Shown one piece after another: positions 1-64,000 of a stretch of DNA of 64,000 nucleotides. The stretch spans positions 64,001-128,000 of the IMG/VR virus record IMGVR_UViG_3300037231_000119. One strand, given 5' to 3'. The notes below the pieces were generated by a model. The model was given only the letters and a program-made list of their open reading frames with translations, searched no databases and was not told the origin of the DNA. A program made the translations under genes and the position numbers. Positions within the stretch are counted from its first letter, which is position 1. Every line of letters starts with the position of its first letter. This stretch comes from a virus.

Positions 1-377
1 GGAGCCCAGGAAATCTGAATACGAGCTGGCCCACAATCACAACCACAGTTACAATTCCATGTCTCATAGCCTGGAGGCAAAGCTTCGGGGAATCCGGCTA
101 CGAAACACGGCGCGTACGGATAGCCAGGAAAGCCACAATTGAAGGGGAAGATAGGGAAGTTGACTACATAGCCAAGAGGGGTAAAGTAGTTGGTCACATA
201 GGTAGAGGTCAAGAAAGGGATCATGAAGGGCTCTACCTGAGTAAGGCCATTAGCAATAGCGGCGTTGATTAGGACGGTAGCAGAAGCCACAAAAGTAGCC
301 TCAGCCGTGACCATAAGAGAGGCAACGGTGGCTTGGGAGGCGGTAAGGGCTGCGGAGGCGGTAGGGAGGGTGGGCAT
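1..377 (-). CDS. Hypothetical late protein, runs off the left edge (MPTLPTASAALTASQATV...CNCGCDCGPARIQISWA)
   Basis: Open frame read by hand from ATG at 377 to the window edge; ATG is 5 nt downstream of a CCAATCTTA motif. Not in the supplied ORF track. Confidence 0.7.
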   Translation of the reverse strand, partial: MPTLPTASAALTASQATVASLMVTAEATFVASATVLINAAIANGLTQVEPFMIPFLTSTYVTNYFTPLGYVVNFPIFPFNCGFPGYPYAPCFVAGFPEALPPGYETWNCNCGCDCGPARIQISWA

Positions 378-382
378 AAGGG

Positions 383-391
383 TAAGATTGG
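383..391 (-). promoter_or_regulatory. Putative late promoter CCAATCTTA
   Basis: Same motif recurs upstream of many structural genes (see findings). Confidence 0.7.
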
Positions 392-1486
392 CTATTGGGA
401 AAGAAAGTCGAGGCAGCGCTTAATGCAGGATTGCTTGTCTAAATCCCAGTCTTCTTCTTTGATGTGGAGGATTTTGATGCCAATTGAAAGGAAATAGAGG
501 TCCTTATCTTCGTGGTAGGTTATAATAGCGGAGTCGGACCAAAGATTTTCGTTTTTGGCCTTTCTCATATATTCAAAACTATGATAATAGCTGCCATCGT
601 ATTCTATGCTTTTACCCAGTTCAGGGACATATATGTCCAGCTCCAAGTACCTCTTTTTATTATTGGGATCATTATAAAATCTCTTTTTTATCGTACCCGG
701 ATAAATTTCAGAAACTAAAGCAAAAATCTCTCTTTCGGCAATGGATGAACCTTTCAATGTACATTTAGGACACCTTCTTCCATGCCCCTTAAAATTATAG
801 AAAGTTGTTTCGTACGGATGATTTTTGGGACAAATAAGAAGAATTTTACCTTGGGGATCATATTCTTCCGACTTTAACAAATATCCCTCTTTTTCAACAA
901 ACTCTTTTATGGATGCCAGAGAATGGGGGCGATTATGAGCGCAGTGTTGACATCTCGCTTTTGCAGACAAAAATCCATTCATCGTAAGAGTTGTTTCGTG
1001 GCCAGCCGAACAAAAAACATTAAGTTTTTGATGGGCGTTTTTGTAATTTGTAGTAATTAGCCTATAACCTTCTTTACGTAAAATGTTAGAGATATCGTCA
1101 ATAGTATATCTTTTAATGCCTCGACATTCGTTACACCCAGAGCCATGGCCGATATAATTATCTAGAGAGGTAGACACTGCGTGCCCGTTTCTACATACCA
1201 TATTAAGTTTTTGTTTCATATTACTGTATGAGATATCAGATAGCGTATACCCATCTCGTTTTAGAATGGCCCTAACACTTTCGACTGTATAGGAAGCCTT
1301 ATCGAGGCAAGTAGGGCATCGACTTTTCTGACTTGTGAAGCAATTAAGTGTAACAAACCAAGGATGTCCCTTTGGACATACGACCTCCAACTTCTTCCCA
1401 CTCCTCACATATATCTTAGATATGAGAGTGTACCCCTCCATCTCAAATATATCTTTTACTGTTTCGTAGCTAAATTTTACCGTCAT
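392..1486 (-). CDS. Free-standing homing-endonuclease-like protein: four CxxGH...CxxC zinc-ribbon repeats plus C-terminal Vsr/DUF559-like PD-(D/E)XK nuclease
   Basis: Repeats CPKGH..RCPTC, CRNGH..GCNEC, CSAGH..RCQHC, CPKNH..RCPKC; nuclease motif LELDIYVPELGKSIEYDGSYYH. Confidence 0.75.
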   Translation of the reverse strand: MTVKFSYETVKDIFEMEGYTLISKIYVRSGKKLEVVCPKGHPWFVTLNCFTSQKSRCPTCLDKASYTVESVRAILKRDGYTLSDISYSNMKQKLNMVCRNGHAVSTSLDNYIGHGSGCNECRGIKRYTIDDISNILRKEGYRLITTNYKNAHQKLNVFCSAGHETTLTMNGFLSAKARCQHCAHNRPHSLASIKEFVEKEGYLLKSEEYDPQGKILLICPKNHPYETTFYNFKGHGRRCPKCTLKGSSIAEREIFALVSEIYPGTIKKRFYNDPNNKKRYLELDIYVPELGKSIEYDGSYYHSFEYMRKAKNENLWSDSAIITYHEDKDLYFLSIGIKILHIKEEDWDLDKQSCIKRCLDFLSQ

Positions 1487-1490
1487 ACAA

Positions 1491-1521
1491 TAAGATTACG
1501 ACACTAATTTTGTTCGGTCAA
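1491..1521 (-). promoter_or_regulatory. Sigma70-type promoter TTGACC-N17-TAATCT, ATG 6 nt after the -10 (probable leaderless mRNA)
   Basis: Minus strand ttgaccgaacaaaattagtgtcgtaatcttattgtATG; no Shine-Dalgarno. Confidence 0.6.
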
Positions 1522-1522
1522 T

Positions 1523-1557
1523 AAAAAACCCCACATAAACTCAATTATATGGGGTTT
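1523..1557 (-). terminator. Intrinsic terminator after the tail tube gene
   Basis: Inverted repeat AAACCCC...GGGGTTT followed by a U-tract on the minus strand. Confidence 0.75.
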
Positions 1558-1587
1558 GATAGAATAAATTGACTTATTTTTTGATAA

Positions 1588-2103
1588 TTAAGGAAGCGAA
1601 ACCGCCCCTGCTTCCGCATCGTTAGGCGAACTTTCGTCGGTGAGGGCTAATGCTTTGTATGTGATATTTATTTTAGATGTAGCTCGTGACTGGAAATTAT
1701 TGCTATTGGTATCAGGCAATGCACCGATAAGGGTAGCCATTGGAGGACCGGTAGGATTCTCACGATCAGCAACAGTAATCGTAACTGGACCTAGTCCAAG
1801 TAGTTGATTTAATGTAGGAAATTGACCCAAAGCTTTGACGCCAAATCCATATACACGGAATCCGGTGCATTGGACAGTAACCGCATTATAAGCGGTAAGT
1901 GTTATCTCATCAGCGGAATAGCGGCCCAAGAGATGAATATCTTCGCTCGAGATCGATTCACTAATACTGCACGAATCGAAAATACCGATTACGACTGGAG
2001 ATCCACCAGCGCCCTGAATACTTACGACGGATCTACCACCCGTAATAACTTTGGATGCAGCTGGACTAATTCCGCCTCTGCCACTATCATCGATAATTGC
2101 CAT
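1588..2103 (-). CDS. Tail tube protein
   Basis: 171 aa beta-rich protein directly after the sheath gene, good SD (GGGAGA), followed by a terminator. Confidence 0.75.
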   Translation of the reverse strand: MAIIDDSGRGGISPAASKVITGGRSVVSIQGAGGSPVVIGIFDSCSISESISSEDIHLLGRYSADEITLTAYNAVTVQCTGFRVYGFGVKALGQFPTLNQLLGLGPVTITVADRENPTGPPMATLIGALPDTNSNNFQSRATSKINITYKALALTDESSPNDAEAGAVSLP

Positions 2104-2126
2104 ATAATTTCTCCCTTAAATCTTTC

Positions 2127-4877
2127 TTAGCTTGCTGACTGTTGAACCGCACTGAGAGCCAAATTAATTGCTACAAAGTATATGCTCGTAGTCAATTTTG
2201 CTTCAACATTCACAGTCATAGTGGGTGCCGAAAGTGTAATGCTGGCATTTTTATATCCAAGAGGTGCATCATTCGACGTAGTCACCATCTTAAGCTTCTT
2301 GTAGAAGTCGAATCTCTGTTGCAAGAAGCTCAGAGCAGAAGCTGCAGTGACATCGGCCACAGATCTTCCAACAATTGCACTCTGAAAACTTTGCGCGAGG
2401 TCAAGAGCTAAAATGTCAGATAGATATACGGCCTGAATCGAATTATAAACGAAGCTCGAATTTAGGCCAAATGAGGTCTGATCGGATACCCACAGGATTC
2501 CACTTGTATTTTGAGTTAGAACCAAAAGGCCCGCAATGATCGCCTCACTCACATCCGCTGGATCACCAGAGTCATATCCAACTGGGTCCTGGAACGAAAC
2601 GATATTGGCCAAGTGGTTACAAATAGATTTGTAGAAACCGCCGCACTGTGTGCCAGCCGCTACTGCCGCCGCATACCAAGGCAAGAACAACTGATTCACA
2701 CCAGCCGAATTTACCTGAGTCACTTGCTGACACGTCAGAGAGCAACGATAGCTTGCCAAGCTCTGAGCTTGTGCCCTAGCATTAGCAAACGTGTCATTGA
2801 TGGACAGAATCGCCATACGATTATGTTTCAGGGTAGGGGTTGAGAACTGAATGCAATGTGACTTAAGAAGCTCATTGATGGCGTCGATCGTATAAGTCGA
2901 ACTTGGATCCGTATTACCGGCCGTAATATCTTTACTCGCATCCTGAGAGAACAAAGGAACAATGATATTGACCTGGATACCGCCCATTTGAGCGATCGCA
3001 TTTACAATGTCATTCGCAGACGTTCCACCCAAAGCGCCACCAGTCAAGAACACCATAGAGCCTGGTACTGGAAGACCGGAAGTAGCCGTAGGAGTAAAAC
3101 CAACCGCCGTAGAAGTATTCAATTGATTCTGGAATGTAAACAGGGAATTCTTCACACGTCCTGGTTGATCTCCGTCCGTAGAAGCAATCCCGATAGCCGT
3201 AACATGATCCAGAGAAGAGGTTGGATTCGAAGTAGCAGAGCTTCCAACCGTTGCCGTATACCCTGGCTGCGTGTTAATGAATGCCGCCAACTGGCCAACC
3301 GTAGTATACTGAGAAAGAACGATTGAGAGATTAGCGCCAGTTCCACCCGTGACGGTCGTTGTCAGCATGGTTGAGTTAATGGTCATCGTTCCGGTCGTTC
3401 CAGCGTACCCAACACTCAAGGCAATAGCTGGAGCAATATTGAACGTCTCATTAATCTGCGCAGTCGTATTGATAATCGAGACTTCAACCGCTGGCTCTTC
3501 GCTAGAAGTAATAAGTCCAGCCGTCATACCAAGAGCGGCCAAATCACCAGGAGTAGAATCGATCAACTCAAAGCTTTGTCCAAATCCACTCGCGTATGGT
3601 GTACCTTCAGCAGCCATCGTGAACACCAGAGTATTCATCGCAGACCCAGCAGATGCCGTAATACCAGCAGGGAGAAGAAGATTCAGCTCCGTAATCAACT
3701 CAGCAATATTGGAATGCGCAGCTCCGACGATAGTTCCAGGTGGAAAGCCAGTGACCGAATTGGTAGGGCTTGATCCCACGTTTCCAGTTACAACCGAAGA
3801 CCCAGTATTGGTAACCCCGGAAGAACCCAAAAGACCGAATGAACCAGCATAGTTAAGAAGAGGGGAATTCTGAGCATTGACAACCGTTGCGGCACTGAGA
3901 GTAACTGCGCCCGTAAGAGCAATCAGGGAACCGTTAACAGTTCCACCCAAAGTATCTGTAATGCTATCTTCCGCAATGACGTTACCAGCGAAGGTTCCGC
4001 TAAAGCCAGAATTGATCGTAGCCGAAGATCCAACTACCCAGTAGATGTTAGCAGCTGTCGCACCACCGGTCAGCGTCATGGTCGGGATACCACCAGAACC
4101 GGTAACCAGAGTGCTAGAGGTCTTGATAACATACACCCCAGCGCCATTGAAGGTTAGGGTTCCAGCTCCAGAAGCTGCCAAGCTAGCTGCGCCCGTGCTA
4201 TAAACACCGGGAGTCAACGTTTGGCCGTCGAGAGTCGCAGAGATCGGAGTAGCGGTCATACCGGTCAGGCTAGTATAGGCAGACATGGCGGCAGATTGAC
4301 CAGCGGCCGATTCAGTAGGAGTAACAGGGCTAGAAGATCCGGAACTGAGTGTAATTACGTGAGATGCTCCACCGTTCACACGAATAGAGAACGTATCGCC
4401 ATCCAGAGCGGTACCAAAAGCAGGGACCGTATTCCCAGTAACTTGTGGAGAAACTTCGTTACTGATGGAGGTAACCGTGTAGTTGAAGAGATTTCCAGCT
4501 ACACCGAAGTTAAGCGCCGTGAGAGTTCCATAACCAGGAACGGAAGCGGTCGCCTGTGTACCCTCGTTGGTTTTGAGGATATAGATGGAAGTAGCCGTTC
4601 CGGAAATGTCTGGATCGTTACTAGGAGCCGAAAGAGCAGCAAAGGCGTCAACGATTGGACCCGAGCCGTAAATAGCTCTTACTTGGTTGTAAGCGCTAGG
4701 CCCGAAGAAGTTGTTAGCCAACGTAACTTCAGAGTAGTTAGGGCCTTGAGCAGCTTCACCCATGATAAGAACAACCCCTGAACTCGCAAGTCCGGAAGCT
4801 GTTGAAATTACAGTGGTATTTACGTAGGCGCCAGGGATTGGGGTAGAAATCCAGGGAGTATTTAAAAATTGTGCCAT
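2127..4877 (-). CDS. Contractile tail sheath protein with an inserted DUF3494 (ice-binding-like) domain
   Basis: Sheath N-terminus IPGAY..VLIMGEAAQGP..YGSGPIVDA; C-terminal sheath region LTGGALG, IIVPL, GLLVL, DQTS; upstream of the tube gene. Confidence 0.9.
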   Translation of the reverse strand: MAQFLNTPWISTPIPGAYVNTTVISTASGLASSGVVLIMGEAAQGPNYSEVTLANNFFGPSAYNQVRAIYGSGPIVDAFAALSAPSNDPDISGTATSIYILKTNEGTQATASVPGYGTLTALNFGVAGNLFNYTVTSISNEVSPQVTGNTVPAFGTALDGDTFSIRVNGGASHVITLSSGSSSPVTPTESAAGQSAAMSAYTSLTGMTATPISATLDGQTLTPGVYSTGAASLAASGAGTLTFNGAGVYVIKTSSTLVTGSGGIPTMTLTGGATAANIYWVVGSSATINSGFSGTFAGNVIAEDSITDTLGGTVNGSLIALTGAVTLSAATVVNAQNSPLLNYAGSFGLLGSSGVTNTGSSVVTGNVGSSPTNSVTGFPPGTIVGAAHSNIAELITELNLLLPAGITASAGSAMNTLVFTMAAEGTPYASGFGQSFELIDSTPGDLAALGMTAGLITSSEEPAVEVSIINTTAQINETFNIAPAIALSVGYAGTTGTMTINSTMLTTTVTGGTGANLSIVLSQYTTVGQLAAFINTQPGYTATVGSSATSNPTSSLDHVTAIGIASTDGDQPGRVKNSLFTFQNQLNTSTAVGFTPTATSGLPVPGSMVFLTGGALGGTSANDIVNAIAQMGGIQVNIIVPLFSQDASKDITAGNTDPSSTYTIDAINELLKSHCIQFSTPTLKHNRMAILSINDTFANARAQAQSLASYRCSLTCQQVTQVNSAGVNQLFLPWYAAAVAAGTQCGGFYKSICNHLANIVSFQDPVGYDSGDPADVSEAIIAGLLVLTQNTSGILWVSDQTSFGLNSSFVYNSIQAVYLSDILALDLAQSFQSAIVGRSVADVTAASALSFLQQRFDFYKKLKMVTTSNDAPLGYKNASITLSAPTMTVNVEAKLTTSIYFVAINLALSAVQQSAS
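3711..4326 (-). other. Circularly permuted DUF3494 ice-binding-like beta-solenoid within the sheath (aa ~185-388)
   Basis: SAY..L, LDGQTLTPGVY, LTFNG, LTGGATAANIYWVVGSSATI, FAGNVIA..SIT, GSLIALTGAVTL, then the normally N-terminal segment AGSFGLLGSSGVTNTG..VTGNVGSSP..SVTGFPPG. Confidence 0.85.
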
Positions 4878-4890
4878 ATACTATCTCCTA

Positions 4891-5202
4891 TTACTTAACT
4901 TTTTTGAGTCCAAAATTGAACAAACCGTCGTGAAATTGTTCTGGACTATCCATTCCAATAGCCTTAAGATGCAACCAAAGGGCATGCTCAAGATACTTAG
5001 ATTTTCCGTACTTTGCCCTATTGCCGACCCAGAATTTTCTAAATTCTTCTCTTTTTTGAGCATCGGTGAGAGGCTTAACTTGCGGCTTATGTAGAGAAGC
5101 TCTGTAAGCTTTAGCTTGTTCCAAGGTCATAGCAATAGCTTCAGCCGCCGTTTGGGGCTTAGGTTCCACTTTAACTTGCTTGGTTTTTTGGGGTTTAGCC
5201 AT
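4891..5202 (-). CDS. Hypothetical protein (morphogenesis operon)
   Basis: 103 aa ORF packed between head-protein genes and the sheath gene. Confidence 0.7.
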   Translation of the reverse strand: MAKPQKTKQVKVEPKPQTAAEAIAMTLEQAKAYRASLHKPQVKPLTDAQKREEFRKFWVGNRAKYGKSKYLEHALWLHLKAIGMDSPEQFHDGLFNFGLKKVK

Positions 5203-5207
5203 TTTTG

Positions 5208-5780
5208 TTATCCAGGAAGCTTCGGTTTTGGTTGGGCCTTGATTCCTTCAAGACGTTCTTTATGGGCATCTTTGGAGCCTTCTTTTGCGATCATTTCGCC
5301 AATACCATCGCCAGATTTTCCGTAACCAACAGCGCGTTTTGCACGATCACCGGCAATAGGATTTAGAGGATCCTCGCCTTTATCCATTTCCTTAGCCTTA
5401 GACCCCTTTTTCATTTCCATTTTGCCCATAAATTTAGCCAGCTTATAAGAGCCCTTTTCATGATGCTTAGGATCTTGATTCGTAGCTTCATGCTGCTGAA
5501 CGTCTTGTTCAACCTTTTCACCAAGATCGGCATCGGCTTTAGCATCTGGGTTCTGTTCAGACATTCCCATTTTCTTCATAGGATCTTCAGATTTGCCCAT
5601 CTTAGCTTTAATGGCGCCGTCGATCTTATCAGCAGACTTTTCAGAATAGCCTTCTTTTTTGAGCTTAGAATGAATTTTAGCCCAATCGCCTTTAGCCAAC
5701 GTAGAGTTTTTATACATCTCTTCCGCTTTCTTCAAAACGGCGATGGCGGCTTCGGCTGGTGTAAATTTTTTATCAGACAT
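5208..5780 (-). CDS. Putative internal head protein with multiple K|S/A/G motifs
   Basis: LKKAE, LAKGD, MGKSE, MDKGE; late motif at 5801-5809 and SD GGAG. Confidence 0.65.
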   Translation of the reverse strand: MSDKKFTPAEAAIAVLKKAEEMYKNSTLAKGDWAKIHSKLKKEGYSEKSADKIDGAIKAKMGKSEDPMKKMGMSEQNPDAKADADLGEKVEQDVQQHEATNQDPKHHEKGSYKLAKFMGKMEMKKGSKAKEMDKGEDPLNPIAGDRAKRAVGYGKSGDGIGEMIAKEGSKDAHKERLEGIKAQPKPKLPG

Positions 5781-5800
5781 AGGTAGTCTCCATATAGGTC

Positions 5801-5809
5801 TAAGATTGG
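5801..5809 (-). promoter_or_regulatory. Putative late promoter CCAATCTTA
   Basis: Exact motif ~20 nt upstream of the ATG at 5780. Confidence 0.7.
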
Positions 5810-5816
5810 ATTAAAG

Positions 5817-6137
5817 CTATTTCTTAGCCCCTTGTTTCGATAAGAAGCTATGGAGCGCCTGTATACTCGGCTTCTTAAACTCTTGATTTTGTTCACTTTT
5901 ATAGAATTGGCTCGGTTTGTCAGTAGCTTGGCCTGGTTTTTTAGCCTTGGCGGTCTTTACGACTGCTTGAGCGCCAACCCTGGTAGGGCTAGCCGTATTG
6001 GACTGAGTGGGCGATATTACACCAGCTACAGGGGTCAGTTTTGTAGGGGTAAGTCCAGCCATAGCAGCTTTGGCCAGAACTTCAGTCTTTTGAAGGACTA
6101 GGATTGCAACTTGTTGAGGGGTAAAGATTTTGGCCAT
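5817..6137 (-). CDS. Putative internal head protein; N-terminus similar to 5208..5780
   Basis: FTPQQVAILVLQKTE vs FTPAEAAIAVLKKAE; FYKSE; motif variant CCAATCTTT at 6145-6153. Confidence 0.65.
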   Translation of the reverse strand: MAKIFTPQQVAILVLQKTEVLAKAAMAGLTPTKLTPVAGVISPTQSNTASPTRVGAQAVVKTAKAKKPGQATDKPSQFYKSEQNQEFKKPSIQALHSFLSKQGAKK

Positions 6138-6154
6138 ATAGGGTAAAGATTGGA

Positions 6155-7144
6155 CTAATCTTCGTCAGCGTAAGCCAGATCTTGAAGCGTGGACCAATTA
6201 ACGGTCGAGAGGTCTTCTTGGCTATCCGTGATATTGGACAGGATCTTTAGGCCGCCCGTAAACCCATCAGCATTGCCGAGAGATAAGTTCTCAATGTATC
6301 TATGTGGTTGTTCAATCCACCTTGATTCGGTTTGCAAGCTTAGATTTACGTCCCTGCTCCAGATCACTTGACCCGAATCACTATAATCTGGGTTCGGATA
6401 CATTCCTGTAGACTTAAGAACACTTTCAGTGCCTCCTCCCGCCTCCAAAAGTTTCTGTCTATATCTAAGTAGTACGTATACGGTTATGGTATGTAGCCAG
6501 AGTAGAGTCTGTTGGTCCATCGCATGGCAGGATATTTTATAATTCTCTTGCATGAAGGTATGGCCGACTCGAGCTTGATAGGTCTGGAAGTGGGGGATGA
6601 TTCCATAGAGTGCTGGAGTGAAAGTGAGGCCAGGAAGGAGATTAACTTGATTAGCAGTAGTAACTGACTGGATGACGAAACCTGTTCCAGTAGCCGGATC
6701 TACCAATACCATTTCGGGAGCAACAGCATTCAGGTTCACATCCGCATTGAACGAGAAGACACCAGTAACTGAATTATAGGTTCCTCCACTAATAGGTTTT
6801 AAAACAAAAGGGATCGGCTTATTGATGTCATTGGGGTAGAGTGTTACCTTTTCCGTACTTAGGTCGGCCATATGACGCATGTCCATTTTTTCGTCATTTG
6901 ATCCGAGTTCAACAACTATGGCGGGGAATTCAACCTTATCCTCCCTAAGAGACATAAGGATATTTATTCTGTTATTGGTAATCCATTGCTTACATGAGGA
7001 TATTTGACTCCCATAAAGCCTTCTCATGTACTCATTTGACACCGTATCGCCTAAAATATCGTCGATTAACCATAGATTTTTGGTTATATCCTCTAAACCC
7101 AATATTAATGCAGCTTTTACGCGAAGATCGCCAAGGTAGACCAT
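6155..7144 (-). CDS. Putative tail-completion/neck protein
   Basis: Position upstream of the sheath; FPAIVVEL and YKISCHA..LLWLHT..YVL pattern resembles tail-terminator-like proteins. Confidence 0.5.
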   Translation of the reverse strand: MVYLGDLRVKAALILGLEDITKNLWLIDDILGDTVSNEYMRRLYGSQISSCKQWITNNRINILMSLREDKVEFPAIVVELGSNDEKMDMRHMADLSTEKVTLYPNDINKPIPFVLKPISGGTYNSVTGVFSFNADVNLNAVAPEMVLVDPATGTGFVIQSVTTANQVNLLPGLTFTPALYGIIPHFQTYQARVGHTFMQENYKISCHAMDQQTLLWLHTITVYVLLRYRQKLLEAGGGTESVLKSTGMYPNPDYSDSGQVIWSRDVNLSLQTESRWIEQPHRYIENLSLGNADGFTGGLKILSNITDSQEDLSTVNWSTLQDLAYADED

Positions 7145-7148
7145 TTAC

Positions 7149-7964
7149 TTACCCCTTATATTTCTGCAAGATCGCTGGAAGGACACTATTATTCCATTCA
7201 TTTTGGGCCCACTCTGCGGCATCTGGGAAAAATCCCTTAGCGTTTTGAGCCGGATATTGCCACTTCCCATCATCGCCTTCTATGACAGTTCTGAAGGTAG
7301 TCATTACTTTCTTAGCGTTACCATTCTTATTCAAAACCTGATATATGTGGAGCCTTGCGAGTTGCTCGGTATTTCCACGCCCCGGTATCTTACTTGGAAT
7401 GTCAAAAACATGTAAGGGGAGAGGATGTCCATTAGGCCCCATTTTACTTATTCTCGGGCTCCCATTAGAATCCTTTTCAATTCCGCTCCACGAAAGCTTT
7501 TGACCTTTTAGAAAACCTTTGATACTTCCAATAAGCTCCTCATTCTTAGCAAGAGTCTTAATATTCAAACTGTCGGATTCTTTACCTTGTGGCATTGGAA
7601 TAATTTTGTAATGCTTGCCTTTATTAGGGCCATTCTTAACAGTCTCAGAATCTTTCAAGAGACCGTATTCTCCAGGCTTACCCTTCATATCCCACGGCTT
7701 ACCTTCTTCGATAGGAACTGCCGGTTCATTTAACGTGATCTCCCAAAGAAAGTCGCTGATTTGTACGGCTTGGCTTAGACTAGCTAGATATTTTTTTGCA
7801 ATCTGAGTATTTAGCTTTTGTCCCACCTCTTTTACCATGTTGGCGTGGGTAGCTTCCGCAAGCCCCTTAATACCTTTTTGAACATCCTTCGCGATTTCTT
7901 TTGCAAAGTTATTCAGGTATTGGGTTAAAGAGGAGATGTCTAGGTTGACTTTGATATCGCTCAT
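7149..7964 (-). CDS. Putative neck/head-tail protein
   Basis: IEEG..WDMK..LL, IIP, TFRTV..KWQYP pattern and synteny. Confidence 0.5.
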   Translation of the reverse strand: MSDIKVNLDISSLTQYLNNFAKEIAKDVQKGIKGLAEATHANMVKEVGQKLNTQIAKKYLASLSQAVQISDFLWEITLNEPAVPIEEGKPWDMKGKPGEYGLLKDSETVKNGPNKGKHYKIIPMPQGKESDSLNIKTLAKNEELIGSIKGFLKGQKLSWSGIEKDSNGSPRISKMGPNGHPLPLHVFDIPSKIPGRGNTEQLARLHIYQVLNKNGNAKKVMTTFRTVIEGDDGKWQYPAQNAKGFFPDAAEWAQNEWNNSVLPAILQKYKG

Positions 7965-9151
7965 AGAATACCCATCATCTTCAATTTAGGCTCATTCCAA
8001 AGCTCAGCATTAGGAAATTGTGTAAGAAACCAATCCCATTTAATTTGGGAATGAGGTCTCATATACCCCTTAATTTCGACCCAAGTATTAGGCTCTATAA
8101 GAAATAGATCTGGGCGATATGTCTTAGCTGTCCCAGATTTGGTAAAAAGGGGCGTCGTGAATGTTTGGGGTTGCCACAAAAAATCAATCTTTTTGGAATT
8201 AAGGTAATCCACTACTTTGGGTTCGTAACCGGCCTGACAAATAAGTTCCTCCCCAGTTTTCCAGTGTATTTTTAGGGTAGTATTTTGTAGTTTTTTAGCG
8301 TGCGTTAATGCATATGAGGGATCCTGAGATAGATGTTCTACCCCATACCTCTCCAGATTAGTTTTCCTTATCTTATCTAGTTTTCTTTTGGGATGACCTA
8401 TAAATTCCGCTCTAGGGAGTGACCAGAATTCACCGTGGTCCTTGTCAACGAAACGTGCCGTTTCATTCAGCCCCGTGTAGGTAGTTTCGTCTAAAATAAA
8501 TTCGTCCCCGAACTTCTTTAATTTTAATCTTACCTCCTCAATATTCAATTTCTTACCCTCATTTGCCCTATCGGGATGCCCATGGCCATCCATAACTCTA
8601 GCTGGGGTAGAAATCCATTCTCCGTAATCTACATCCATAAATGAACATTCGCTACGAACTTTCGTATGAGTAGAATCTATTATAGAGACAGTATTGCCAT
8701 GTTTCTCAAAAATGATTTTTTTGATATTTCTCAAGGGGGTTTTTGTTCTGTCATACCCTCTTTGAGGATGACCTCTCCCCCTCAAAACACCAATAACTGT
8801 CGCGGGCCATTCCCCATAGTCGCTATCCACAAAAATAGCCTTCTTGTTTACATTTACATAAGATGTTCGCACAATACGTACCGTATCACCATGTACGCCC
8901 TGAATGCGCTTCTCGATATCATCCACAGAAAGTCTTTTCCCGCTAAACGCATACCTTTTTCTCTTTGGATGGCCCTTGCCGTCCCTATAAAGCGCTGCCG
9001 GAATTGCAGTGAAATTACCAAAAGCCTCATCTATAAAGACAGCGGTAGTTTTTACGTCTACGTAGGAGGATTCTTCCATCCCAATAACGTATGGAAGTCT
9101 TCCCTGGACTCTTTCTAGAACTTCCTTACATGTAAGCTTTTTAATACCCAT
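7961..9151 (-). CDS. Homing-endonuclease-like protein: D..G.F/W...GHP repeats plus PD-(D/E)XK nuclease
   Basis: Four repeats ending GHP; TNLERYGVE motif; YRPDLF..WVEIKG; TTGACA at 9181-9186 upstream. Confidence 0.75.
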   Translation of the reverse strand: MGIKKLTCKEVLERVQGRLPYVIGMEESSYVDVKTTAVFIDEAFGNFTAIPAALYRDGKGHPKRKRYAFSGKRLSVDDIEKRIQGVHGDTVRIVRTSYVNVNKKAIFVDSDYGEWPATVIGVLRGRGHPQRGYDRTKTPLRNIKKIIFEKHGNTVSIIDSTHTKVRSECSFMDVDYGEWISTPARVMDGHGHPDRANEGKKLNIEEVRLKLKKFGDEFILDETTYTGLNETARFVDKDHGEFWSLPRAEFIGHPKRKLDKIRKTNLERYGVEHLSQDPSYALTHAKKLQNTTLKIHWKTGEELICQAGYEPKVVDYLNSKKIDFLWQPQTFTTPLFTKSGTAKTYRPDLFLIEPNTWVEIKGYMRPHSQIKWDWFLTQFPNAELWNEPKLKMMGIL

Positions 9152-9187
9152 ATACTTATAATTTCATATACTTGAATATGTGTCAAG

Positions 9188-9415
9188 TTAATTCTTTGGG
9201 GGTTTTACTGGAGCGCCTGATTGAGGGTCCTTCACTCTGCCTTCCAACATGGAGACGAACCTGATATCTTCTGGATCGTTCGGATTTACCCATTTCATTT
9301 GCGACTTACTTGATAATCCGCCCGGTGGGATAGGGGTTTTTGCAACATGGACAGTAGTATGTTTGGAGGGTAATTTAGCTGCTGAGGGTAGTCCTGCTAC
9401 CCCACCGCTTTTGGG
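9188..9415 (-). other. Probable programmed -1 frameshift (C CCA AAA, 9409-9415) giving a 73-aa C-terminal extension to 9397..11775
   Basis: In-frame X XXY YYZ heptamer; hairpin GGGGTAG-cagga-CTACCCT 5 nt downstream; -1 frame closed by TGA just before the heptamer and open to TAA at 9188-9190. Confidence 0.75.
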
Positions 9416-11775
9416 TCACTCTGACCCTCCGCTTTCGGTCCATCTGGCGCACCGGATTGTGTAGCTTCCGCGACCGCACCCGGATCCTGAGGTGCATCTG
9501 AACTCATCTTAGGCTCGAGACCTAAGAGTTTGCACAGCTCGATCATGGCCTTAAGCATCTGGATCGTGCTTTGGTAAAGTCCGGGACTTTGATCTTTAGC
9601 CTCTTCTAGGAATGCCTTATTTGCCTTAAATCCCTGTAACGTTTGGGATACTTGATCTATAACCTGCGCCCTCTTTTGTTCCTGCGCGTGGTCATCTAAA
9701 CCACCCTGGAGAACTCCAGCCATATCTGGTTCATCCTGGCCATCTTCAGCCATCGGATCTTGTCCCGATTCTTGTCCCAATTCTCCATTTTGTCCCGATT
9801 CCTGAGCCATCTGATCCGCATCGCCCTGTGTACCTTGATAGTCTGGAGAGGCCATACGATCGATCGGACCTTCTTCTCCGCCTTGACTTCCAGGGCAATC
9901 TGGACAGTTACATTCATGGTCGCTATTCTGCATGTCCTTTTCAGCATCTGAAACGTTATTCTTTTGCTTATCGCCAAAGTTTTCGGGGACAGAGGCCCCC
10001 TCTTCCATCTCGTCGCCTTGAGGAAGTTCAGTATTGTCAATCTTTTTAGCTTCAGCCTCAGGAGTTTGGTCACCCTCTCCTGGCTTCTGATCCAATAGGT
10101 CTAAAACTTCTTCAGCCGTTTCATGTCCTTGTAGATTGGGATCTTCTTGGCCAGTTTGATCTGGCTGCTCTTCGATAGCGTCCCCATACATCTCTTGGCA
10201 CTGCGGACAGTTGTCTGGTTGCTCGGCAGACATATCTTGGACACCCAAAGCGGTCGCATCATGTTTTGGGCAATTCGGGCAGTTACAAATATGGTCTACG
10301 TCTTGTCCTTCGGGAGTCCCAGCTTGAGCTTCTCCAACGGTTTCGGATTCACAATAAGGGCAACCATCTACGCCGCCAGCCTCATCGGGAGTATCTTGGC
10401 AGTATGGGCAGTCATCCTCTTCCGAACTTTCCTGACAATATGGACAATCATCCGTATCTATCCCACCAGTATTTTGCTGGGAAGCATCGTATTCCTTACA
10501 AGCATCACAATCATGCATCCCAGCCGAACCATCCGCATTTTCTTGAGCATCCAAATCTTGGCAATAAGCACAGTCGTCCGTACGGTTATCTTCTTGATCA
10601 GGATTCTGAAAACCCTTGTCTTCTTTGTCGGCAGCTCCGTTATGGAAGCCCTCTTCATGCTTATGAAGATTATGGGTATGTTCAGACTTATACATCTCGG
10701 GCTTAGACATCCCCGCCTTGGAATCAGATCGTAGTTCTGATGCTGGATCGCTGTGTTGGTACGCAGCTCGACTATGTTGGTCAGCTATTTTAGAATGGAT
10801 ATCTCTATGTGCGGGATCCTTAGCTCTTTCTTTGCTACCGAACGCTCCTTGTTTTCCTTGATGAAAACGCCCCAGATCATTGTGAATTTTGGCCGCGTCG
10901 GCATGATCTTGCGGAGTGTATTTTAAAGTATTGGCAAACGCTTCAGATCGAAAATGAACCGGTTTCTTAGATTGGGTATGCCCCACAATATCGGAATCCT
11001 TGGGATGAACTGGTGCCGCATCCGAATCTGATTTATGAAGACCGCATGTATGTTCATACTTTACCATAGGCGCTGTAGTAGGTGCTGGGACTACGGTTAC
11101 CACGTGCCTCATTATGGCGCCATGTTTCTGATCTCTTTTATCCGCAGCACTATGTAAGCCCTTTTTACTTCCCACCGTTCCTTTATAGTGAAGAGTGCCG
11201 GTAGTGGGGCTATGAGAAGCTAAATGATATTTTTCGCCAGGCTTTAGATCTGGGGCGCCATAGAGACCGTGTTCACCTTCAGCTTTATGTAAATCGCACT
11301 TCATATTTTCGCTCTTTTCCAGATAAGCATCCGCAAGCTTCATCTCTTCTTGATTGGCAGTTTTAGCCTTAACTTTTTCGCGCATTTTATCAATGCCCTT
11401 TTCTACTTTAGGTCCATACCAAACCGTCTTATTCTTACCTGTAGCTTTGGCGTAGAGGAGACTTCTACCCGCTTCAGACAAGTCCTTACCAATACCAACT
11501 GAAATATTTAAGTCGGTGGCCTCGTAGTACTTACTTCTTAGCTCTTCCACATCTTTAGCGGCTTCAAACGGGATGCGAAAACTCCCCTCATCTCCACCAC
11601 CAGAAATTCTTTTACCACCACGCTCTGATACCCACTGATTAACGATCTCGTGACCCAAATCGATCTTGGCCGAGATATTGTGGAGAGCCTTCTCATCATT
11701 TGCAATGATGGCCTTACCGCACTGGCGACCAGCACCGTCCGCATCATAAGTAAGTCTGAGCATGGGCTTACTCAT
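9397..11775 (-). CDS. Putative head polyprotein: N-terminal mCpol (minimal CRISPR polymerase)-like domain, His-rich modules, acidic CxxC-repeat region
   Basis: YDADGAG...GGKRISGGGDEG...ISVGIG...A..SLLYAKATGKN; LEKSE, LHKAE, LHKSD, MYKSE; eight CxxC units. Confidence 0.7.
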   Translation of the reverse strand: MSKPMLRLTYDADGAGRQCGKAIIANDEKALHNISAKIDLGHEIVNQWVSERGGKRISGGGDEGSFRIPFEAAKDVEELRSKYYEATDLNISVGIGKDLSEAGRSLLYAKATGKNKTVWYGPKVEKGIDKMREKVKAKTANQEEMKLADAYLEKSENMKCDLHKAEGEHGLYGAPDLKPGEKYHLASHSPTTGTLHYKGTVGSKKGLHSAADKRDQKHGAIMRHVVTVVPAPTTAPMVKYEHTCGLHKSDSDAAPVHPKDSDIVGHTQSKKPVHFRSEAFANTLKYTPQDHADAAKIHNDLGRFHQGKQGAFGSKERAKDPAHRDIHSKIADQHSRAAYQHSDPASELRSDSKAGMSKPEMYKSEHTHNLHKHEEGFHNGAADKEDKGFQNPDQEDNRTDDCAYCQDLDAQENADGSAGMHDCDACKEYDASQQNTGGIDTDDCPYCQESSEEDDCPYCQDTPDEAGGVDGCPYCESETVGEAQAGTPEGQDVDHICNCPNCPKHDATALGVQDMSAEQPDNCPQCQEMYGDAIEEQPDQTGQEDPNLQGHETAEEVLDLLDQKPGEGDQTPEAEAKKIDNTELPQGDEMEEGASVPENFGDKQKNNVSDAEKDMQNSDHECNCPDCPGSQGGEEGPIDRMASPDYQGTQGDADQMAQESGQNGELGQESGQDPMAEDGQDEPDMAGVLQGGLDDHAQEQKRAQVIDQVSQTLQGFKANKAFLEEAKDQSPGLYQSTIQMLKAMIELCKLLGLEPKMSSDAPQDPGAVAEATQSGAPDGPKAEGQSDPKAVG

Positions 11776-12689
11776 TTACGCCCTCTCAATACTTCTAGCA
11801 ACATTTCGATATTAGATTCATCCCAGCCACGACTAAAACGGAGCTGTACGCCATCCTGAGATTTTTTAAGCCAAATCTTTCTATGCTGATCCTGACCGAA
11901 ACATAGACAGCCGCTGTAGCCCGCAGTCTCACCGAATATGGTTTGTCCGCAGTCATTACAGGAAATCATTTCCGATTTGGCCATTTCAACTTTGAACTCT
12001 CTTGGTTTCTTCTTCCGTTCCAAGAACCCTTTGAGGGGAGATCCCTTTTTAGGGGACTCTTCTTTTTTGGTAATGTCGGAAGGCTTAACTTCGAGTGGCT
12101 TCGTCGTAATAGGGGGAATTGCGACGGAAGGTGTCGCAATACTAGGAGCTTTCATAGCCTCATTCAACTTAGCCATCATTAACTTATGAATAGCTTCTCT
12201 CTGCGCCATCTTATCTTCAACCACCCTGTTAACCAAAGAGTGAAGTTCCATACGTTCATCGATCAGCTTCTGAACCTTACGATCAATATCCTCTTCAACC
12301 TTCTTAGGCTTCGAGAGATCTTCCATGTCATAAAGCTCAAATGTTGAGAGTAGGATTAACCCCAATCCAGGGATAGAACGATTTTTAAAATCATATACCA
12401 ACTTATTATTATCGTAAACAGAGCCAGTGAAGTTGTCTGCGGAGTTTTTGTTAGCACTAACGTAAGCATTGGTACCAAATGGTAAGTGGATATCCTTATG
12501 AGAGTTTAGTTCCATTGGTTCCAGCTCAGAGATCAACATGGACATGACCGCTCTTGGTACGACCTTAAGACCAATCATGATCTCCATCGGATCCAAAACG
12601 GAATTGGACCCAATTTTATAGAGATCTGCCGACTTAGCGAGAGTCTCCAAAAACTGGTCATCTAAGATGTTAAGGAGATCGTTTTTCAT
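11772..12689 (-). CDS. Putative head-associated protein with C-terminal Cys cluster
   Basis: LAKSA, MAKSE, LKKSQ; CNDC..CLC; 4-nt overlap with the next gene. Confidence 0.6.
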   Translation of the reverse strand: MKNDLLNILDDQFLETLAKSADLYKIGSNSVLDPMEIMIGLKVVPRAVMSMLISELEPMELNSHKDIHLPFGTNAYVSANKNSADNFTGSVYDNNKLVYDFKNRSIPGLGLILLSTFELYDMEDLSKPKKVEEDIDRKVQKLIDERMELHSLVNRVVEDKMAQREAIHKLMMAKLNEAMKAPSIATPSVAIPPITTKPLEVKPSDITKKEESPKKGSPLKGFLERKKKPREFKVEMAKSEMISCNDCGQTIFGETAGYSGCLCFGQDQHRKIWLKKSQDGVQLRFSRGWDESNIEMLLEVLRGRK

Positions 12690-12692
12690 AGA

Positions 12693-13172
12693 TTATGAAT
12701 TGACAGGAGGAACAAACGATGGAAGAGGCTTTTGATTAATGAAGGCGCCGGTTTCTTGAATCAAGCGAGTTGGATCTTCCATTGCGTATACGAGTAGGGT
12801 AGCAGCCGAAGTGAATACGTACTGGTTGTTACCTGCCGAGATATATGTCCAGGCATTCGGGGGGCAGGCCACGCCAACATTACCATTCGCATCGGTAGCT
12901 CCAACTGCCAGAGAGGTAGTGGCTGAACCACCGATTGTAATCGATCCAACCGCTCCAGCATTATTGTAAATAGCTAGAATCATTCCCAATTGAGGCAAAA
13001 TCAACCCGGCCGATGCATTCGTTGTATACCCTCCGGAGATCTGAATTGGCAGGTATCTTGGCCCAACTATTAGGGATTTTTGTGCGCCCGAGGCTGGATT
13101 ATATAAAATCGATACAATATCGAGTCCAGAATTCAGGGAGTCATTGTTTACGACACGTTGATTTTTTGGCAT
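12693..13172 (-). CDS. Putative virion structural protein
   Basis: Beta-rich G/A/T/S composition; late motif at 13202-13210. Confidence 0.55.
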   Translation of the reverse strand: MPKNQRVVNNDSLNSGLDIVSILYNPASGAQKSLIVGPRYLPIQISGGYTTNASAGLILPQLGMILAIYNNAGAVGSITIGGSATTSLAVGATDANGNVGVACPPNAWTYISAGNNQYVFTSAATLLVYAMEDPTRLIQETGAFINQKPLPSFVPPVNS

Positions 13173-13201
13173 ATTTTATTCCTTAAGTACCTATATCACT
13201 A

Positions 13202-13210
13202 TAAGATTGG
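13202..13210 (-). promoter_or_regulatory. Putative late promoter CCAATCTTA(T)
   Basis: Exact motif upstream of the ATG at 13172. Confidence 0.7.
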
Positions 13211-13215
13211 AGGGG

Positions 13216-14172
13216 TTAATCGCCTGGTAGGCCATCCTCAGCGAATGAGGTCATATCGACTGAGATGGCACCTGGGCCCGGTTTGATGTTATCTAAGGGG
13301 GTTTGGACGGCCCTATTGGGAGTTGTGGACTGAGAGGTATTCTTAGGATCCCCTCTGTTTTGGCTATGCCACACGTACTCACGCTGAATAACGGCATAGT
13401 AGGCCAGTCTCTCTGGAACTCTAGCGCCACCTTCCGTAACATTCGTCATTCTGACCTCCTTCGGCAAAGAGACAACATAGTGAAACGCTTTATATAGGTA
13501 ACGTATTGAATATACTCGACCTTTTCCCGTCTGTGGGTTTATGCCAGGATTTGATCCACCTGGGAGCCAATTGATATTACCAAGCGCGTCAATGCAAAAA
13601 TCTAATCCCTGTACATACGAAATGTTTCGACTATCGATAATCGGCAATTCTAGTTCAACTACCGGAAACATGGTTACATTTGGACCCACTTCGTAGGTCA
13701 TTTTTTGACTCCAGGAGACCTTGACGTTTGCATTTGGATCCGACACGTAGAAACGATCGCCTACATCCAAATAGATACGCTTCCCGTCATTTACTGAATT
13801 GGTATTCAAAGATCCTGCCACCGATTTTGTCGTATTGTAAAAACGAGGCAAAATAAGCCTACTTACAGAGGGGTCTACTTGGCCGCCCTCACTTCTATGC
13901 CTATCCGTAGTATTGTCGGTCTCACAACCAGTAAAAACACCAGCACAAATGTAGAGCATTCCGTTAGCAGTAAGAACGTCCAATCCGTCTCTCCTATAAT
14001 CGCCACGATCGTTTAGGCCAATAGGAGAGGGGATGGACTTCCAATGAGTATAGTCTATACCGGAACTAGTTACAAAGAAGTCATCTTTATTAATGTCAAA
14101 AGAGTGCTGCCCTACTGGGCAATAGGAGGAGATGTCTTGAATTTGTTCCCCGACAGGAGTTCTATTACTCAT
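13216..14172 (-). CDS. Putative head-closure/neck protein
   Basis: DRF, Y.QG.DF, INWL, YSIRY..HYVV.LPKEVR pattern resembling neck proteins of large myoviruses; synteny. Confidence 0.55.
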   Translation of the reverse strand: MSNRTPVGEQIQDISSYCPVGQHSFDINKDDFFVTSSGIDYTHWKSIPSPIGLNDRGDYRRDGLDVLTANGMLYICAGVFTGCETDNTTDRHRSEGGQVDPSVSRLILPRFYNTTKSVAGSLNTNSVNDGKRIYLDVGDRFYVSDPNANVKVSWSQKMTYEVGPNVTMFPVVELELPIIDSRNISYVQGLDFCIDALGNINWLPGGSNPGINPQTGKGRVYSIRYLYKAFHYVVSLPKEVRMTNVTEGGARVPERLAYYAVIQREYVWHSQNRGDPKNTSQSTTPNRAVQTPLDNIKPGPGAISVDMTSFAEDGLPGD

Positions 14173-14521
14173 TTGACCGTCCTAAACATAGTTCGGATAG
14201 CTCCGATAGCCTATTATCAGTGTTGGAATGGAGTCTAGCCAAACCCTTAATCACCTCATTGATATTGAGCGCCTTCTTTATCTTTTCGACTCGTCTTTCG
14301 AATTTGAGACCATCGAGTCTATTATTTGGATTGACGTGAATATCACCACTAAAGCCCTGACCCATTACAGCCATGATCTCTATCTGTTTCAAAAACGAAG
14401 CGATCTTTGGATCAAGAGGGTCATAGTTAACTTGAATCTTAGTAGCCCCCTCGATCTGCCTTACTAATGGCTTATCGATATTAAACTCAATCTCTTCGTT
14501 TCCAATGATCTTAATGCACAT
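14165..14521 (-). CDS. Hypothetical protein
   Basis: 118 aa, overlapping both neighbours. Confidence 0.65.
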   Translation of the reverse strand: MCIKIIGNEEIEFNIDKPLVRQIEGATKIQVNYDPLDPKIASFLKQIEIMAVMGQGFSGDIHVNPNNRLDGLKFERRVEKIKKALNINEVIKGLARLHSNTDNRLSELSELCLGRSNE

Positions 14522-15015
14522 TACGAGATCCTAGCTTTCTTGAGACCTGAAGAGAGGGCTTTCTCGGAAACCGCACCACTCATAGCATGGACGAACTCTT
14601 TAGGGACTTCCAAAGACTGAAGGCAGAGAGAATTACCATGGATAGCGCCATTAGCAGATCCAACTTTGATATTCTGCTTGGTGATATAGAAATCGACATT
14701 TGCACCGTTTTGTACACTATATATGTCGTGACCAGACTTACGAAGATCATCTGAAAGAAAATGGGAATGACTCTCAGCTTGAAGCTTCAGACCTTCCGAT
14801 TTCATGATGGCTGGCTGGAAAGAATTATAGCGCTGTTCAATCGTATAGCATAGTATAGCCTGATGCGAAGCTGCTCCAAGAACCTCTTCCTCACCCTTAG
14901 CCCCAACTTTGGTTGCTAGGCAAAGCCCACCCTTCAATTTTATGAGGCTTACCTGCTTACCGTCCATAACTCCAAAAGGCTCTTTTGATGCAATCTGATC
15001 GTCTTCTATTTTCAT
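14521..15015 (-). CDS. Hypothetical head-associated protein (start revised to ATG 15015)
   Basis: MKIEDDQ start lies right after the upstream stop; IMKSE and LRKSG motifs. Confidence 0.6.
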   Translation of the reverse strand: MKIEDDQIASKEPFGVMDGKQVSLIKLKGGLCLATKVGAKGEEEVLGAASHQAILCYTIEQRYNSFQPAIMKSEGLKLQAESHSHFLSDDLRKSGHDIYSVQNGANVDFYITKQNIKVGSANGAIHGNSLCLQSLEVPKEFVHAMSGAVSEKALSSGLKKARIS

Positions 15016-15016
15016 A

Positions 15017-16660
15017 TTATTTCTCTTTTCCGTAGGCTTCTCTGACTTTTGCAACGTGCCAGTGATTTTTGATATCCTGTTTATTTTTTAAAGCGCCTTT
15101 TGTTCCCTGAATTCCATTCAGCCACCCATAGGCTAAATTGTCTGGATTGTTACCCAATACATGCTCCATATGGGATAGGTGCCTATCAGCGATGGTGTTT
15201 TCGAGACCCTTATGGTCGTTCATATAATTATGAAGCTGTTGACCCTTAAGCGCTAAAGCCTTGCCATGTTTTGAGGCCAAATCTTTATGGCCTTTGATAG
15301 TCTCTCTAATAGTTTCTGGCATCAATCCATAGGCGCCATACGCATGCTCAGCCCCATGAATTGGTCCACCACCTGCGGCATGATTCGTGTTTTTTCCACC
15401 ACTCGACTCAACAGAGGCGATAGCCCTAAGCATCTTAGCGTGGTCATAGTTTGATTTAGGTTGGGCGTGTTGAATGCTGGCAGGAGACCGATTTCCAGCA
15501 TCTGTTTGAGGAGCAGATCCAGCTAAGGCGCCAGCCATACCAAGTGCAATACCGGCATTTTTGAGTGCGCCTTTTTCCAAAGACTCGCTTTTATCAAAAT
15601 CTGGATTGTTAAGTCTAGCTCTAGCCTCTGAAAGATAGTTCGGACTTCCAGGCTTAGATTTCATTTTATTCTTTATTGGAGCCATTCTTTCAGCTTCGAG
15701 ATGCTCTAATTGCTGTCCCGACTCTCTCTTTATATCTTTAGCATGGCTGATATTTTTTGATCTGGATTGTTGAGAAGCCATCACGGAATTAAGCTCATCA
15801 CCTGCATTACCGGCCTTCGCTTTATTGGGACTAAGAGCGGCTATGCCCATAAGAGCGCCAGCGGTTTTTTCTTTCCAGCCCTTGTGGAGTTCACATTCTC
15901 CCTTACTCACTTTCTCAGGCAACTTCTTTCCCTTGGTCGCCTCATCCCATTCATGGACACCAGCTTCACCACCTAGAGCTTTTTCTCCATTAGGGGTGTG
16001 CGCCCATCTCTCTTGTGCTAGACTTTCGTAAGGCTTGGCCAATGGCTTCTTACCGAGAACATTTTCAGCTTTAGTAACCGGCACATTCACCTTAGCCGTA
16101 AAATCCGAATGATCCGGAAACTTGGGTTCGGCAGTATCGGCTTCGTGATGGTAAGTTTTGATAGTTTTGGGGCCCTTATTGAGAACTGCATTTCCAAAAG
16201 ACAATCCGGCTTCATGGGCCGTTTTTGCACCGGAAGATTTAATTTTATCCCAAGTACCTTTATCAACACTCACATGCGGAGACCATTCAAATTTTGAAGG
16301 GTGGCCCATATGAGCAAACTTTCCATTGTGCTCCTTCATCTTATCGGCCGAGTTCCCCTTTAATTTGACGACAAATACGTCGTTCCCATTACGATCTTTA
16401 AACTGGGCAGGCTCTATTTGCGTATTTTTAGCATCAGGGGGATTTAGTGGGAGATGTTGGGCCAAATCATGAATGGAGTGAAGATGGTCCTTTTCTTTAT
16501 TGAATTCTTTCAGACTAGCGTGATATCCAATGTTATTATCGGGCCTGTGAGTTTGGCCGTTGATCTTTACGGGATAGCCAAGAAGGATTCCCTCTGAGGC
16601 TAGTTTCGCATAACCGGCAGGATCTTCTTTTTTGTGGAGGTTAGGCGCATTTTTTGACAT
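15017..16660 (-). CDS. Putative head polyprotein: Acb1-like 2H phosphodiesterase, small modules, two hydrophobic segments, lytic transglycosylase (SLT-like)
   Basis: YHASL and PHVSV 82 aa apart; AIASVESSGG..AYGAYGLMPET..AYGWLNG; VTKAE, VSKGE, LHKGW, FDKSE, LEKGA. Confidence 0.75.
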   Translation of the reverse strand: MSKNAPNLHKKEDPAGYAKLASEGILLGYPVKINGQTHRPDNNIGYHASLKEFNKEKDHLHSIHDLAQHLPLNPPDAKNTQIEPAQFKDRNGNDVFVVKLKGNSADKMKEHNGKFAHMGHPSKFEWSPHVSVDKGTWDKIKSSGAKTAHEAGLSFGNAVLNKGPKTIKTYHHEADTAEPKFPDHSDFTAKVNVPVTKAENVLGKKPLAKPYESLAQERWAHTPNGEKALGGEAGVHEWDEATKGKKLPEKVSKGECELHKGWKEKTAGALMGIAALSPNKAKAGNAGDELNSVMASQQSRSKNISHAKDIKRESGQQLEHLEAERMAPIKNKMKSKPGSPNYLSEARARLNNPDFDKSESLEKGALKNAGIALGMAGALAGSAPQTDAGNRSPASIQHAQPKSNYDHAKMLRAIASVESSGGKNTNHAAGGGPIHGAEHAYGAYGLMPETIRETIKGHKDLASKHGKALALKGQQLHNYMNDHKGLENTIADRHLSHMEHVLGNNPDNLAYGWLNGIQGTKGALKNKQDIKNHWHVAKVREAYGKEK

Positions 16661-17648
16661 CTGCCCCTCCTAAGAAATCTAGGCAACGTTGAATGCAGGA
16701 TTGTTTATCTAAATCCCAGTCCACCTCTTTGATATGGAGGATTTTAATGTCCTTAGTCGCAAAATGAGCATCCTTAAGGTCGTGGTAATTATAGACGTCT
16801 TCGTCTGGCCAATGTTTACGCGACCTTTTTAGGCCCTTAAAGGAATGATGATAGGTGCCATCAAATTCTATGCCAAGTTTTAGCTCTGGAACGTAGATAT
16901 CTATATCAAAACGTTTAATATGAGGTTTCCCCTCTATGCTAACTTTAGAACGTAACGTATTAGCGGTAGGAAAAAACGCTTTGACGTTATCCGAAAGCTC
17001 TTTCTCTTTAAGGGAAATGCTTCTTGATTTTTTCATATGTGAACATACAATATCCAGTATACCCAAATTTCTCGCTGCATCCCAGGCACCCGCCCCATAT
17101 TTTTTAAATTCCCCACGACTATTGTATTTTAGAGCCTCTTGATGGATCTTTTCTACCGTATCCCATTTGACTTCCCACAGGGGGGTCATATGAACACAAA
17201 AATCTTCTATTATTCCCTGCCTGTGCATCGCGCTATAAACACCCGGATGTAAATCTCTAAGTTGCTCTTTACTATTGCAAGTAAGTGCTATGCGCTTAAG
17301 ATCTTCTAGGGAATAAGCCTCATTGCACTTTTCGCCCATAAAGGCGCAAATATCGTCAAGCCACCCCATTCTTTGAGCTTTGTCGTAAGCTCCTGCACTG
17401 CCCCTAGCAAAAGAAGTTCTATCGGCATAATTATATGCTTCTTTTTGTACTTCCTCAAAAGTCTCCCATTTAGGTTCCCATAAGACTTCCATATGGGAGC
17501 AAATCCTGTCTAAAAATTCGGGACCTTTTCGCCAAGCTGCCTTATAAGCCGCATTACTATATTTTTGAAAATCAATACGGCTAAGATATTTGAGAGCTTC
17601 CGCCCTCAATTCTTCTGGTGTCCATCTGTGCCGTTTTTTAACGCTCAT
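16641..17648 (-). CDS. Homing-endonuclease-like protein: helical repeats plus Vsr-like nuclease
   Basis: W..E...EALKY.SR..F....AY..A...LD.ICSHM repeats; FDIDIYVPELKLGIEFDGTYHH; upstream TTGTAA-N17-TAGTAT. Confidence 0.75.
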   Translation of the reverse strand: MSVKKRHRWTPEELRAEALKYLSRIDFQKYSNAAYKAAWRKGPEFLDRICSHMEVLWEPKWETFEEVQKEAYNYADRTSFARGSAGAYDKAQRMGWLDDICAFMGEKCNEAYSLEDLKRIALTCNSKEQLRDLHPGVYSAMHRQGIIEDFCVHMTPLWEVKWDTVEKIHQEALKYNSRGEFKKYGAGAWDAARNLGILDIVCSHMKKSRSISLKEKELSDNVKAFFPTANTLRSKVSIEGKPHIKRFDIDIYVPELKLGIEFDGTYHHSFKGLKRSRKHWPDEDVYNYHDLKDAHFATKDIKILHIKEVDWDLDKQSCIQRCLDFLGGADVKKCA

Positions 17649-17667
17649 ATAGCAAATACTACCATAG

Positions 17668-18606
17668 TTATACGTTAGTTACAAGCATTCGTGTAGAAAA
17701 CGCAGTTTTTATTTTGCCAACCAAAACGTCCCTTTTCTTTTCTAGGAGTTCAATATATGGCAAATAAATCCTCGTGCCTGGACCGCTGCTGCTCTGACTT
17801 ATACCGTCTCTGCTTTGTGATTGGCTAGTATTAATGAACAAGTTCATAATAGCAGAAAGCATATTTATTGCTGCTATGGTACCGATCAAATCGTTAATAA
17901 TTACGGGGTATTGGCCCTCTATCTTAGAGGTGCCCGTCTGATAAGAAATTTGCCAGAATCCGGGTAAAAAATTAATTTGGGAAAACGATAACAGATACGG
18001 AACTCCACCATAGTTACTAAATGCCGCCGATCCAGATGCGACCGAAAAGGCTCCCAAAATCGGTATAATGTTCACGATGCCTTTAGCGAAGTTGCTCGAT
18101 TCTATCCATTCATGAGGTATGGTGAACACTTTATAGCCGTCATTGCTCACAATAGATACGTCTTGAACGGCTAACACCGGATTCTGCTCCGTTTTTAAAT
18201 GAATATAGGTTTTATATAGGTTTGAATCCCATGGAACCCTATCTGTAAACTGCTCTCTATTTATGGTAATTCTGCAAAGTAGTTCTGCCTCATTGGTAGC
18301 CAAAACAATTTGATCTTTGAGATCTTCCGAACTGAAACTATCCCCGTTAGGGAATGCTAGCGGAATTCCCTTTAGATATCGCGATACTAGCAGTGATGGA
18401 GTGAGAATTGGCTCACAGCGCTTCAATAACCCAGAAGACTGGGTCATGTGTACGGGGTAGCCCGCACTGAAAAATTCCGTATTTTTCTCAAAATTTGCCG
18501 GTCTAGGAGTCCCGTTCAGATCACCAACAGGAGCACCGTCGCGAAAATTCGGCTCATAGGGCGCCCCCTGCTCTGTAAACGGAGGTCCTGGCTTACGATT
18601 ACTCAT
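17668..18606 (-). CDS. Putative head-tail adaptor protein
   Basis: RYLKGIPL, ISYQTG, LIGTIAAI, SQSQSRDGISQSSS pattern; position after the capsid region. Confidence 0.6.
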   Translation of the reverse strand: MSNRKPGPPFTEQGAPYEPNFRDGAPVGDLNGTPRPANFEKNTEFFSAGYPVHMTQSSGLLKRCEPILTPSLLVSRYLKGIPLAFPNGDSFSSEDLKDQIVLATNEAELLCRITINREQFTDRVPWDSNLYKTYIHLKTEQNPVLAVQDVSIVSNDGYKVFTIPHEWIESSNFAKGIVNIIPILGAFSVASGSAAFSNYGGVPYLLSFSQINFLPGFWQISYQTGTSKIEGQYPVIINDLIGTIAAINMLSAIMNLFINTSQSQSRDGISQSSSGPGTRIYLPYIELLEKKRDVLVGKIKTAFSTRMLVTNV

Positions 18607-19083
18607 TTAGCAACTCCCGCAATTCGTCATTTCGACCGCCAACATGTTAATTACGGTCCAGGTCCAAGTATTGATCCCTTGAGTTAGCGTAAATACGACA
18701 TTACCGCTAGAAGGAGCAACTCCAACATTCGCATATCCAGGTATACTAAATGACCAAACCGAAGAGTCATTGGGATTAGGGGTAGCTACAAAAGTCAAGG
18801 TATTTCCAACATTTAGGCTAGGGAAGGTCACGGTCATGGTAAACGGTTGATTCGAACTCCCAACCCCCGCCAAATACCTTTGAGGCGCAGTTTGTATGGC
18901 AGCATTGAAAAAACCCCCATTAAGAGGGAAAAATGATGCGGGAGATGCCGTATTTTGATTGTCCAAGTCAAATAGTTGATAATACAGGGTATTTGGATCG
19001 CTAGCGCGTATGGTCCATTGACTTGCGGTTTGGAAGTCATTGATATTACTAAAGTTTATGATTGCTTGGGAGGTCAGTCTCAT
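18607..19083 (-). CDS. Putative virion structural protein
   Basis: Beta-rich; late motif at 19111-19119. Confidence 0.55.
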   Translation of the reverse strand: MRLTSQAIINFSNINDFQTASQWTIRASDPNTLYYQLFDLDNQNTASPASFFPLNGGFFNAAIQTAPQRYLAGVGSSNQPFTMTVTFPSLNVGNTLTFVATPNPNDSSVWSFSIPGYANVGVAPSSGNVVFTLTQGINTWTWTVINMLAVEMTNCGSC

Positions 19084-19110
19084 TTTATACCCCTAAAATA
19101 GTTCTCTAAG

Positions 19111-19119
19111 TAAGATTGG
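19111..19119 (-). promoter_or_regulatory. Putative late promoter CCAATCTTA
   Basis: Exact motif heading the neck/head-protein operon. Confidence 0.7.
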
Positions 19120-19166
19120 CTTAAATTTTACTTGAAATGGTGCCAGATAGGCCCTATAGTCAGGTA

Positions 19167-19622
19167 ATGAAGCTTAAGATGACCAAAAGGGAAGTTATTC
19201 AAAAAGCAAAGAGGGTCCTGGAGCAAGAAGGGGTCACCTATGAGATTAAAGCCGAAGAGGCCTGTGGGTGGGCTTATCCCAAAGATAGCCATGTTATAGT
19301 CGGCACTCTAGGATACGACACTGATCAGTTGGCCTCAGTTTTTTGTCACGAACTAGCGCACGTATTGAATTTTAGGAATAGGAAGTACTTCAGATACCAT
19401 AATGGCGGTTTCGATTTTGATCTTTCTCCCGAATTGTGTAAAATGCGTATTCAAATCGGACTTAAAGCTGAAATATACACCGATATGGTAGCCAAAAAGC
19501 TTATGAGGAAGTATTACCCTGGCATGAAATTTATTCCCAGCTATTCAAAGAAATGGCAGCGCGATTGGTATCATAAAAATATCTTGGGTCAATGTAGAGA
19601 GTTTTTGGAGGGCGTGAAATGA
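19167..19622 (+). CDS. Zn metallopeptidase-like protein (HExxH, ImmA/IrrE-like); start revised to 19167
   Basis: FCHELAH..E; promoter TTGAAA-N17-TATAGT (19132-19160) with ATG 6 nt downstream. Confidence 0.65.
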   Translation: MKLKMTKREVIQKAKRVLEQEGVTYEIKAEEACGWAYPKDSHVIVGTLGYDTDQLASVFCHELAHVLNFRNRKYFRYHNGGFDFDLSPELCKMRIQIGLKAEIYTDMVAKKLMRKYYPGMKFIPSYSKKWQRDWYHKNILGQCREFLEGVK

Positions 19623-20470
19623 GTAAGTCTGTTGAATGTAATATTCCCTGTAAGCTATGTGGAAGTTTAGACATAGCGGTCGTATATAGGGAATGTAGCC
19701 ATATTAAGCCCTCCTATCATTGCAATAAGTGTGGCCATAGTAAAACCGTAGATGAGTGGATTAGTGCCCAATCCCATGAGGATTTAGGTAAGTGGGCGAA
19801 ACCACATATCTCCGCTATGGAAGAGATAATAAAAGAGCTAGCTACGGAAAAGTCAAATAAGGAACCCCGTATTAGTCCAGAAGACGTTGCATTTTTAAGA
19901 TCTTTTAATAAGAAAATTGAAGATCTAAATAAGGAAGAGAACGATAGGATAATCGGTTCAGTATCTCACGAGGCAATGATGGAGTGTTTAGCTACGGACG
20001 ACCCAAATAGGGTTACCCCAGAAACCGTTCTCGGGGCAATGAAAGAGGAGTCTGAAGCGATTAAAGAATATTATGAGGGGGTTAAAGGTGACCGAAATGC
20101 CTTCTACGACTCCACTCGGGCCATCCGCCACGATCAAAATAAGCCCCATATGGACCTTTTGAGTCCGATCGCCATGTTTGGAACTGCTCAAGTGTTGACT
20201 AAGGGATTGGAGAAATATCCTGGGAGTCAGTGGAAAAAGGGAATGGCGTGGTCCAAAGTTATTGCTTCTCTGTTAAGACACGCCTTTAAATTTATGGCAG
20301 GGGAAGACTTGGATTACGATCCAAAGTGCGTAGGGTGCCAAAATAAGAGCTGTAAGGAGCACACAGGGCTGCCTCATATAGACTGTATGGCCGTAAATGT
20401 GATGTTTTTACAGGAATATTACAGGAAGCACAAGAATTTGGATGATCGGATTAAGACGGGGTTGGAATGA
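19619..20470 (+). CDS. Zn ribbon plus DUF5664-like dATP/dGTP diphosphohydrolase domain
   Basis: HDQNKPHMDLL..VLTKGLEKY..WKKGM..SLLRH..GEDLD..TGLPH. Confidence 0.75.
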   Translation: MSKSVECNIPCKLCGSLDIAVVYRECSHIKPSYHCNKCGHSKTVDEWISAQSHEDLGKWAKPHISAMEEIIKELATEKSNKEPRISPEDVAFLRSFNKKIEDLNKEENDRIIGSVSHEAMMECLATDDPNRVTPETVLGAMKEESEAIKEYYEGVKGDRNAFYDSTRAIRHDQNKPHMDLLSPIAMFGTAQVLTKGLEKYPGSQWKKGMAWSKVIASLLRHAFKFMAGEDLDYDPKCVGCQNKSCKEHTGLPHIDCMAVNVMFLQEYYRKHKNLDDRIKTGLE

Positions 20471-20499
20471 GTTCTGAAGCCTTTGTACTGACGGTAACA

Positions 20500-21006
20500 C
20501 TATCTGTTGCTTTTTCTCATCTCAATTAGAAGATTCGTTATAGCTATCATTTCAATATAAGATATGGAATTATTTTTAATTAGATTGCATGTGGAACAAC
20601 AAGGAACCACATTGTCAGCATAGTAGTCTTTACTGTTATCTTTTCTGTCTAGGCCGTGCCCTGTTTCTGGGAGTCTTCCCTTGCAGTAATGGCAGGAGTC
20701 ATCTTCCACTATGGAAATCCATTCATCCAAAGTAATGTGCCAGCTATAGCCCCTATCTTTGGCAGCTATTATACCTCTTTTGAATCTACTTTTGTTCTTT
20801 CTAGCATGCCCATACGATTTTGCTCGTCTTTCATCTCTATTCGCTAAGTAGTATTTTTTAGATTGAGCGTTCAATTCTTCCCTATTAGAGTTGTTGCGCT
20901 CTATCGTACATTTTTGACAATAAGTCTGAACACCGTCTTTTCGGGCCTTATTTTTTTGGAAATCCCCGATATCTTTTTCTAAATTGCATCCTTTACAGAT
21001 TTTCAT
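20500..21006 (-). CDS. HNH homing endonuclease
   Basis: KICKGC..F..YC..C; CHYC..GLDRKDNSKDY..NVVPCCSTCN; upstream TTGACT-N16-TAATCT. Confidence 0.8.
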   Translation of the reverse strand: MKICKGCNLEKDIGDFQKNKARKDGVQTYCQKCTIERNNSNREELNAQSKKYYLANRDERRAKSYGHARKNKSRFKRGIIAAKDRGYSWHITLDEWISIVEDDSCHYCKGRLPETGHGLDRKDNSKDYYADNVVPCCSTCNLIKNNSISYIEMIAITNLLIEMRKSNR

Positions 21007-21060
21007 ATATACTCCTGACTATAAGATTACCTCATGTATTCTGGCAGTCAAGATAAAAAT

Positions 21061-21095
21061 AAAAATCCCCCGGTAAGCATTGCCTACCGAGGGAC
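21061..21095 (-). terminator. Intrinsic terminator after the major capsid gene
   Basis: TCCCCCGGTA...TACCGAGGGA hairpin with a minus-strand U-tract. Confidence 0.75.
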
Positions 21096-21121
21096 TTGAA
21101 TTATCTAACTATTGCTAACTA

Positions 21122-22525
21122 TTAGGTAAACAATTGTCCTTGCAAATTCTCGACGATTGCATTTTTCCGTGGCGCCTCTACTGCGAGCGTAGTCCACCTG
21201 TAAAAAGCATTGTTAATGCTCAATTGAGAGATACCGAGCTGAAGCTTTTTAAAGCCACTCAGTTCGCCCATGTGTCCCGTATCCTTCTGAATCAGGAAAC
21301 CCGTGAGAGCGCCAGGAGCCATGTTGCCAAGGTCCGTGAACGTCGCACCACTTGGGGCCGCCGCGATATTCCCGATGAAGAGAACACCCGGAGAAACCGT
21401 AGCTGCCACACCGGCCGCCGTACGATACACACGGTAGTAGAGAGCGCCAGCAGCCGCACCGATCGTCAGAGTGACCTTGTTACCAGCGAGAGCAGGCGTA
21501 ACGGTCGAAACGGCCGAGAGAGGCCCTTCACCGTAGGCGTTAACCGCAGCAACAGCGTACGTATACGCAGCAGCCTGAAGGAGAGACCCAGCGGCCCCGC
21601 CGTCAGCAGAAGCCAACGTAGGCTGAGCAGGAGCGCCCTGAATCTGGACGTTGATCGGATTGATCTGTTTACGCAAATATTGCGACATTTCCATACTGAC
21701 GGCACCTGAGCTAGTCCACTGCGTGCGAAGATGCGCGCCAGTAGCTTCCTGAGGTGAACCAGCGAGAACGATACGTTCCTTAGCCTGGCTGATCTTGTTA
21801 TAAGCAGAGAGGCTGGAAGGATCCAACATCAGCTTGTCCGCGCGACCCATGTTAAGGGCAGAACGAACCGAGATATCTTCGATCAGGGACTGCGTAAGAG
21901 CAGCGCCACCAGCCGAGAACACAACCGTTGCGCTCGAACCGTACGAAGCGAACATCAGATCCTGTCCATTGCGCTCGAAATCCGAGGCGCGAACCTGGAG
22001 ATCCCAACCACGCATATTGGCGAGAGCAGGAACTAGGGCAGGATTGCCATCGAAGACTCCGTTGTTTGAGAAATCAGAGTTACCAGAGAACAGGTCGAAC
22101 TCGATGTCCTGAGCAAGGTTAAGGGCCGCATCCTGAGCTTGGCGCTCTTCAGCAGTCACCTTGTCAAACGTTTCAACAGCGTTCGCAACGAGCGAATGTT
22201 CGCGTGTATCGACGTAGTACGCCATTGGGACCACGAGACGAGCAGCTTGGCCAGTCTTTTTCGCGCCCAGCATACCTTCGTAAGCCGCTGATCCGCCGAA
22301 ACGGCCGACAGACAATTTACGATTGTACTGATAGAGATTCGACTTCGTATTACGAACATCGAGCATCTTCTGCAGTTTGATGGTCTCTTCGGCAGCCGTG
22401 ACATTGATCATCACTGGAGCCAGATCTTCGATTTGATAAGCAGCGCCCTGTACGAGGGTAGAAGGGGCGGCATTATATGAACCCGCTTCGAGTGCCTTCA
22501 TCAGAGTTTGGAGTTGGTCTAACAT
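21122..22525 (-). CDS. Major capsid protein (SPO1/Twort-like type, FN3-like insertion)
   Basis: KALEAG..GAAYQIEDL N-terminus; IEFDLFSG; YTYAVAAVNAYGEG..YYRVYR; follows the scaffold; strong terminator. Confidence 0.9.
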   Translation of the reverse strand: MLDQLQTLMKALEAGSYNAAPSTLVQGAAYQIEDLAPVMINVTAAEETIKLQKMLDVRNTKSNLYQYNRKLSVGRFGGSAAYEGMLGAKKTGQAARLVVPMAYYVDTREHSLVANAVETFDKVTAEERQAQDAALNLAQDIEFDLFSGNSDFSNNGVFDGNPALVPALANMRGWDLQVRASDFERNGQDLMFASYGSSATVVFSAGGAALTQSLIEDISVRSALNMGRADKLMLDPSSLSAYNKISQAKERIVLAGSPQEATGAHLRTQWTSSGAVSMEMSQYLRKQINPINVQIQGAPAQPTLASADGGAAGSLLQAAAYTYAVAAVNAYGEGPLSAVSTVTPALAGNKVTLTIGAAAGALYYRVYRTAAGVAATVSPGVLFIGNIAAAPSGATFTDLGNMAPGALTGFLIQKDTGHMGELSGFKKLQLGISQLSINNAFYRWTTLAVEAPRKNAIVENLQGQLFT

Positions 22526-22556
22526 ATTGATTTTCCTTTTCTAAAAATTGCCAGTA

Positions 22557-23462
22557 CTACTTAAGTAGATGGCGGACAGATTCGACATTTTTACTAAAAT
22601 AGTAACTGTTAATGGCATCACGATCGGACTTAGTCAGAGAAACATCTTTTGCTTTAGCCAGAAGCTTCGCATCGATTTCACTCTTAGTAAGAGGTTTTTC
22701 GTTTTGGCCGCTTTCGGTCTTAGCGATGATATCCAGGGATGTAATCGCTTTACCGGCAGGAGCAGTTTTCTCAACGAATTTTTTCAGGAAGGCAGCAACA
22801 GCGGCAGTCTCAGCCTTAGCAGCTTCGAGTTCCGACTTAAGCATGCTAATTTCCATAGAAGGTTCTGATTTTTCGAGAGCTTGAGCACCGGTAGAAGCGG
22901 GACCTTTGCCTTCTTTTTCAGATTGACCGTCTTTAGGGCCACCGTTAGGACGGTAACCTTCAGCATCTTTAGCGCAATCTTCCATCTCAGCTTTAGCCAT
23001 GCCATCTTCGCATTTAGCCATGCCCATGCCTTCTAGGCACTTTCTCACAGCGTCATGATGAGCCTTCAGTTCAGGCTTAGACATCGAAGAGTACATCGAG
23101 TGCATGTGACCCATATCTTCGTCGTCGTAACCATGATCTTCATCGGCAGGCGCAGCACCATCTTTGGCCGCCATACCTGGCTGTTCTTGATCGTTTTCGC
23201 CTGGCTTATCTTCAGATTGCTGATCTTGATCCTTGACGCCCTTATCTTCGGGCTTTTCGGTTTCCATCGGCTTCTTTTCTTCGCCACTTGATTCGCTAGA
23301 AGCCTTCTTCTCGTCCTCTTTCTTAGATTCATCCTTTTTGGGAGGAAACTCGGATTTGGCGAGACCAAAACTTTTTTCAGCTTTGGCAAGATGCTTCGAA
23401 AATTCTTTTTCCACATCGGCCATCAGGCTTGAAAGTTGTTGTTCGTCGTACATGATTTTCAT
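22557..23462 (-). CDS. Capsid scaffolding protein
   Basis: Charged low-complexity protein directly upstream of MCP, with about nine (L/M/I)xK(S/A/C/T)(E/D) motifs. Confidence 0.75.
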   Translation of the reverse strand: MKIMYDEQQLSSLMADVEKEFSKHLAKAEKSFGLAKSEFPPKKDESKKEDEKKASSESSGEEKKPMETEKPEDKGVKDQDQQSEDKPGENDQEQPGMAAKDGAAPADEDHGYDDEDMGHMHSMYSSMSKPELKAHHDAVRKCLEGMGMAKCEDGMAKAEMEDCAKDAEGYRPNGGPKDGQSEKEGKGPASTGAQALEKSEPSMEISMLKSELEAAKAETAAVAAFLKKFVEKTAPAGKAITSLDIIAKTESGQNEKPLTKSEIDAKLLAKAKDVSLTKSDRDAINSYYFSKNVESVRHLLK

Positions 23463-23497
23463 AATCAGATCCTCTATGTTTGATAGCTATCCGATTC

Positions 23498-24220
23498 TTA
23501 GGTGTTGCCTTTGAAGCCCCAGTCAATATCTTTGAGCTGTTGAACAGGACCCGTGCCAGCCGTAACTTGAGCGTTAACAGCAGCTTCATTAGCCGCCGAA
23601 CCGTTCGCGATACCGAACTGCTGAACAACCATGCCCGTGCGAGCAATTTCGAACAAGCAAGTCGAATAATCCGAACTGCCAGGAATCAGGTTAGCGCCAG
23701 AGAAAGCGGAGTACGTGATCGTCGCATCGCCCGTTCCACTTACCTTGGTAAGCGTTCCGGAAGCAGCCGAAACATACGTGGTGTTGCTGGTCGCCAGCGT
23801 GGTACCAGAAGCAATCGTGCTCTGCACCGTGAAGCTCTGACCGGCAGCGCTAGTATAAACTGCACCCGCCGTGGCAGAAGCAGAACTGACCGTAAACGAA
23901 CCAGCCGTCAACTCGTAAGCGATCTGACAAACGGTTGGCGTGAAAGGAAGCGTGGCATTGCCAAACACGTCCACTGGACTTCCGGCAGGGCTAACACCAG
24001 CGATTTGCTCGAAGAGGTTTGTAATTCTCATCCAAATTACCGGATTGCCTTCGGTAGCGGTGCCACCGTGCGAAACGATAATCAGAGGATAGCCAAATTC
24101 GTCTTGCGACTGAGTGACGGTGTTGAGAGCCGTGGGAAACGTTTGCTGGCTCAAACGCAGATTGAGACGGTCGGTGAGGTCGCGTGCGATCCCTACACTA
24201 TGGTCATTCGAGTAAAGCAT
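23498..24220 (-). CDS. Putative capsid decoration/virion protein with a 64-aa mobile beta module
   Basis: First gene of the scaffold-MCP operon; module shared with 35608..36405. Confidence 0.6.
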   Translation of the reverse strand: MLYSNDHSVGIARDLTDRLNLRLSQQTFPTALNTVTQSQDEFGYPLIIVSHGGTATEGNPVIWMRITNLFEQIAGVSPAGSPVDVFGNATLPFTPTVCQIAYELTAGSFTVSSASATAGAVYTSAAGQSFTVQSTIASGTTLATSNTTYVSAASGTLTKVSGTGDATITYSAFSGANLIPGSSDYSTCLFEIARTGMVVQQFGIANGSAANEAAVNAQVTAGTGPVQQLKDIDWGFKGNT

Positions 24221-24388
24221 TGAAATTCTCCTTGGAAATTTGTCTTTTTACGTAAAAACCATTTCAAACATTGAATATGGCGAACCCTTGGGTTTCAGCT
24301 ATTTAGATTGCCGTGTTAAGAAAAAACTCAATAAATTCAAATAGTTAACCATAAGCATTATTGGAATAAGCATGATCTATACCCTTTG

Positions 24389-24398
24389 CCAATCTTAT
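24389..24398 (+). promoter_or_regulatory. Putative late promoter CCAATCTTAT (probable leaderless HNH transcript)
   Basis: Motif 4 nt before the ATG at 24403. Confidence 0.65.
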
Positions 24399-24402
24399 TA
24401 GT

Positions 24403-24903
24403 ATGAAAACATGCACAAATCCGATATGCGATCAAATAAACCCCCAACCCTTAACGCAATTTTATAAAAAGAAGAGTGGGAGAGATGGACTAAATGGTAG
24501 GTGTGTAAAGTGTACCAATAAGCAAACAGATGCTTGGTGTGCCCGTAATACCGAAAAGGTGAAGGTTACCAAAAACAAATGGACGACCAACAATACAGAA
24601 AAAGTTAGGGAAAATGGCCAAAAATGGGATAAATTAAATCCAGGTAAAAAAGCCGCTCAAGTTCGTAAGTATCAGGCTTCTAAGCTTAATGCGACTCCCA
24701 AATGGCTTACTAAAGAACAACTTAAGGAAATGCAGGCCCTATATGTTGAAGCGGCCCTAAAAACCAGAGAAACTGGAATCCCCCATGAAGTCGATCATGA
24801 GGAGCCCCTACAGGGTAAGAATATCTGCGGATTGCACGTACCATGGAATCTGAAGGTGGTTACGAGGACCGAAAACCGTAAAAAGAGCAATACGGGTAAA
24901 TAG
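24403..24903 (+). CDS. HNH homing endonuclease
   Basis: ATPKW..Y..HEVDHEEPLQGKNICGLHVPWNL..EN..KSN. Confidence 0.85.
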   Translation: MKTCTNPICDQINPQPLTQFYKKKSGRDGLNGRCVKCTNKQTDAWCARNTEKVKVTKNKWTTNNTEKVRENGQKWDKLNPGKKAAQVRKYQASKLNATPKWLTKEQLKEMQALYVEAALKTRETGIPHEVDHEEPLQGKNICGLHVPWNLKVVTRTENRKKSNTGK

Positions 24904-24904
24904 T

Positions 24905-24914
24905 CCAATCTTAT
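24905..24914 (+). promoter_or_regulatory. Putative late promoter CCAATCTTAT
   Basis: Motif then SD AGGAG upstream of the protease ATG. Confidence 0.7.
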
Positions 24915-24931
24915 CCCTTAGGAGTGCTTAA

Positions 24932-26791
24932 ATGTCAACTTATATTTCGGGCGTAGCTAGTTGTTCCGCAATTGATACCGCTGGGGAAATTGTAGATATT
25001 AGCGGTCTCGACATAACCTCCTTAGCTCGTAGCGGTACTTGTAACTGGGAACACAAAGCCGACACCCCGGCACAAACAGTTGGCAAAATACTAAAGGCAA
25101 AAAAGATCTTTAGTGAAAAAGACTGTGAAGATTCCAATCAAAAACACTTTTGGGATAAAACCAAACTACCGTTCGTATATATAGTTGCGGAGCTTTTGGA
25201 TGATTATACGGCTAGTGCAAAAGAATGTGCTGGTCAGATGAGGTACAGTAAGGACCATCCCGAACTATCGGCAATTTTAGGATTTTCCGTTGAAGGAAGT
25301 GAAATACCCGGAACCAGGAAAAATTCCATGCTGATCACACGATCGATTGCAAGAAAGGTTACGCTTACCGTATCTCCAGCAAATAAGTTATGTATTGCTC
25401 AAATTTTCGAGAACCCAGAACAAAAATCCCAAGTCAAAGATGATTTTGAAGAATTGTTTCGTTCTGACCAAGAAGCTATCACTCTCTTCAAGTCAGGTGA
25501 AGGCGAAAAGATTTACGAATCCTATTTGGCCAAAAAAGAGCATGAGCCTAAGAAGCCGTGTAAACATAAGAAAATGAAAAAAGATGAATTTGGTTATCCA
25601 GATTCCCCTAAAACTTCAGCGCCCCCTCCAGAACCAAATAAAGCAAACGCCCAAGCTATGCAAAATGGCGCTGAATCAGGCGGTCCAAGTTTCTCTCAGG
25701 GCCTATCTAACCTGGCCAATGGCTTAATGGGTAAAAGTGAAAACTTCGGATGGTCTAAGGGTAAAGTGGATAAGGATAAAAAGGCAGTTCACTACGAACA
25801 CCCAACTCATGGCACGGTTTCCGTAATCAGACACGATAATGGCGATTTCCACGTAAAGCATCGTGGGGCTTTGGCTGGTGTTGGTGGAGTTAAGGGCTCT
25901 TTCCCTACTTCTGGAGAAGCCGGTACTCACGCTAAGAAATATATGTCTTCCTTAAGCCAGGGTAAAACTTTGGCACCACAAATGCATAATATTTCATCAA
26001 CGGACGTTGCGAGCAAAAAACATCTTAAAAAAGCCATCGATGCCGGTTCCTACAATGCCGCCCCCTCTACCCTAGCTTCCGGTGCCGCTTATCAACGCGA
26101 AAGTCTTGGTTCAAAGCCTGCAACTACTGGGGCTGAAGACCATAACTTTCAGGGGACTAAGAAGAAGGACTGGAATAAGAGATCGAAAGAAGATTACGAG
26201 AATTGGCCCCAAAAAGAGAAGTTTGAGAAGTTTATGTCTGCTAGAATGCCTCATTTGGCATTAGGCGAGATAAAAGCTCTGGGCCGGGCGATATGCTTGA
26301 AAAAGAACATCGAGGCGGAGAAAGCTCTTGGTAATTTGGTTTTGGGTAAGTCTGAAGAGGACCCCAAACTCGGCAATCATTTTCTTTTCAGTGCTGAAAA
26401 TCCAATGCATCCCCATAAAAATGAAAGCAGGATGGACCATAAACAGACCCTGGTACACTTAAAAAGTAAGGGTTTTGATGCCAATGAAGTTAAGGGGCAT
26501 TATGGCGCTCCGGAGACCTCGATCATGGTCCACAATGTTAATCCCAAACAGGCAGAGCATCTTCACGGAATAGCCTCCAAACTTGGTCAGGATAGTTCGA
26601 TCTATAGTAATAATGGCAAGCATGAGATGCGCTACCATCACGGTGAAAAGGCAGGAAAGTCCCATTTAGGTTCTGGTACCGAATTCCATAAAGAAAAGCC
26701 TAAGGATTTCTATACTACTCTACCTAATGGAAAACACTTCACTCACAATTTTGATTTTGATCAATTACATAATAGTAAAAAGAAAAAATAG
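24932..26791 (+). CDS. Prohead protease polyprotein: HK97/U35-like protease, internal copy of the MCP N-terminus, C-terminal SAM lyase-like domain
   Basis: ISGVAS..IDTAGEIV..G.D..NWEH..GFSVEG..VTLT.SPAN; KAIDAGSYNAAPSTL; FSAENP..GHYG..ETS..GQDS. Confidence 0.85.
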   Translation: MSTYISGVASCSAIDTAGEIVDISGLDITSLARSGTCNWEHKADTPAQTVGKILKAKKIFSEKDCEDSNQKHFWDKTKLPFVYIVAELLDDYTASAKECAGQMRYSKDHPELSAILGFSVEGSEIPGTRKNSMLITRSIARKVTLTVSPANKLCIAQIFENPEQKSQVKDDFEELFRSDQEAITLFKSGEGEKIYESYLAKKEHEPKKPCKHKKMKKDEFGYPDSPKTSAPPPEPNKANAQAMQNGAESGGPSFSQGLSNLANGLMGKSENFGWSKGKVDKDKKAVHYEHPTHGTVSVIRHDNGDFHVKHRGALAGVGGVKGSFPTSGEAGTHAKKYMSSLSQGKTLAPQMHNISSTDVASKKHLKKAIDAGSYNAAPSTLASGAAYQRESLGSKPATTGAEDHNFQGTKKKDWNKRSKEDYENWPQKEKFEKFMSARMPHLALGEIKALGRAICLKKNIEAEKALGNLVLGKSEEDPKLGNHFLFSAENPMHPHKNESRMDHKQTLVHLKSKGFDANEVKGHYGAPETSIMVHNVNPKQAEHLHGIASKLGQDSSIYSNNGKHEMRYHHGEKAGKSHLGSGTEFHKEKPKDFYTTLPNGKHFTHNFDFDQLHNSKKKK

Positions 26792-26792
26792 T

Positions 26793-26820
26793 TTGACCGT
26801 ACAAATTCTCATGATATAGT
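26793..26820 (+). promoter_or_regulatory. Promoter TTGACC-N16-TATAGT with extended -10 (ATGATATAGT)
   Basis: Consensus-like elements directly ahead of the candidate RNA. Confidence 0.65.
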
Positions 26821-26824
26821 AGGT

Positions 26825-26998
26825 ATGAGAGTTTCTGCAAATGCGCAACCGGGCTAAACAACGTTCTTTCAGTAACGTGCGCGATGTCGAAAGGGCTGCT
26901 TTGAAAGAAGTAGAGGACTGTCGATTTACGACAGCGTGAGCTTTGCCGTTATGCCTGCAAAATCATGGGCCTTAGTAGGACTTAGTGGAAACTCTCAT
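26825..26998 (+). ncRNA. Candidate structured non-coding RNA (~175 nt), family unknown
   Basis: Ends pair perfectly over 11 bp (ATGAGAGTTTC/GAAACTCTCAT); internal stems TTCTTTCAG/TTGAAAGAA, CTGTCG/CGACAG, TTTGC/GCAAA, GCGCA/TGCGC; own promoter. Confidence 0.55.
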
Positions 26999-27007
26999 TT
27001 CAAATTT

Positions 27008-27253
27008 ATGAATAGTCCAAAACCATATAGAGTAGCCGAAATAGCTTACGACCCATCCAATCCAGATTTCCCCTGGTATGTGCGTCGAAGCGGAACTATC
27101 GCCGAACAGGGCGGATTGGGATGGGGCTACGAATCCCTATCTTTTGAGACCATCGAAGCCGCATGCGAAGATTTGGCCCAAATGATCACCGAAGATTTAG
27201 ATGCGATTAAGGCCAATATTGAGAAAAGGGAACTGTCTGGAGAGACCGGATAG
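27008..27253 (+). CDS. Hypothetical protein (start revised to ATG 27008)
   Basis: The supplied GTG start would overlap the candidate RNA. Confidence 0.55.
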   Translation: MNSPKPYRVAEIAYDPSNPDFPWYVRRSGTIAEQGGLGWGYESLSFETIEAACEDLAQMITEDLDAIKANIEKRELSGETG

Positions 27254-27254
27254 T

Positions 27255-27851
27255 TCAGGGATTGAAATATCTATATGCTATTACTGGAGCGCAGTCGTTG
27301 TGAACCCAGTTTCCACCTGGCATTTTCTCCATCCTGATCTGCCACTCCTCCAACTTTGACTCCAACCGACTTCTTACATCGTCACAATTAAGCCCACTCG
27401 CGTCGTAATCTGTAGCTAACCCTATCTTATGGGCTGAATTTTTAGCCCCTTTAACCAAGGCATTGTAGTCTTGGCCATTATGCTCAGATTCCGGATTATT
27501 CAAAATTGGCCTGATCCAACAATGGATATTTATGGGGACATTCAAAAAATCCCTAATAAGGTCCATCTTAGAGGCCTGCCTTAAAATATTCTGTTTTTCT
27601 TCTTCAGATGGTATATGCATTACTTTCCAAGATGGAAGCCAGCAGGTCTCTTTTACACTAAAGTGTTTACTCACCATGGAATCCCCATTAGTCCAATCAA
27701 TGTACGGTGGAACTCCAACATCCGGCACGGATTCCACCTTTGGAGCCTCAACTGTCGCCCCATCAAAAGGAATCTGGGCCTTAATCTCCGCCACTGGTTT
27801 TTTGCCCAAAAGACCAATAACAAATTCTGCCAAAGTGCTTAAAAAATCCAT
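27255..27851 (-). CDS. Peptidase M15-family endolysin
   Basis: HFSVKE..IRDFL..PINI..IRP..YN..V.GAKNSAHKIGLATD..WVH.D; variant late motif GAATCTTAT at 27883-27891. Confidence 0.8.
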   Translation of the reverse strand: MDFLSTLAEFVIGLLGKKPVAEIKAQIPFDGATVEAPKVESVPDVGVPPYIDWTNGDSMVSKHFSVKETCWLPSWKVMHIPSEEEKQNILRQASKMDLIRDFLNVPINIHCWIRPILNNPESEHNGQDYNALVKGAKNSAHKIGLATDYDASGLNCDDVRSRLESKLEEWQIRMEKMPGGNWVHNDCAPVIAYRYFNP

Positions 27852-27895
27852 AAAGACCTCTTGATATTTTGCCCTGTCTAATATAAGATTCTCGC

Positions 27896-28219
27896 ATGAG
27901 ACTTAAGATCAATATCGGGTCTACGGACACCAAGACTATCACCTGGAATAGTCGGATGGATGATTTCCCTAAAATTTTTAAGTACTTCGGTAAGCCCTAT
28001 GAATGGTTTTATTATGATAAGGATCTCACGGGCCAAGTGGATATGATCCTTCATTTTGCTGAACTTGCTAGCTATGACCCTAATTTTTACGCCGATTCGC
28101 CACATTGGCACGAAATTTTCCTAGTAAACAGTGAAATTGACTTGTGCGAATGTGGTGCAAAATTCTCTAGCTTTTCTTGGGATCATATGAGATATTGTCC
28201 TTACTGGAGTAAATGGTAG
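27896..28219 (+). CDS. Hypothetical protein with C-terminal CECG..H..CP.W Zn motif
   Basis: ORF in a tightly packed plus-strand run. Confidence 0.6.
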   Translation: MRLKINIGSTDTKTITWNSRMDDFPKIFKYFGKPYEWFYYDKDLTGQVDMILHFAELASYDPNFYADSPHWHEIFLVNSEIDLCECGAKFSSFSWDHMRYCPYWSKW

Positions 28220-28223
28220 AAAT

Positions 28224-28442
28224 ATGATTGATTCAGAAGAAGATAAATATCTATTCGTCACAATAGCAACGGCCGCTTTCGTTGGGACTTGTTTGAGATG
28301 TAAACAGCCTACTACTGGAAGTTACGATTCGGATTACGACGCTTATTTAAGAATGGAATGCGTGAATTGTGGCTTTAAGCAGCACTTGCTTATGGACGAT
28401 GGCGACAATGGATTAGAGCTGTTGTTGACATCTTCAGGATAA
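28224..28442 (+). CDS. Small zinc-ribbon protein
   Basis: CLRC..CVNC. Confidence 0.6.
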   Translation: MIDSEEDKYLFVTIATAAFVGTCLRCKQPTTGSYDSDYDAYLRMECVNCGFKQHLLMDDGDNGLELLLTSSG

Positions 28443-28446
28443 AAAT

Positions 28447-28776
28447 ATGGCCAAAAAGAAACCCCAACTACTATCTGATGAGGCCTATGCCGCCCTAATA
28501 CTAGAGGCTACGAGGCCTAAGGCCGATAAAGAGAAGAAATTCATTAATCTAGGTTGGAAACTTATGGAAGCTAAGTTCCAGTATTACAAGTTGGATGCAC
28601 CTCTTCTCGAGGACTACCAATACGACCTACTCGAGAGAGAATACGACTCCCTAGCTAAAGAACTTGGGGTAGTGCCTACCGCGACCGATATGGTTGGATT
28701 TGACCAAGTTAGATCTAGTGGAGTCCTAGTGGCCGATAAGATTCAGCAAAGAGATCCCCCAAAGGAGCCCGTATGA
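28447..28776 (+). CDS. Stand-alone NAD+-dependent DNA ligase subdomain Ia-like protein
   Basis: QYYKLDAPLLEDYQYDLLERE..L matches the LigA YY..D.P...D.EYD motif; no ligase catalytic domain. Confidence 0.7.
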   Translation: MAKKKPQLLSDEAYAALILEATRPKADKEKKFINLGWKLMEAKFQYYKLDAPLLEDYQYDLLEREYDSLAKELGVVPTATDMVGFDQVRSSGVLVADKIQQRDPPKEPV

Positions 28777-29057
28777 CCAATAAGATTCCTACGTATACCT
28801 TTAAGTTCGATGGGACAGTTTATTTCTTCCATTCTCTTTCAGGAGTTCGCTATTACTCGAGGAGAGTTTGGTGGAAGCCATGGAGAAAGCTGTGGTTCGT
28901 TGAGATGAGCCTATTCAATATCTTCAATTTTCCTAGCGCTCTTTGTGACGGCAGTTACAAATTTATATCTCACGGTCTAAAGACAGAAGGGGAGGCTAAA
29001 GTAGCCTCAGATAGCACTCGCGATACAATTTTGGAATTAATGAGGAGACAAAAATGA
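28773..29057 (+). CDS. Hypothetical protein
   Basis: ATGA coupling, SD GGAG. Confidence 0.6.
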   Translation: MTNKIPTYTFKFDGTVYFFHSLSGVRYYSRRVWWKPWRKLWFVEMSLFNIFNFPSALCDGSYKFISHGLKTEGEAKVASDSTRDTILELMRRQK

Positions 29058-29230
29058 ACGACTCCTTCCCCAAATACGTCCTCACCTTCTTAGCCCTAAT
29101 TTACTTGCTTTCTGGAGTAGCCGAAGTTATTATGGTTAAGGGTGGAACTGAAGCGGTATTTGAATCAGTCAAAACCTTAGTTCCACATATCTCGATGTTT
29201 TTATTGGGATTTTATTTCTCTAAGAAGTGA
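29054..29230 (+). CDS. Small 2-TM membrane protein (holin-like), 58 aa
   Basis: Hand-translated MNDSFPKYVLTFLALIYLLSGV...ISMFLLGFYFSKK; SD GAGGAG; below the track cutoff. Confidence 0.6.
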   Translation: MNDSFPKYVLTFLALIYLLSGVAEVIMVKGGTEAVFESVKTLVPHISMFLLGFYFSKK

Positions 29231-29430
29231 GTATGAATAATCTCAACCCTCCAACCAAATCAATAGACATCTCTACTCAGGAAGGCCTAGATCTACTTAG
29301 GATAAAGGCTAAGTATTATGGACACTACGCGGAATTCTTAAAGGTAGTTGAATTAATAGATGAAATTGAATCCCTAAGAGCGGATCCAGAATTAGCTTTA
29401 CACGAAGCAAACAAATTGTTAGGATGGTAA
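29227..29430 (+). CDS. Hypothetical protein
   Basis: Coupled ORF. Confidence 0.5.
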   Translation: MSMNNLNPPTKSIDISTQEGLDLLRIKAKYYGHYAEFLKVVELIDEIESLRADPELALHEANKLLGW

Positions 29431-29891
29431 ATATGGGTGACTATACCGGTTTTCAAATTAAAGTTCTTCTTAAGCCAGATACTCCAATGGAGGTTATCAA
29501 TGTGCTCCGCTGTTGGACAATGCAAGCCGACAATCTGCCCTCAGAAATATCTATTTGCGCAGATCTCGTAAACATAATTGACAGGGCTTCCGTATTGTCT
29601 ATGCAAAGTGCGTACCAAGAAGAGTACAGAAAAGATCAACCCGATGTTGAGGAACGTTTTGCAAAATTCGGAGATTATTGGCTCTTAAATACCAGCAGCG
29701 GTCCTAAATGGGGCACAGGAATACCAGAATTTCTGGAGTATATTTGGCCTTTTGTAGACCAATCGGAATACGGCAAAGAAGTGGCGAACTATAAGTCTGA
29801 ATATACGAACAATAAAACGTGGGTTCGTTTTACGGCCTCCGGACATAATGAAAGACAGGATACTTGTAATGAAGAGGATGATTGGTACTAA
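29424..29891 (+). CDS. Hypothetical phage protein
   Basis: MGDYT..LKPDTP.EVI..L and I.EFL..I.PF pattern. Confidence 0.65.
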   Translation: MVNMGDYTGFQIKVLLKPDTPMEVINVLRCWTMQADNLPSEISICADLVNIIDRASVLSMQSAYQEEYRKDQPDVEERFAKFGDYWLLNTSSGPKWGTGIPEFLEYIWPFVDQSEYGKEVANYKSEYTNNKTWVRFTASGHNERQDTCNEEDDWY

Positions 29892-30367
29892 TTATGAAAA
29901 AAACTAAAAAAGAAGAACTTACTCTAACCAAAACTCAGCTCTCCCACCTAATAGATTCCACTGTTAGGAATCTGAACTCCCTCCAAAGCTATGAGACCAA
30001 GAAGGGCAACTACAAATTCCTTCTAATGCCAGACCCAATGTGGGAAGATGGCTGTGTTCCTGCAAATCAACCTCCTGAGACCGATGAGGAGACTTGGGAT
30101 ATCGGATTGGTCCATGGAGTTTTTGAGCTTTACGATTTCTTTGCAAATATAGGGTCTATGAGAGCGGAAACTCCTGGAGGAGACACCTTTTTCAGATTTT
30201 TCGAAACCGTAGAAATCAATAGTAAGAACGTTGGGGCTTTCGTGAAGGCCCTATCTGAAATCGATGAAGTCTGGGCTCAAAGCGATATGGAGATGGAACA
30301 GGAAGAGGATTTGAAGAGTAAGACTGAGGGTAAGAACTTGGTCGATGGGAACGATACGGTGAATTAG
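29882..30367 (+). CDS. Hypothetical acidic protein
   Basis: ORF in the plus-strand run; start may be 29894. Confidence 0.6.
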   Translation: MVLIMKKTKKEELTLTKTQLSHLIDSTVRNLNSLQSYETKKGNYKFLLMPDPMWEDGCVPANQPPETDEETWDIGLVHGVFELYDFFANIGSMRAETPGGDTFFRFFETVEINSKNVGAFVKALSEIDEVWAQSDMEMEQEEDLKSKTEGKNLVDGNDTVN

Positions 30368-30376
30368 ATATTGACT

Positions 30377-30386
30377 CCAATCTTAT
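30377..30386 (+). promoter_or_regulatory. Putative late promoter CCAATCTTAT
   Basis: Exact motif ahead of a two-gene membrane module. Confidence 0.65.
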
Positions 30387-30405
30387 TATCTGATACAACT
30401 TATAT

Positions 30406-30588
30406 ATGGGTCTTTTAAGTAAAAGATTTGCCTCCTGGCTACACGAAGTATCGGTATTGACTTGTGTTTTCGGTATCTTAGAGGGACATCTAAATCCACA
30501 ATACAGTGTGAAATGGTATTGGCCAGTAGTATTTTTGGTAACAATAATGTCTTTTCTAGGAAGCATTATCATGGACAATCGGGAGTAA
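30406..30588 (+). CDS. Small 2-TM membrane protein, paralog of 46353..46544
   Basis: E.SVL..VFG.L core and terminal (D/E)NR shared. Confidence 0.65.
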   Translation: MGLLSKRFASWLHEVSVLTCVFGILEGHLNPQYSVKWYWPVVFLVTIMSFLGSIIMDNRE

Positions 30589-30591
30589 AAT

Positions 30592-30687
30592 ATGGAATTA
30601 GCTTATTTTGTTGGAACTGTAGCCGTAATGATCGTGTCTGGGATAGTCGTCACCAGTCCTAAGAAAAAGGTAAATAACGGGCCCTAA
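30592..30687 (+). CDS. 31-aa single-TM peptide MELAYFVGTVAVMIVSGIVVTSPKKKVNNGP
   Basis: SD GGGAG; positional and compositional counterpart of 46553..46666. Confidence 0.6.
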   Translation: MELAYFVGTVAVMIVSGIVVTSPKKKVNNGP

Positions 30688-31451
30688 TCCAATCCGCGCT
30701 GAGCCCTATATTCATCGTGTCCAAGCTTGACGAACGATACGTAGCCAGCCTTAAAGCCCCAATCGGAACTTAACATTGTTAAGGAACATCTACAGAATGG
30801 GTGATTTCCGCAAGCGGAGGGTCTATCTTCCCCACGTTTGTGCCAACCCATTGAAAGCTCCGACATCTTAAATACTCGTGGTGTAATTCCGTCTTCCAAT
30901 AGATGAAGCCTCTTACATTCCGAACATAGGCTACCATCCCTAACCACAATAAAGAATACGGTCGGATCTTCAATTCCAGCATTCCCAGACTTATTCGAGA
31001 TATCCATCACGTGACCAAAATTCCGAGTTTTGGTAGTTTCAGCTTCAGCTATTAGCTTCATGTGGCCGCGAGCTTTTTCCATTTCGTTAGAAATCAACTC
31101 GTTTACCTGTGATGATGAGACTTGTTCACCCTTAAGCTTGGACTCCTTAACTAGGGCATCGATAGATTCAACCACATTGGAAGAGGTCTTGTGTTTCAGG
31201 CTTTCAATATACCCAAAGGATGAGGTTAAGATACTTAAAAGAACATCGCGCTCAAAATGATTAGGCTCCCTGTTTGATAGGGCTTGGATGAAGATGTGGG
31301 CCAAACTAAACTTAGGCTGCGAACCAAAAAACTCCATCTTCTTATTACGGAGCTTCGGGATATTGCCCAATAGATGGTATGCGAGTCTATCGAACATGGT
31401 CGAGACTGCTATAGAGATCGATTCTTTTCCGCTGGAGCTTATGCCGTACAT
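30684..31451 (-). CDS. MuF-like minor head protein
   Basis: IAEAET..G, CSECKRLHL, PRVFKMSEL, HPFCRCSL; near the portal. Confidence 0.8.
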   Translation of the reverse strand: MYGISSSGKESISIAVSTMFDRLAYHLLGNIPKLRNKKMEFFGSQPKFSLAHIFIQALSNREPNHFERDVLLSILTSSFGYIESLKHKTSSNVVESIDALVKESKLKGEQVSSSQVNELISNEMEKARGHMKLIAEAETTKTRNFGHVMDISNKSGNAGIEDPTVFFIVVRDGSLCSECKRLHLLEDGITPRVFKMSELSMGWHKRGEDRPSACGNHPFCRCSLTMLSSDWGFKAGYVSFVKLGHDEYRAQRGLD

Positions 31452-32155
31452 CTTTTCTCCAGATCTTTAATGGTTTTAGCTACATGATCATGATGCCAAA
31501 GCGGTTGCAGATTCGTGTAATGGCACGCAATAAGAAGTTGGTCCCTATTCGTTAAATCAAATAGGCATAGAGCTTCTTTATGATCTATTTCCCATTTTCC
31601 AGGCCCATTACCGTAATTATCCCAAGACATAATTTCTCCCGTTAGGCTATTTGGGTAAAACATCGATTCCAAATATGTAATCAGCCCTTCCACACTGCAA
31701 CCCAAATCCCTCACATGTGATCCGACTTTACGAGAAGGGTCTTTCAATATCCCCCACAACCTATGTCTCAAATTGTTGGCCACCCTAAAACTGGGATCTT
31801 TCCTGCTTCTATTTTTATAATATTCTCTAGAAGTTTTCTTTATTTGTTCCTTATTTTCTAGCCGATATTTTTCTATATATATGGAGTACTTATCCTTGTT
31901 TGCTATCCTACCCCTCTTTTGAGTTTCTCGGGCCTTAGGAGTACTACTATTCTTGCGTAGATTTTCTTTCCCTTTAGGGGTCTGATGGTACGCCTTTTTA
32001 CTTTTTGCTATTTTTTCTTTGTTGTCAGCCACATATTTACTGTCCCGTACAATTCTGCAACTCTTACAAACATAGCCACGTCCATCTCTAGACTTCCTGT
32101 CTATTACAAAGTCCAAGAGAGGAAATTCTTTTTTGCAGTGGCTACAATTTTTCAT
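31439..32155 (-). CDS. HNH-type homing endonuclease
   Basis: KNCSHCK..CKSC; LGCS..L..YLE..MSWDNYG..WEIDH..HYTNLQPLW. Confidence 0.8.
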   Translation of the reverse strand: MKNCSHCKKEFPLLDFVIDRKSRDGRGYVCKSCRIVRDSKYVADNKEKIAKSKKAYHQTPKGKENLRKNSSTPKARETQKRGRIANKDKYSIYIEKYRLENKEQIKKTSREYYKNRSRKDPSFRVANNLRHRLWGILKDPSRKVGSHVRDLGCSVEGLITYLESMFYPNSLTGEIMSWDNYGNGPGKWEIDHKEALCLFDLTNRDQLLIACHYTNLQPLWHHDHVAKTIKDLEKRCTA

Positions 32156-32163
32156 ACCGCTTC

Positions 32164-32769
32164 TCAGTTTTTAAGAAGCTGTTCAAAATTCAACGTTTTC
32201 GTTATGGATTCGGAGGTCTTCTGTTCTTCCTCTGCCATCGATTTTAAAAGATCGGCGACGATCTGTTCCTGCATATTGAGAGCTTTTTTGCCAGATTCAC
32301 TTAGGTTCTTAGTAGCCGTTTTGCCCAAGGTGAACTTAGGTTGCATGGCCTTTTGAATTGACTTTAAAGTCATTTCAGATACTTTATGGTCATGGGCCTT
32401 TTTGAGGTTAGACTGGAAGGATTTAATACCGTCCAGGGACTTTTTGAGGTTCATGTATTCCAGAGAGCCGGTTTCGGTCTTACCAAGCATGGATTCGAGT
32501 TGTGAGATGTGGGAGTCCAATTCTGATCCATTTGGAGACTCTTGTCCTGGCATTTGACCTTCTTGGGAAGGATCCGCATTAGGGTCTTGTCCGGGTTGCC
32601 CTGCCATAGCGGCTTGCTGTGCCTGTGCGTCAGCCTGTTGTTGCTGAGCCTGTTGAACTTGTGCCGATTGGAGGCCATTTTCGTAACCCAATCTAAATGA
32701 AACGTCCAAACAGTCCTGAAAACGAACTTTCAAATCTTGGTATTTTAACTTCCAGTCCTGATTCTTCAT
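32164..32769 (-). CDS. Putative head-assembly protein (Gln-rich)
   Basis: Between portal and MuF; LKKSL, LKKAH, IQKAM, LLKSM motifs. Confidence 0.6.
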   Translation of the reverse strand: MKNQDWKLKYQDLKVRFQDCLDVSFRLGYENGLQSAQVQQAQQQQADAQAQQAAMAGQPGQDPNADPSQEGQMPGQESPNGSELDSHISQLESMLGKTETGSLEYMNLKKSLDGIKSFQSNLKKAHDHKVSEMTLKSIQKAMQPKFTLGKTATKNLSESGKKALNMQEQIVADLLKSMAEEEQKTSESITKTLNFEQLLKN

Positions 32770-32771
32770 AA

Positions 32772-33785
32772 TTATGCTACCTTATCGTTTTCATGCAATG
32801 GATTTGTGATATTTAAAAACTCTAAACATCTCTGTACACAGTCTTCCTTATTTGCTTTCCACTCTTTTTCCGTAATATGTAAAATCTGAATTCCTTTAGT
32901 CTCAAACCACTTATCTTTTAAATCATGGTAATTACGAATATCTTCGTCGGGCCAATGTTTTCTGCCTCTCTTAAGACCTTTGAAAGAGTGATGATAGGTT
33001 CCATCAAATTCAATCCCCTTCATTAGTAGACCACTAAAAATATCTATGTCAAACCCGTGAATATGTGGCCTACCTTCAATTTTAACTTTCATGTCTCTAA
33101 TGGATCGAACATCGGAGCAATACGATTTAACTCTAGATAAAAGTTCTTTCTCAAAAGAGGATATTCCTCCCGATCTCCTCATATGGGAACATAAGAGATC
33201 TAAAAAAATCCGACCTCTTTTGCTAGCGGCTTGATAGGCGCTTGGATCCATTTCTCTAAAATTTCCCCTGCTTGTATATTTAAGTGCTTCCACAGAGATT
33301 TCCTCGTCTAGCCACATTTCTCTGAGAGAGGGCCCCATATGAATAAAAAATTTACTTCCCTTTCTAAGGGCGGCCCTATATTGTCCAGGACTCCCGGCCA
33401 AAAAATCGTAACGGGAGGTGTATTTTTTAGATTCCTCCCCCACTTCTTCGTCCGTATACGGTCTCCACAATACGTCCATATGGCTACAAATATTGCTTAG
33501 GAAGTCTCCACCCTTTCTCCAAGCGGCCTCGTACGCTAAAGAATTGTTTTTCACAAAATCTTTTCTTGAGGCGTATTTAAGCGCCTCAGCGGCCATTTCT
33601 TCTTCCGACCAAGCTATATTGTGGGAGGGGGCCATATGACCACAAATCTTATCCAGAAAAGCTCTTCCCTTTCTTTTCGCAGCATTGTACGCATTGCGAT
33701 TACCCAATCGAAATTCTTGTCTTTTTGAATAAGGATTCGCAGCTACTTGAAGTAGGTCATCGGTCCAAATAAATCTTTTACTCAT
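32772..33785 (-). CDS. Homing-endonuclease-like protein, paralog of 16641..17648 (start revised to 33785)
   Basis: Same helical repeats; KVKIEGRPHIHGFDIDI..GIEFDGTYHHSFKGLKRGRKHWPDED. Confidence 0.75.
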   Translation of the reverse strand: MSKRFIWTDDLLQVAANPYSKRQEFRLGNRNAYNAAKRKGRAFLDKICGHMAPSHNIAWSEEEMAAEALKYASRKDFVKNNSLAYEAAWRKGGDFLSNICSHMDVLWRPYTDEEVGEESKKYTSRYDFLAGSPGQYRAALRKGSKFFIHMGPSLREMWLDEEISVEALKYTSRGNFREMDPSAYQAASKRGRIFLDLLCSHMRRSGGISSFEKELLSRVKSYCSDVRSIRDMKVKIEGRPHIHGFDIDIFSGLLMKGIEFDGTYHHSFKGLKRGRKHWPDEDIRNYHDLKDKWFETKGIQILHITEKEWKANKEDCVQRCLEFLNITNPLHENDKVA

Positions 33786-35604
33786 CTGCTTCCTCATCTT
33801 CACAAAGCATATCATCAACTTCCATGTGAAGCAAGTCCATAGCGTGTGGACGTGGGGCGAACATTGCAAGAAGAGTATTGGGGGCTGTTGTTGCCATAAG
33901 TTGGTAGAATTGCAAGCTAAAAGGATCACGCTTAAACCTGAGCATCGGGTCTACGAAAGCAGCAGGGCTATTAAAAAATCTTCCCTTGACCTGTCCCACA
34001 TCTAAATATTTGTCCCAAATTAACTGGAGTCTTTCTGAAAACTGCACTTCCCCGCCCATTGCAATACCAATAGGATCCTTATCTACATGCTGAAGAACCT
34101 CATCCATCGTCATATGCGTTGGCATATTTTGCTGAAGCTGAGTAGATTCCTGTTCTTTGCTTTCAGCGTCCAGACCAGCAAATTTCAACACGACCATTTT
34201 AGATAAGATCGGATCGATGATCGGAATTAGACGCTGATTAAAGAAAGTTTCGAAATGAAGTAGAAGTGGAACGAGACCTGAATCTCTAGCGGCTTCCATT
34301 TTGAATTCGTTGTTTGACTCACTCAACGTTTGCGAGTTTGAGCCCTTACTTAAATGTCCGTAGCCAGGAATTTCATCAGGGCTCATTTGGAATGTAGCTA
34401 GAATATTTCTCGCCAGTTGGTCGTAAACATAAGTGAAGCTGTCATCTGCGCGATCGTTAGCGAATGACAACCACTTAATGTCTTCCGTGGGAGAAATGCC
34501 CATCAAAGGGGTACGAAAAGAATTCTGAACACCATTAATTGACGCTTGGAATTCCTGTCTGAATTTTTCAAGAGTGGGGGAATCAACATCATCACTCTTA
34601 ATAACTAATGCCCCACGAGTGGCTCGTCCATTTTGAAAATATAGACGCATCCACGTATCAATACTTATGTGTGATGTGATACTCGAAATAGCAGTTTCTA
34701 TTGGTGGAATAGGATATCCATTTTTTTCCACGTCCGTAGACGGGTAGAAAATGTGCATCAGAAGTTCCTTATGGGTAAAATACTGCTTAGCAATTCCCTC
34801 TACCTGCTGGCACCAAGCATACTTGTCTTCTCTGAGCTTGTCGTAGTCAATTTTGATTTTATCGCCAGTGATGCGCTCAAGTTCTTTAATGGCTAAAATA
34901 CGACTATTGGTTCCTGCACTTTCACCATTTCGTACCGTTTTGTAGATGGTTCCAGAGTCAATCGGCCTAAAACGGTTGAATGGGAATTCCCCGTCCTTAT
35001 CTGGATCGGATTCACGATCATAAATGATTTCAGTGCCCATCCAACCAAAAGTGCAGGCGTTCTCTACCTGTGTACTTAGATATTGACTAAGGGTCATCTT
35101 CTGTTGATTTTCAAGACCCTCTGTATGACCGCAGTTCAGCAAAACGGTCTCTAGCCGCTTAATTCTTTCCACTACTTTTTCGTACTGTTCGGTATTAAGA
35201 AGTTTCATGAATTCCGGCAGGATTTCAATCGACATTCCCTTGTCGAATCGGTCAGCACGCTTCTTACCAAATTGACTAAGCTGTCCGCCACGAGTACGGA
35301 GGATGGCAGCAATCAAATGATCCTGGGTTCGGACCATCTTCAAAATACTATCTGGGATCTCATTTCTTTTAGCCTTAACAACGCCCGCATAAGCATCATT
35401 ATAATTCGGGCTCTCCATAAAGGTAAGAGCGGGAGCACGTTCCGTAGCCTTACCGGTCGCGTCATTCAATGCTTTTTGGAGCGGAGCAAGATCCATCTTG
35501 TTCTTATTTAGTTCTTCTAGAGGCCCCATCTTGGACGACTCAGAAAGAGTCAAAGACATCTTGCTGGGCTTAATGGCAGATTTAGGCTTTGTGTCATCAG
35601 TCAT
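33778..35604 (-). CDS. Portal protein
   Basis: RFRPIDSGTI, GYPIPPIE, YFQNGRATRGAL, ILATFQMSPDEI, RDSGLVPLL. Confidence 0.9.
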   Translation of the reverse strand: MTDDTKPKSAIKPSKMSLTLSESSKMGPLEELNKNKMDLAPLQKALNDATGKATERAPALTFMESPNYNDAYAGVVKAKRNEIPDSILKMVRTQDHLIAAILRTRGGQLSQFGKKRADRFDKGMSIEILPEFMKLLNTEQYEKVVERIKRLETVLLNCGHTEGLENQQKMTLSQYLSTQVENACTFGWMGTEIIYDRESDPDKDGEFPFNRFRPIDSGTIYKTVRNGESAGTNSRILAIKELERITGDKIKIDYDKLREDKYAWCQQVEGIAKQYFTHKELLMHIFYPSTDVEKNGYPIPPIETAISSITSHISIDTWMRLYFQNGRATRGALVIKSDDVDSPTLEKFRQEFQASINGVQNSFRTPLMGISPTEDIKWLSFANDRADDSFTYVYDQLARNILATFQMSPDEIPGYGHLSKGSNSQTLSESNNEFKMEAARDSGLVPLLLHFETFFNQRLIPIIDPILSKMVVLKFAGLDAESKEQESTQLQQNMPTHMTMDEVLQHVDKDPIGIAMGGEVQFSERLQLIWDKYLDVGQVKGRFFNSPAAFVDPMLRFKRDPFSLQFYQLMATTAPNTLLAMFAPRPHAMDLLHMEVDDMLCEDEEADE

Positions 35605-35607
35605 AGA

Positions 35608-36405
35608 TTAGCCCATCGAAGCAAAGAAGATATTGGCCGTAGTTAAACTCAAATTGTTCACCGTAAGGGAGTATACTGGACCTGCCATAAAAAATACCGC
35701 TGGTTGAGTCAGGCCATTAACCGTAAAGGGATTCAGGACCATCGCCGTCCCATTGTTATATATCACGGAGATCTGTTGGTCCGATTCCATATAGATGAAG
35801 GAGGCTGGCTGATAGAAACTAACCCCTACAGTCCCAGAAGAGGTGGCAGCCTGGGACATCGTAAGGGTAGGAGCGACACTGGACGCGAATGTGATGGTCG
35901 CATCTCCAGTTCCGCTCACTAAGGTCAAAGTTCCTGAAGAGGTTGGCGCTCCAGTTTGGATGGTAGGGAGGGTTGTACCGGCCACAATGGTGCTTTGGGC
36001 CGTAAAGTTATGTCCATTGTTGGAATAAACGGCTCCAGCGGTAGCATTAGCTGAAGTTACAGTAAATACGGTATTTGGGGATATGGCCGTGACCGTCGTT
36101 CCTACTGGGATACTGCTTCCAACGATTAGATTCCCCACAGCTATGCCCGTTGGAGAGGCCAGGATGGTCATCGTCGTAGTACTACTTACTGAATTGCTAC
36201 CGGCATTCGTGGTTACTGAAAAGGGGTACGGGACGATGTTGGGGGTAGTAATTCCTGGAAGTACTTGAATTTGTTGATCATTTTCCGTATTGAACGGGAT
36301 TCCGTTTATCTCTCTTAGCCATTTGAAGTTGCTCCTAGATGGCGTGGTAGTTGGCAGTAAGTCGTTGTAAGTATTGAGAAATACCTGAATATTGGTCCGC
36401 ATCAT
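35608..36405 (-). CDS. Putative virion protein with nested beta modules
   Basis: Thr/Ser-rich; 62-aa module shared with 23498..24220; late motif at 36425-36433. Confidence 0.6.
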   Translation of the reverse strand: MMRTNIQVFLNTYNDLLPTTTPSRSNFKWLREINGIPFNTENDQQIQVLPGITTPNIVPYPFSVTTNAGSNSVSSTTTMTILASPTGIAVGNLIVGSSIPVGTTVTAISPNTVFTVTSANATAGAVYSNNGHNFTAQSTIVAGTTLPTIQTGAPTSSGTLTLVSGTGDATITFASSVAPTLTMSQAATSSGTVGVSFYQPASFIYMESDQQISVIYNNGTAMVLNPFTVNGLTQPAVFFMAGPVYSLTVNNLSLTTANIFFASMG

Positions 36406-36424
36406 AATAGAAACCCCTTAAAGA

Positions 36425-36433
36425 TAAGATTGG
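36425..36433 (-). promoter_or_regulatory. Putative late promoter CCAATCTTA(T)
   Basis: Exact motif heading the portal operon. Confidence 0.7.
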
Positions 36434-36440
36434 CTTCAGA

Positions 36441-39400
36441 TCAAAACGAAAAATGGAAAGACCCCTTCTTCCCTGTTCCACCTTTAGATACGGGCCCACC
36501 AATAGCCTTAGCTAGCTCTTTTTGCATCATTTCATGCTGTTCCTGGGTGTGTCTTTGCGCTTCAGGGATTGGATTGGGGAGACTAGGATCTATCATTGAA
36601 ATATTGGGTCTTTGGGGTCCACTTACCGGGAACATATTTTGACCTAAATATCTCAAACTATCGCATATGTCGGCAATACCAGGAGTGTCATCTGGGGTGG
36701 AAGTAACCTGTCCCTGACCATCTAGAACAAACCTATGCTTCATTATGGCAGTTCTGACTTTTTTGGTATTTTCTGTCTCTAGTACTTTTAGGAGCCTTTG
36801 TCCAGTTGCAGTCATAATTTTTGATCTAACTGACCCGATACCGCCCATAACATCTTTGGTAAATTTTGGACAAGGACATCCATTTCTCACAAAAGCTTTG
36901 ATATATGCTGGAGCCGAAGTATCTGCGTACCACTTCATAACACTATATTTTTCTTTGAAATTGACAGCTACCGGTATTAAGTCCTGAATTTCTAATTTTG
37001 GACTAGCAAAACAATCGATAATCCAAACCTCTCCACTTGGTAGTTTGGCCATTACTAAAATAACACTATCGTGGGTATGACCCCAGTCAACACCGCAGTA
37101 GATTGGGATGTCCAGAGATTTTAGGATCCCCATAATCGTATGTTCCGCAACATTAGAGGGGGCCGGATTTCCAGTCAAATCCTCAAAAGCTTGTTTTAGA
37201 GAAAGTAGATTACCTTCTTTATATCTATCCACGTATCTGGGGTAGACGAGACCTTCAGAACCAGGGCGCCAGCACATTAACTCAGCAGAGGCAATGTCCG
37301 CATCGTTATCCGCAAATTTTTGGATTACGGACGAGATCGGTTTATAGAAACCACCGGTAGCTGTTTGCGGTTTTTGGGACAATCTGGTTCTACATACCGG
37401 CAAGAGCTTACATCCAACACACCCACCATGGACATTAGTGAGCATGTCGTATTTGGGCTTCTCGACATCGGGGAGTCCATTGAACTCCTCCCCGCTGATT
37501 TGTTTTAGGGGGAGATCTTTTACTACGAAGACATCTTGCTTAGGGAGATCCGGCTTATGTCTAGATGGGGGACAAGCTTCCGTAACGTCTAAAATATTCC
37601 AGGAAAGTATGGTCGAATTGGTCCCTTCGGCCTTATCGATTGCGGCCTGCATGTTACCAAAGTTGTATTTTCTGGTTGAAAGGTATACCTTGATACCGTG
37701 AAACCCTCTACTGAAACCCGCGATGTTCTTTCCCTGCTTGATAGCTGCTGGATCGGCCAAGTCCAATTCGTCCAAAAACAGGAAGTTTGCATGTAGGGAG
37801 TTCATTCCCTTAGGTGTGCAGACCAATATTTTAATAAAAGGGTTTTTACCATCAGGAGTTTTGTATCTGGTAGTTCTCTTGTTTTTAGTCATATTGATCC
37901 AACCGCTGATCTCTAGCAGAGGGGCAATATTGGTCAAGAAATCATCGATATAAGACATAGCGACTAGAGATTGTTCTTCGGTCGCTGCTGCATGGGCAAC
38001 AGTTCTGGAAAAATGCAACATGATTAGAAGCTCTAGAATCGAGACAGAAACGGTATTGTGACTAATGAGCCCATTAGACCAATACGAATGTTCATTCTCT
38101 ACGGTTAGGTCATAAAAATACTGAGGTCCTGGATCTTCTACGGAGAACTTTTTCCACTTATTGAGCAAGATCTTTTCATATCTACGGACTATTTGAATAT
38201 CGTCTTCTGAGACGTATCCATGTTCGTAGTTTTCGTTCATCCAGAGACATAGGCGGTTGAGCTTATCAAAAGTGACACCTTTGTAGTAGGCGGCTTGATC
38301 CGTGCGATCTTTCTTGACCCTCCTATTTTTTATTTTTGCATGTCCGTATCTGTTGCACACATCTAAAAAATCTTTTATGTGAGCGATAGGAAGAGAGTCC
38401 TTGCAGTTGGGAATCTGATTTTTTTTATATCCTTGGGCTTTCTTAGCCTTAAATATGATTCCAAGTTTCTCAAACTTAGCAGACTCCGTTTGACCTATAG
38501 TCAATCTACTAACGAGATGTTTTTGAATCCCATAGAGTTTTTTATTATGACGCACTCTAGACTCTATACCCATTGCTGCCAAGGCGATCTGCATTTGGTC
38601 TAAAAGTGGACCGGCAGTCATTTCGAAAAACGAATCGCCTTTCTTATCCCAGCAACCGTCCGTATCAAATACGCCCGCGATAAAGCCCTTCATGGCATCG
38701 ATATCGGAATAGGCGTAAGAAGGAATTGTCTTTTCCCAAGAATAGGAATTGGTGAGACCCCATTCTCTTATCTGGTCCAAAGCCCTTCTATTGGTTATTG
38801 TATAGCTTAAGTTGGTTCCTCCATAACATATATGGGAATCATGGAGGTGTTTTTCGGCAAAATAGTAAAAAAACTCTTTCGTATGACTGTCTATCGTTGT
38901 AAGTGAGAACCTACAGTATTCGTCCATTAAACTGAGACCGCCGTCACCAACAAGCAGTCCCAAAAAATACCCGATCTCGTATTTTTCTCGATTCTTAACT
39001 ACTGAATCCTTAAATCCAGTATTTACATTAACACAAATAAGGTCCGTCCCAACATTCAAATCTTTTCCGGCTACCCATTGTTCCGTACCATTTCTCAAAC
39101 ACCAGTATCTATGGATAGGAGTTCCGGTGGACTTAAACCCTCCGTCCAATCGGACCTCGAGTGCCGGTTTCATTCCCTCATCAAAAGTCTCCGTAACTTT
39201 TTGCCATGAGAATCCAGTCCATACAATATCTCCCCTTTTAACATCCTCGATCTTTTTAAACCCATCATAGGTCATTATAATTGTTGACTTTTTCGTACAC
39301 TTCATCCCTTCTCTGCACGACATGAGAATGAAATTTGGGGTTACGTCCCCAGTATTATTTTTGGCAGCATTGTAGACCTGCCAGATTGCGTCCAGAGGAG

Positions 39401-39554
39401 ATGAAGTAGATCCTGGATCTGTAATTTCCAGTGGCAGCTCAAGATCCAAAAAACAACGTGCCCAGTCTTTTATTTCCTCTGAAGACTCAAGAGGGGTAAA
39501 AAGAAGTTCGGCAAATTCTTTCTTTTGATCATCTGTTAGGGATTTAAAATCCAT
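36441..39554 (-). CDS. terL: Terminase large subunit with intein
   Basis: Walker A CREGMK|T split by an intein; Walker B LFLDELD; coupling motif YLST; nuclease GVDWG..HDS, DICDSLRY. Confidence 0.9.
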   Translation of the reverse strand: MDFKSLTDDQKKEFAELLFTPLESSEEIKDWARCFLDLELPLEITDPGSTSSPLDAIWQVYNAAKNNTGDVTPNFILMSCREGMKCTKKSTIIMTYDGFKKIEDVKRGDIVWTGFSWQKVTETFDEGMKPALEVRLDGGFKSTGTPIHRYWCLRNGTEQWVAGKDLNVGTDLICVNVNTGFKDSVVKNREKYEIGYFLGLLVGDGGLSLMDEYCRFSLTTIDSHTKEFFYYFAEKHLHDSHICYGGTNLSYTITNRRALDQIREWGLTNSYSWEKTIPSYAYSDIDAMKGFIAGVFDTDGCWDKKGDSFFEMTAGPLLDQMQIALAAMGIESRVRHNKKLYGIQKHLVSRLTIGQTESAKFEKLGIIFKAKKAQGYKKNQIPNCKDSLPIAHIKDFLDVCNRYGHAKIKNRRVKKDRTDQAAYYKGVTFDKLNRLCLWMNENYEHGYVSEDDIQIVRRYEKILLNKWKKFSVEDPGPQYFYDLTVENEHSYWSNGLISHNTVSVSILELLIMLHFSRTVAHAAATEEQSLVAMSYIDDFLTNIAPLLEISGWINMTKNKRTTRYKTPDGKNPFIKILVCTPKGMNSLHANFLFLDELDLADPAAIKQGKNIAGFSRGFHGIKVYLSTRKYNFGNMQAAIDKAEGTNSTILSWNILDVTEACPPSRHKPDLPKQDVFVVKDLPLKQISGEEFNGLPDVEKPKYDMLTNVHGGCVGCKLLPVCRTRLSQKPQTATGGFYKPISSVIQKFADNDADIASAELMCWRPGSEGLVYPRYVDRYKEGNLLSLKQAFEDLTGNPAPSNVAEHTIMGILKSLDIPIYCGVDWGHTHDSVILVMAKLPSGEVWIIDCFASPKLEIQDLIPVAVNFKEKYSVMKWYADTSAPAYIKAFVRNGCPCPKFTKDVMGGIGSVRSKIMTATGQRLLKVLETENTKKVRTAIMKHRFVLDGQGQVTSTPDDTPGIADICDSLRYLGQNMFPVSGPQRPNISMIDPSLPNPIPEAQRHTQEQHEMMQKELAKAIGGPVSKGGTGKKGSFHFSF
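38055..39299 (-). mobile_element. Intein (415 aa) with LAGLIDADG endonuclease in the TerL P-loop
   Basis: Starts CTKKSTII, ends YDLTVENEHSYWSNGLISHN|T; LGLLVGDG and IAGVFDTDG. Confidence 0.92.
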
Positions 39555-39564
39555 ATGGGTGACC

Positions 39565-40173
39565 CTATTCTTGTGAAATTTCTGGAAGCGGAATAATGCG
39601 TGTCGTTAGAATTTCGTAAGAAATACCAATACTTTTAAAGTAATTTGAGACCACGGATTCATCAAATGGGGCTGGCACTATCTCTATAATTTCAGCATAA
39701 CTTTCATGACATTGATAAATATACGTCCAAGTACCGTCCCCGAGCTTAGACCTACCATCTATATATTTAGTAGTTAGATGTTCGTTTGATTTTGGATGAA
39801 GTATGTCTATCGTTCCGCCATTAAAAGGAAGCAGGCTAATATGGCTAATACGATATGTGTAATCTGAAAAATATCCAGTAAAACTAACATTAGGAATCAG
39901 CCTACGCAGGTCGTCTCTTATTCTCTCTCCCGTTTCCTTTAGGTCCATAGTCAATGGAAATCTTATTTTTGAAAAAAGATCCTTTTCCGAAAATTGGAAA
40001 CCTCTATAAATTTCTTCCCTAACCACTGCTGACAATCTTTCATCGTTTAAAATTTTTCTTAATTCCTTATCTATAATCCGCTCACTACAACTGAAGGATA
40101 AGCACTGATCGCTAGAGAATTTTTCCCCCAGTTCCGATAAGGAGATGGATATTTTAAGTTTTAAATCGCGCAT
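39565..40173 (-). CDS. Hypothetical protein
   Basis: 202 aa between the chaperonin and TerL. Confidence 0.6.
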   Translation of the reverse strand: MRDLKLKISISLSELGEKFSSDQCLSFSCSERIIDKELRKILNDERLSAVVREEIYRGFQFSEKDLFSKIRFPLTMDLKETGERIRDDLRRLIPNVSFTGYFSDYTYRISHISLLPFNGGTIDILHPKSNEHLTTKYIDGRSKLGDGTWTYIYQCHESYAEIIEIVPAPFDESVVSNYFKSIGISYEILTTRIIPLPEISQE

Positions 40174-40179
40174 TAAGAT

Positions 40180-41958
40180 TTATTTCCTATTTAGGGCCGG
40201 ATTTTGATAGCTATCCGGATTGTTGCTTACCTTCCGCCACTCCTCATCCAAACTGGCCTCTTTGCGCTCAAATTCAGAATCCCTAGGATGACATACGATT
40301 CCACCCAAGGTTCCAAGAACCCCAGCGATTTCGACAGAATTTCTAAGAGCTTCGGAAACGGCCCTGCAAGCATCAAAAAGTCCCAACTCTTCGGCATTCC
40401 CGAATACTTGATTTTCAATGTCGTAGACTTCATTTGGGTTTTCGATCAGGTAATTCAAAACTTGACTAGAATCTTCCTGATTGTAGCCCGCATTATCCAA
40501 TAATCTATTAAATAGCGCGATCAAGGAGGGCATCAACACCTCCCTAGCAGGGTCTCCCACTTCAAGTTCTTCTGAAATTTTAAGAGCTAGATTCAGCATT
40601 ACACGGCCACCACCTGGCAAGACTCCGTGAGTAATACTGCTTCTGACAGAACAAATTCCGTCTTCAGCTCGATCGCAGCGCTCCTTAACACTTGCAGGGC
40701 TGCACCCAATAACGGTCAACTTGGCGATACCGGATGTAATTTTGGCAACGCGCTCTTCTAGCCAACTAGCCTCGGCCTTAGATTCCGCACGCTTGAGTTG
40801 CTTCCTAAGATCTTCAGCACGGTATTCGATGTTCACTGGGTCAGGATTACCGCTTAGAGTGCTACGGAAACGAGTCGATTCAAAGCTTTCCATACCGGTT
40901 CCAAGATCTTCGATTGTGGCTTCCGAAATCTGATACTTTAGGCCGAAAACTTTCGACCCAGTAAAGGCGGCCAAATCGGCCAACCAGTGAGACTGACCGT
41001 TCATAAACTGAACCATTGGACTTCTGATTGGCACAATCCTTAGAGTATTTTGCTGTTCAAAATTGAAAGATAGGGTATTTATGACAGTTTCTGAAAACCC
41101 ATTAGCTACCAGAACTATACTCTTCAGTTCTTTAGCGGCATTTGGATCTTCTTGAATACGGGACTCGATAGCATTAAAGAGAGGTGCTAGAGAGATAAGG
41201 TCTTGCAGAGTGCCATCATACAAGATAAACTTGGGCTTCTCGAGATAGCACCTCTGATTGCCTTGATCATTAATGAAACTGGGGTGGTACTTCCCTGAAG
41301 ATTCTTCGAGCCCTATTGAAAAAGGGTATCCTTCTATCAGCTCGACAGAATATCCGCCAGGACCAGGAAGCTCCCTGATCGTAACATGGCTAGATTCGCC
41401 GTAGCCTACAGCATCGAAACAGTCCAAAATCGCCTTGGCGAGTTCACTCTCACCGTTAGCGCTAATGGTAGCTACATTGAGAAGTAGGACCTTGGATTCC
41501 TCTGTAACTTTAATACTTTGGGAGTCAATATAAGGTAAAAGACTTTCTTCCACGACCTTTTTGATCCTACGGATAGTCTTCTGGGGTGATTCCTTAGGAT
41601 TTTTATCGCAGAAATCAAAGATATTCTTGATTAATTCATTGGCCAGTACGGCCGTAGTCGTTGTGCCATCTCCAGCTTGCGTTGCGGTCCTGAGAGAACA
41701 GGCTCTGGCCACATCGATAATAGAATGCTTAAATGGATTCTGGCTGGCCATCGCAGAGAAGACTCCGATACCGTCCTTACTGATACGATCGTCCAAGTCT
41801 TGATGATCGCTCTCCAGGAGAACTACCTTGCCTCCGGGCCCCATTGTAGCTCCAACAAGATCACTAATATCCCCCATAGTTTCAAGTACTAAGGCTTGAA
41901 TTTTAGTTTTGTTACTGAGGTAAACTTTCGGGGCAGTTTTGCATTTTCTGTAGGACAC
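40180..41958 (-). CDS. groEL: Phage GroEL-like chaperonin
   Basis: TMGPGG, KDG, AGDGTTTTAVLA, ATISANG, LEERVAK, GVLPGGG, DNAG. Confidence 0.92.
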   Translation of the reverse strand: MSYRKCKTAPKVYLSNKTKIQALVLETMGDISDLVGATMGPGGKVVLLESDHQDLDDRISKDGIGVFSAMASQNPFKHSIIDVARACSLRTATQAGDGTTTTAVLANELIKNIFDFCDKNPKESPQKTIRRIKKVVEESLLPYIDSQSIKVTEESKVLLLNVATISANGESELAKAILDCFDAVGYGESSHVTIRELPGPGGYSVELIEGYPFSIGLEESSGKYHPSFINDQGNQRCYLEKPKFILYDGTLQDLISLAPLFNAIESRIQEDPNAAKELKSIVLVANGFSETVINTLSFNFEQQNTLRIVPIRSPMVQFMNGQSHWLADLAAFTGSKVFGLKYQISEATIEDLGTGMESFESTRFRSTLSGNPDPVNIEYRAEDLRKQLKRAESKAEASWLEERVAKITSGIAKLTVIGCSPASVKERCDRAEDGICSVRSSITHGVLPGGGRVMLNLALKISEELEVGDPAREVLMPSLIALFNRLLDNAGYNQEDSSQVLNYLIENPNEVYDIENQVFGNAEELGLFDACRAVSEALRNSVEIAGVLGTLGGIVCHPRDSEFERKEASLDEEWRKVSNNPDSYQNPALNRK

Positions 41959-41987
41959 GGTTAATCTCCTTGGATATTGTTACCCCT

Positions 41988-41996
41988 TTATATCAT
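41988..41996 (-). promoter_or_regulatory. Extended -10 motif ATGATATAA upstream of the chaperonin
   Basis: Same ATGATATA core at 26811, 46790, 51211, 60440. Confidence 0.5.
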
Positions 41997-41997
41997 A

Positions 41998-42031
41998 GGA
42001 CTTGCCAACATCCCCAATCCATGAGACCGTA
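41998..42031 (+). promoter_or_regulatory. Putative early promoter GGACTTGCCAAC...TGAGACCGTA (copy 1)
   Basis: TTGCCA-N17-GACCGT, ATG 6 nt later; matching copy at 42522. Confidence 0.55.
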
Positions 42032-42036
42032 TCCCT

Positions 42037-42516
42037 ATGAACATCTTCGTCTCCTCATTCAACGCTAAAGAATCCGCTCAAGCCCTAGACGACAAAAGAC
42101 TAATTAAGATGATTTTGGAAACCGCTCAGATTTTATCCACCAATATTAACTTGGCCGGTCTTAGACTTGGTCCCTACAAAACAACCCATCAAAATCACCC
42201 ATGCACAATTTGGGCCAGAGGATCTCACGACAACTATCTTTGGCTAGTAGGTCATTTCGTACATCTGTGCAATGAATACGAGAAAAGATTTCATAGAGTC
42301 CATAAATGTCAGCAGTATACCCAACTATTTTATGATTGTTCTACTGACTTGGCATATCTAAAGGAAGGATTGACAACTTTCCCAAATTGTACTACATTTA
42401 AGGATATTAAGGAAACCACTAGAGCTTATAGACTATATTTGAATGAAAAGTGGAAAAGGGATAAGAGAGTTCCTAAGTGGACCAATTCTAGGGCGCCTGA
42501 ATGGATTGTGGCCTAA
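42037..42516 (+). CDS. Pyrimidine-dimer DNA glycosylase / endonuclease V-like
   Basis: MNIF..A..LDDKRLIKMILETAQILST..YK.TH.NHPC.IW. Confidence 0.85.
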   Translation: MNIFVSSFNAKESAQALDDKRLIKMILETAQILSTNINLAGLRLGPYKTTHQNHPCTIWARGSHDNYLWLVGHFVHLCNEYEKRFHRVHKCQQYTQLFYDCSTDLAYLKEGLTTFPNCTTFKDIKETTRAYRLYLNEKWKRDKRVPKWTNSRAPEWIVA

Positions 42517-42521
42517 AATTG

Positions 42522-42555
42522 GGACTTGCCAACGCTCCCGATATGTGAGACTGTA
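42522..42555 (+). promoter_or_regulatory. Putative early promoter GGACTTGCCAAC...TGAGACTGTA (copy 2)
   Basis: TTGCCA-N17-GACTGT. Confidence 0.55.
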
Positions 42556-42572
42556 ATAAAAAGGACGTATTT

Positions 42573-42734
42573 ATGAAAACCAGGGCTATAACGAATACAG
42601 ACGCCAAAAAGTTTCAAATGGAAGTAGACAGTATATTAAATCAATTTTCTGATTTTTCTAAATTTAAGGTATTTTATTCTACAGAACTTGCGAATGGACA
42701 CATTTTTTATTGCGCCCTGATTATTTGGAATTAA
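42573..42734 (+). CDS. 53-aa hypothetical protein (MKTRAITNTDAKKFQMEVDSILNQF...YCALIIWN)
   Basis: SD AAGGA; hand-translated. Confidence 0.6.
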   Translation: MKTRAITNTDAKKFQMEVDSILNQFSDFSKFKVFYSTELANGHIFYCALIIWN

Positions 42735-42802
42735 TCCCCCCCCGCGTCACCTGCAAAGTGGTGAGGCTGACCCGGCTTGGGGTCTTTTAAGGAAGAGAAG
42801 GT

Positions 42803-43069
42803 ATGAGTCGCTTTGTATTTTTTGAAAATGGGGTGAGAATCGGACCAGTTTTGTCATGGACATATATAGATAGGAGCAAAAATGATCAGCTGGATCAATG
42901 CCAATTCGAGCTTAAGAAATTGCCCAGATTCAACTCTTTAAATACTATCGTATTTGATAATTCTACAGAGTTTGTGCTGGATATAGAGGCCATAAATGGT
43001 AATTTTGTATTGGCTAATATTGTAGCAAAGAATGATATAAGCGCTAAGGTGAATAGGTTCTCTACTTAA
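42803..43069 (+). CDS. Hypothetical protein
   Basis: ORF with purine-rich leader. Confidence 0.55.
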   Translation: MSRFVFFENGVRIGPVLSWTYIDRSKNDQLDQCQFELKKLPRFNSLNTIVFDNSTEFVLDIEAINGNFVLANIVAKNDISAKVNRFST

Positions 43070-43080
43070 GGACAAATCGC

Positions 43081-43452
43081 TTGACAAATGACGCCTTTAT
43101 GGGGCAAGATGGAGAAATGAGATATATCGAAGAATTGATTCTTGTTGTGGAGAAGGCACAAAAAGTTATACTTGTCGAGTGTGAAAAGGAACTATTCTTA
43201 TTTCACTTCAATATTGGCAATATAGCTCTAGTTCTTAAGGCAAAGTCCAGTAGCTGGATGACATACAACGGCCTTAAAAATGAAATAAGTATTATATTAA
43301 AAGAAGAGAACGGTAACACCGTAGAGGACTGGTCATTCTATAAGAATGAGGATTTGGGCGTATGTCTTCAAACATTAATGAAATTACACGAAAAGTCCGA
43401 TAGGAATACTCCCTCTCTAACAGAAATATTAGATCCAGACCAAAATAAATGA
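43081..43452 (+). CDS. Hypothetical protein (start may be 43117)
   Basis: Coupled to the helicase; SD GGAG precedes 43117. Confidence 0.55.
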   Translation: MTNDAFMGQDGEMRYIEELILVVEKAQKVILVECEKELFLFHFNIGNIALVLKAKSSSWMTYNGLKNEISIILKEENGNTVEDWSFYKNEDLGVCLQTLMKLHEKSDRNTPSLTEILDPDQNK

Positions 43453-46028
43453 AACTCACCCTCCTCTCCCCAACACGGGCCTTCCTCTCCAACTACACCC
43501 CAGACGAACTCCACGATCTGAGGAAGGCCCTAACCTATACTAACACCTCAGTAAAACATTTAATCAAACGTCACTACAGTAATGTCTTCTTTAAGAGTAG
43601 GAATTTGGAAGCCTGGACTGAACACCTACAAGGCCTCCAGAAAGATCTCAAGAAAACTTTGGTTTTCGAAGAAGATGGCCAACTCTATATTAGGCCCGGT
43701 TCAATCCCCTATCTTCAAGGTTTCGATCTCGAGATAGAGAATTTGATCCAGTATCCCAAAATTAAGAAGATGGCTTGGTGGAAACCTCTTCCATTTAAGC
43801 TTCACGATTATCAGGAAGAGTCTTGGGCTAAACTCATAGCGGAAAAACATGGAAACATTAGTCTTACTACTGGATGTCACGCTAAAGGAACTCCCATTCT
43901 AATGTATGGGGGCACCCTTAAAAACGTGGAAGATATAGTAGTAGGCGATCAAATAATGGGTCCAGATTCCAAGCCAAGGAACGTCCTTAACCTTTATACG
44001 GGTATTGAGGATATGCTTAAAATTTCCCCTATCAAGGGGGAATCTTTTATTGTTAATAGGTCCCATATTTTATCCCTACAGCGAACTAATAGGGGAAATA
44101 CCTACCTTAGGAAGGATGGAACTAGGGCCAGTCAGGAAAATGGCCCCAACCCTATCCTAAACATATCTGTTAGCGACTACTTAGATCTATCTAAAAATAG
44201 AAAACATGTATATAAACTTTATAGGCCAAATTCAATTAGTTTCTATAGAAAAAATGATTTGAGGATACCGCCCTATATATTAGGCGCTTGGCTTGGAGAC
44301 GGTGCTAGCGCTAATTGCTCCATTACTACTATGGACAAGGAGATACGGCAAGAGTGGTGCCAATACGTAACATCTCTCGGACTGAATATCAGTATAGATG
44401 TGAGGTTGAACAATCGTGCGTGTACGTACAGAGGCAGATTGAAAGATAGAGCGGGATTAGGCAGGGATAGGCCAACTAAAAATCCCTTCCATTTGCTTCT
44501 GGAGAGTTACAGCCTAAAAAACAACAAACATATTCCATTAGAATATCTTACCGCCTCAAGAGAGGACAGACTTCAGGTATTGGCTGGTTTAATTGATACG
44601 GATGGGTATTACTCTCATGGAAGTTTTGAAATTATACAAAAAAATCGAGTTCTGGCTGACAATATCTTATTTTTGGCTAGATCTTTGGGATTCTGTGCCA
44701 CAAAAAGAGATAAAATAAGTCGTGATCAGAATGGAACGGAGGGCCTATATGTAAGAATTTCCATAATAGGAGATTTGTCGTCTGTTCCCACCCGATTACG
44801 TAGAAAACAGGCGGAACCTAGAAAACAAATCAAGGATGTTCTAAGAACGGGATTTAAAGTAGAGCCTATTGGCAGGGGAGAATATTTCGGGTTTGAGCTG
44901 GATGGGGATCATCTATACGTGATGGGAGACTTTACGATCACCCACAACAGTGGTAAGTCTGCGATTATATTGAAGCTTTGTCAGGAGATGGGTCTTAATA
45001 CTTGCATTGTGGCTCCCGGTAAAGGCATCTTTAATGAGCTTATCGAAAAGCTGGAGTTCCATTTTGGTAAGGGAAGGATCGGAGCCTTTGGGGATGGAAA
45101 GAAAAAGTTAAAGCAAATTAATGTTTGTATCGGAGATTCTCTAGCCAATATTAAGATCGATAGCCCAGAATACGAGTTTTTCTCCAATCTGGATGTCCTT
45201 ATTGTAGATGAGTCCCATACTTTTGCTGCTGAATCCCTGGAAACGATCTGCCACGGAGTCTTGGCCAAAATCCCATATAGATTTTTCATGTCGGCAACTC
45301 AATTTCGAAACGACGGAAGTTTACCTCTTCTGCAGTCTATTATTGGTAAGACCGTATGTGAGTTGGGAACCGAGGAAGCTGTCCAGAAGGGTTACATCTG
45401 CCAACACGAGTTCCGCATAGTTTCAGTAGAGTCATCTAATCCAGATTCTGAGGAGTCGGATCCCCTAGCCCAGAAGAGAGCCCATTTTCTAAATAATACC
45501 AATATTGCGAAGTTCATAGCTAAGTTGTCCAATGCTATGGCTGAAACTCATGGAAAACAGACCCTGGTCTTATGTGAGGAATTAAGCCAATTGGCCATGT
45601 TAGTTCCTATGTTGACTGTTCCTTACGCTATAGCCCATTCTGAGAAAAGAGCGGCCAGGTTGGAAGAGCTTGGGTTAAGTAAAGTGGATGTATCGGAATC
45701 TATTGAGAAATTTAACAAAAATGAGGCCAAGGTTCTTATTACTACCAGCTGCTGTCACGTTGGCGTAAATTTATTCCCCACGCACAACACCTTTAATTGG
45801 GTGGGGGGAGCCAGCGTTATTAAGACAAAGCAATCTAGTATTGGCCGTTCAGTCAGACATGGCCATTCTAATCCCTGGGCATCCAAGTGTGTCCCTAAAG
45901 AGAAAGCAATTATCTACGACTTCGATATTACTGGCAATTTCACCATGGAAAGGCATTTGGAGGCTAGGATCGGTTGCTATATGGAATCTGGTCCTGGATT
46001 GATTAAATATATTAGAATTAAGAGTTGA
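43449..46028 (+). CDS. SF2 DNA helicase (UvsW-like) with intein
   Basis: LHDYQ; Walker A TTG|SGKS; IVDESH; MSAT; QSSIGRSVR. Confidence 0.9.
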   Translation: MKLTLLSPTRAFLSNYTPDELHDLRKALTYTNTSVKHLIKRHYSNVFFKSRNLEAWTEHLQGLQKDLKKTLVFEEDGQLYIRPGSIPYLQGFDLEIENLIQYPKIKKMAWWKPLPFKLHDYQEESWAKLIAEKHGNISLTTGCHAKGTPILMYGGTLKNVEDIVVGDQIMGPDSKPRNVLNLYTGIEDMLKISPIKGESFIVNRSHILSLQRTNRGNTYLRKDGTRASQENGPNPILNISVSDYLDLSKNRKHVYKLYRPNSISFYRKNDLRIPPYILGAWLGDGASANCSITTMDKEIRQEWCQYVTSLGLNISIDVRLNNRACTYRGRLKDRAGLGRDRPTKNPFHLLLESYSLKNNKHIPLEYLTASREDRLQVLAGLIDTDGYYSHGSFEIIQKNRVLADNILFLARSLGFCATKRDKISRDQNGTEGLYVRISIIGDLSSVPTRLRRKQAEPRKQIKDVLRTGFKVEPIGRGEYFGFELDGDHLYVMGDFTITHNSGKSAIILKLCQEMGLNTCIVAPGKGIFNELIEKLEFHFGKGRIGAFGDGKKKLKQINVCIGDSLANIKIDSPEYEFFSNLDVLIVDESHTFAAESLETICHGVLAKIPYRFFMSATQFRNDGSLPLLQSIIGKTVCELGTEEAVQKGYICQHEFRIVSVESSNPDSEESDPLAQKRAHFLNNTNIAKFIAKLSNAMAETHGKQTLVLCEELSQLAMLVPMLTVPYAIAHSEKRAARLEELGLSKVDVSESIEKFNKNEAKVLITTSCCHVGVNLFPTHNTFNWVGGASVIKTKQSSIGRSVRHGHSNPWASKCVPKEKAIIYDFDITGNFTMERHLEARIGCYMESGPGLIKYIRIKS
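43875..44948 (+). mobile_element. Intein (358 aa) with LAGLIDADG endonuclease in the helicase P-loop
   Basis: Starts CHAKGTPILM, ends HLYVMGDFTITHN|S; LGAWLGDG and LAGLIDTDG. Confidence 0.93.
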
Positions 46029-46071
46029 CTTCCCTATCATATTACTATATTGTCTTATTTAGGAGATAAAT

Positions 46072-46272
46072 ATGAATAATGATGAAGTGACCACCCCAGA
46101 AGAAGATTTTGACCTTAAATTTGCAGGAGCCCATCTAGCCATGATGGACCAATATTTAGAGATAGACTTTCCGGAAATGGACGTATCTAAAATGTCCTAT
46201 CAGGAAAAGAATGAATTTATCCTAGATTCAGATAAACCAAAATACAGATCGCTAGGTTTGCTGCCTCCGTAA
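46072..46272 (+). CDS. Small acidic hypothetical protein
   Basis: SD AGGAG; TTGACT..TATATT-like promoter upstream. Confidence 0.6.
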   Translation: MNNDEVTTPEEDFDLKFAGAHLAMMDQYLEIDFPEMDVSKMSYQEKNEFILDSDKPKYRSLGLLPP

Positions 46273-46344
46273 TCGAATATGTGGCTCTCCAACGTATTGA
46301 AATTGAACGTCTAGAAGCCAAGTTGGCGGGATTGAACAACTAAT

Positions 46345-46354
46345 CCAATCTTAT
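46345..46354 (+). promoter_or_regulatory. Late-motif copy CCAATCTTAT overlapping the ORF start
   Basis: Exact motif; precedes the second membrane module. Confidence 0.5.
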
Positions 46355-46544
46355 GAGTGATAAATTCAAGAGAATCTTAAGACGTAATTTTATAGGATAT
46401 TTTAAGGAAGCTTCAGTACTTATAGCGGTATTTGGAACCCTAGATCAATTAACCAGAAATGCTCTTAGTATAAAATCTCTTATTTTTATATCTTTTCTCA
46501 GCCTTTCGATCTTAGCATTAGCCACTTTACTGGAAAATAGATAG
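46353..46544 (+). CDS. Small 2-TM membrane protein, paralog of 30406..30588
   Basis: KEASVLIAVFGTLD..SIK..LENR. Confidence 0.65.
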   Translation: MSDKFKRILRRNFIGYFKEASVLIAVFGTLDQLTRNALSIKSLIFISFLSLSILALATLLENR

Positions 46545-46552
46545 GAACTAAT

Positions 46553-46666
46553 ATGAATCTTTTTGCAATTACCTTCATCATGACCTTTATGGCCATCGCA
46601 TCCATTATTTTGAGCCCCGCGCCTAAGACTAAATCTGATAGCGAGACTACTCAAAAGGCCTCCTGA
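46553..46666 (+). CDS. 37-aa single-TM peptide MNLFAITFIMTFMAIASIILSPAPKTKSDSETTQKAS
   Basis: SD AGGA; counterpart of 30592..30687. Confidence 0.6.
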   Translation: MNLFAITFIMTFMAIASIILSPAPKTKSDSETTQKAS

Positions 46667-46750
46667 TACCACCTAAAGATGGTCTATAAGCGTATCGACC
46701 TTAAATGTTCGCTTTGGTCTCACCGAACATCGGGTGGGTGAACATGATGT

Positions 46751-46785
46751 AGGAAGGGGTGGGGTAATTCCCGCCCCTTTCTTTT
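46751..46785 (+). terminator. Intrinsic terminator
   Basis: AAGGGGTGGG-gtaatt-CCCGCCCCTT followed by TCTTTT. Confidence 0.7.
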
Positions 46786-46831
46786 CCCCATGATATAATC
46801 CCTGTGAACTCACGCAGTTCAGAGGATTTAT

Positions 46832-47866
46832 ATGGCAAAGAAACCCAAAGCTTTTCAAACCGGTCACGATCCCATGTTCGCCACCCTTGCGCAAGAGATT
46901 GCTCGGGCTATTGAAAAGAACAAGGATGGCAGTTCCCAAAAGCAGCAATTTGAAGAGCTTGTAGAAGCAGAGGAGCTGTTTAAAGACACTCTTTTAACCT
47001 ATAAGATCCATAGGGAGCTTTATAAACGCTTTATTCTCCATATTCGAGTTATTCAAAACAATATTCTGGGGGCTAGACCTTTCTTCAGAGAGAACTCTGA
47101 AACTTTTAGCGCCAAAATCACGCCAGCCCTAAAAGCCAAAAATCCAGATGCTCTGACCCAATTTCGGATAAATTTCCATCTTATTAAGTTTTTTAAGGAT
47201 AATTTCATTGGTTTGTGGCCGAAAAAGTTGGAAGCTATTTACCAAAGAGTGGAAAAGGCTAGAACTATACTCATTACTAATAACCTACCTTTGGCCATCA
47301 ATAGGGCTAAGATCTTCCAAAGAAAAACTTCCAATAACCACCTAACATTTTTGGATCTTGTAGAAGTTTCGTCTATGGGACTATGCGCAGCAGTAGATAA
47401 GTATAACCCCCCGTATTTAAAGAACTTTTGTGGTGTCATTATTGGAAGGGCGGTCGGAAATTTAATTGACCTTAACACAGAAACGGCTCTCCACTTTTAC
47501 CCCGGCGACCGCCGCATCCTCTACCGAGCCAATTCAATTCGTGGTCGTCAAGGAATTACCGATATTGCTGAACTCGCTAAAGCCGTTAATGACTCCTTCG
47601 CCATTGATTTGGCTGAAGGTCGTACGGCCCCTAAAAGAACAGATGTAAACGAGCTTTCTAACCTCCTAGCAGCCGCTTCCTTGCTCTCTGCAGACTCTAA
47701 TGAGGGAGAGGAGGGGTATGGGGTCTATAACTTTACCCCTGACGCTACAGAGGGCGTAGAGAGCCAATTAGGTAGGAAGCAGGAGCTGGCCCAAGTAGCT
47801 AAGTTAGCCCGTAAGCTCCCATTGATCAACCAAAAGATCCTGAGACTTAAGGGAATTGAAATTTGA
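46832..47866 (+). CDS. Phage sigma70-family RNA polymerase sigma factor
   Basis: Region 2: LITNNLPLAINRAK..FLDLVE..MGLCAAVDKYNP; region 4-like LP...QKILRLK; CATGATATAAT upstream. Confidence 0.8.
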   Translation: MAKKPKAFQTGHDPMFATLAQEIARAIEKNKDGSSQKQQFEELVEAEELFKDTLLTYKIHRELYKRFILHIRVIQNNILGARPFFRENSETFSAKITPALKAKNPDALTQFRINFHLIKFFKDNFIGLWPKKLEAIYQRVEKARTILITNNLPLAINRAKIFQRKTSNNHLTFLDLVEVSSMGLCAAVDKYNPPYLKNFCGVIIGRAVGNLIDLNTETALHFYPGDRRILYRANSIRGRQGITDIAELAKAVNDSFAIDLAEGRTAPKRTDVNELSNLLAAASLLSADSNEGEEGYGVYNFTPDATEGVESQLGRKQELAQVAKLARKLPLINQKILRLKGIEI

Positions 47867-47913
47867 GTTGACTTTTCATTGGATCTAGTGTTAGGGTTTA
47901 GGTAGGAGATTTT

Positions 47914-48222
47914 ATGACTGAATCCGAGAAAGCTATAAGGGAAAATATTGCCGAGCCGGGAGCGGTCTACTTTGGAGCTATTAAAGATCTTATAGATGAG
48001 ATTGACTCCCTCAGACAGTCTGTCAATGACTGGAAAGGCGTCGTAAAACTGGTAAGCAACGAACGTGATCAGGCCCAATTAGAGGCAGCCAGTGTTTTTG
48101 AAGAACGGGCCGATCTCATCACTCAACTCAATCAAGCCCTAGACGCTCTCACCGTAACCCGAGAAGAATGGCTTCTTAGGGTAAAGTTTTTGGAAAAGGA
48201 ACTGTACGATGCTCGAAAATGA
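47914..48222 (+). CDS. Coiled-coil hypothetical protein
   Basis: SD AGGAG. Confidence 0.65.
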   Translation: MTESEKAIRENIAEPGAVYFGAIKDLIDEIDSLRQSVNDWKGVVKLVSNERDQAQLEAASVFEERADLITQLNQALDALTVTREEWLLRVKFLEKELYDARK

Positions 48223-48364
48223 AAGTCCTATAGTTGTAGGCTTCGATTTCACTTTATGCCAATGCGGCCAAGAATCTGACTTTGGTTGCCACGGAGTTCG
48301 TGATATGGAAGTGTATTCCGAGTTCTTTTGTAAGAAGTGCTATCATAAAAAGGAAAAGGTATGA
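48209..48364 (+). CDS. 51-aa Cys-containing protein
   Basis: CQCG..C..CKKC; fills the gap with coupled ends. Confidence 0.5.
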   Translation: MLENESPIVVGFDFTLCQCGQESDFGCHGVRDMEVYSEFFCKKCYHKKEKV

Positions 48365-48684
48365 GTTTTTCACTGAATAATCGTTTGGTTCTAGAAGTTT
48401 ACGTCAAAGAAGGTCTCAAAGCCAAGGTCTCCGGGGGTATTGCAACTCCAGGACAACGTGATGGAGTTAAGGGCCTCAGGGTTCTCATGGACGCGCATCT
48501 TAGTGATGGGCGACTTATTCCTAAGTACTCAGTTGCCTATATTAGGGAAGAAGTCCTTCATACACATCCTTGGGCCTCAAAACCTCTCTCCAGCGACTTC
48601 CTGCCAGTTAAGTTTCTTCTGGTAGAATCGTCCTATGTTGAATTTTTTGAGATACCTCTTTCGTTTCCAGAGGAAAGTGCATGA
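48361..48684 (+). CDS. GroES-like co-chaperonin (divergent)
   Basis: LNNRLVLE..KVSGGIATP..GLRVL resembles GroES PL.DRV..T.GGI..P..G.V; 107 aa. Confidence 0.6.
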   Translation: MSFSLNNRLVLEVYVKEGLKAKVSGGIATPGQRDGVKGLRVLMDAHLSDGRLIPKYSVAYIREEVLHTHPWASKPLSSDFLPVKFLLVESSYVEFFEIPLSFPEESA

Positions 48685-48802
48685 GCTTCCTAGATTTTGG
48701 ACTGAACTTCTGTCTGTGGTTTATCATCTTTAACGCCTTTGAATTGGCTTTGTGGAGTATTCTTAGAGGGGTGTTTCACGAATCCGGAAAGAAATTTCTC
48801 AA

Positions 48803-49030
48803 ATGAGAATTGGAAGGCTTGAATTTGGCAAAGTATCGGGTCAATACCATTGGGGATTCTCCAAGGGATCTTGCAAATGTGCGATGTTGGATATTGGGCC
48901 ATTCTACGTTACCTTCTTGGATAGGGACTGTAAGTGTTCGGAGTGTAATGAGTATACTTGTAAGTGTGTAGATGTGTTTTGTACAGATTGTCAGGAATTC
49001 GATAACGACTGTTGCTGTGAGGTTTGGTAA
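48803..49030 (+). CDS. Cys-rich small protein (12 Cys in 75 aa)
   Basis: CKC, CKCSEC, CKC, CTDC, CCC. Confidence 0.55.
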   Translation: MRIGRLEFGKVSGQYHWGFSKGSCKCAMLDIGPFYVTFLDRDCKCSECNEYTCKCVDVFCTDCQEFDNDCCCEVW

Positions 49031-49246
49031 ATGACCCATCTAGATGGCTGCAGTAAAGAAAATATCATGAGGAAAAAGTTAGAATTTCCTGAGGATCAGA
49101 GGGATATGATCAAATCGCGAGGTTTTTGGGCCCCTTTCTCACATCATGTAATGTTTTGTATGGAATGCTCCCGTATCGTTGCACAAGAGGATAATTCTGC
49201 AAGAAAGTCTCTTAGTTACGCTGTTCAACAGGGGTTTGGGAAATGA
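49031..49246 (+). CDS. Hypothetical protein
   Basis: Coupled ORF, H..CMEC. Confidence 0.55.
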   Translation: MTHLDGCSKENIMRKKLEFPEDQRDMIKSRGFWAPFSHHVMFCMECSRIVAQEDNSARKSLSYAVQQGFGK

Positions 49247-50217
49247 AGATTCTTCGATTAGGAGACATGCACGTAAAAGTTTCAAATCTCGAGGAGTCGG
49301 AAAGGCTCCTCAAATTCGTATTGGATACGGCTCTAGAACGCAAAGTTGATCGTTTGGAAATTCTTGGCGATTTGTTCGACACCCACTCTATCATCAGGCT
49401 TGAGGTTATGGAGTTTTGGGACCGATGGCTCCATATGCTAGCAAAACAAACCTTTGACACCCGAGTTTTAGTAGGAAACCATGATATTACAGGTAACTTC
49501 AGTTCTACTTATTCTGCTCTGTCTACTTTTCGCGATCTAGATATCGTGGTTTACGAACCAGAAGTTACGGGCCCATTTGGATATCTACCCTATATTCACG
49601 ACAATAGTGAATTTGTTAAAGAGGCCAATAACTTAGCCAATTTGGGGGCACGTTTCCTAGTTTCCCATAATACCTATCAAGGATCTAAATATGACAATGG
49701 AATGTATGCTCCTGACGGTGTTGATCCTGACCTTATTGATAGCCGCATTCACACGCTTCTTTCTGGCCATGTCCACACAGCCCAAGACTTTGGACGCGTC
49801 ATCTATCCTGGAACTGCTCGTTGGGCAAGCCAATCAGACGCTAATAGGGCAAAAGGAATTTCATTATTCACTCATGCCAAGCATGACGGGACCATTCTTG
49901 ATAGAGAATTTATCTCAACCGCAGGAGTTTGTGTACCCCTTATCAGCATTGAGCTTAGAGAGGGCGGAGTTTTACCAGAATTTCCAGATAATGGGCGAGT
50001 TAGTGTCCAGTTAATTGGTTCTTCGGATTGGATCGCTCGGACTAAACTCGAGCTTAAGGGAACTTGCAGTATTACTACTAAGATCACGGATTCTAAGAAG
50101 TCCAAAGAACGTAAGAGTGGTCGTAGTTTGCATGAGTTTTTGACCAATCACTACCAAGCCGAACCAGAAAAGAAAGTTAAGCTTCTGAAGTATATGGAGG
50201 GACTATACCTTGTCTGA
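49243..50217 (+). CDS. SbcD/Mre11-like nuclease
   Basis: GDMH, LGDLFD, VGNHD, SH, SGHVH, YPGT. Confidence 0.9.
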   Translation: MKILRLGDMHVKVSNLEESERLLKFVLDTALERKVDRLEILGDLFDTHSIIRLEVMEFWDRWLHMLAKQTFDTRVLVGNHDITGNFSSTYSALSTFRDLDIVVYEPEVTGPFGYLPYIHDNSEFVKEANNLANLGARFLVSHNTYQGSKYDNGMYAPDGVDPDLIDSRIHTLLSGHVHTAQDFGRVIYPGTARWASQSDANRAKGISLFTHAKHDGTILDREFISTAGVCVPLISIELREGGVLPEFPDNGRVSVQLIGSSDWIARTKLELKGTCSITTKITDSKKSKERKSGRSLHEFLTNHYQAEPEKKVKLLKYMEGLYLV

Positions 50218-50527
50218 TCAACCCTCCCTCCAAGACCTGACCAAATTGGTCCTCTTTAGCGGCAGATTAAGTGAAGTACATGTCAAAAATCTAGAAGCGT
50301 TCCCCTTCATATTCTTTAATGGGGTTGAAGAGGCTAAGATAGAGCATGACATTTCTACCGTTAAGGATATTCCAAGTACTGTATTTTACGATCTTACCCT
50401 AAATGAGGACAATGATCATATAGAGTACCGGTGTAAGACTCTTGAAGACGCAGTCAGAAGCTTATTTTGGAACGAAGTTAAGCTGAAGATATCGATTAAT
50501 TCCGAAGAGGTATATAAAAGTGAGTGA
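50210..50527 (+). CDS. Hypothetical protein
   Basis: Overlapping ORF in the operon. Confidence 0.6.
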   Translation: MSDQPSLQDLTKLVLFSGRLSEVHVKNLEAFPFIFFNGVEEAKIEHDISTVKDIPSTVFYDLTLNEDNDHIEYRCKTLEDAVRSLFWNEVKLKISINSEEVYKSE

Positions 50528-51272
50528 TAGAAATACAAAAATAAGTGATGGGCAAGAAATTTCCATTATTCCTAAATTTGATTTTACGATGAAAGATATG
50601 GAAATGATTAATAAATTTAAGGATGACGGTATGTTGGGGATCGCGAGTCTGGATACGACCAATGTCGAGAGAAGTATGGCGCTCTACCTAGATGGCAAGA
50701 CCTACCGCCAGATAGCCAACGTCCTAAAGATAAATAAGTCCATAATCCTATTTTTGGCCCACAAGTACTCTTGGTATGAACTTAGAGAACAATATCTGGA
50801 AGAATTGAAGGTGACTATACCCAATAAGATTCTGGAGCATAAACTTCAGTCCCAAGAGTTTCTACTAGAATTAAGTCAGGCTTACAGAAAGAAAATTGCC
50901 AAGAACGTTCATCAATATCTTAGAACGGACGATCCTAAGTATTTTGAAAAAAATGACGCTAAGGACGTGACTTCATGGCTAAAAATTGAAGAAATGATCT
51001 ACTCGACTGCGGAACATATTAGTAGGCAGAGCGAAAAATCCATGGTTGGGCTGAATGGTCTCGGAGAAGGTATGACCATTACTAAGACTGGCGCCAATTC
51101 CATAGAAATCACCCCTAAGGGCCCAAGTCCCTTCGGATCCAAGCTTAAGGCCTTCGCTGAACTCAAACGTGAGCAGGAACGCGCTAATGCGCCAGAGCCC
51201 AAACCCGCTCATGATATAGTCAAAGAGAATGAAAACCCAACAAAGAAAGAGAAAGAAGATGAAGTTAAATAA
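50520..51272 (+). CDS. HTH protein, possible terminase small subunit
   Basis: ALYLDGKTYRQIANVLKI..KYSW..R followed by a helical region. Confidence 0.45.
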   Translation: MSDRNTKISDGQEISIIPKFDFTMKDMEMINKFKDDGMLGIASLDTTNVERSMALYLDGKTYRQIANVLKINKSIILFLAHKYSWYELREQYLEELKVTIPNKILEHKLQSQEFLLELSQAYRKKIAKNVHQYLRTDDPKYFEKNDAKDVTSWLKIEEMIYSTAEHISRQSEKSMVGLNGLGEGMTITKTGANSIEITPKGPSPFGSKLKAFAELKREQERANAPEPKPAHDIVKENENPTKKEKEDEVK

Positions 51273-52104
51273 AATTGCGGCTGGATTCGCGGTTGTTTTG
51301 GCAGTTGTCCTTATCCCACTCGTATCGGTGTCCAAGGATAGTAGTCCAGAAGTGCTTACTTTGGATAAGAGCAACCTCCTAGTCCTTAATTCCGAAGTGA
51401 ACGGTGATTCTGTAGGGCCGCTCATTACTAAGGCTCAGCAGATGGACTCCACTTTAGGTCGTGGAAAACACATCCTTCTCTATCTCAATACGCCCGGTGG
51501 CAGCGTCTCTAGCGGTCTTGAGCTTATCGAGGCTATGAAGGGCCTTAGCCATCCTGTTGATACGGTTACATCTTTTGCGGCATCTATGGGCTGGCAGATC
51601 GCTCAGGGGCTAGATACCAGATATATCCTGCAGAGCGGTATCTTGATGAGCCATCGTGCGGCTGGCGAATTTCAGGGATCTTTCGGCGGAACATCACCAA
51701 GCCAATTGGATCAAAGGATTCATCTGTGGGTTCAGATGACTAAAGAAATGGATATGCAAACGGTGAAGAGAACGAATGGTCGTCAAACACTCGAATCATA
51801 CCAAAAAGCTTACGCGGAGGAGCTTTGGCTGACTTCTCAAGAGTCTATTTCGGGTGGTTATGCCGATTCCATCGTGAGAGTTAAGTGCGGTGCCGATTTG
51901 TCAGGCACCTCGACACATTCAGTCGAATTCTTGGGAATGCAAATCCAGTATGAGCTTTCCGACTGCCCCATTAATACGGCGCCCATGAACGTAAAGGTCG
52001 GCGGATCCACCGTAATGAGTACGGAATACACTAAGGCGGTCAAGGCCCAATTCCTTTCCGGATATGAGATGAAAGCTTCTAAGCCACTCCCAATGAGTTA
52101 CTGA
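51259..52104 (+). CDS. ClpP-like serine protease with N-terminal signal/membrane anchor (start revised to 51259)
   Basis: LYLNTPGGSV..G, FAASMG, MSHRA, WLT..E..GYAD; MKLNK plus a hydrophobic stretch. Confidence 0.8.
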   Translation: MKLNKIAAGFAVVLAVVLIPLVSVSKDSSPEVLTLDKSNLLVLNSEVNGDSVGPLITKAQQMDSTLGRGKHILLYLNTPGGSVSSGLELIEAMKGLSHPVDTVTSFAASMGWQIAQGLDTRYILQSGILMSHRAAGEFQGSFGGTSPSQLDQRIHLWVQMTKEMDMQTVKRTNGRQTLESYQKAYAEELWLTSQESISGGYADSIVRVKCGADLSGTSTHSVEFLGMQIQYELSDCPINTAPMNVKVGGSTVMSTEYTKAVKAQFLSGYEMKASKPLPMSY

Positions 52105-52216
52105 ATATGCAATTTCTATTTTTGTTAGGTTTTATTGGGTTAGCCGTGTTCGTACAGTATAAGATAAACAGCAGTAGATATCCCAATTCGTCTATATGGA
52201 CACGGTTCTTTAAATA

Positions 52217-52465
52217 ATGCCCCTTATTGCCTATCCCTGCTCTTGCGGACTAGTAGCTAAAAAGTATGTTAAGGTGGCCAAGGATGCGGCTGCCTTCATA
52301 ACTTGTTCGTGCGGTAAAGAGGCTAAGAGGGGATTTGGAAGCACAAGTTCGAACCATTTGGTAAAAATCGACAATGGGCTCATGGCAAGATCTATAGAAA
52401 TCTCTCCCGATATCATGGAAGTGAATGACGAAAGATCCCAAAAAGATTACAGTGAAGAGGATTGA
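52217..52465 (+). CDS. FmdB-like zinc-ribbon protein
   Basis: MPL..Y.CSCG..CSCG..AKR. Confidence 0.7.
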   Translation: MPLIAYPCSCGLVAKKYVKVAKDAAAFITCSCGKEAKRGFGSTSSNHLVKIDNGLMARSIEISPDIMEVNDERSQKDYSEED

Positions 52466-52490
52466 CAATAGAAGTTAGTTGGGGTATCGT
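52462..52490 (+). promoter_or_regulatory. Sigma70 promoter TTGACA-N17-TATCGT, ATG 6 nt downstream
   Basis: Perfect -35; no SD. Confidence 0.65.
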
Positions 52491-52496
52491 CTATTT

Positions 52497-54836
52497 ATGC
52501 TCACTCTAAAATCGCTCGAGTTTCAAAATATAGGCCTGTTCACAGAAGAGCCTCAAGTCATTGATTTCACTAAATTAAGTAACCTGAATCAACTTGAGGG
52601 GAAGAATAATAACACCGGAGGCTCTTCAGGAGCTGCCAAAAGCACCGTCTTACGGGTTCTCCCCTGGCTACTAGGTCTTGATGGCTTACCAACTACAGAA
52701 CTACAGTCTAGGTCCACGAAAGACAATATCTGGGCCATAGGTGTGTTCGATCTCGATGGCCAAGTATTGAAGATAGAAAGAAATAAAAAACTATCTATTG
52801 ATATTGACGGTCATATTACAACGGGGTCCTCTAAAATTACAGACGAGAAATTAGATGAAATATTGGGTATGCCAAGAAGTCTCTTCTCTAAGATTCTGCA
52901 TAAGAAGCAGGGGGAGGGGGGTTTTTTTCTAAACATGAAAGGGGCGGATACATTCAAATTCCTAACCTCATGTCTCGGATTGGAAAAAGAACAAGCTAAG
53001 ATCCTTACCCTGGATACTAAGCTTAAAGATCTTGAAAAACAGGAAATTGCCCTTAAGTCCGCCTACGATTCCCATCAGTCCGCTCTGCAAGCCACTCAAA
53101 ACGCTATTTCCTCTATTGGCCACCCTCCAGTACTAGATACTGGACCCAATTCAATCATTGATCTGTATAGACAGCATGTGGTCGCCAAAGAATCTCACGA
53201 CTTTCTTAAAACCCTTCATAGACAAGAATTGACCGATCTGGAAATTGCAAGGCCCGTATACACCTCTATCCCATTCGACCGTTCAGCCATCCTCTTTACC
53301 GAGGGCGAGATTCGTAAAATTCAGGAAAAGATCTCTGAACTTAATAGGAGTGAAGAGGAGCGTCAGCTAGCCCTAAAGTCCAAAATATCGGATCTTCGCA
53401 TTGAAGCCAGTAAGTTAGAGAATGCCGAACTTACTAGACAAAGTGAAGTTAGAGCTAAAATCCAGGAATTACAGATTTCAATCAGCAATATTAAGAATTC
53501 TGAACAATCTAGAATCTCTGACGTTAAGCATAAGATTTTATCCAATCGTGGAGAGTATGCCAGATTAATGTCGTCCGTAGATACTGGCAATAAGGCTAAA
53601 GAACAAGCCTCCGCGCTAATGAAGGAACTTCAAAAAGTTCGTGCATCTATGTGCCCAACGTGCGAACAAAGTTGGATTACCGATGCTGCCAAAATCAAGG
53701 AAGGTACGATCCTAACCGAGCTAGGGTTTCTCAAGAAGCAAGTTGTGACTGGAATGGAATCCCAGGAAGTTCTAAAAACTATCGATCTGGACCACGAACG
53801 ACTACTTTTGGATAGTATACCGATCAATTCGCCCAAAATTGATCACCTTAATATACAGATCGAGCAACTCAAGTCCCAAGAACTGTCGGTTCTCAATCCC
53901 GAACTTACTGGACTTAATGTACATATAAGCCATCTCAGAGTAGAATCTCAACCACAAGTAGTCCCTGAAGTTCTAGAATATAAGCTCGAGATCGATTTTA
54001 AGACCTCTATTCTGAACAATCTTCGTAAGGATGAGGCAGATCACCAGTTTAAGATAAGTGCCGAACAACAACTTATGGTTGTTAATCACACCGAAAAACA
54101 AACCAAACTTAGGGAGTCTCATGAAGTTGCTATCAATTCTGCTAGGACTAAAGAGAATCAGGCTCTCCAGGATCTCCAGGCTGCTCAGAATAAGGTTCGG
54201 TCTTTTGAAGAGGCGAAGTTAAGGTTTGACGAATCTCACGGAAAACTCTCTATGCAATTAATTTTGCATAGGGATAAGTCCGACCTTACCCATAAAGAAC
54301 TACTGGCTATTCAAGAAGAAATCGAGCTTGCCACTGAAGCTAAAAAGGTAATAAAATCATATCTTTCGTGTTCCTTCGAAGACGCCTTGGACGGTATTGG
54401 AGATGCGGCCACTAAAAGGATCCGGATTATTCCTAATACAGCTACTGCCACTATAGAATTTGAGGGATTGAAAGAAAATGCTGATGGAAAAGTAAAAGAA
54501 GAAATAAACGCCATGATTAGCATGAATGGGGAAATTGGAATCCCCATTAGAACTCTTTGCGGAGGAGAGCGCTCGAGCGCAGATTTGTCCGTAGACCTTT
54601 CCGTTATCCAGTTTATAGAAGAGCGCACCGGTAAGGGCATAGACGTAATGCAGCTCGACGAGTGTTTTCTTGGGCAAGATACGGTTTGTATTCAGGAAGC
54701 TATTGAAATGATCAGATCTTACGCCACCGAAAAGAAGGTTATTCTGATCGACCACAATCCAATTATCGCCCAAACCATAGAAAGTAAAATAACCGTTATT
54801 CGTGATGGACAAACCAGCAAAGTGGTGCAACAATAA
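52497..54836 (+). CDS. SbcC/Rad50-like ATPase (start revised to 52497)
   Basis: Walker A GSSGAAKST; Q-loop; coiled coil with CPTC hook; LCGGE; LDE; IDH. Confidence 0.9.
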   Translation: MLTLKSLEFQNIGLFTEEPQVIDFTKLSNLNQLEGKNNNTGGSSGAAKSTVLRVLPWLLGLDGLPTTELQSRSTKDNIWAIGVFDLDGQVLKIERNKKLSIDIDGHITTGSSKITDEKLDEILGMPRSLFSKILHKKQGEGGFFLNMKGADTFKFLTSCLGLEKEQAKILTLDTKLKDLEKQEIALKSAYDSHQSALQATQNAISSIGHPPVLDTGPNSIIDLYRQHVVAKESHDFLKTLHRQELTDLEIARPVYTSIPFDRSAILFTEGEIRKIQEKISELNRSEEERQLALKSKISDLRIEASKLENAELTRQSEVRAKIQELQISISNIKNSEQSRISDVKHKILSNRGEYARLMSSVDTGNKAKEQASALMKELQKVRASMCPTCEQSWITDAAKIKEGTILTELGFLKKQVVTGMESQEVLKTIDLDHERLLLDSIPINSPKIDHLNIQIEQLKSQELSVLNPELTGLNVHISHLRVESQPQVVPEVLEYKLEIDFKTSILNNLRKDEADHQFKISAEQQLMVVNHTEKQTKLRESHEVAINSARTKENQALQDLQAAQNKVRSFEEAKLRFDESHGKLSMQLILHRDKSDLTHKELLAIQEEIELATEAKKVIKSYLSCSFEDALDGIGDAATKRIRIIPNTATATIEFEGLKENADGKVKEEINAMISMNGEIGIPIRTLCGGERSSADLSVDLSVIQFIEERTGKGIDVMQLDECFLGQDTVCIQEAIEMIRSYATEKKVILIDHNPIIAQTIESKITVIRDGQTSKVVQQ

Positions 54837-54840
54837 AACT

Positions 54841-55263
54841 ATGAATAAGACAATCCTACTCGAACTCACGGAAAAAGAAGCAGAAGTAGTAAGGAATGCG
54901 ATTGAAAGAGAGGTTCATTATTGGGATAAGTTCGATCGTAGAGATGTTAGTGGAATCCTTATAGAAAATACTGTTAATTCTTGCAGATCAATCCAAGATA
55001 AGATAGTATTGGCTTCGGAACCATCAAAACATGTCTTGATTAACAAAAAGGACTTCTTTAATATAATGTCTATTGCCAAAGGCGAGTATCTATATCTGAA
55101 CGGCAACATTCATATTTCTGGAGAAAAGATCGAAGAAAAGTATTTAGTTCATATTTCTATTGCAAATGCGGTAATCGTGTGGTTAAATAATAGTAGATTG
55201 CTTAAGAAACTTGCCGTATTTGACTATACGGATCATAGCTGCGACTATGAGGAAATGGAATAA
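54841..55263 (+). CDS. Hypothetical protein
   Basis: Likely start MNKTILL after the SbcC stop. Confidence 0.55.
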   Translation: MNKTILLELTEKEAEVVRNAIEREVHYWDKFDRRDVSGILIENTVNSCRSIQDKIVLASEPSKHVLINKKDFFNIMSIAKGEYLYLNGNIHISGEKIEEKYLVHISIANAVIVWLNNSRLLKKLAVFDYTDHSCDYEEME

Positions 55264-55264
55264 T

Positions 55265-55618
55265 ATGTTTGTATTTGGAAAGAAAAAGAGAACTACGAAA
55301 GAAATACTAAGCGACTACTTTATCATTACTAAGGAGGACGCCAAAAATCTTTTCGAGGGTAAAGTCCTACTAAACAAAGAATACGATTTCGATAATCTTT
55401 ATGCCTATAATGTAAAGAGCCTTGTTGAGAAAAATAACGAAATCTTGCTTACGTTATGCAAAGATAACTTGGTGGGCGAGATTCGATTTTGTGAAAATCT
55501 TGATGGAAACGAAAAATCGGAAGGCACTTACAGATTTTCACAAATTGTGAACGGTCGAGTAGTAGCCGCTCTAAAGAAAAATGAATTGCTGTTTACGGCA
55601 GATAAATTAGGAGAATAA
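55265..55618 (+). CDS. Hypothetical protein
   Basis: Likely start MFVFG after the previous stop. Confidence 0.55.
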
Positions 55619-55619
55619 T

Positions 55620-55832
55620 ATGTTTGATACGCATAAGTTGAATGAAACGGGATTTGAAGCAGTTAAGAATTTTAAGACTTTGATGTCCAAAGCGGTCCAA
55701 GAAGCGTTGACCTATCTGCCAGAAGGTCGAGAACGATCCGTTTTCGTCACCAAACTGGAAGAGGCGATGTTTTTCGGTACGAAGGCGATTGCGTCTAAGC
55801 CAGAAAACCACACTGAAATCACTAAGTACTAA
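55620..55832 (+). CDS. Acb2/Tad1-like helical-hairpin protein (possible cyclic-nucleotide sponge)
   Basis: [26 protein letters not shown] fits the P.GRE.S...TKLEEA..W...AIA signature; SD AGGAG. Confidence 0.65.
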
Positions 55833-55843
55833 AGGAGAATTAA

Positions 55844-56146
55844 ATGGGACGACCTAAGAAAGAGCCATTGACCGAGAATCAGAAACTTGCCAAACGGATC
55901 GGCCCAGATGCCGAAGACGTTCTTAAGGAACTCGAGGCCATGGATGTTGCTGACCTTAACAAACGGATCGCAGTTTCAAATACTGCAATTTCTGACACCA
56001 AAGCTGAGCTTAACGAGAATGCTGAATATACTCAAGCTAAAGAAGACGTGAAACTCCTCAGTTCAGGATTCCGAGAAGTAAAGACTCGCCAGAATGCTAT
56101 CATTGCGGTCTGCGTTCAACTTCGTAAGGATAAGGGCATTACTTGA
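55844..56146 (+). CDS. Coiled-coil hypothetical protein
   Basis: Strong SD AAGGAG. Confidence 0.7.
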   Translation: MGRPKKEPLTENQKLAKRIGPDAEDVLKELEAMDVADLNKRIAVSNTAISDTKAELNENAEYTQAKEDVKLLSSGFREVKTRQNAIIAVCVQLRKDKGIT

Positions 56147-56646
56147 TCTCCATCATAGCCTGCATGACTCAAGGCGGAGTCATTGGATCTGGCAACGCAC
56201 TTCCTTGGGATCTTCCTGAGGATATGAAGCGGTTCAGGGAACTAACTACTGGGCATCCAGTAATTATGGGCCGTAAGACTCACGAATCTATTGGGCATGT
56301 TCTTCCTAATAGAACAAATATCGTGGTCTCCAGGATTGGATATGTAGCTAAAGAGGGATTATATAATAGGGATAAGCTAGGCCCATTAGACATAAATATG
56401 GCCCTAGAAATAGCTAAGGAATCGCCTGGATCAGAAGAGATTTTCATTATCGGCGGTGGCGAAATTTACAGTCAAATCATTGATTTGGTTGACAAACTAT
56501 ATCTGACTATCATAAATAGGGACATACCGGGAGATACCTATTTTCCGGAAATTGACTACAGCCAGTTTGATATGCAAATGAAGGGATGTTTCTGGAATAG
56601 GGATTTCGAATATTATTTTTTAACTTTGGAAAGGAAAAAGTCATGA
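56143..56646 (+). CDS. folA: Dihydrofolate reductase
   Basis: GVIG..N.LPW.LPEDMKRF..T.GHPVIMGRKT.ESIG..LPNRTNIVVSR; IIGGGEIY; GDTYFP. Confidence 0.95.
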   Translation: MISIIACMTQGGVIGSGNALPWDLPEDMKRFRELTTGHPVIMGRKTHESIGHVLPNRTNIVVSRIGYVAKEGLYNRDKLGPLDINMALEIAKESPGSEEIFIIGGGEIYSQIIDLVDKLYLTIINRDIPGDTYFPEIDYSQFDMQMKGCFWNRDFEYYFLTLERKKS

Positions 56647-56933
56647 AAAGTAGAGATTTTTGTTACTGGCTTCAGGGATGGTTTGAGCTAAACGGCACAG
56701 TTGATCATAGAGACGGGGCAACGCCCGAGACGATGGCCATGATTAAGAACCACCTCGCCATGGTCTTTAAACACGACATTGATCCCTCAAATGGGGATAA
56801 GAAACACAATGAGGAACTGTCTGAGATTCATAAGGGACAAGTTCATATTCCTCGGCCTGACGGGGCTGGCGGGAGTGGCAATCCTGGTGACCGACTTGTA
56901 TCGCTAAATCCGACGCAAATACTTAATTGCTAG
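56643..56933 (+). CDS. Hypothetical phage protein
   Basis: DFCYWLQGWFEL..IKNHLAMVF. Confidence 0.7.
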   Translation: MKSRDFCYWLQGWFELNGTVDHRDGATPETMAMIKNHLAMVFKHDIDPSNGDKKHNEELSEIHKGQVHIPRPDGAGGSGNPGDRLVSLNPTQILNC

Positions 56934-56940
56934 GACCCCC

Positions 56941-57285
56941 ATGACCGAAATTACCTTAAAAGAAGTAGAGGTTTCCAAAATCAACCTTAAACCGGGCGAT
57001 ATTCTTGGAGTTACCATTAAGGACGACGATATTAACTCTATCAAGCTAGAAGAACTCAGAAACAGATTTCAGGAACTATTCCCTTATAATCAGGTTCTTA
57101 TGTTCGGCGTAGGTCCCGAAAATGAAGTTAGATTTTCAGTTATTGGTTCTCCTACAAAGAATATTGGATGTGGAACTCAATCCTACTGTTCTGACTGCAG
57201 TTGCGGTAAAAAGGAACGAAACGAAGCGACGGATCAGTTGACTGCCGAAACAGAGAAATTGGACTTATATAAAAATGATTTCTGA
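56941..57285 (+). CDS. Hypothetical protein
   Basis: LKPGDIL; CSDCSCGKKE. Confidence 0.65.
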   Translation: MTEITLKEVEVSKINLKPGDILGVTIKDDDINSIKLEELRNRFQELFPYNQVLMFGVGPENEVRFSVIGSPTKNIGCGTQSYCSDCSCGKKERNEATDQLTAETEKLDLYKNDF

Positions 57286-57940
57286 ACGTATTCTTTCAAT
57301 CGATCTCAGCTCAAAAACAGGCTGGGCCTCTATGGTCAGTTCTGATTCTGGGATCGTATTGGAAGAATACGGTACGCTTCCTCAAATACATAAGCCCGAT
57401 GGCTATTATCCCGCCGACTACGTTTTATGGGCCCATGCGGTCTTTGAGGAAATTGAGAAATTGATCTTAAGGTTCAAACCCACCATATTGGCCATCGAAG
57501 AGACCGTTGGAGGAAGTAAATCGGTATATAGCCAGAAGTTTCTCGAATGGTCGCATTTTTTACTTGCTTCTTATATAAAAAACACGAATACTAAGGCTGT
57601 GTACTTATTGACAGGTGCTTGGAGAAGCGAAGTGGGCTGTAAGATGACCAAAGAAGAGTCGCTGCATAATAAGGAAGTTAAAAAGTACAAAGAAAGTAAC
57701 AATACCAAGATAGCCCGTGATATAAACGGTAAACGTATAGGCAAACTGACAAAGAAGCACATTAACGTTAGACGAGCAAATGAAATTTTTGGCCCTTTCT
57801 TGAAAGAGCCGCTTAGGAAAAAAGACGAAGATCAGGCGGACGCCCTTTTACTTGGATTTGCGTTGCATTTACGCAGACTTAAGGGTAATGATAAATCTGA
57901 AGAAGTTAGCATGGAAGATATTATTAAGGATTCAATATGA
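57275..57940 (+). CDS. RuvC-like Holliday junction resolvase
   Basis: ILSIDLS.KTGWA; LAIEE; W; EDQADALLLG. Confidence 0.8.
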   Translation: MISERILSIDLSSKTGWASMVSSDSGIVLEEYGTLPQIHKPDGYYPADYVLWAHAVFEEIEKLILRFKPTILAIEETVGGSKSVYSQKFLEWSHFLLASYIKNTNTKAVYLLTGAWRSEVGCKMTKEESLHNKEVKKYKESNNTKIARDINGKRIGKLTKKHINVRRANEIFGPFLKEPLRKKDEDQADALLLGFALHLRRLKGNDKSEEVSMEDIIKDSI

Positions 57941-58803
57941 GCGATTTCTGGAATAAAAAAGCTACTCCGCAGCCAAAGCCATGGGAAGCCCCTGCGGTTC
58001 AGGCCCCTGCTCAAGAAGTTATTCTGGATGAAGAGGCCATGTCCGAACTCCAGGAAGATCCGGAATTGGACATATTTCAGGAAGAGGAAGATGACACTTT
58101 TGAAATAATGAGTGACGCCGGACTTCGTTTAGAACAGGGAAGGCTCTACCAGATGATTCTGCAGCATGATCTTTTTGGGGTGACCGATGCTGATCCAAAA
58201 GCCATTCGTAATGTCCAACGGGAGATTCGTAAGTTCGTAAGAGAACGAATGGAAATAATGCTTGGTATTAGGCAAGAGCAGGCTATCCAGGAAACTATCG
58301 TATCTTCCCCCTTTAATGATCTGGAAGTAACGGTCCTTAAGATGTTGGCCGATAAGATGTCTAAGGGGCAAACTAGTCAAAGTCAGCCTCCCACTCCAGC
58401 CCCAGTTCCTGTAGCGCCCAAAAAGGACGGTATTTCTTCCATTAGTGGTCAGCTTAGGCCCAATACGAATCCAGCCCCTATTGGTAAACCACTCTCTAAG
58501 ACCGGCAAGGTTATTCCCAAAGCGACCGTTCCAGCTAAACCAGCCGCCAAGCCAGTTCAAACCAAGAGCGCCCTTAAGCCTGACGAATCGGTCCTTCAGA
58601 AACCAGTGGAAGAAATGACTCAGGAAGAGCTTGCGGCTTATGAGGCAGCAGCTTTTGAGAGAAGGTCTAAAAATAAGGCAGCAATGCCAAATAACTTAGT
58701 TCCGCATCCAACACCACAGGCGCTAGAAATGCTCTACGCTTCACAAGTTCAACAAGTGTCCTCAGGCCCATTGGGCAACCTATTAGCATTAACCAGTCGA
58801 TAA
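57937..58803 (+). CDS. Hypothetical protein with Pro-rich linker
   Basis: Coupled 288-aa ORF. Confidence 0.7.
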   Translation: MSDFWNKKATPQPKPWEAPAVQAPAQEVILDEEAMSELQEDPELDIFQEEEDDTFEIMSDAGLRLEQGRLYQMILQHDLFGVTDADPKAIRNVQREIRKFVRERMEIMLGIRQEQAIQETIVSSPFNDLEVTVLKMLADKMSKGQTSQSQPPTPAPVPVAPKKDGISSISGQLRPNTNPAPIGKPLSKTGKVIPKATVPAKPAAKPVQTKSALKPDESVLQKPVEEMTQEELAAYEAAAFERRSKNKAAMPNNLVPHPTPQALEMLYASQVQQVSSGPLGNLLALTSR

Positions 58804-58818
58804 ACAAGGAGATAGTAA

Positions 58819-59517
58819 ATGTCAGAAGATAAACGTACCGCAACTCAAAAGATCGAAGACCTAGAGAAGGTCGTAACCATGCTTTACCAAAGCACCTCAC
58901 AGATCAAAAACGCTGTTGAGAATTTGCTAAAGAGTCAGGCTGAGATGGGATTAGTTAGAGATGCGTTGAAATTACTCAACAAGAAGACTGAGGCCATTAT
59001 TCAGGCTGCGGCACCAGAGACCGGTATCACAGTTGCCGCAGTGTCTAATCTGGTCATCGCCATGAATGTTGAGGATCTCAAGGCTCAGGTCGCGGGTTAT
59101 GTCGCTTCTGGTCATCTCGCCCCAACTGATGAAGTCGCCGATAATACCTATTTGGTCTGCGAAGAGTATAATGCTGACGGCACCGTCGCGAATCCTCGTA
59201 TCCAGTTCCGCCTTGATTCACAAGATCAAGAGACTGGAGAGCTTCTTAAGGGCAAGAAGGTCGGAGACGCAGTTTCCTTTGGCGAGAACAAGTTCTCAGC
59301 TAAGATCCTGGAACTCTACACCCTTACTGAACCTAAGGCTCCGGAAGCTTCTGAAGCTCCCGCAGCGGAGACTCCTCCTGCTGAGACGACCGAAGCTCCC
59401 GCTGCTGCACCTGCCGAGGCCGCTCCCGCTCCAGAAACGATCTCTCCTCCTACTGAAAGTCCAGTAGTTGTGTTCGTTCCTTCCGAGCCAGGCAATATGG
59501 TTACGGCTGCTAGCTAA
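58819..59517 (+). CDS. Hypothetical protein, coiled coil plus small beta domain and PAE-rich tail
   Basis: SD AGGAG; LKGKKVGD. Confidence 0.7.
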   Translation: MSEDKRTATQKIEDLEKVVTMLYQSTSQIKNAVENLLKSQAEMGLVRDALKLLNKKTEAIIQAAAPETGITVAAVSNLVIAMNVEDLKAQVAGYVASGHLAPTDEVADNTYLVCEEYNADGTVANPRIQFRLDSQDQETGELLKGKKVGDAVSFGENKFSAKILELYTLTEPKAPEASEAPAAETPPAETTEAPAAAPAEAAPAPETISPPTESPVVVFVPSEPGNMVTAAS

Positions 59518-59547
59518 TTTCGCCATGTGTATGGTGTGAAGGTATCT

Positions 59548-59578
59548 GAGTTACTGGCTCCTTTGGGGCTGGTAACTT
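59548..59578 (+). terminator. Possible terminator or processing hairpin
   Basis: 14-bp stem with several G-U pairs; weak U-tract. Confidence 0.4.
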
Positions 59579-59599
59579 ATGATAACTAAAGGATTTTTA

Positions 59600-60433
59600 A
59601 TGAAAAAGTTTGAAGGCCTTAAAATACTTGTCCTGGACATTGAAACCTCCCCACTTCTGGTATGGTGTTGGGGTCTTTTTGATCAGAATATTGGACTTAA
59701 CCAAATTAAGCAGGACTGGAACGTACTTAGTTTTTCTGCTAAATGGTACGAGGGTCGGAATAAGAAAGTTTATGGCCCAAACAATAAAGTAATCTACCAC
59801 AGCTTAGCCAATAAAAAGGACAAGACTGACGACAGGGATCTCCTAGAAGAAGTTTGGAAGTTGTTGGATGAGTGCGACATCCTCCTTACTCAAAATGGGG
59901 TTCGCTTTGACAATAAGAAACTCAATGCGCGGTTCGCTCTCCATGGTATGAAGCCCCCTAGTAGTTTTAAGCATATCGACACACTTCAGATCGTAAAAAG
60001 AAACTTTGCCTTAACTTCCAATAAGTTGGAGTATCTTTCGGATAAGTTCTGTACCAAATACAAGAAGATGACCGAGAGAGAGTTTGCTGGTTTCAGTCTA
60101 TGGAAGGAGTGTCTGGCTAATAATAAGCGGGCTTGGGCCGAAATGAAAAAGTATAACTCGTACGACATTTTGTCCCTAGAGGAGCTTTATCAGAAAATTG
60201 GCAATTGGGACACCTCAATTGATTTCAATGTTTATTCCGATAGCCTTGAGACCGTCTGCAAGTGTGGATCTAAAGAGTTTAAGAGCAAGGGCTACCATTA
60301 TACGTCAGTTGGTAAGTTTAGTCGATCAAAATGTGTAAAGTGTGGCGCTGAGACTCGCGGACGCAAGAACCTACTTACTAAAGAAAAGAAGGAAACTGTT
60401 AGGACTGGAACTCCAAGGAATAGCTCAAAGTAA
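59600..60433 (+). CDS. RNase H-like 3'-5' exonuclease with C-terminal Zn ribbon
   Basis: LDIET, QNG.RFD, HIDTL, NKLEYL, YN..DI; CKCG..CVKCG. Confidence 0.85.
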   Translation: MKKFEGLKILVLDIETSPLLVWCWGLFDQNIGLNQIKQDWNVLSFSAKWYEGRNKKVYGPNNKVIYHSLANKKDKTDDRDLLEEVWKLLDECDILLTQNGVRFDNKKLNARFALHGMKPPSSFKHIDTLQIVKRNFALTSNKLEYLSDKFCTKYKKMTEREFAGFSLWKECLANNKRAWAEMKKYNSYDILSLEELYQKIGNWDTSIDFNVYSDSLETVCKCGSKEFKSKGYHYTSVGKFSRSKCVKCGAETRGRKNLLTKEKKETVRTGTPRNSSK

Positions 60434-60470
60434 GAGTCCATGATATACTAGGTCTAAAGGATGGACTAAA

Positions 60471-60863
60471 ATGGCGAGTAAAAACGAACAACTAGAGCAA
60501 CTCAGTAAGGCCATTGCCGATGCCGATATTCGCCTAAAGTCCATCCAGATGAATATCGAGAAGATAAGTGCTGAAATTTCAGTACTATCCCCTAAAAAGA
60601 GCGAACTTAAACAAAATATTGAGTTTCATAAAAAAGAGGGTACTGTCCCTATTGCTCATGAATTTAAGAAGGCTCGAGCTGAACTTTCTAAGACTACGGC
60701 TAGACTTATCTTACTTACTTCAGACCTAAAGAAATCGCAAGAAGCGTGCCAACAAGTAATAGAAATAATTGATAAGTTTAAGAATGACCAGGCGGCTCTA
60801 CTTAAAACCAGCGAAAATAATGTATTGAGACCAAAGTTTGGAGCTAACCGTGGACAAGAATGA
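60471..60863 (+). CDS. Coiled-coil hypothetical protein
   Basis: CATGATATACT upstream at 60439-60449. Confidence 0.65.
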   Translation: MASKNEQLEQLSKAIADADIRLKSIQMNIEKISAEISVLSPKKSELKQNIEFHKKEGTVPIAHEFKKARAELSKTTARLILLTSDLKKSQEACQQVIEIIDKFKNDQAALLKTSENNVLRPKFGANRGQE

Positions 60864-61077
60864 AATGCAGGCTAAGATCAGGACCGTTGAGGACTTCATT
60901 CATTCCCCGAAGCATAAAAATAGCTTAGAGAATTTCCTTGCTAAAAATGAGAACTTCTTGGAGAATGGAACAATAGGGCGGCTTTTGATGATGTCGCCTG
61001 ACGAGGTAGAAGCTATCTACCAAGAGTCCATTAAAGAATTCAAGAAGGAAATGAACCAAGATGGGGAATCGGATTGA
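60838..61077 (+). CDS. Small HTH-like hypothetical protein (start uncertain)
   Basis: TIGRLLMMSPDEVEAIY. Confidence 0.5.
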   Translation: MELTVDKNEMQAKIRTVEDFIHSPKHKNSLENFLAKNENFLENGTIGRLLMMSPDEVEAIYQESIKEFKKEMNQDGESD

Positions 61078-61699
61078 GGTCTTTGCAGATGGCAGCGCCA
61101 CCACGAAAGATAATCCGGGAGGGTGGGCCAGTGTGGTCCTTTTCGATGGGATCCTTCATAAAGAACTCTCGGGGCATCTAGAATCGGCCACAAACAACGA
61201 CGCCGAGCTTCACGCTGCAATAAATGGCCTAGACTACGTAATGGACTACGTACGTGTTTTTAATGGCACCTTTCCACATTTAGATATAGAAAGCGTCACA
61301 CTAATTTCGGACTCCCAAATAATTCTGAACTGGGCTAACGGATCTTATAGGTTTAAGCAGGAAGACAAGCTCCATCTTTACAATAAGTTGCGTGATTTAG
61401 TACAAACTCTAAACGCCAAAACAAAATGGGTCAAGGGGCACAGCGGTCATGTATGGAACGAACGCTGCGATCACTTAGCCAACTTGGCCCGTAAGAAGAT
61501 CCCAGAAGCTCCTTCAGATAAGGTCATTAACATCAATCAGTCCCTCATCGGCACTAAAAAGACAGGCACCTGTTCTATTTGGTATGGCGGGGTTCTAAAG
61601 GTTATTGACTTTTCGCAAGGCTTAGTAGAGACTTATAATAGAGATGTCCACGGAAAACGTGGATCTGTAATTGAGATTAGAGAAGGGAAAGAACGATGA
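61061..61699 (+). CDS. rnhA: Ribonuclease HI
   Basis: FADGS..NPGGW, TNNDAEL.A, SDSQ, WVKGHSG..WNERCD.LA. Confidence 0.92.
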   Translation: MGNRIEVFADGSATTKDNPGGWASVVLFDGILHKELSGHLESATNNDAELHAAINGLDYVMDYVRVFNGTFPHLDIESVTLISDSQIILNWANGSYRFKQEDKLHLYNKLRDLVQTLNAKTKWVKGHSGHVWNERCDHLANLARKKIPEAPSDKVININQSLIGTKKTGTCSIWYGGVLKVIDFSQGLVETYNRDVHGKRGSVIEIREGKER

Positions 61700-61881
61700 A
61701 TATGGACGACCCCAAAGTAAAAGAATCTCTCGGTAAAAGCATCCAGGAGCTTATTATTATGCCTAGTGAAGAGTTTAGGCAATATATGGACGAAGCCACC
61801 AAGAATTTGGTTGATCTGAGCACTTATCAAGACGACAATTTCACTGGTGTTTTCTCTGCAGAATTCTTGAGGGAGACATAA
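61696..61881 (+). CDS. Hypothetical protein
   Basis: ATGA coupling. Confidence 0.5.
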   Translation: MNMDDPKVKESLGKSIQELIIMPSEEFRQYMDEATKNLVDLSTYQDDNFTGVFSAEFLRET

Positions 61882-61932
61882 GCTTATATGGGACGAACGG
61901 TGCTGAACAAGAGAGATTACATAATTTCTCAA

Positions 61933-61961
61933 TTGACATCAAACAATATACGGGTCAATAT
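61933..61961 (+). promoter_or_regulatory. Sigma70-type promoter TTGACA-N17-CAATAT, ATG 6 nt downstream
   Basis: Perfect -35; leaderless geometry. Confidence 0.6.
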
Positions 61962-61967
61962 TGGGAT

Positions 61968-62603
61968 ATGAGTGATACTTATTTTGTAGCCATGGATTCA
62001 GAAACCGGATCTCTACGCGCAAAGCAGGGCGACATTCTAAGCCTGTACATGGCTGTAGTTACTGAAGATTTTAGGGTCATTGACGAACTCGATCTTAAAC
62101 TAAAGCCAAATGATCGTTTACCTATTGCCGATCCAGGAGCTTTGGCGGTTAATAAAATCGATCTGCAGAAGCATCTTCAGGACCCAAATACCGTGACTTA
62201 TGCCGAAGCTAAGACCAAAATTGTAGCGTTTGCTAAGAAGTATCTTAAGAAGAAGGGCCGTTACAGCAACTTGATTGTTTTGGGTCAAAATGTGATGTTC
62301 GACTTGAAATTTATTTGGGAATATATCATTCCGGAAGAAGAGTGGGAAACCCTATTTAGCTACAACGTGGAAGATACAAAAACCGCGTCTCTATTCCTTA
62401 AACGTTGTGGATGGCTTCCTAAAGAAATTGGCACATTGAAGAGTCTAGTTGAATACTTCAACATCCCTCGTCGTGAAGCTCACGAAGCTAAGGGTGACGT
62501 GCATATGACAATTGACGTCTATCGTGAGCTTATTAAGCTTATGGAAAGTAAAAAAGAGAATGGTTCTAGCCAAGACATTATTAGCTTATTGGAGGCAGAA
62601 TGA
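61968..62603 (+). CDS. DEDDh 3'-5' exonuclease (DnaQ/epsilon-like)
   Basis: DSETGSL, GQNVMFD, DT, AHEAKGD. Confidence 0.88.
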   Translation: MSDTYFVAMDSETGSLRAKQGDILSLYMAVVTEDFRVIDELDLKLKPNDRLPIADPGALAVNKIDLQKHLQDPNTVTYAEAKTKIVAFAKKYLKKKGRYSNLIVLGQNVMFDLKFIWEYIIPEEEWETLFSYNVEDTKTASLFLKRCGWLPKEIGTLKSLVEYFNIPRREAHEAKGDVHMTIDVYRELIKLMESKKENGSSQDIISLLEAE

Positions 62604-62770
62604 GTCGGACTAAGAAGGGACAAAAATCTCCGGGTTATGAATATTGGAGTAAGCGTCCCAACTCTATGTCTAATCCAGGAAAAGTTTCTAAAAATATTAC
62701 CCATCGTAAAGAAAGGGCTGAATCTAAAAAGGCTGTTCATAAAGCCAAAAAAGAAGTGGAGACGGAATGA
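62600..62770 (+). CDS. 56-aa basic protein (MSRTKKGQKSPGYEYWSKRP...)
   Basis: SD GGAGG; ATGA coupling at both ends. Confidence 0.65.
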   Translation: MSRTKKGQKSPGYEYWSKRPNSMSNPGKVSKNITHRKERAESKKAVHKAKKEVETE

Positions 62771-62997
62771 AAATCCTATTTGACTACTGCCATATTATAA
62801 ATGACGATTGGGACTGCAAGATGGGCCTTGATTGGTACGGTCGCGGGCCAGTTATTGGGTCTAAGCTTCCTGGGTCCAAACTCTTTACTATAGCCCTGTA
62901 CGTAATTTGGTGGAGATTGAGCCTTACTTGGGTTCAGGATTACGCCAGTTATCGTAGAAGGATGGATTATAGGGTTTCGGATAGGTGGAAGAAATGA
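62767..62997 (+). CDS. Hypothetical protein
   Basis: Coupled ORF. Confidence 0.55.
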   Translation: MKILFDYCHIINDDWDCKMGLDWYGRGPVIGSKLPGSKLFTIALYVIWWRLSLTWVQDYASYRRRMDYRVSDRWKK

Positions 62998-63767
62998 AAA
63001 AGTGTGCAAAATGGACAAAAGAGGAGGACGACTTTTTAATAAAAAATTACCAAAGACTGTCCTATAGAGAAATAGCCAAATATTTGAATGGAGATAGAAA
63101 TACTAGGGGAGTATCGAAAAGGGCACGTAGACTTAATTTAAAAAAAATGACATTTATAAGTACTCATATAGAAAAGGGGCAAAGATTTAATAAGCTTGTC
63201 GCAGAAAAAGAGGGTAAGAGTGTTAAATCTCGAAAAGAAGTCAGGAGATACTGGATTTTTAAATGCGATTGCGGAAAAACAAAAGAAATCAATATAAGAT
63301 CGGTAATTACTGAAAAGATAAAGTCGTGTGGATGTATATGTAGGCCACCTGACAGATTTCTTTCTCAAAAACCTCCAGGTTTCATTTCTTGGACCAATCT
63401 TTTTTGCACTTCCAGAATGTCCGCCGAAGAACGAGAAATTCCCTTTAATTTAAATAAGGACCAATTCGTGCTCATCGCCTCACTACGGTGCCACTATTGT
63501 GGATGTAGCCCAAGAAAATGGAATGTGTATATCAAAAAAGATGGAACCACCAGGAATAGACAATATTGTAATATTAAGGAGGACACCATAGAAAGGGCGT
63601 GGGTGCTTACTAATGGTATTGATAGGCAAAATAACGAACTGGGATATACTATAGAAAATTGTGTTCCGTGTTGCGGAGACTGCAATGAGATGAAAATGGA
63701 TAGAACAGTTGAAGAGTTTCTTACTCATATTAAAAAAATAACCGTATTTCAGGAAAATAAAAAGTGA
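62985..63767 (+). CDS. HNH homing endonuclease with Myb-like N-terminus
   Basis: WTKEEDDFL; W.FKCDCG..KSCGC; CHYCG..NGIDRQNN..GY..ENCVPCC..CN.MK. Confidence 0.8.
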   Translation: MEEMKKCAKWTKEEDDFLIKNYQRLSYREIAKYLNGDRNTRGVSKRARRLNLKKMTFISTHIEKGQRFNKLVAEKEGKSVKSRKEVRRYWIFKCDCGKTKEINIRSVITEKIKSCGCICRPPDRFLSQKPPGFISWTNLFCTSRMSAEEREIPFNLNKDQFVLIASLRCHYCGCSPRKWNVYIKKDGTTRNRQYCNIKEDTIERAWVLTNGIDRQNNELGYTIENCVPCCGDCNEMKMDRTVEEFLTHIKKITVFQENKK

Positions 63768-64000
63768 AAATATCGACCCACTGCCATATCGAAAGCTGTT
63801 TAAGTGGTAGTCCGATTTCTTCGATGATTGGACGTGCCATCGATATTGATAGAGAATATTTCACCTATACCGACTTGGGCCATCTATCCAGTTTCCTCAA
63901 AGCTTACGGGATGGCTAAGAAATCGGGTCTGAAGTTCGCAGGAGGTATTGAGTTCTATCTGAAAGACCCCAAATGCTCATTGGTTACTGGGACTAAGGCC
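63764..64000 (+). CDS. dnaE: DNA polymerase III alpha subunit, PHP domain (partial, runs off the right edge)
   Basis: Hand-translated from GTG: STHCHIES.LSG..TYTDLG..GLKF..GIEFY. Confidence 0.75.
   Translation, partial: MKISTHCHIESCLSGSPISSMIGRAIDIDREYFTYTDLGHLSSFLKAYGMAKKSGLKFAGGIEFYLKDPKCSLVTGTKA

What the first reader, a model, noticed from the sequence alone, without database searches (positions are those of the whole stretch)
3711..4326. Circularly permuted ice-binding-like (DUF3494) domain displayed on the tail sheath
Seen: ~200 aa of the sheath match DUF3494 motifs (helix ending SAY..L, LDGQTLTPGVY, GGATAANIYWVVGSSAT, FAGNVIA, GSLIALTGAVTL). The segment that normally opens the domain (SF..L..S.VTNTG...V.G.VG.SP...VTGFPPG) comes last. 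The insert splits a host module (TFSIRVNGG..ITL | NIAELITELN..GITASA). Known: DUF3494 is a discontinuous beta-solenoid whose N-terminal coil stacks against the C-terminal coil, so this permutation would make the solenoid sequential. Sheaths are high-copy polymers. Inference: a multivalent ice-binding, ice-recrystallisation-inhibiting or surface-adhesive tail, suggesting a cold or freeze-thaw habitat.
Basis: partly seen in the sequence, partly recalled or inferred. Interest (0 to 1): 0.85.

Follow-up and report, generated by a model that had tools for sequence, protein, structure and literature searches.

The report
Rearranged ice-binding fold on phage sheath
The tail-sheath protein of a 162-kb uncultured soil-type phage carries, in a loop of an outer domain, a complete but re-ordered copy of the fold that cold-adapted microbes use to grip ice; related phages have it or lack it, and whether it binds ice, host slime or something else is untested.

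Summary
Window 2127-4877 (-) encodes a 916-aa contractile-tail sheath. This rests on PHROG 279, an AlphaFold model matching the phage 812 sheath (E 6e-22), and a tube gene next door.

Residues ~182-387 (window 3717-4334) are a full DUF3494/PF11999 domain in circularly permuted order. The long helix and five coils come first (Pfam positions 59-207). The normally N-terminal coil comes last (positions 2-35).

The modelled domain superposes on solved ice-binding proteins (Z 15.6-18.2, rmsd 1.5-2.1 A), but only from their helix onward.

The domain sits exactly in one loop of a flagellin-D2/D3-like outer sheath domain. About 97 of 120 close sheath homologues lack it cleanly, 22 carry it, and its distribution is patchy and mosaic.

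The same phage has canonical-order paralogues (63-69% identical) in its giant baseplate protein and in a 543-aa fibre-like protein. Permuted copies also sit in virion-module proteins of unrelated phages.

Ice binding is neither shown nor excluded. I favour a multivalent surface-adhesion role. I found no paper describing permuted DUF3494 or DUF3494 on a sheath.

This scan has already noted the same feature on other, related phage DNA.

The parts
2127..4877 (-). Tail sheath gene, 916 aa (P0001), stop codon included
   Evidence: phrog_279 tail sheath, E 3.6e-22. It is 40% identical to the annotated sheath of Myxococcus phage Mx1. The full-length AF2 model (pLDDT 87.2) matches the phage 812 sheath (8q1i_O, E 6.1e-22, TMt 0.72) and the phiCD508, P1, T4 and Mu sheaths.
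4473..4877 (-). Conserved N-terminal part of the sheath, aa 1-135
   Evidence: Conserved in all 120 homologues. aa 1-32 have low pLDDT. I read this as the strand-exchange terminus that orders only in the assembled tail; that is an inference.
4335..4472 (-). First half of the host accessory domain, aa 136-181 (strands incl. TFSIRV, HVITL)
   Evidence: Alignment A1. In the 337-aa model this half together with aa 388-455 aligns to the domain at residues ~88-217 of the phage XM1 and E217 sheaths (Z 9.7, 7.8, 7.7) and to flagellin D2/D3 domains.
4263..4334 (-). Start of the insert: entry linker aa 182-186 and long alpha-helix aa 187-205. In canonical DUF3494 this helix follows the first coil.
   Evidence: AF2 helix at aa 187-205, with a pLDDT dip in the linker. 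Pfam profile from position ~59.
3864..4262 (-). Five beta-solenoid coils, aa 206-338, equivalent to canonical coils beta2-beta6
   Evidence: PF11999 positions 61-207, E 1.2e-27. Strands at aa 219-334 with pLDDT 89-98. Superposes on 25 entries of solved ice-binding proteins with Z 15.6-18.2 and rmsd 1.5-2.1 A over ~150 residues.
3717..3863 (-). Displaced first coil (canonical beta1 and cap segment), aa 339-387, now last; exit linker around aa 385-387
   Evidence: PF11999 positions 2-35, E 4.5e-7. Aligns to 6EIO chain 23-81 and 7BWX chain 11-59. pLDDT 85-93.
3513..3716 (-). Second half of the host accessory domain, aa 388-455 (helix IAELITELNLL, strands ITASA, TLVFTM, SFELID)
   Evidence: Contiguous with aa ~181 in insert-less homologues such as P0015. 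AF2 helix at aa 391-401.
2130..3512 (-). Remaining sheath domains and conserved C-terminal core, aa 456-916
   Evidence: phrog_279 covers aa 489-912. 40% identical to the Mx1 sheath over aa 455-916. A family member, P0102, hits PF04984 below its cut-off.
1588..2103 (-). Tail tube gene (171 aa), immediately downstream of the sheath
   Evidence: 45% identical (E 5e-42) to L033:3300-3752. That gene follows the sheath in a relative and carries a PF26461 Phi812_tail_tube hit.

Best explanation
SHOWN.
- The gene is the contractile-tail sheath of a ~162-kb uncultured relative of Myxococcus phage Mx1.
- Residues ~182-387 are a complete DUF3494 (IBP-1 type) beta-solenoid in circularly permuted order: helix, coils beta2-beta6, then coil beta1.
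- The chain is cut at the native beta1-to-helix junction, and the native C- and N-termini are joined by a ~10-residue link.
- The cassette is nested in one loop of a flagellin-D2/D3-like accessory sheath domain, between a beta-strand and an alpha-helix.
- It is optional. Close sheath homologues lack it precisely, and its history is decoupled from that of the sheath core.
- It belongs to a subfamily that also includes the canonical-order copies of this phage's baseplate and fibre-like proteins.

INFERRED.
- Cutting at one peptide bond leaves the cassette's two ends side by side. The solenoid can therefore be plugged into a surface loop without disturbing the sheath lattice.
- The likely origin is an off-register excision from a tandem or duplicated DUF3494 array.
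- On the assembled tail (six subunits per disc, dozens of discs) the result would be hundreds of outward-facing flat solenoid faces.

MOST LIKELY FUNCTION (inferred, about even odds).
- Weak, multivalent adhesion of the tail to a surface polymer, namely host envelope or exopolysaccharide or matrix glycans.
- This would cooperate with the closely related copies in the baseplate.
- It is analogous to the accessory Ig-like domains of other sheaths.
- Ice is a possible alternative ligand.
For: Sheath identity.

Permutation:
- Reversed Pfam and PDB matches.
- An internal control. In the same genome the baseplate and 543-aa copies, 63-69% identical in the helix-plus-coils part, have the first coil in front.
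- The AF2 insert has pLDDT ~85-98. Ordered structural alignment covers only helix-to-C-terminus of the solved proteins (model 50/52..207-211 against, for example, 7BWY 45..203; Z 18.2, rmsd 2.1 A, 150 residues).
- Canonical topology, with the final coil next to the initial coil: PMC7277481, PMC11645318.

Nested insertion and optionality:
- Alignments A1 and A3.
- 22 of 120 sheaths carry it.
- At least 12 gains or losses on a core tree.
- Mosaic identities. P0017 and P0014 are 56-61% identical in the core but 81-82% in the insert. P0012 is 81% in the core but 55% in the insert.
- A single clade of all sheath inserts is not rejected (p-AU 0.56).

Outer location:
- The host domain matches the accessory domains of the XM1 and E217 sheaths and flagellin D2/D3.
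- Additional sheath domains lie away from the tube (PMC9230969; PMC13433997).

Adhesion reading:
- Canonical paralogues sit in the 2616-aa Baseplate_J/gp6-like protein and in a 543-aa protein with a CHB_HEX_C_1 carbohydrate-associated domain.
- The same three-protein set is present in a complete relative.
- Permuted cassettes occur in a 523-aa homologue of the fibre-like protein, and in a 602-aa protein beside Collar and K1-lyase tailspike genes of a P22-portal-type phage.
- There is a sub-threshold hit to PF20597, an ice-binding-like adhesive domain.
- DUF3494 is described as both ice-binding and substrate-binding or adhesive (PMC12337378).
- Evseev et al. propose adhesion for accessory sheath domains.
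Against: - No ligand is identified. Nothing here measures binding.
- I had no model coordinates. I could not verify directly that the displaced coil stacks on the last coil, nor run a permutation-aware superposition.
- All structurally characterised relatives are ice binders. The insert is 58% Thr/Ser/Gly/Ala with only 6 charged residues in 205, which also fits an ice-binding face.
- At least one close homologue probably comes from permafrost-thaw peat.
- The count of gains and losses rests on a FastTree tree.
- The insert could instead make lattice contacts between sheath subunits.
Confidence: 0.55

Rival explanations
1. Ice-binding virion. The permuted DUF3494 faces on the sheath, with the baseplate copies, bind ice. 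They would anchor particles to ice or brine-vein surfaces, or inhibit recrystallisation around the virion in seasonally frozen soil or peat.
For: - Every solved structure that matches is a proven ice-binding protein.
- The composition is Thr/Ser/Ala/Gly-rich, almost uncharged, with T-x-T-like strands.
- The close homologue P0008 occurs in runs SRR7151494-531. These lie beside SRR7151618-621, which are peat metagenomes of Woodcroft 2018.
- PF11999 genes on Arctic viral contigs have been read as cryoprotective (PMC11515562).
Against: - Identity to characterised ice binders is only 23-37%.
- The ice-binding face is not conserved in sequence across the family, so activity cannot be read from sequence.
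- DUF3494 is widespread outside icy habitats and includes substrate-binding members (PMC12337378). One example is a canonical DUF3494-PEP-CTERM protein beside exopolysaccharide genes in Magnetospirillum moscoviense.
- Insert-less and insert-bearing sheaths are close relatives, and I could not tie presence to habitat.
- A position in the baseplate suggests receptor-type binding.
Confidence: 0.2
2. Structural decoration. The solenoid makes contacts between neighbouring sheath subunits or discs. It would stiffen or stabilise the extended tail or tune contraction, with no external ligand.
For: - Accessory sheath domains of phage 812 contact neighbouring subunits (PMC13433997).
- Evseev et al. list virion stability as one possible role.
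- Rigid beta-solenoids are good struts.
Against: - The insert is dispensable in most close relatives. It is swapped independently of the core, which is hard to reconcile with co-adapted lattice contacts.
- The same cassette occurs in non-sheath proteins: fibre-like proteins, baseplate proteins and a podovirus-type structural protein.
Confidence: 0.15
3. Non-functional remnant. The segment would be a decaying fragment of a tandem DUF3494 duplication, or an assembly or annotation artefact that does not fold as a complete domain.
For: Tandem-domain proteins contain the same helix-coils-first-coil stretch across their domain boundary, so a partial excision would look like this.
Against: - The frame is open and the layout conserved in 22 sheath clusters from independent samples at 51-88% identity, with family core residues invariant.
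- No profile positions are missing apart from the short junction.
- The AF2 confidence is high for both segments.
Confidence: 0.03

Closest known systems
Single-domain DUF3494 ice-binding proteins AnpIBP (PDB 7BWX/7BWY, PMC7277481) and EfcIBP (PDB 6EIO)
   Same: - Same Pfam family (PF11999).
- Same triangular beta-solenoid braced by a long helix.
- Best structural matches: Z 18.2 and 17.4, rmsd 2.0-2.1 A, 32-37% identity over ~150 residues.
- Both segments match in sequence.
   Different: - Segment order is circularly permuted, with the first coil last.
- The domain is nested inside another protein's loop instead of being a free secreted protein.
- Ice activity is untested.
- It is carried by a phage virion protein.
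IBPv, the two-domain DUF3494 protein of Flavobacteriaceae isolate 3519-10 (PDB 5UYT), and other tandem DUF3494 proteins (for example P0123, P0127)
   Same: Across the boundary of two tandem domains the sequence reads helix-coils-first coil, as here. The insert aligns continuously over such boundaries (query 7-202 to P0123 72-275). 5UYT scores Z 17.6.
   Different: In tandem proteins each domain is complete in canonical order. Here only one off-register unit exists, and it closes on itself.
Accessory (additional) domains of phage tail sheath proteins (Evseev et al. 2022, PMC9230969; domains III/IV of phage 812 and T4 gp18, PMC13433997)
   Same: [quoted passage not shown]
- Located at the tail surface.
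- More numerous in large phages.
- Proposed roles are adhesion or stability.
   Different: Those described are Ig-like beta-sandwiches or helical domains. The words solenoid and beta-helix do not occur in that survey of 112 sheaths. Here a beta-solenoid is nested inside one such accessory domain.
Canonical DUF3494 domains of the same phage: the 2616-aa Baseplate_J-like protein (genome 3707-11557) and the 543-aa DUF3494 + CHB_HEX_C_1 protein (genome 32519-34150)
   Same: 63-69% identical in the helix-plus-coils part. Same phage, with the same three-protein set in a complete relative. In the domain tree, which was built from the best matches to this insert, they fall in one well-supported clade (99) with the sheath inserts.
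   Different: They keep the canonical order and lie in line within the chain rather than nested in a loop.
PF11999 genes on viral contigs reported as auxiliary metabolic genes (PMC11515562), and DUF3494 proteins of Hyperionvirus (BFVD)
   Same: Virus-encoded DUF3494.
   Different: Those are reported as stand-alone genes read as host cryoprotection. They are not described as virion-displayed, permuted or part of the sheath.

Membership tests
DUF3494 / Pfam PF11999 Ice_binding (IBP-1 fold) | Sequence match to the family profile above the curated cut-off | tested here: met
   99.9 bits against a cut-off of 28.7, E 2e-28. The insert alone scores 116.7 bits.
DUF3494 / Pfam PF11999 Ice_binding (IBP-1 fold) | Triangular beta-solenoid braced by one long alpha-helix | tested here: met
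   AF2 insert with pLDDT ~85-98, helix at aa 187-205 followed by strands. Z 15.6-18.2 and rmsd 1.5-2.1 A to 25 entries of solved family members. This is a predicted structure, not a solved one.
DUF3494 / Pfam PF11999 Ice_binding (IBP-1 fold) | Canonical chain order: first coil, helix, then coils stacking back towards the first coil (PMC7277481, PMC11645318) | tested here: not met
   The order is helix, coils, first coil. Ordered structural alignments cover only the helix-to-C-terminus part of the solved chains. It is therefore a permuted variant, homologous to the family but not of the canonical architecture.
DUF3494 / Pfam PF11999 Ice_binding (IBP-1 fold) | Ice binding (thermal hysteresis, recrystallisation inhibition, ice-plane affinity) | not testable with these tools
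   Requires protein and ice assays. Sequence composition is compatible but not diagnostic.
Contractile tail sheath proteins (phrog_279; PF04984-type) | Sequence or profile similarity to sheath families | tested here: met
   phrog_279 E 3.6e-22 over aa 489-912. 40% identity to the annotated Mx1 sheath. PF04984 is hit only below its cut-off, and only in a homologue.
Contractile tail sheath proteins (phrog_279; PF04984-type) | Sheath fold with a conserved core built from N- and C-terminal parts | tested here: met
   The full-length model matches the phage 812 sheath at E 6.1e-22 (TMt 0.72-0.77) and many other sheaths.
Contractile tail sheath proteins (phrog_279; PF04984-type) | Gene order: sheath immediately followed by the tail tube | tested here: met
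   The downstream 171-aa ORF is 45% identical to a neighbour-of-sheath protein with a PF26461 Phi812_tail_tube hit.
Contractile tail sheath proteins (phrog_279; PF04984-type) | Assembly into a six-start helical sheath with strand exchange between discs | not testable with these tools
   Only a monomer model is available. The termini have low pLDDT, as expected for exchanged strands, but this is not proof.

The most novel reading that the evidence does not exclude
The whole tail of this phage clade is an ice-gripping device. Hundreds of permuted DUF3494 faces on the sheath, plus canonical copies in the baseplate and a fibre-like protein, would give the virion ice affinity or recrystallisation-inhibiting activity. 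This would let particles survive freeze-thaw cycles, or concentrate with their hosts at ice and brine-vein surfaces in peat and permafrost soils. It would be the first structural, virion-borne ice-binding function in any virus.
Probability: 0.2. Interest if true: 0.85.

Novelty: new variant of a known kind. Interest (0 to 1): 0.6.

Why it matters
- It is a clean natural example of circular permutation coupled to domain insertion. A discontinuous solenoid is re-ordered so that both chain ends meet, then used as a plug-in cassette in loops of phage virion proteins. The canonical-order paralogue in the same genome serves as an internal control.
- It adds a beta-solenoid to the accessory sheath domains described in the sheath survey I read (PMC9230969), which lists Ig-like and helical ones.
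- It shows that a phage clade spreads one binding fold over baseplate, fibre-like protein and sheath.
- If the ligand is ice, it would open a new aspect of virus survival in frozen soils and offer a self-assembling, highly multivalent ice-binding scaffold.
- If the ligand is a glycan, it broadens what DUF3494 domains are understood to do outside cold habitats.

Tried and rejected
- A profile of the sheath family against PDB sequences gave no hit. The fold search was needed instead.
- tblastn of the insert against 50,697 GenBank phage records gave no match. Mx1 itself has no PF11999.
- A scan of 185,579 species genomes found no permuted copy. It found only distant canonical ones in a Burkholderiales MAG and Magnetospirillum.
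- Habitat. Paper searches for run and IMG identifiers found only that neighbouring SRR7151xxx runs are Woodcroft 2018 peat. The SRR28494xxx runs that hold insert-less forms could not be placed. I therefore could not test whether insert presence correlates with cold.
- Copy number from tail length. The 1373-aa ORF downstream could not be confirmed as the tape measure, so I give no number beyond the general six per disc.
- I tried to map the mutagenised ice-binding residues of AnpIBP (S153, T156) onto the insert. I could not fix the numbering offset between paper, chain and alignment, so I dropped it.
- The free domain tree split the sheath inserts into several groups among canonical copies. This suggested multiple origins or gene conversion. 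The AU test did not support that reading, so I reject it for now.
- The second ~70-aa cassette has no Pfam match.
- I did not run complex prediction, because no specific protein partner is claimed.
Full report
**What is there**

The finding lies on the minus strand inside one long ORF, window 2127-4877, 916 aa.

Pfam gives a single family, PF11999 Ice_binding, at 99.9 bits (cut-off 28.7, E 2e-28). PHROGs gives phrog_279, tail sheath (E 3.6e-22, aa 489-912).

**The protein is a sheath**

- The only hit among GenBank phages is the annotated tail sheath of Myxococcus phage Mx1. It is 40% identical over the C-terminal half and carries no PF11999.
- A full-length AlphaFold2 model built on 120 homologues has mean pLDDT 87.2.
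- That model matches the phage 812 sheath (E 6.1e-22, TMt 0.72-0.77), then the phiCD508, P1, T4, Mu, pyocin and AFP sheaths.
- The next gene downstream (window 1588-2103, minus strand) is 45% identical to a protein that follows the sheath in a relative and has a Phi812_tail_tube hit.
- The window is part of a 162,446-bp IMG/VR virus record judged complete.

**The permutation**

- Scanned in pieces, aa 186-340 match Pfam positions 61-207 (E 1.2e-27). aa 350-382 match positions 2-35 (E 4.5e-7).
- Against solved structures the same reversal appears. 7BWX chain 62-209 aligns to the first part of the insert and chain 11-59 to the last part. 6EIO chain 105-227 and 23-81 behave likewise.
- The canonical fold has the first coil stacked next to the last coil, in the order beta1-beta6-beta5-beta4-beta3-beta2 (PMC7277481; PMC11645318).
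- Moving beta1 to the end therefore makes the solenoid sequential. The only cut is at the beta1-to-helix junction.
- The same genome supplies a control. Its 2616-aa Baseplate_J/gp6-like protein (two copies) and a 543-aa protein (one copy, followed by CHB_HEX_C_1) carry DUF3494 domains. These are 63-69% identical to the sheath copy in the helix-plus-coils part, but in canonical order.

**Structure**

A model of aa 130-466, built on 26 sequences, has mean pLDDT 86.6, with block means of about 85-98 across the insert.
- It shows host strands, then a long helix (aa 187-205), then solenoid strands (aa 219-334).
- These are followed by the displaced coil (aa 347-384) and then the host helix (aa 391-401).
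- Confidence dips at both junctions.

Foldseek and VIA-align put solved DUF3494 ice-binding proteins first (Z 15.6-18.2, rmsd 1.5-2.1 A, about 150 residues). The aligned range runs only from the helix to the C-terminus of those chains, as expected when an order-dependent aligner meets a permutation.

I had no coordinates. The stacking of the displaced coil on the last coil is therefore inferred from homology and model confidence, not measured.

**Where it is inserted**

Alignment with close homologues shows a clean ~206-aa insertion. It lies between '...VITLSSGSS' (aa ~181) and 'HSNIAELITELN' (aa 388). Insert-less proteins of ~715 aa, such as P0015 (81% identical), read straight through.

The split host module aligns with the accessory domain at residues ~88-217 of the phage XM1 and E217 sheaths, and with flagellin D2/D3 domains (Z 7.7-9.7). 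Homologues also give weak Flagellin_IN hits.

Additional sheath domains lie at the tail surface, away from the tube (PMC9230969; PMC13433997). So 'displayed on the sheath' is supported by homology.

**Distribution and evolution**

- Of the 120 best sheath homologues, 22 carry the insert and one more is a fragment. The rest lack it.
- On a tree of the sheath core, the trait needs at least 12 changes (FastTree).
- Identities are mosaic. P0017 and P0014 are 56-61% identical in the core but 81-82% in the insert. P0012 is 81% in the core but 55% in the insert.
- All sheath inserts can nevertheless form one clade (constrained tree better by 5.15 lnL units, p-AU 0.56).

This fits one origin followed by exchange and loss, although losses and transfers cannot be separated here.

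A search of 1.84 billion representative proteins with the insert gave 7,350 hits. The permuted layout occurred in four settings:
- the sheaths;
- a 523-aa homologue of the fibre-like protein, where the cassette is again nested in a loop, whereas a 441-aa homologue has a canonical copy appended;
- a 602-aa protein with two permuted cassettes, beside Collar and K1-lyase tailspike genes in a P22-portal-type contig;
- two further small proteins, P0129 (context not examined) and P0157, which lies beside an Sf6-type terminase gene.

Tandem proteins align continuously with the insert across their domain boundary. This suggests origin by off-register excision from a duplication.

A complete 166-kb relative has the same three-protein set.

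**Function**

Nothing here measures binding.

For adhesion:
- The copies sit in baseplate and fibre-like proteins, next to a carbohydrate-associated domain.
- The cassette behaves like the swappable accessory domains for which adhesion has been proposed.
- The family includes substrate-binding and adhesive members (PMC12337378).
- There are sub-threshold hits to the adhesive family PF20597.

For ice:
- All solved relatives bind ice.
- The insert is 58% Thr/Ser/Gly/Ala and almost uncharged.
- One close homologue is found in runs adjacent to the Woodcroft 2018 peat metagenomes.

I rate adhesion to a surface polymer about 0.5, ice binding 0.2 and a purely structural role 0.15.

**Novelty**

- No paper in the library combines DUF3494 with circular permutation.
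- The review of non-canonical DUF3494 does not mention permutation or phages.
- The sheath survey lists Ig-like and helical additions only.
- Viral PF11999 genes have been reported only as stand-alone auxiliary genes.
- In BFVD the only clear viral matches are Hyperionvirus proteins.

Earlier notes of this scan describe the same sheath insert, and baseplate copies, in related phages. They also describe permuted DUF3494 on fibre tips of other phages. These notes agree with what I found independently, but they are unchecked AI notes.

Noticed in passing
P0013 and P0063 (alignment A1 columns ~115-185), P0030 (at the DUF3494 site), P0018 (A1 columns ~510-580); not in the window's own sheath: A second mobile module of ~70 aa (FTVTSANATxGAxYxNNGQTFTV...TGDATITFSA) is inserted at three different sites of sheath homologues. 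It has no Pfam match. The outer part of the sheath is a hot spot for cassette insertion.
   Followed up: partly
window 392-1486 (-) and window 7961-9151 (-): Free-standing HNH or homing-endonuclease genes (phrog_559, E 4.5e-53; phrog_681, E 2.9e-9). The first lies just downstream of the tube gene. The contig of the P0008 relative has only ORFs of 120 and 232 aa at that place. Such genes could help drive the mosaicism of the sheath-tube module.
   Followed up: partly
own genome outside the window: G000 3707-11557 (-) = L007:3707-11557, and G000 32519-34150 (-) = L008:12519-14150: A 2616-aa Baseplate_J/gp6-like protein with two canonical DUF3494 domains, and a 543-aa protein with DUF3494 plus CHB_HEX_C_1/Fn3_assoc. 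The phage places this fold in three different proteins: the baseplate and sheath, plus a fibre-like protein whose place in the virion is not shown.
   Followed up: partly
L034:6001-7809 (P0121, JGI 3300077906 contig): A 602-aa protein with two permuted DUF3494 cassettes, each nested in a small module. It lies in a contig with a faint P22_portal hit, a Collar gene and a K1-lyase_C tailspike gene, and is unrelated to the Mx1-like clade.
   Followed up: partly
L041:3848-4861 (Magnetospirillum moscoviense BB-1): A canonical DUF3494 protein with a PEP-CTERM sorting signal, beside sugar-nucleotide and exopolysaccharide genes. It is an example of the family in a bacterium not known to me as cold-adapted; that last point rests on my own knowledge.
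   Followed up: no
window 3678-3716 (-), aa 388-400: The Pfam alignment of the displaced first coil runs on to profile position ~68. It therefore extends into the host helix IAELITELN, where the canonical domain has its own helix. The host helix occupies the sequence position of the canonical helix. This may be coincidence, or it may have helped the cassette to fit.
   Followed up: no

Follow-up and report, generated by a model that had tools for sequence, protein, structure and literature searches.

Head proteins and small enzymes joined by predicted protease-site linkers in an uncultured relative of Myxococcus phage Mx1

Described systems and the present locus

The internal proteins Ip1-3 and Alt of phage T4 are addressed to the prohead, trimmed by gp21, retained there and brought into the host together with the DNA; type IV restriction is blocked by Ip1-3, and Alt has enzymatic activity (PMC12373910, PMC9026906). 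In phiKZ and SPN3US, many head proteins are cut at one motif, with multiple propeptide cuts, a self-cutting protease and Ser at P1' (PMC10052503, PMC7411985). Phage P1 builds its Dar anti-restriction proteins into the head during morphogenesis and then injects them (PMC12810830, PMC9024508). Polyvalent proteins (Iyer et al. 2017, PMC5512222) unite unrelated enzyme domains in single polypeptides, late or virion-linked, whose injection is predicted. The domains catalogued there are, among others, 2H phosphoesterase, GGDEF-type cyclase, ART, NUDIX, GNAT, muralytic and assemblin-like peptidase; release is mostly attributed to built-in zincin peptidases, and the assemblin-like peptidase is located at the C-terminus. 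Finally, SAM lyase and Acb1 are expressed early from the phage genome, and mCpol is a host-encoded guard (PMC12657218, PMC12657230).

Here we describe the head module (positions 5208-26791) of an uncultured myovirus with a genome of ~162 kb, a relative of Myxococcus phage Mx1. The window analysed is a stretch of 64,000 nucleotides, positions 64,001 to 128,000 of IMG/VR record IMGVR_UViG_3300037231_000119. Several of its late proteins bear a short site in their linkers and are therefore regarded as polyproteins, in which head proteins are joined to small enzymes (Table 1). The linker peptide corresponds to the cleavage site of the phage's own HK97-type capsid protease, and the enzymes are therefore probably loaded into the head as cargo, cut free and delivered with the DNA, a reading that we favour with moderate confidence. 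Comparison genomes were Mx1 and two IMG/VR relatives, the complete G001 and G002; a literature search found no proteomic, structural or expression data on this phage or Mx1.

With T4 gp21 the locus shares a short motif with a hydrophobic P3 and, as predicted, its cutting by a maturation protease, and the recognition motif at the cargo boundary that characterizes T4 Ip and Alt is present. However, T4 uses an S77 protease cutting after Glu on single cargo proteins with an N-terminal leader, whereas here an S78-type protease with a predicted Lys specificity is combined with multi-module polyproteins and a different set of putative cargo enzymes. As in phiKZ and SPN3US, one motif runs across many head proteins, the protease is predicted to cut itself and Ser would follow the cut; but these jumbo phages have an inner body, their motif ends in Glu, and most of the cuts take off N-terminal propeptides instead of separating enzyme modules. 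The P1 Dar proteins have no domain in common with this cargo (Pfam and PHROG) and no linker code. Polyvalent proteins are matched by the combinations of 2H with SLT, protease with SAM-lyase fold and mCpol with other modules, and by an Mx1 homologue with ART-PolyVal, in which GNAT, ART-PolyVal and NUDIX share one polypeptide. They differ from the present locus, which relies on a single S78 protease at the N-terminus together with an explicit linker code, both shared by a whole set of genes. Compared with the stand-alone T3 SAM lyase (gp0.3), Acb1 and Panoptes mCpol, which have the same fold (SAM lyase, 2H) or family (mCpol) as the cargo modules, the modules here belong to late genes and stand behind predicted protease sites.

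The likeness to HK97 gp4 lies in the protease fold and the shape of the site. The known maturation cut site of HK97 gp5 has the sequence F-N-K↓S, and the gp5 delta domain contains further hydrophobic-x-K-S/A motifs. To our knowledge, the HK97 protease has only the capsid protein and itself as substrates and handles no cargo, whereas here there are a separate scaffold, an added Glu/Asp preference at P2' and many substrates.

This kind of system already has precedents in the T4 internal proteins and Alt, the ejection proteins of phiKZ/SPN3US and the polyvalent proteins described by Iyer et al. 2017 (PMC12373910, PMC10052503, PMC5512222). The novel elements are a Lys-type site for a protease of the HK97 type, the use of this protease as a carrier of cargo, and the cargo itself, of which the mCpol and SAM-lyase-fold modules are not reported in the sections of Iyer et al. 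2017 drawn on here (PMC5512222).

Table 1. Features of the head module (positions in the window; ↓, predicted cut)
Feature	Position	Strand	Remarks
Small Lys/Glu/Ala-rich head protein, 190 aa, FTP leader	5208..5780	-	4 sites
Small paralogous protein, 106 aa	5817..6137	-	FTP leader ending LQK↓TE; FYK↓SE site
Polyprotein, 792 aa	9397..11775	-	carries mCpol module
mCpol (minimal CRISPR polymerase) cyclase module, aa 1-151	11323..11775	-	Pfam PF18182
305-aa protein, MAK↓SE before Cys-rich C-terminal module	11772..12689	-	IAKSE in G001, G002
~164-aa protein, IMK↓SE site	14521..15015	-	G001 orthologue has LMKSE
Polyprotein, 547 aa	15017..16660	-	carries 2H and SLT modules
Lytic transglycosylase (SLT) fold module, aa 400-547	15020..15463	-	structure match; Pfam below cut-off
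Gly/Ala-rich hydrophobic segment	15509-15571	-	precedes SLT module
2H phosphoesterase module, aa 10-178	16127..16633	-	2H fold and two HxS/T motifs
Major capsid protein (MCP)	21122..22525	-	PHROG 752; 46.7% identity to Mx1 MCP
Predicted short MCP N-terminal propeptide ending LMK↓ALEAG	22490-22504	-	K-A kept in G001, G002, Mx1
Scaffold-like protein, 301 aa, 7 sites	22557..23462	-	just upstream of MCP gene
Prohead protease polyprotein, 619 aa	24932..26791	+	PHROG 1028 head maturation protease; Mx1 protease homologue
HK97 gp4-type (Peptidase S78) catalytic domain, aa 1-182	24932..25477	+	His in NWEHK, Ser in GFSVEG
Predicted autoprocessing sites LFRSD (aa 175), LFKSG (aa 185)	25454..25498	+	end of catalytic domain
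MGK↓SE site	25727..25741	+	precedes ~95-aa module (aa 270-362)
MCP N-arm copy within protease (LKK↓AIDAGSYNAAPSTL...)	26018..26107	+	second match of MCP query in same genome
LGK↓SE site	26342..26356	+	junction to C-terminal cargo module
SAM-lyase-like module, aa 476-619	26357..26788	+	PF23780 marginally above cut-off; T3 SAM lyase fold

The linker motif of the head module

The 23 ORFs of the region, all taken without preselection (6,925 aa), contain the motif [LMFVI]xK[SAG][ED] 24 times, versus 15 times in the remaining 43,458 residues of the 162-kb genome, a rate ratio of 10 (Fisher p 6e-12). For [LMFVI]xKSE, 14 sites were observed in the eight ORFs named in the preliminary description versus 0.47 expected from within-protein shuffles keeping composition, and 4 versus 3.9 across the rest of the genome. 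Among all tripeptides, KSE shows the strongest regional enrichment (14 vs 11, p 8.6e-7), every KSE of the carrier proteins has a hydrophobic residue at -2, and the five most motif-enriched proteins genome-wide all lie inside the region. The scaffold-like protein (7 sites vs 0.44 expected, p 4e-7) and the 5208 ORF (4 vs 0.35, p 5e-4; three kept in the G001 orthologue) are significant by themselves; for the MCP, protease and 11772 ORFs the count is not significant one by one, and conservation and position provide the support. The pentapeptides quoted in the preliminary description were all found in the ORFs named, and its observation that the motif recurs in head-region proteins was confirmed for the region. 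Two further proteins that it listed are not above chance and, on present evidence, do not belong to the carrier set: the portal, with 1 site where 0.32 are expected, and the 32164 ORF, in which no site has E/D. MQKSE at residue 1 of the 14521 ORF results from the extension of the ORF call to a TTG codon; alignment with the G001 orthologue begins only at residue 14, and the true start is probably Met14.

G001 and G002 (40-70% identity) and Mx1 retain the motif in the same proteins, and the scaffold sites align across all three. Among the best 120 of 186 metagenomic protease homologues (E <= 0.001; the 120 measuring 373-967 aa), 302 sites were counted versus 55.7 expected. An artefact of chance or composition, for which the lack of individual significance in several carriers could be cited, was rejected as practically negligible in view of the Fisher test without preselection, the shuffles, the positional conservation at 40-60% identity and in Mx1, and the excess in the homologues.

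The sites also mark module boundaries, as had been proposed. All three sites that AlphaFold models cover lie in stretches of pLDDT < 50 flanking confident domains, and the SAM-lyase-like module, mCpol, the middle module of the 15017 ORF and a 95-aa protease insert are gained or lost at sites, so that the suspected swapping of cassettes between related genomes was indeed seen. Compared with random positions, homology breakpoints among the homologues are 1.8 times as frequent within 5 aa of a site, a modest excess among compared sequences that are not independent. The motif might instead be a docking or linker element, either a repeated capsid-interior contact or a helix-capping box in Lys/Glu-rich linkers, an idea consistent with the abundance of Lys, Glu, Ser and Ala in the carriers and with the location of some sites in predicted helical, coiled-coil-like regions of the scaffold. 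We regard this as quite improbable, given the excess over composition-keeping shuffles, the invariably hydrophobic -2 position, the occurrence at the MCP N-terminus and just behind the protease catalytic domain, and the match to the HK97 cut site.

The protease and the register of cutting

The protease polyprotein is composed of the S78 domain, autoprocessing sites, a variable module, a mimic of the MCP N-arm, a conserved C-terminal region, a site and the SAM-lyase-like module. A Pfam search of the catalytic domain gave no direct match, but its residues 1-182 reach TM 0.76 to S78 clusters carrying PF04586 in an Atlas structure search. Across 79 protease homologues, S119 is invariant and H41, E121 and G122 vary little or not at all, and GFSV, part of the previously noted GFSVEG, which was located in the protease, aligns weakly with GFSV of HK97 gp4 (E 0.45). 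The protease is thus of the HK97 gp4 (S78, assemblin-fold) type. At the predicted autoprocessing sites the 79 homologues have the consensus IFKSE...LFKS, with F175 invariant and K176 nearly invariant; the first site in this phage has Arg in place of Lys. The ~95-aa module is present in G002 and missing from G001 in the alignment. The copy of the MCP N-arm is kept in G001, G002 and Mx1, with K481 and A482 nearly invariant. The LGK↓SE junction sits in a low-pLDDT linker and is the end of the G001 protease, while G002 has FNKSE there and stops shortly after.

By analogy with HK97, we infer cleavage itself and its exact bond: the protease most likely cuts after Lys in hydrophobic-x-Lys↓Ser/Ala/Gly-Glu/Asp. 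The Lys-side prohead-protease reading of the preliminary description thereby gained strong comparative support from the conservation to Mx1, the module junctions, the S78 fold and HK97 F-N-K↓S. A cut after the motif's Glu/Asp, in the register of T4 and phiKZ, would leave the main model otherwise unchanged; T4 gp21 and the phiKZ/SPN3US proteases do cut after Glu (PMC10052503), and an acid is strongly favoured two residues past Lys (24/40 vs 15/159). This register is nevertheless improbable: with Lys at P1, the P3 residue is hydrophobic and P1' is Ser, in agreement with assemblin, T4 and SPN3US; the MCP site and its protease copy read K-A-x-E/D without an acid at +2; Arg replaces Lys at one autoprocessing site; and HK97, with the same protease fold, cuts at F-N-K↓S.

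Cargo modules and their possible delivery

Four enzyme assignments had been made in the preliminary description, namely mCpol, 2H, SLT and SAM lyase; all stood at the domain or fold level, the last not beyond its fold. The 9397 ORF comprises, in this order, the mCpol module, LEK↓SE and LHK↓AE, and two small modules ending in LHK↓SD and MYK↓SE, followed by an acidic CxxC-rich region and a conserved C-terminal domain. The mCpol module scores 42.8 bits with PF18182 (gathering score 26.4, E 7.7e-11) and keeps the acidic palm-domain motifs YDADG and GGGDE (VDGDG and GGGDE in G002). It is found in G002 and weakly in Mx1, but nowhere in the complete genome of G001; mCpol is therefore dispensable, and its role may be unlinked to the 2H module.

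The 15017 ORF runs from a leader with LHK↓KE through the 2H phosphoesterase, VTK↓AE, a middle module, FDK↓SE and a hydrophobic segment to the SLT domain. For the 2H module (AF2 pLDDT 83), the top Foldseek matches are nearly all 2H proteins, including cGAMP PDE, phage PDE, Usb1, VP3, LigT and, ranked lower (27), Acb1, with probability up to 1.0 and TM 0.40-0.47. All 16 homologues compared keep H47 (HxS/T), H129 and S131, and a sequence profile search of the PDB gave no match. Since the 2H superfamily also holds RNA-end-processing enzymes, a cyclic-nucleotide substrate is a guess. The SLT module has a goose-lysozyme-like fold (TM 0.60-0.64 to SLT clusters in the Atlas structure search), with a weak score of 15.6 bits to Pfam SLT (PF01464; cut-off 21.3) and no match to the PDB by sequence profile; V-E-S (catalytic Glu-Ser), L-M-P and W..G are invariant in an alignment of this phage, G001 and G002.

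The SAM-lyase-like module reaches 28.6 bits with PF23780 (cut-off 28), and its AF2 model (pLDDT 85.8) matches T3 SAM lyase 8bb1/7ock with Z 11.2/10.3 over 121-123/147 residues, the next unrelated structure having Z 6.1 (Foldseek probability 1.0). On this model, what it has in common with the T3 SAMase is the fold; catalysis is putative, because hhalign found no profile similarity to T3 gp0.3 and a profile search of PDB sequences no match. The module occurs in 15 of the best 120 of the 186 protease homologues, directly preceded by a canonical site in 12 and a near-variant in 2, and where another module comes behind it, one more site intervenes.

The site is written many times in the scaffold, at the MCP N-terminus and right behind the protease catalytic domain. 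We infer that cargo enters the prohead attached to proteins that assemble there: the protease would be carried by its MCP N-arm mimic and conserved C-terminal region, the other polyproteins by their conserved C-terminal domains. The active protease would then dice the scaffold and split the polyproteins into modules of 10-20 kDa, and folded modules, exceeding the exit size of the shell, would remain with the DNA until they are expelled in the following round of infection. The cargo would comprise the mCpol cyclase, the 2H phosphoesterase, the SLT with its hydrophobic segment, the SAM-lyase-fold domain and several further modules; the muralytic SLT may aid wall crossing, and the nucleotide- and SAM-directed modules may hit host signalling or restriction ahead of phage gene expression, as counter-defence.

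Alternatively, the sites could be genuine but serve head assembly only (scaffold removal, propeptide trimming and self-release of the protease), with the modules being cytoplasmic late enzymes fused or adjacent by chance, or leaving the head once they are cut. Enrichment peaks in the scaffold, as in classical scaffold dicing, propeptides usually exit the head (PMC10052503), and mCpol is dispensable in G001. However, prohead proteases work within the shell, and a cut therefore implies encapsidation; folded domains of 15-20 kDa cannot exit like small peptides, sites occur on both flanks of modules with cassettes exchanged exactly there, and the SLT module and the Mx1 ART-PolyVal module are typical of delivered proteins (PMC5512222). 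We therefore consider an assembly-only role unlikely, though with some weight, and retain delivery with the DNA as the preferred reading.

A bolder and doubtful extension is that the capsid carries a cyclic-nucleotide toolkit, in which 2H would erase alarm nucleotides, mCpol would resupply the Panoptes decoy and the SAM-lyase-fold module would disarm SAM-dependent restriction or BREX. If so, immune signals would be destroyed without tripping a Panoptes-type guard, which monitors the decoy nucleotide, and the protease-borne module would act within the first seconds. Neither an anti-Panoptes mechanism nor the pre-packaging of second-messenger enzymes in a virion would then have a precedent.

Related modules recur in other arrangements. 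In Mx1, one 1479-aa protein consists of GNAT, ART-PolyVal and NUDIX with sites in between, and mCpol-like and SAM-lyase-like modules are found in further site-bearing proteins of the head module. A more distant relative has stand-alone SAM-lyase-like genes in its head-neck module.

Frequency and conservation of the motif in the head region

The window spans bases 64001-128000 of an IMG/VR virus record of 162,446 bp that is rated complete by CheckV; the region 5208-26791 corresponds to the head-to-neck section of its late module. The preliminary description had noted that head-region proteins repeatedly carry a hydrophobic residue, any residue, Lys, then Ser/Ala/Gly and Glu, Asp or another residue, and this observation is confirmed. 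All pentapeptides quoted there are present, and in the eight ORFs named the form [LMFVI]xKSE occurs 14 times versus 0.47 expected from shuffling of each protein, while 4 versus 3.9 expected are found in the other 47,346 residues encoded by the genome; in the eight ORFs, position -2 relative to the Lys is hydrophobic for all 14 KSE tripeptides. With the 23 ORFs of the region taken together and none preselected, [LMFVI]xK[SAG][ED] occurs 24 times in 6,925 residues versus 15 in 43,458 residues elsewhere in the genome, a 10-fold difference (Fisher p 6e-12). The five most motif-enriched proteins of the whole genome are all encoded here, and KSE is the region's most enriched tripeptide in a de novo comparison of all tripeptides. 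Of the occurrences of hydrophobic-x-K-S/A/G in the motif-bearing head-region proteins (hereafter carriers), 24 of 40 are followed by Glu/Asp, versus 15 of 159 elsewhere. An explanation by amino acid composition only is ruled out by the shuffles and the region-versus-genome test.

The set of carriers had to be corrected. The portal and the 32164 ORF, originally counted among them, do not exceed chance and were rejected. In the 14521 ORF, the initial MQKSE is an ORF-calling artefact, given that the TTG-extended call is without support from the orthologue in G001. Individually, the MCP, the protease and the 11772 ORF show no enrichment; they are kept because of motif conservation and position.

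No DNA-level match to the window was found in the phage collection (megablast, 8 kb), and its sole protein-level relative there is Myxococcus phage Mx1 (MCP 46.7% identical, protease N-domain 34%). IMG/VR contains seven closer relatives with MCPs 87-94% identical, from which G001 (complete, 166 kb) and G002 (114 kb) were compared. Their orthologues are 40-70% identical and retain the motif in the same proteins, mostly at aligned positions, and the neighbouring neck, tail and nuclease genes in this comparison contain zero motifs. The Mx1 scaffold has the sites LAKAE, LAKSE (twice) and LKKSD, and the motif recurs in Mx1 head-module proteins of 1479 and 619 aa and in several smaller proteins. In the best 120 (373-967 aa) of 186 metagenomic protease homologues detected, 302 sites were counted versus 55.7 expected, often spaced by 60-200 residues.

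An N-terminal leader that ends in a site, FTP-x(3-8)-[VIL]L-x-K-x-E, is common to two small proteins encoded side by side. It resembles a T4-style capsid-targeting leader and in its exact form occurs in the genome in these two only.

Coordinates of features in the window and in phage Mx1 (L001)
Feature	Coordinates	Strand	Remarks
Tail sheath	2127-4877
Small protein with FTP leader	5208-5780	-
Small protein with FTP leader	5817-6137	-
Acidic CxxC region of 9397 ORF	9856-10578	-
Mini-module of 9397 ORF	10684-11028	-
MCP	21122-22525
MCP N-arm	22420-22504	-
Scaffold-like gene	22557-23462		just upstream of MCP gene
Protease gene	24932-26791		strand opposite to MCP and scaffold-like genes
MCP N-arm copy in protease	26018-26107	+
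255-aa ORF	30684-31451	-	weak likeness to portal C-terminal part (PHROG 2662, E 5e-4)
Portal	33778-35604
Large terminase	36441-39554	-	with big insertion
GroEL-like chaperonin gene	40180-41958	-	adjoins terminase (PHROG 5725, E 5e-80)
HNH / endonuclease VII-type homing endonuclease genes	392-1486, 7961-9151, 16641-17648, 20500-21006, 24403-24903, 32772-33929
Mx1 1479-aa polyprotein	L001 24404-28843		GNAT + ART-PolyVal + NUDIX with K-S/A-E sites between domains; annotated 'NUDIX hydrolase'
Mx1 559-aa protein	L001 37603-39282		SAM-lyase/DUF3293-like domain; just before tail sheath

The capsid protease and the predicted cut

Residues 1-182 of the protease match models of Peptidase_S78 (HK97 gp4 family) with a TM of 0.76, and in 79 homologues the His of NWEHK and the Ser of GFSVEG are conserved. 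Immediately after the catalytic domain, these homologues have the consensus IFKSE...LFKS with an invariant Phe and a nearly invariant Lys; the first post-catalytic site of the window is LFRSD, in which Arg stands for Lys, in keeping with a basic P1 residue. The mature N-terminus of HK97 gp5 is Ser104, which the translated protein has immediately after F-N-K, and the gp5 delta domain contains IQKAI, LTKSG and LIKSW, so that the motif would be a site of the HK97 type that additionally favours an acidic residue at P2'. With a cut after Lys, the hydrophobic residue falls at P3 and Ser at P1', an arrangement also found in assemblin, T4 gp21 and SPN3US gp245 (PMC10052503). The other register, with a cut after the Glu, is disfavoured by the MCP site LMK/ALEAG (the slash marks the predicted cut) and the protease-internal LKK/AIDAG, both of which have no acid at +2. 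The motif is very probably the site of the phage's own protease.

The protease also contains an internal copy of the MCP N-arm (K/A-x-x-AGSYNAAPSTL..GAAYQ.E.L), preceded by the same hydrophobic-x-K/A site as the MCP N-terminus and kept in G001, G002, Mx1 and the 79 homologues. The copy might imitate the capsid lattice and in this way recruit the protease together with its cargo.

Gain and loss of modules at the sites

The expected cassette swapping was borne out by the comparison of the window with G001 and G002, in which whole modules are gained or lost at sites. The G001 protease ends where the window has LGK/SE, and that of G002 continues with a short tail only. A 95-aa protease module after MGK/SE is present in G002 and not in G001, as is the mCpol module of the 9397 ORF, which ends at LEK/SE; no mCpol was found anywhere in G001. 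The middle module of the 15017 ORF (VTK/AE to FDK/SE) is missing from G002. Among the best 120 of the 186 protease homologues, 15 carry the SAM-lyase-like module, directly preceded by a site or near-variant in 14 of them, and a further K-S-E separates it from any module that follows. A more distant relative of 165 kb has, by its gene table, the SAM-lyase-like module as a separate gene of 153 aa, flanked by the MCP gene and a gene that carries mCpol.

In a cruder test, BLAST homology breakpoints fall at most 5 residues from a site in 10.0% of cases versus 5.6% for random positions, a 1.8-fold excess among homologues that are not independent sequences, which lends modest support to exchange at the sites. 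The proposed location of sites at domain boundaries agrees with two AlphaFold models, where all three sites covered lie in linkers with pLDDT <50 and the flanking domains exceed 90.

A mini-module of the 9397 ORF, (T/K)-x-S-(G/K)-K-x-V..S/F...(D/E)H..AA..H, is found within the protease polyprotein in G001 and G002 and has moved from one carrier protein to another. A strongly acidic stretch of the 9397 ORF, of variable length among relatives, contains some ten CxxC pairs in repeats of DDCPYCQ type and precedes a well conserved C-terminal domain of ~110 aa; for neither was a family found.

Enzyme modules and their predicted delivery

The mCpol assignment holds with Pfam PF18182 (42.8 bits, residues 9-119) and both acidic motifs retained. 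The 2H module of the 15017 ORF has no Pfam match and no PDB sequence match in single-sequence and profile searches; H47 (HxS/T), H129 and S131 are invariant in 16 homologues, which share a conserved N-terminal leader ending in hydrophobic-x-K-(A/K/D)-E. Its assignment is upheld by a model (pLDDT 83) whose structure matches are almost all 2H enzymes, with penguinpox cGAMP phosphodiesterase, Burkholderia phage phosphodiesterase, Usb1, rotavirus VP3, LigT and Acb1 among them. The C-terminal module of the protease scores barely above the cut-off of Pfam PF23780, and hhalign profile comparison gave no match to T3 gp0.3. Against T3 SAM lyase its model (pLDDT 85.8) scores Z 11.2 and 10.3 across ~122 residues, well ahead of the next match at 6.1, which supports a SAM-lyase fold with putative catalysis only. 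The SLT module of the 15017 ORF, below its Pfam cut-off, is likewise recognized at the fold level (Atlas model versus SLT clusters, TM 0.60-0.64), with V-E-S invariant in three aligned sequences and a Gly/Ala-rich hydrophobic segment N-terminal to the domain; single-sequence and profile searches of PDB sequences gave nothing useful for either of these two modules.

The record annotation of the two Mx1 proteins in the table is partial. Apart from the domains of the 1479-aa polyprotein, Mx1 has PI3/4-kinase-like, mCpol-like and SAM-lyase/DUF3293-like domains in other proteins, and all of these domains lie within site-bearing head-module proteins. For most carriers and inter-site fragments, neither PHROG nor Pfam gave a family. 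Scanning 79 protease homologues with Pfam put a name to few inserts (FlgM in 2, GNAT in 1, SAM lyase in 1), and most cargo is therefore without known family.

The proposal of protease-released counter-defence polyproteins packaged in the head is partly supported. In the most probable course of events, the prohead would assemble from MCP, scaffold, portal and protease, and cargo would enter as part of the co-assembling proteins. HK97 gp4 is targeted by its C-terminus; the protease studied here has the MCP N-arm copy and a conserved C-terminal region, and the other polyproteins have conserved C-terminal domains. Once activated, the protease would release itself, dice the scaffold at seven sites, remove about ten residues from the MCP and cut the polyproteins into modules. 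Small peptides would exit the head, and folded modules would remain with the DNA and be expelled at infection, the SLT module serving wall passage and the nucleotide- and SAM-directed modules acting before transcription. We lean slightly towards the enzyme modules being delivered virion cargo, and regard their role in counter-defence as a tentative reading with somewhat less than even chances. Nothing usable on the Mx1 genome or virion, or on the BCSR5 phosphodiesterase, was found in the searched literature.

The principle is not new, with precedents that include T4 Ips and Alt (PMC12373910, PMC9026906), the ejection proteins of phiKZ and SPN3US (PMC10052503) and P1 Dar (PMC12810830). In a further precedent, Iyer et al. 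2017 (PMC5512222), polyvalent proteins are catalogued with 2H, GGDEF-type cyclase, ART, NUDIX, GNAT, muralytic and assemblin-like peptidase domains, and their injection and proteolytic release are predicted. Distinctive here are an HK97-type protease with a Lys-type site serving a whole gene set, a protease that is itself a modular cargo carrier, and mCpol and SAM-lyase-fold modules as cargo. The Panoptes papers (PMC12657218, PMC12657230) demonstrate that host mCpol makes decoy 2'3'-c-di-AMP, whose degradation by the 2H enzyme Acb1 can set off the guard; a phage mCpol is not mentioned in the passages searched. The presence of both enzymes in one phage is suggestive for this reason. Their pairing is not obligatory, however, since in G001 the 2H module is present and mCpol is not.

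Should the sites be cut, the limits of dozens of orphan modules, and whether they are packaged, could be read directly from sequence by means of a five-residue code. The code would serve a large phage clade with almost no cultured members, where the best 120 of the 186 protease homologues detected are module strings of ~370-970 aa. It would extend the T4/phiKZ cargo principle to HK97-type proteases cutting after Lys, show a protease in use as cargo carrier, and point to enzymes acting before phage transcription (mCpol, 2H, SAM-lyase fold; GNAT, ART, NUDIX and kinase in Mx1). Since Mx1 is cultured, the predictions are testable; standard virion proteomics would overlook cuts after Lys because these resemble tryptic ends.

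An unusual number of homing endonuclease genes interrupts the run of structural genes. They occupy different positions in relatives, and several of them are paralogous. The large terminase has 1037 aa in the window versus 622 aa in G002, with an insertion at residues ~86-500 that has helicase- and endonuclease-like PHROG matches and is possibly an intein or homing element within the terminase. The 255-aa portal-like ORF lies ~2.3 kb from the portal gene and is kept in G002.

Follow-up and report, generated by a model that had tools for sequence, protein, structure and literature searches.

The mCpol (minimal CRISPR polymerase) gene in the virion module of the phage analyzed here very probably ends in a programmed -1 ribosomal frameshift cassette of the bacterial three-part dnaX/IS type, from which two isoforms of the protein would be made. 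This conclusion was drawn from comparative sequence analysis. A programmed -1 shift at the heptamer C CCA AAA, giving two isoforms, had already been proposed in a preliminary description of the locus. The proposal is now strongly supported by about 60 related loci, namely by the heptamer, the dN/dS of the added frame, a covarying hairpin and a Shine-Dalgarno (SD)-like motif. The fixed ratio of the two isoforms that was claimed at the same time was a conjecture.

The mCpol gene and its genomic context

The DNA originates from an IMG/VR virus record of 162,446 bp. The window, that is the whole stretch analyzed, comprises 64,000 nucleotides of this record, and all coordinates given below refer to the minus strand of the window unless indicated otherwise. 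The virion module is encoded on this strand in the order terminase-like gene (36441-39554), portal gene (33778-35604), major capsid protein gene (21122-22525), mCpol gene and tail sheath gene (2127-4877). The capsid gene matched PHROG 752 (E = 1.9e-38), and its product shared 46.7% identity with the capsid protein of Myxococcus phage Mx1, which was the only cultured relative.

The 0-frame ORF of the mCpol gene spans 9397-11775 and encodes the short isoform of 792 aa. Its product had been called a head protein in the preliminary description. The gene lies between the capsid and the sheath genes and does not encode the capsid protein, and the placement in the head was a guess from position.

The 792-aa protein begins with the mCpol domain. 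A long middle region follows, which is acidic and Cys-rich with CxxC pairs, then a helical domain, after which comes a Pro/Ala/Gln-rich linker that contains the shift site. The mCpol domain (residues 9-119; 11419-11751) matched Pfam family PF18182 (E = 7.7e-11) with 42.8 bits compared to a curated cut-off of 26.4, and contains a GGGDEG motif. Additionally, a profile of relatives in which the extension is fused in frame matched the PDB entries 9nwn and 9mnr (E = 2e-14). By its sequence the protein is a member of the mCpol (PF18182) family and a putative enzyme. The conserved C-terminal helical domain (approximately residues 686-756; 9508-9720) carries the motif FKANK...MLKAMIELCKLLGL with invariant alignment columns. 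In the model of a fused relative it consists of three helices with a pLDDT of about 90.

With 792 aa the window protein is longer than most relatives (500-560 aa), which align over only about 54% of it. After the mCpol domain it appears to contain an additional His/Lys-rich segment of about 230 aa (residues ~160-395, window ~10590-11300).

Downstream of the mCpol gene a gene for an HNH/homing-endonuclease-like protein was found (7961-9151; PHROG 681 and 559), followed by a 271-aa neighbour (7149-7964) with similarity to Mx1 WNM70341.1 (BLASTP E = 3e-17). In Mx1 and in the other relatives this neighbour comes directly after the extension, which marks the endonuclease gene as an insertion between the mCpol gene and its conserved downstream neighbour. 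A sigma-70-like promoter site for the HNH gene (TTGACA-17-AATTAT, TG-extended; 9158-9186) follows directly 3' of the TAA which terminates the extension, and the -1 frame indeed fills the gap up to the next promoter as initially described. Similar endonuclease genes are present in the window at 392-1486, 16641-17648, 20500-21006 and 32772-33929.

No tRNA genes by which the shift might be tuned were detected by ARAGORN in the 162-kb record. Several are present in the related phage Mx1, including one for tRNA-Lys.

The putative frameshift site

The 0-frame of the 792-aa ORF ends with AGT GAC CCA AAA GCG GTG GGG TAG. Read in the -1 frame, the same stretch is GGA GGG TCA GAG TGA CCC AAA AGC. The putative slippery heptamer C CCA AAA (9409-9415) is an in-frame X XXY YYZ sequence within the overlap of both frames. 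A TGA of the -1 frame is located directly 5' of it (9416-9418) and sets the upstream limit of the shift window, and the 0-frame stop TAG (9397-9399) follows three codons past the heptamer. The two frames can therefore be joined only within the 16 nt from this TGA to the TAG, and the heptamer occupies the start of that interval. Among the ORFs of at least 120 aa of this genome, C_CCA_AAR was found in frame 11 times in 48,203 codons (2.3e-4 per codon), and the chance of it falling into the 16-nt interval is approximately 0.001.

The -1-frame extension (9188-9409) consists of 73 codons (SGGVAGLPSAAKLPSKHTT...VKPPKN; codons 9409-9191) and a TAA stop (9190-9188). The shifted product would have 789 + 73 = 862 aa and thus exceed the 792-aa product by 70 aa. 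In the window, no ATG, GTG or TTG occurs in the -1 frame before codon 38, which lies beyond the most conserved part of the extension, in line with the earlier remark that its first half contains no ATG.

Past the heptamer, after a spacer of 5 nt, a hairpin of 7 bp is predicted (GGGGUAG/CUACCCU, 5-nt loop CAGGA; 9385-9403), whose 5' arm contains the 0-frame stop. The distance agrees with the 3' stem-loop expected about 5-9 nt past a heptamer. With -13.8 kcal/mol and z = -0.94 the hairpin of the window is unexceptional for its G+C-rich composition (30 of 200 shuffled sequences folded at least as well). This is a weak point of the case, and the support for the hairpin comes from the relatives. 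The heptamer, the TGA, the TAA at 9188, the 73-codon frame and the hairpin had all been given correctly to the base in the preliminary description. It missed an SD-like GGAGGG (9425-9430), the GGAGG core of which ends 10 nt 5' of the heptamer. The calculated pairing of this motif with the anti-SD sequence (-10.0 kcal/mol) is within the top 1% of windows in the gene.

The mCpol gene contains a second in-frame C CCA AAA at 10264-10270, about 290 codons before the stop, within the peptide ...NCPKHD.... The -1 frame stops there after one codon, and this occurrence may be due to chance. Outside the window, the ORF at 148896-149261 (plus strand, positions of the record) contains an in-frame C CCA AAG 40 codons before its stop, with a -1 frame that is open for 75 codons. 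It is possibly a second frameshift site of this genome.

Distribution of the extension among relatives

A word-indexed protein search with the window protein yielded 87 homologues, of which the protein ends were used as evidence. The majority (67 of 87) ended with Pro-Lys and at most 10 further residues, and eight ended with Pro-Gln-(Gln/Arg/Phe). An in-frame C-terminal segment clearly homologous to the -1 frame of the window was carried by 10 of the 87. In an exhaustive HMMER search of 1.84 billion proteins with the 73-aa peptide, 29 proteins were matched. These were orphan ORFs of 53-96 aa, the C-termini of family proteins of 367-838 aa, and spurious repeat proteins. The latter aside, the search found the extension only in the mCpol gene family.

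When the window's own gene was searched against the annotated phage collection, neither its nucleotide nor its protein sequence gave a match. Scans of viral contigs for close relatives, run with the extension and with the complete protein, gave no match either, and an alignment-based scan was needed. Such scans of viral and metagenomic contigs yielded 70 loci. The extension was located immediately 3' of the gene in all loci reaching that far (about 60 loci; tblastn E = 1e-10 to 1e-38). Among non-redundant loci it was in the -1 frame relative to the main ORF in 32, in frame in 12 and in the +1 frame in four. In the tblastn comparison of the 73-aa frame with relatives, which had been suggested initially as a check, extension, heptamer and hairpin were all conserved. 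No Rfam family matched the frameshift element.

On a tree of the helical domain the window fell into a clade (SH-aLRT 100) whose 23 rows had the -1 layout without exception. Outside this clade the three layouts were interleaved, with at least seven changes on the tree, the backbone of which was poorly resolved so that the well-supported branches alone force only one layout change.

These data bear on the question whether the break is an assembly or sequencing indel, i.e. whether one continuous ORF as in Mx1 has lost or gained a base in the A-run. In-frame fused versions do occur in relatives and in Mx1, and the break coincides with a short homopolymer (A4). Against this, the -1 layout was present in 32 non-redundant contigs from many samples with differing flanks, always with the 0-frame stop shortly behind the heptamer where the latter was present, as well as in the entire clade around the window, and the stimulatory signals described below co-occurred with the site. 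We therefore consider an indel extremely improbable.

Conservation and structure of the extension

Among 46 aligned extensions the residues K12, L13, T19, H21, Q37, V59, G65 and P67 were invariant. For the -1 loci, the median dN/dS was 0.17, and the dS values had a median of 1.9. From the upstream stop to 12 codons past the heptamer, no ATG, GTG or TTG was found in the extension frame in 22 of 31 loci. The -1 ORF is coding and conserved and in most loci without a start of its own. The low dN/dS, the invariant residues and the absent starts together argue against a separate gene, against a dead remnant and against an assembly error.

A separate small gene with its own start had to be considered because gene callers list an orphan ORF of 53-96 aa in several datasets and because the GGAGG motif is located upstream. 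The first start in the window, however, would come after the invariant residues K12, L13, T19 and H21, most of the loci have no candidate start at all, and the same peptide forms the C-terminus of a long protein in many relatives. This makes a separate gene highly improbable. Similarly, the extension could be the decaying remnant of a once-fused C-terminus which has been separated by a frameshift mutation and has lost its expression, and the fused forms, including that of Mx1, may be ancestral. A dead frame, however, would gather stop codons, and neither stops nor relaxed selection were seen in the -1 clade. The extension in the -1 loci is open, has kept its invariant residues and is under purifying selection. 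We give very little credence to such a remnant.

The extension is basic and the body of the protein is strongly acidic. An AlphaFold model based on the alignment of 46 sequences predicted a beta-hairpin (residues 37-41 and 49-53) with extended flanks at a mean pLDDT of 78. In the model of a fused relative the linker with the shift site was disordered and the extension formed a separate small module. This model showed no confident contact between extension and helices (pTM 0.31). Pfam and PHROG gave no match for the extension, and the ESM Atlas gave no usable neighbour. With Foldseek at E <= 0.001 the extension had no match in the PDB, and the C-terminal region of the fused relative had none among viral models. 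As a guess, the extension may serve in binding or anchoring, with either nucleic acid or some component of the particle as its partner.

Residues 40-66 of the extension showed a summed HMMER match to eukaryotic plectin/plakin repeats (E = 2.7e-12 over 7 repeats; Pfam PF00681), and desmoplakin and envoplakin were among the non-significant Foldseek rows. Homology to these proteins was rejected, because a short beta-hairpin motif was summed over many repeats. It is probably a shared motif.

Slippery heptamer and putative stimulatory elements

An in-frame heptamer within the permitted interval was found in 31 of the 32 -1 loci. It was C CCA AAA in 26 of them and C CCA AAG in five, and C_CCA_AAG is highly shift-prone in E. 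coli (PMC5009743). The heptamer was located 6-27 nt before the 0-frame stop, which comes 2-9 codons after it in these 31 loci. The sole -1 locus without a heptamer, L018, has GGC CCC CAG. To analyze the stimulatory elements, the 31 heptamer-bearing -1 loci were aligned on the heptamer.

Upstream of it, at positions -22 to -4, 25 of 31 loci showed a predicted pairing with the anti-SD sequence that ranked in the top 5% among windows of their own gene. The gap between the GGAGG-like motif and the heptamer was 10, 12 or 13 nt in 26 of 31. A stimulatory SD for -1 shifts is spaced 9-14 nt upstream (PMC5009743), and the motifs of the window and its relatives fall into this range. The residues encoded by the motif vary (EG, ED, GG, GD, EE), yet the purine motif is kept, which points to a constraint at the RNA level.

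Downstream, a hairpin was found 5-10 nt past the heptamer in nearly all of the 31 loci (mean z = -2.56), and 23 of 31 were within the top 10% of windows of their own gene. The stem sequences differed by clade: GGGGUAG/CUACCCU, GGGGUAAU/AUUACCCC, GGCGUGA/UCACGCC, GGGGC/GCCCC, GCUAGC/GCUAGC and CCAAUAGG/CCUAUUGG. Only the outer four stem pairs were recovered in a consensus from plain MAFFT and RNAalifold, since the loop lengths differ among the sequences. A structure-guided alignment with a covariance model was used instead (28 matches). Here, all seven stem pairs showed compensatory double changes, in an alignment that is fitted to the modelled stem and leans towards it, and in which one row is a spurious match. 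Paired cells amounted to 83.7%, compared to 69.9% in shuffled alignments (none of 500 reached the observed value) and 39-61% when the partners were slid. The covariation score was 0.231 as against 0.03-0.08 in the slid controls.

In deeper clades (L032, L058, L062, L068 and similar) the hairpin CCAAUAGG-ACAA-CCUAUUGG is built from the codons of a repeated peptide, PIGQPIG. Peptide repeat and RNA stem therefore constrain each other.

The same elements help to weigh transcriptional slippage, in which the RNA polymerase would slip on the A-run and standard translation of the altered message would yield the long form. There is an A-run at the shift site, and in a few relatives (L003, L014) it extends to 6-7 A. 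Most loci, including the window, have only A4, however, and the five CCCAAAG loci have A3, whereas productive bacterial cases have been described on about 9 A or T (PMC5009743). Furthermore, the conserved SD spacing and the hairpin are ribosomal stimulators. Slippage of the polymerase is in our opinion very unlikely, and a programmed ribosomal -1 frameshift is by far the best of the readings weighed here; on the comparative data we hold it to be correct with high confidence.

Fused and other-frame relatives

The relatives with other layouts can be regarded as natural controls. Four fused relatives (L009, L010, L012 and L062) carried an in-frame heptamer, and in these the SD pairing ranged from -9.4 to -11.9 kcal/mol and the hairpin z from -3.0 to -4.0. 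Eight fused relatives had no heptamer. The majority of these had neither signal: z was between -1.4 and +0.5 in seven and the SD pairing was mostly weak. The exception was L028, which is fused and without a heptamer, yet has a strong local fold. In L009, L062 and L013 the fused extension was found together with GGAGG, C CCA AAG/A and a hairpin, and the -1 frame stops 1-2 codons past the heptamer. These loci would represent a dnaX-like reversal, in which the -1 shift would make the short form.

The four relatives with the extension in the +1 frame (L011, L015, L016 and L069) share xCC CCA CAG ... TAA/TGA. A GGAGG is located 12 nt upstream (9 nt in L069), and a hairpin with z from -2.3 to -5.0 lies just past the stop. 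Judged from the position of the conserved PIGQPIGKL motif, the shift in these loci would occur at the same Pro codon as in the -1 loci. Since the SD spacing reported for +1 shifts is 3 nt, we infer from the SD distance that a backward (-2) shift at CC CCA CAG would fit better than a +1 shift.

Proposed mechanism and significance

According to the frameshift model, most ribosomes would read ...Asp-Pro-Lys-Ala-Val-Gly-stop and release the 792-aa protein. Some would slip at the heptamer with tRNA-Pro and tRNA-Lys on CCA AAA. The hairpin, 5 nt downstream, would stall these ribosomes, and pairing of the anti-SD sequence with the GGAGG 10 nt upstream would hold them. The two tRNAs would re-pair on CCC AAA, decoding would restart at AGC, and 73 residues would be added to give the 862-aa isoform. 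Since the shift site is located in a disordered linker, the isoforms would have the mCpol domain, the acidic Cys-rich region and the helical domain in common and would differ only in the small, basic, highly conserved C-terminal beta-hairpin module. Through this extension, as a guess, some of the molecules may be directed to a partner, for instance the particle or DNA.

A more far-reaching model, which we regard as rather doubtful, would have the frameshift split a signalling enzyme of the mCpol type into two pools. The short form would be free in the infected cell, and the long form would be tethered by the basic module to the particle or DNA and delivered to the next host. The family also seems to form a natural series in which the site is used for a -1 extension, for a dnaX-like -1 truncation or for a probable -2 shift (CC CCA CAG, SD 12 nt upstream), or has been lost in fused forms.

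In databases the gene is split by gene callers into a 'hypothetical protein' ending with Pro-Lys and a few residues, and an orphan ORF of 53-96 aa. As a consequence, the annotation of large Mx1-related phages from soil and peat misses the putative isoform, in which one of the best conserved segments of the protein is found. The site also represents a clean test case with many sequences, which combines a three-part cassette, a covarying hairpin, fused controls with and without the signals, and forms in other frames. Moreover, the mCpol family described here was the only phage-borne one seen in this analysis, and its two putative C-termini matter for any test of an enzyme role or of packaging. 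A literature search for mCpol together with frameshifting found nothing relevant.

Comparison with known systems

The -1 frameshift mechanism and its use for C-terminal extensions in phage virion genes are already known. What is new is the gene family, which comprises virion-module proteins with an N-terminal mCpol domain in Mx1-like phages, together with its extension module and the variety of layouts.

The cultured relative Mx1 has a syntenic homologue (WNM70340.1; OR576727.2, 33963-35369) in the interval from the capsid to the sheath gene. Its downstream neighbour is the same, and its C-terminus resembles the extension. There the extension is fused in frame, without heptamer or frameshift, and the similarity to mCpol is weak (22% identity, E = 2e-3).

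The tail assembly chaperones G/GT resemble the family in having a conserved -1 shift in the virion module, with related phages showing different frames or fused forms. An assignment to this class was rejected, because the gene is not located between those for the tube and the tape measure but upstream of that for the sheath. Furthermore, the 792-aa protein is acidic, starts with an mCpol domain and is not related to these small chaperones.

In the head protein of phages A2 and BH1 and in 10A/10B of T3 and T7, a -1 shift near the end of the ORF likewise adds a C-terminal extension to a fraction of the molecules. The preliminary description states that CCCAAAA drives -1 shifts in capsid and tail genes of Lactobacillus phage A2. 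This is consistent with the literature, in which CCCAAAA is reported as the slippery sequence for the major head protein of BH1, an A2-like phage (PMC6950654), and -1 frameshifting is described for A2 (PMC5009743). However, the frameshifted gene of these phages encodes a major capsid or tail protein, whereas the window gene matched only mCpol. The extensions of A2 and T3 are Ig-like, whereas that of the window is a basic beta-hairpin module of about 70 aa without a fold match. The class of frameshift-extended capsid or tail proteins was rejected for the window gene, since capsid and sheath are encoded by other genes (21122-22525 and 2127-4877) and the extension is not of the Ig-like or surface-display type according to the model.

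The closest layout is that of the E. coli dnaX (tau/gamma) and IS cassettes, with which the site has the three parts in common. In these cassettes an X XXA AAR heptamer is preceded by an SD-like stimulator at a distance of 9-14 nt and followed, after a few nt, by a simple stem-loop (PMC5009743). The heptamer is A AAA AAG in dnaX and C CCA AAA/G here. Moreover, dnaX encodes a polymerase subunit, whereas the putative cassette described here belongs to a phage virion-module gene and has a shorter hairpin (7 bp in the window). In dnaX the shift leads to the short form (gamma), as would be the case in L009 and L062, whereas in most members of the family it would lead to the long form.
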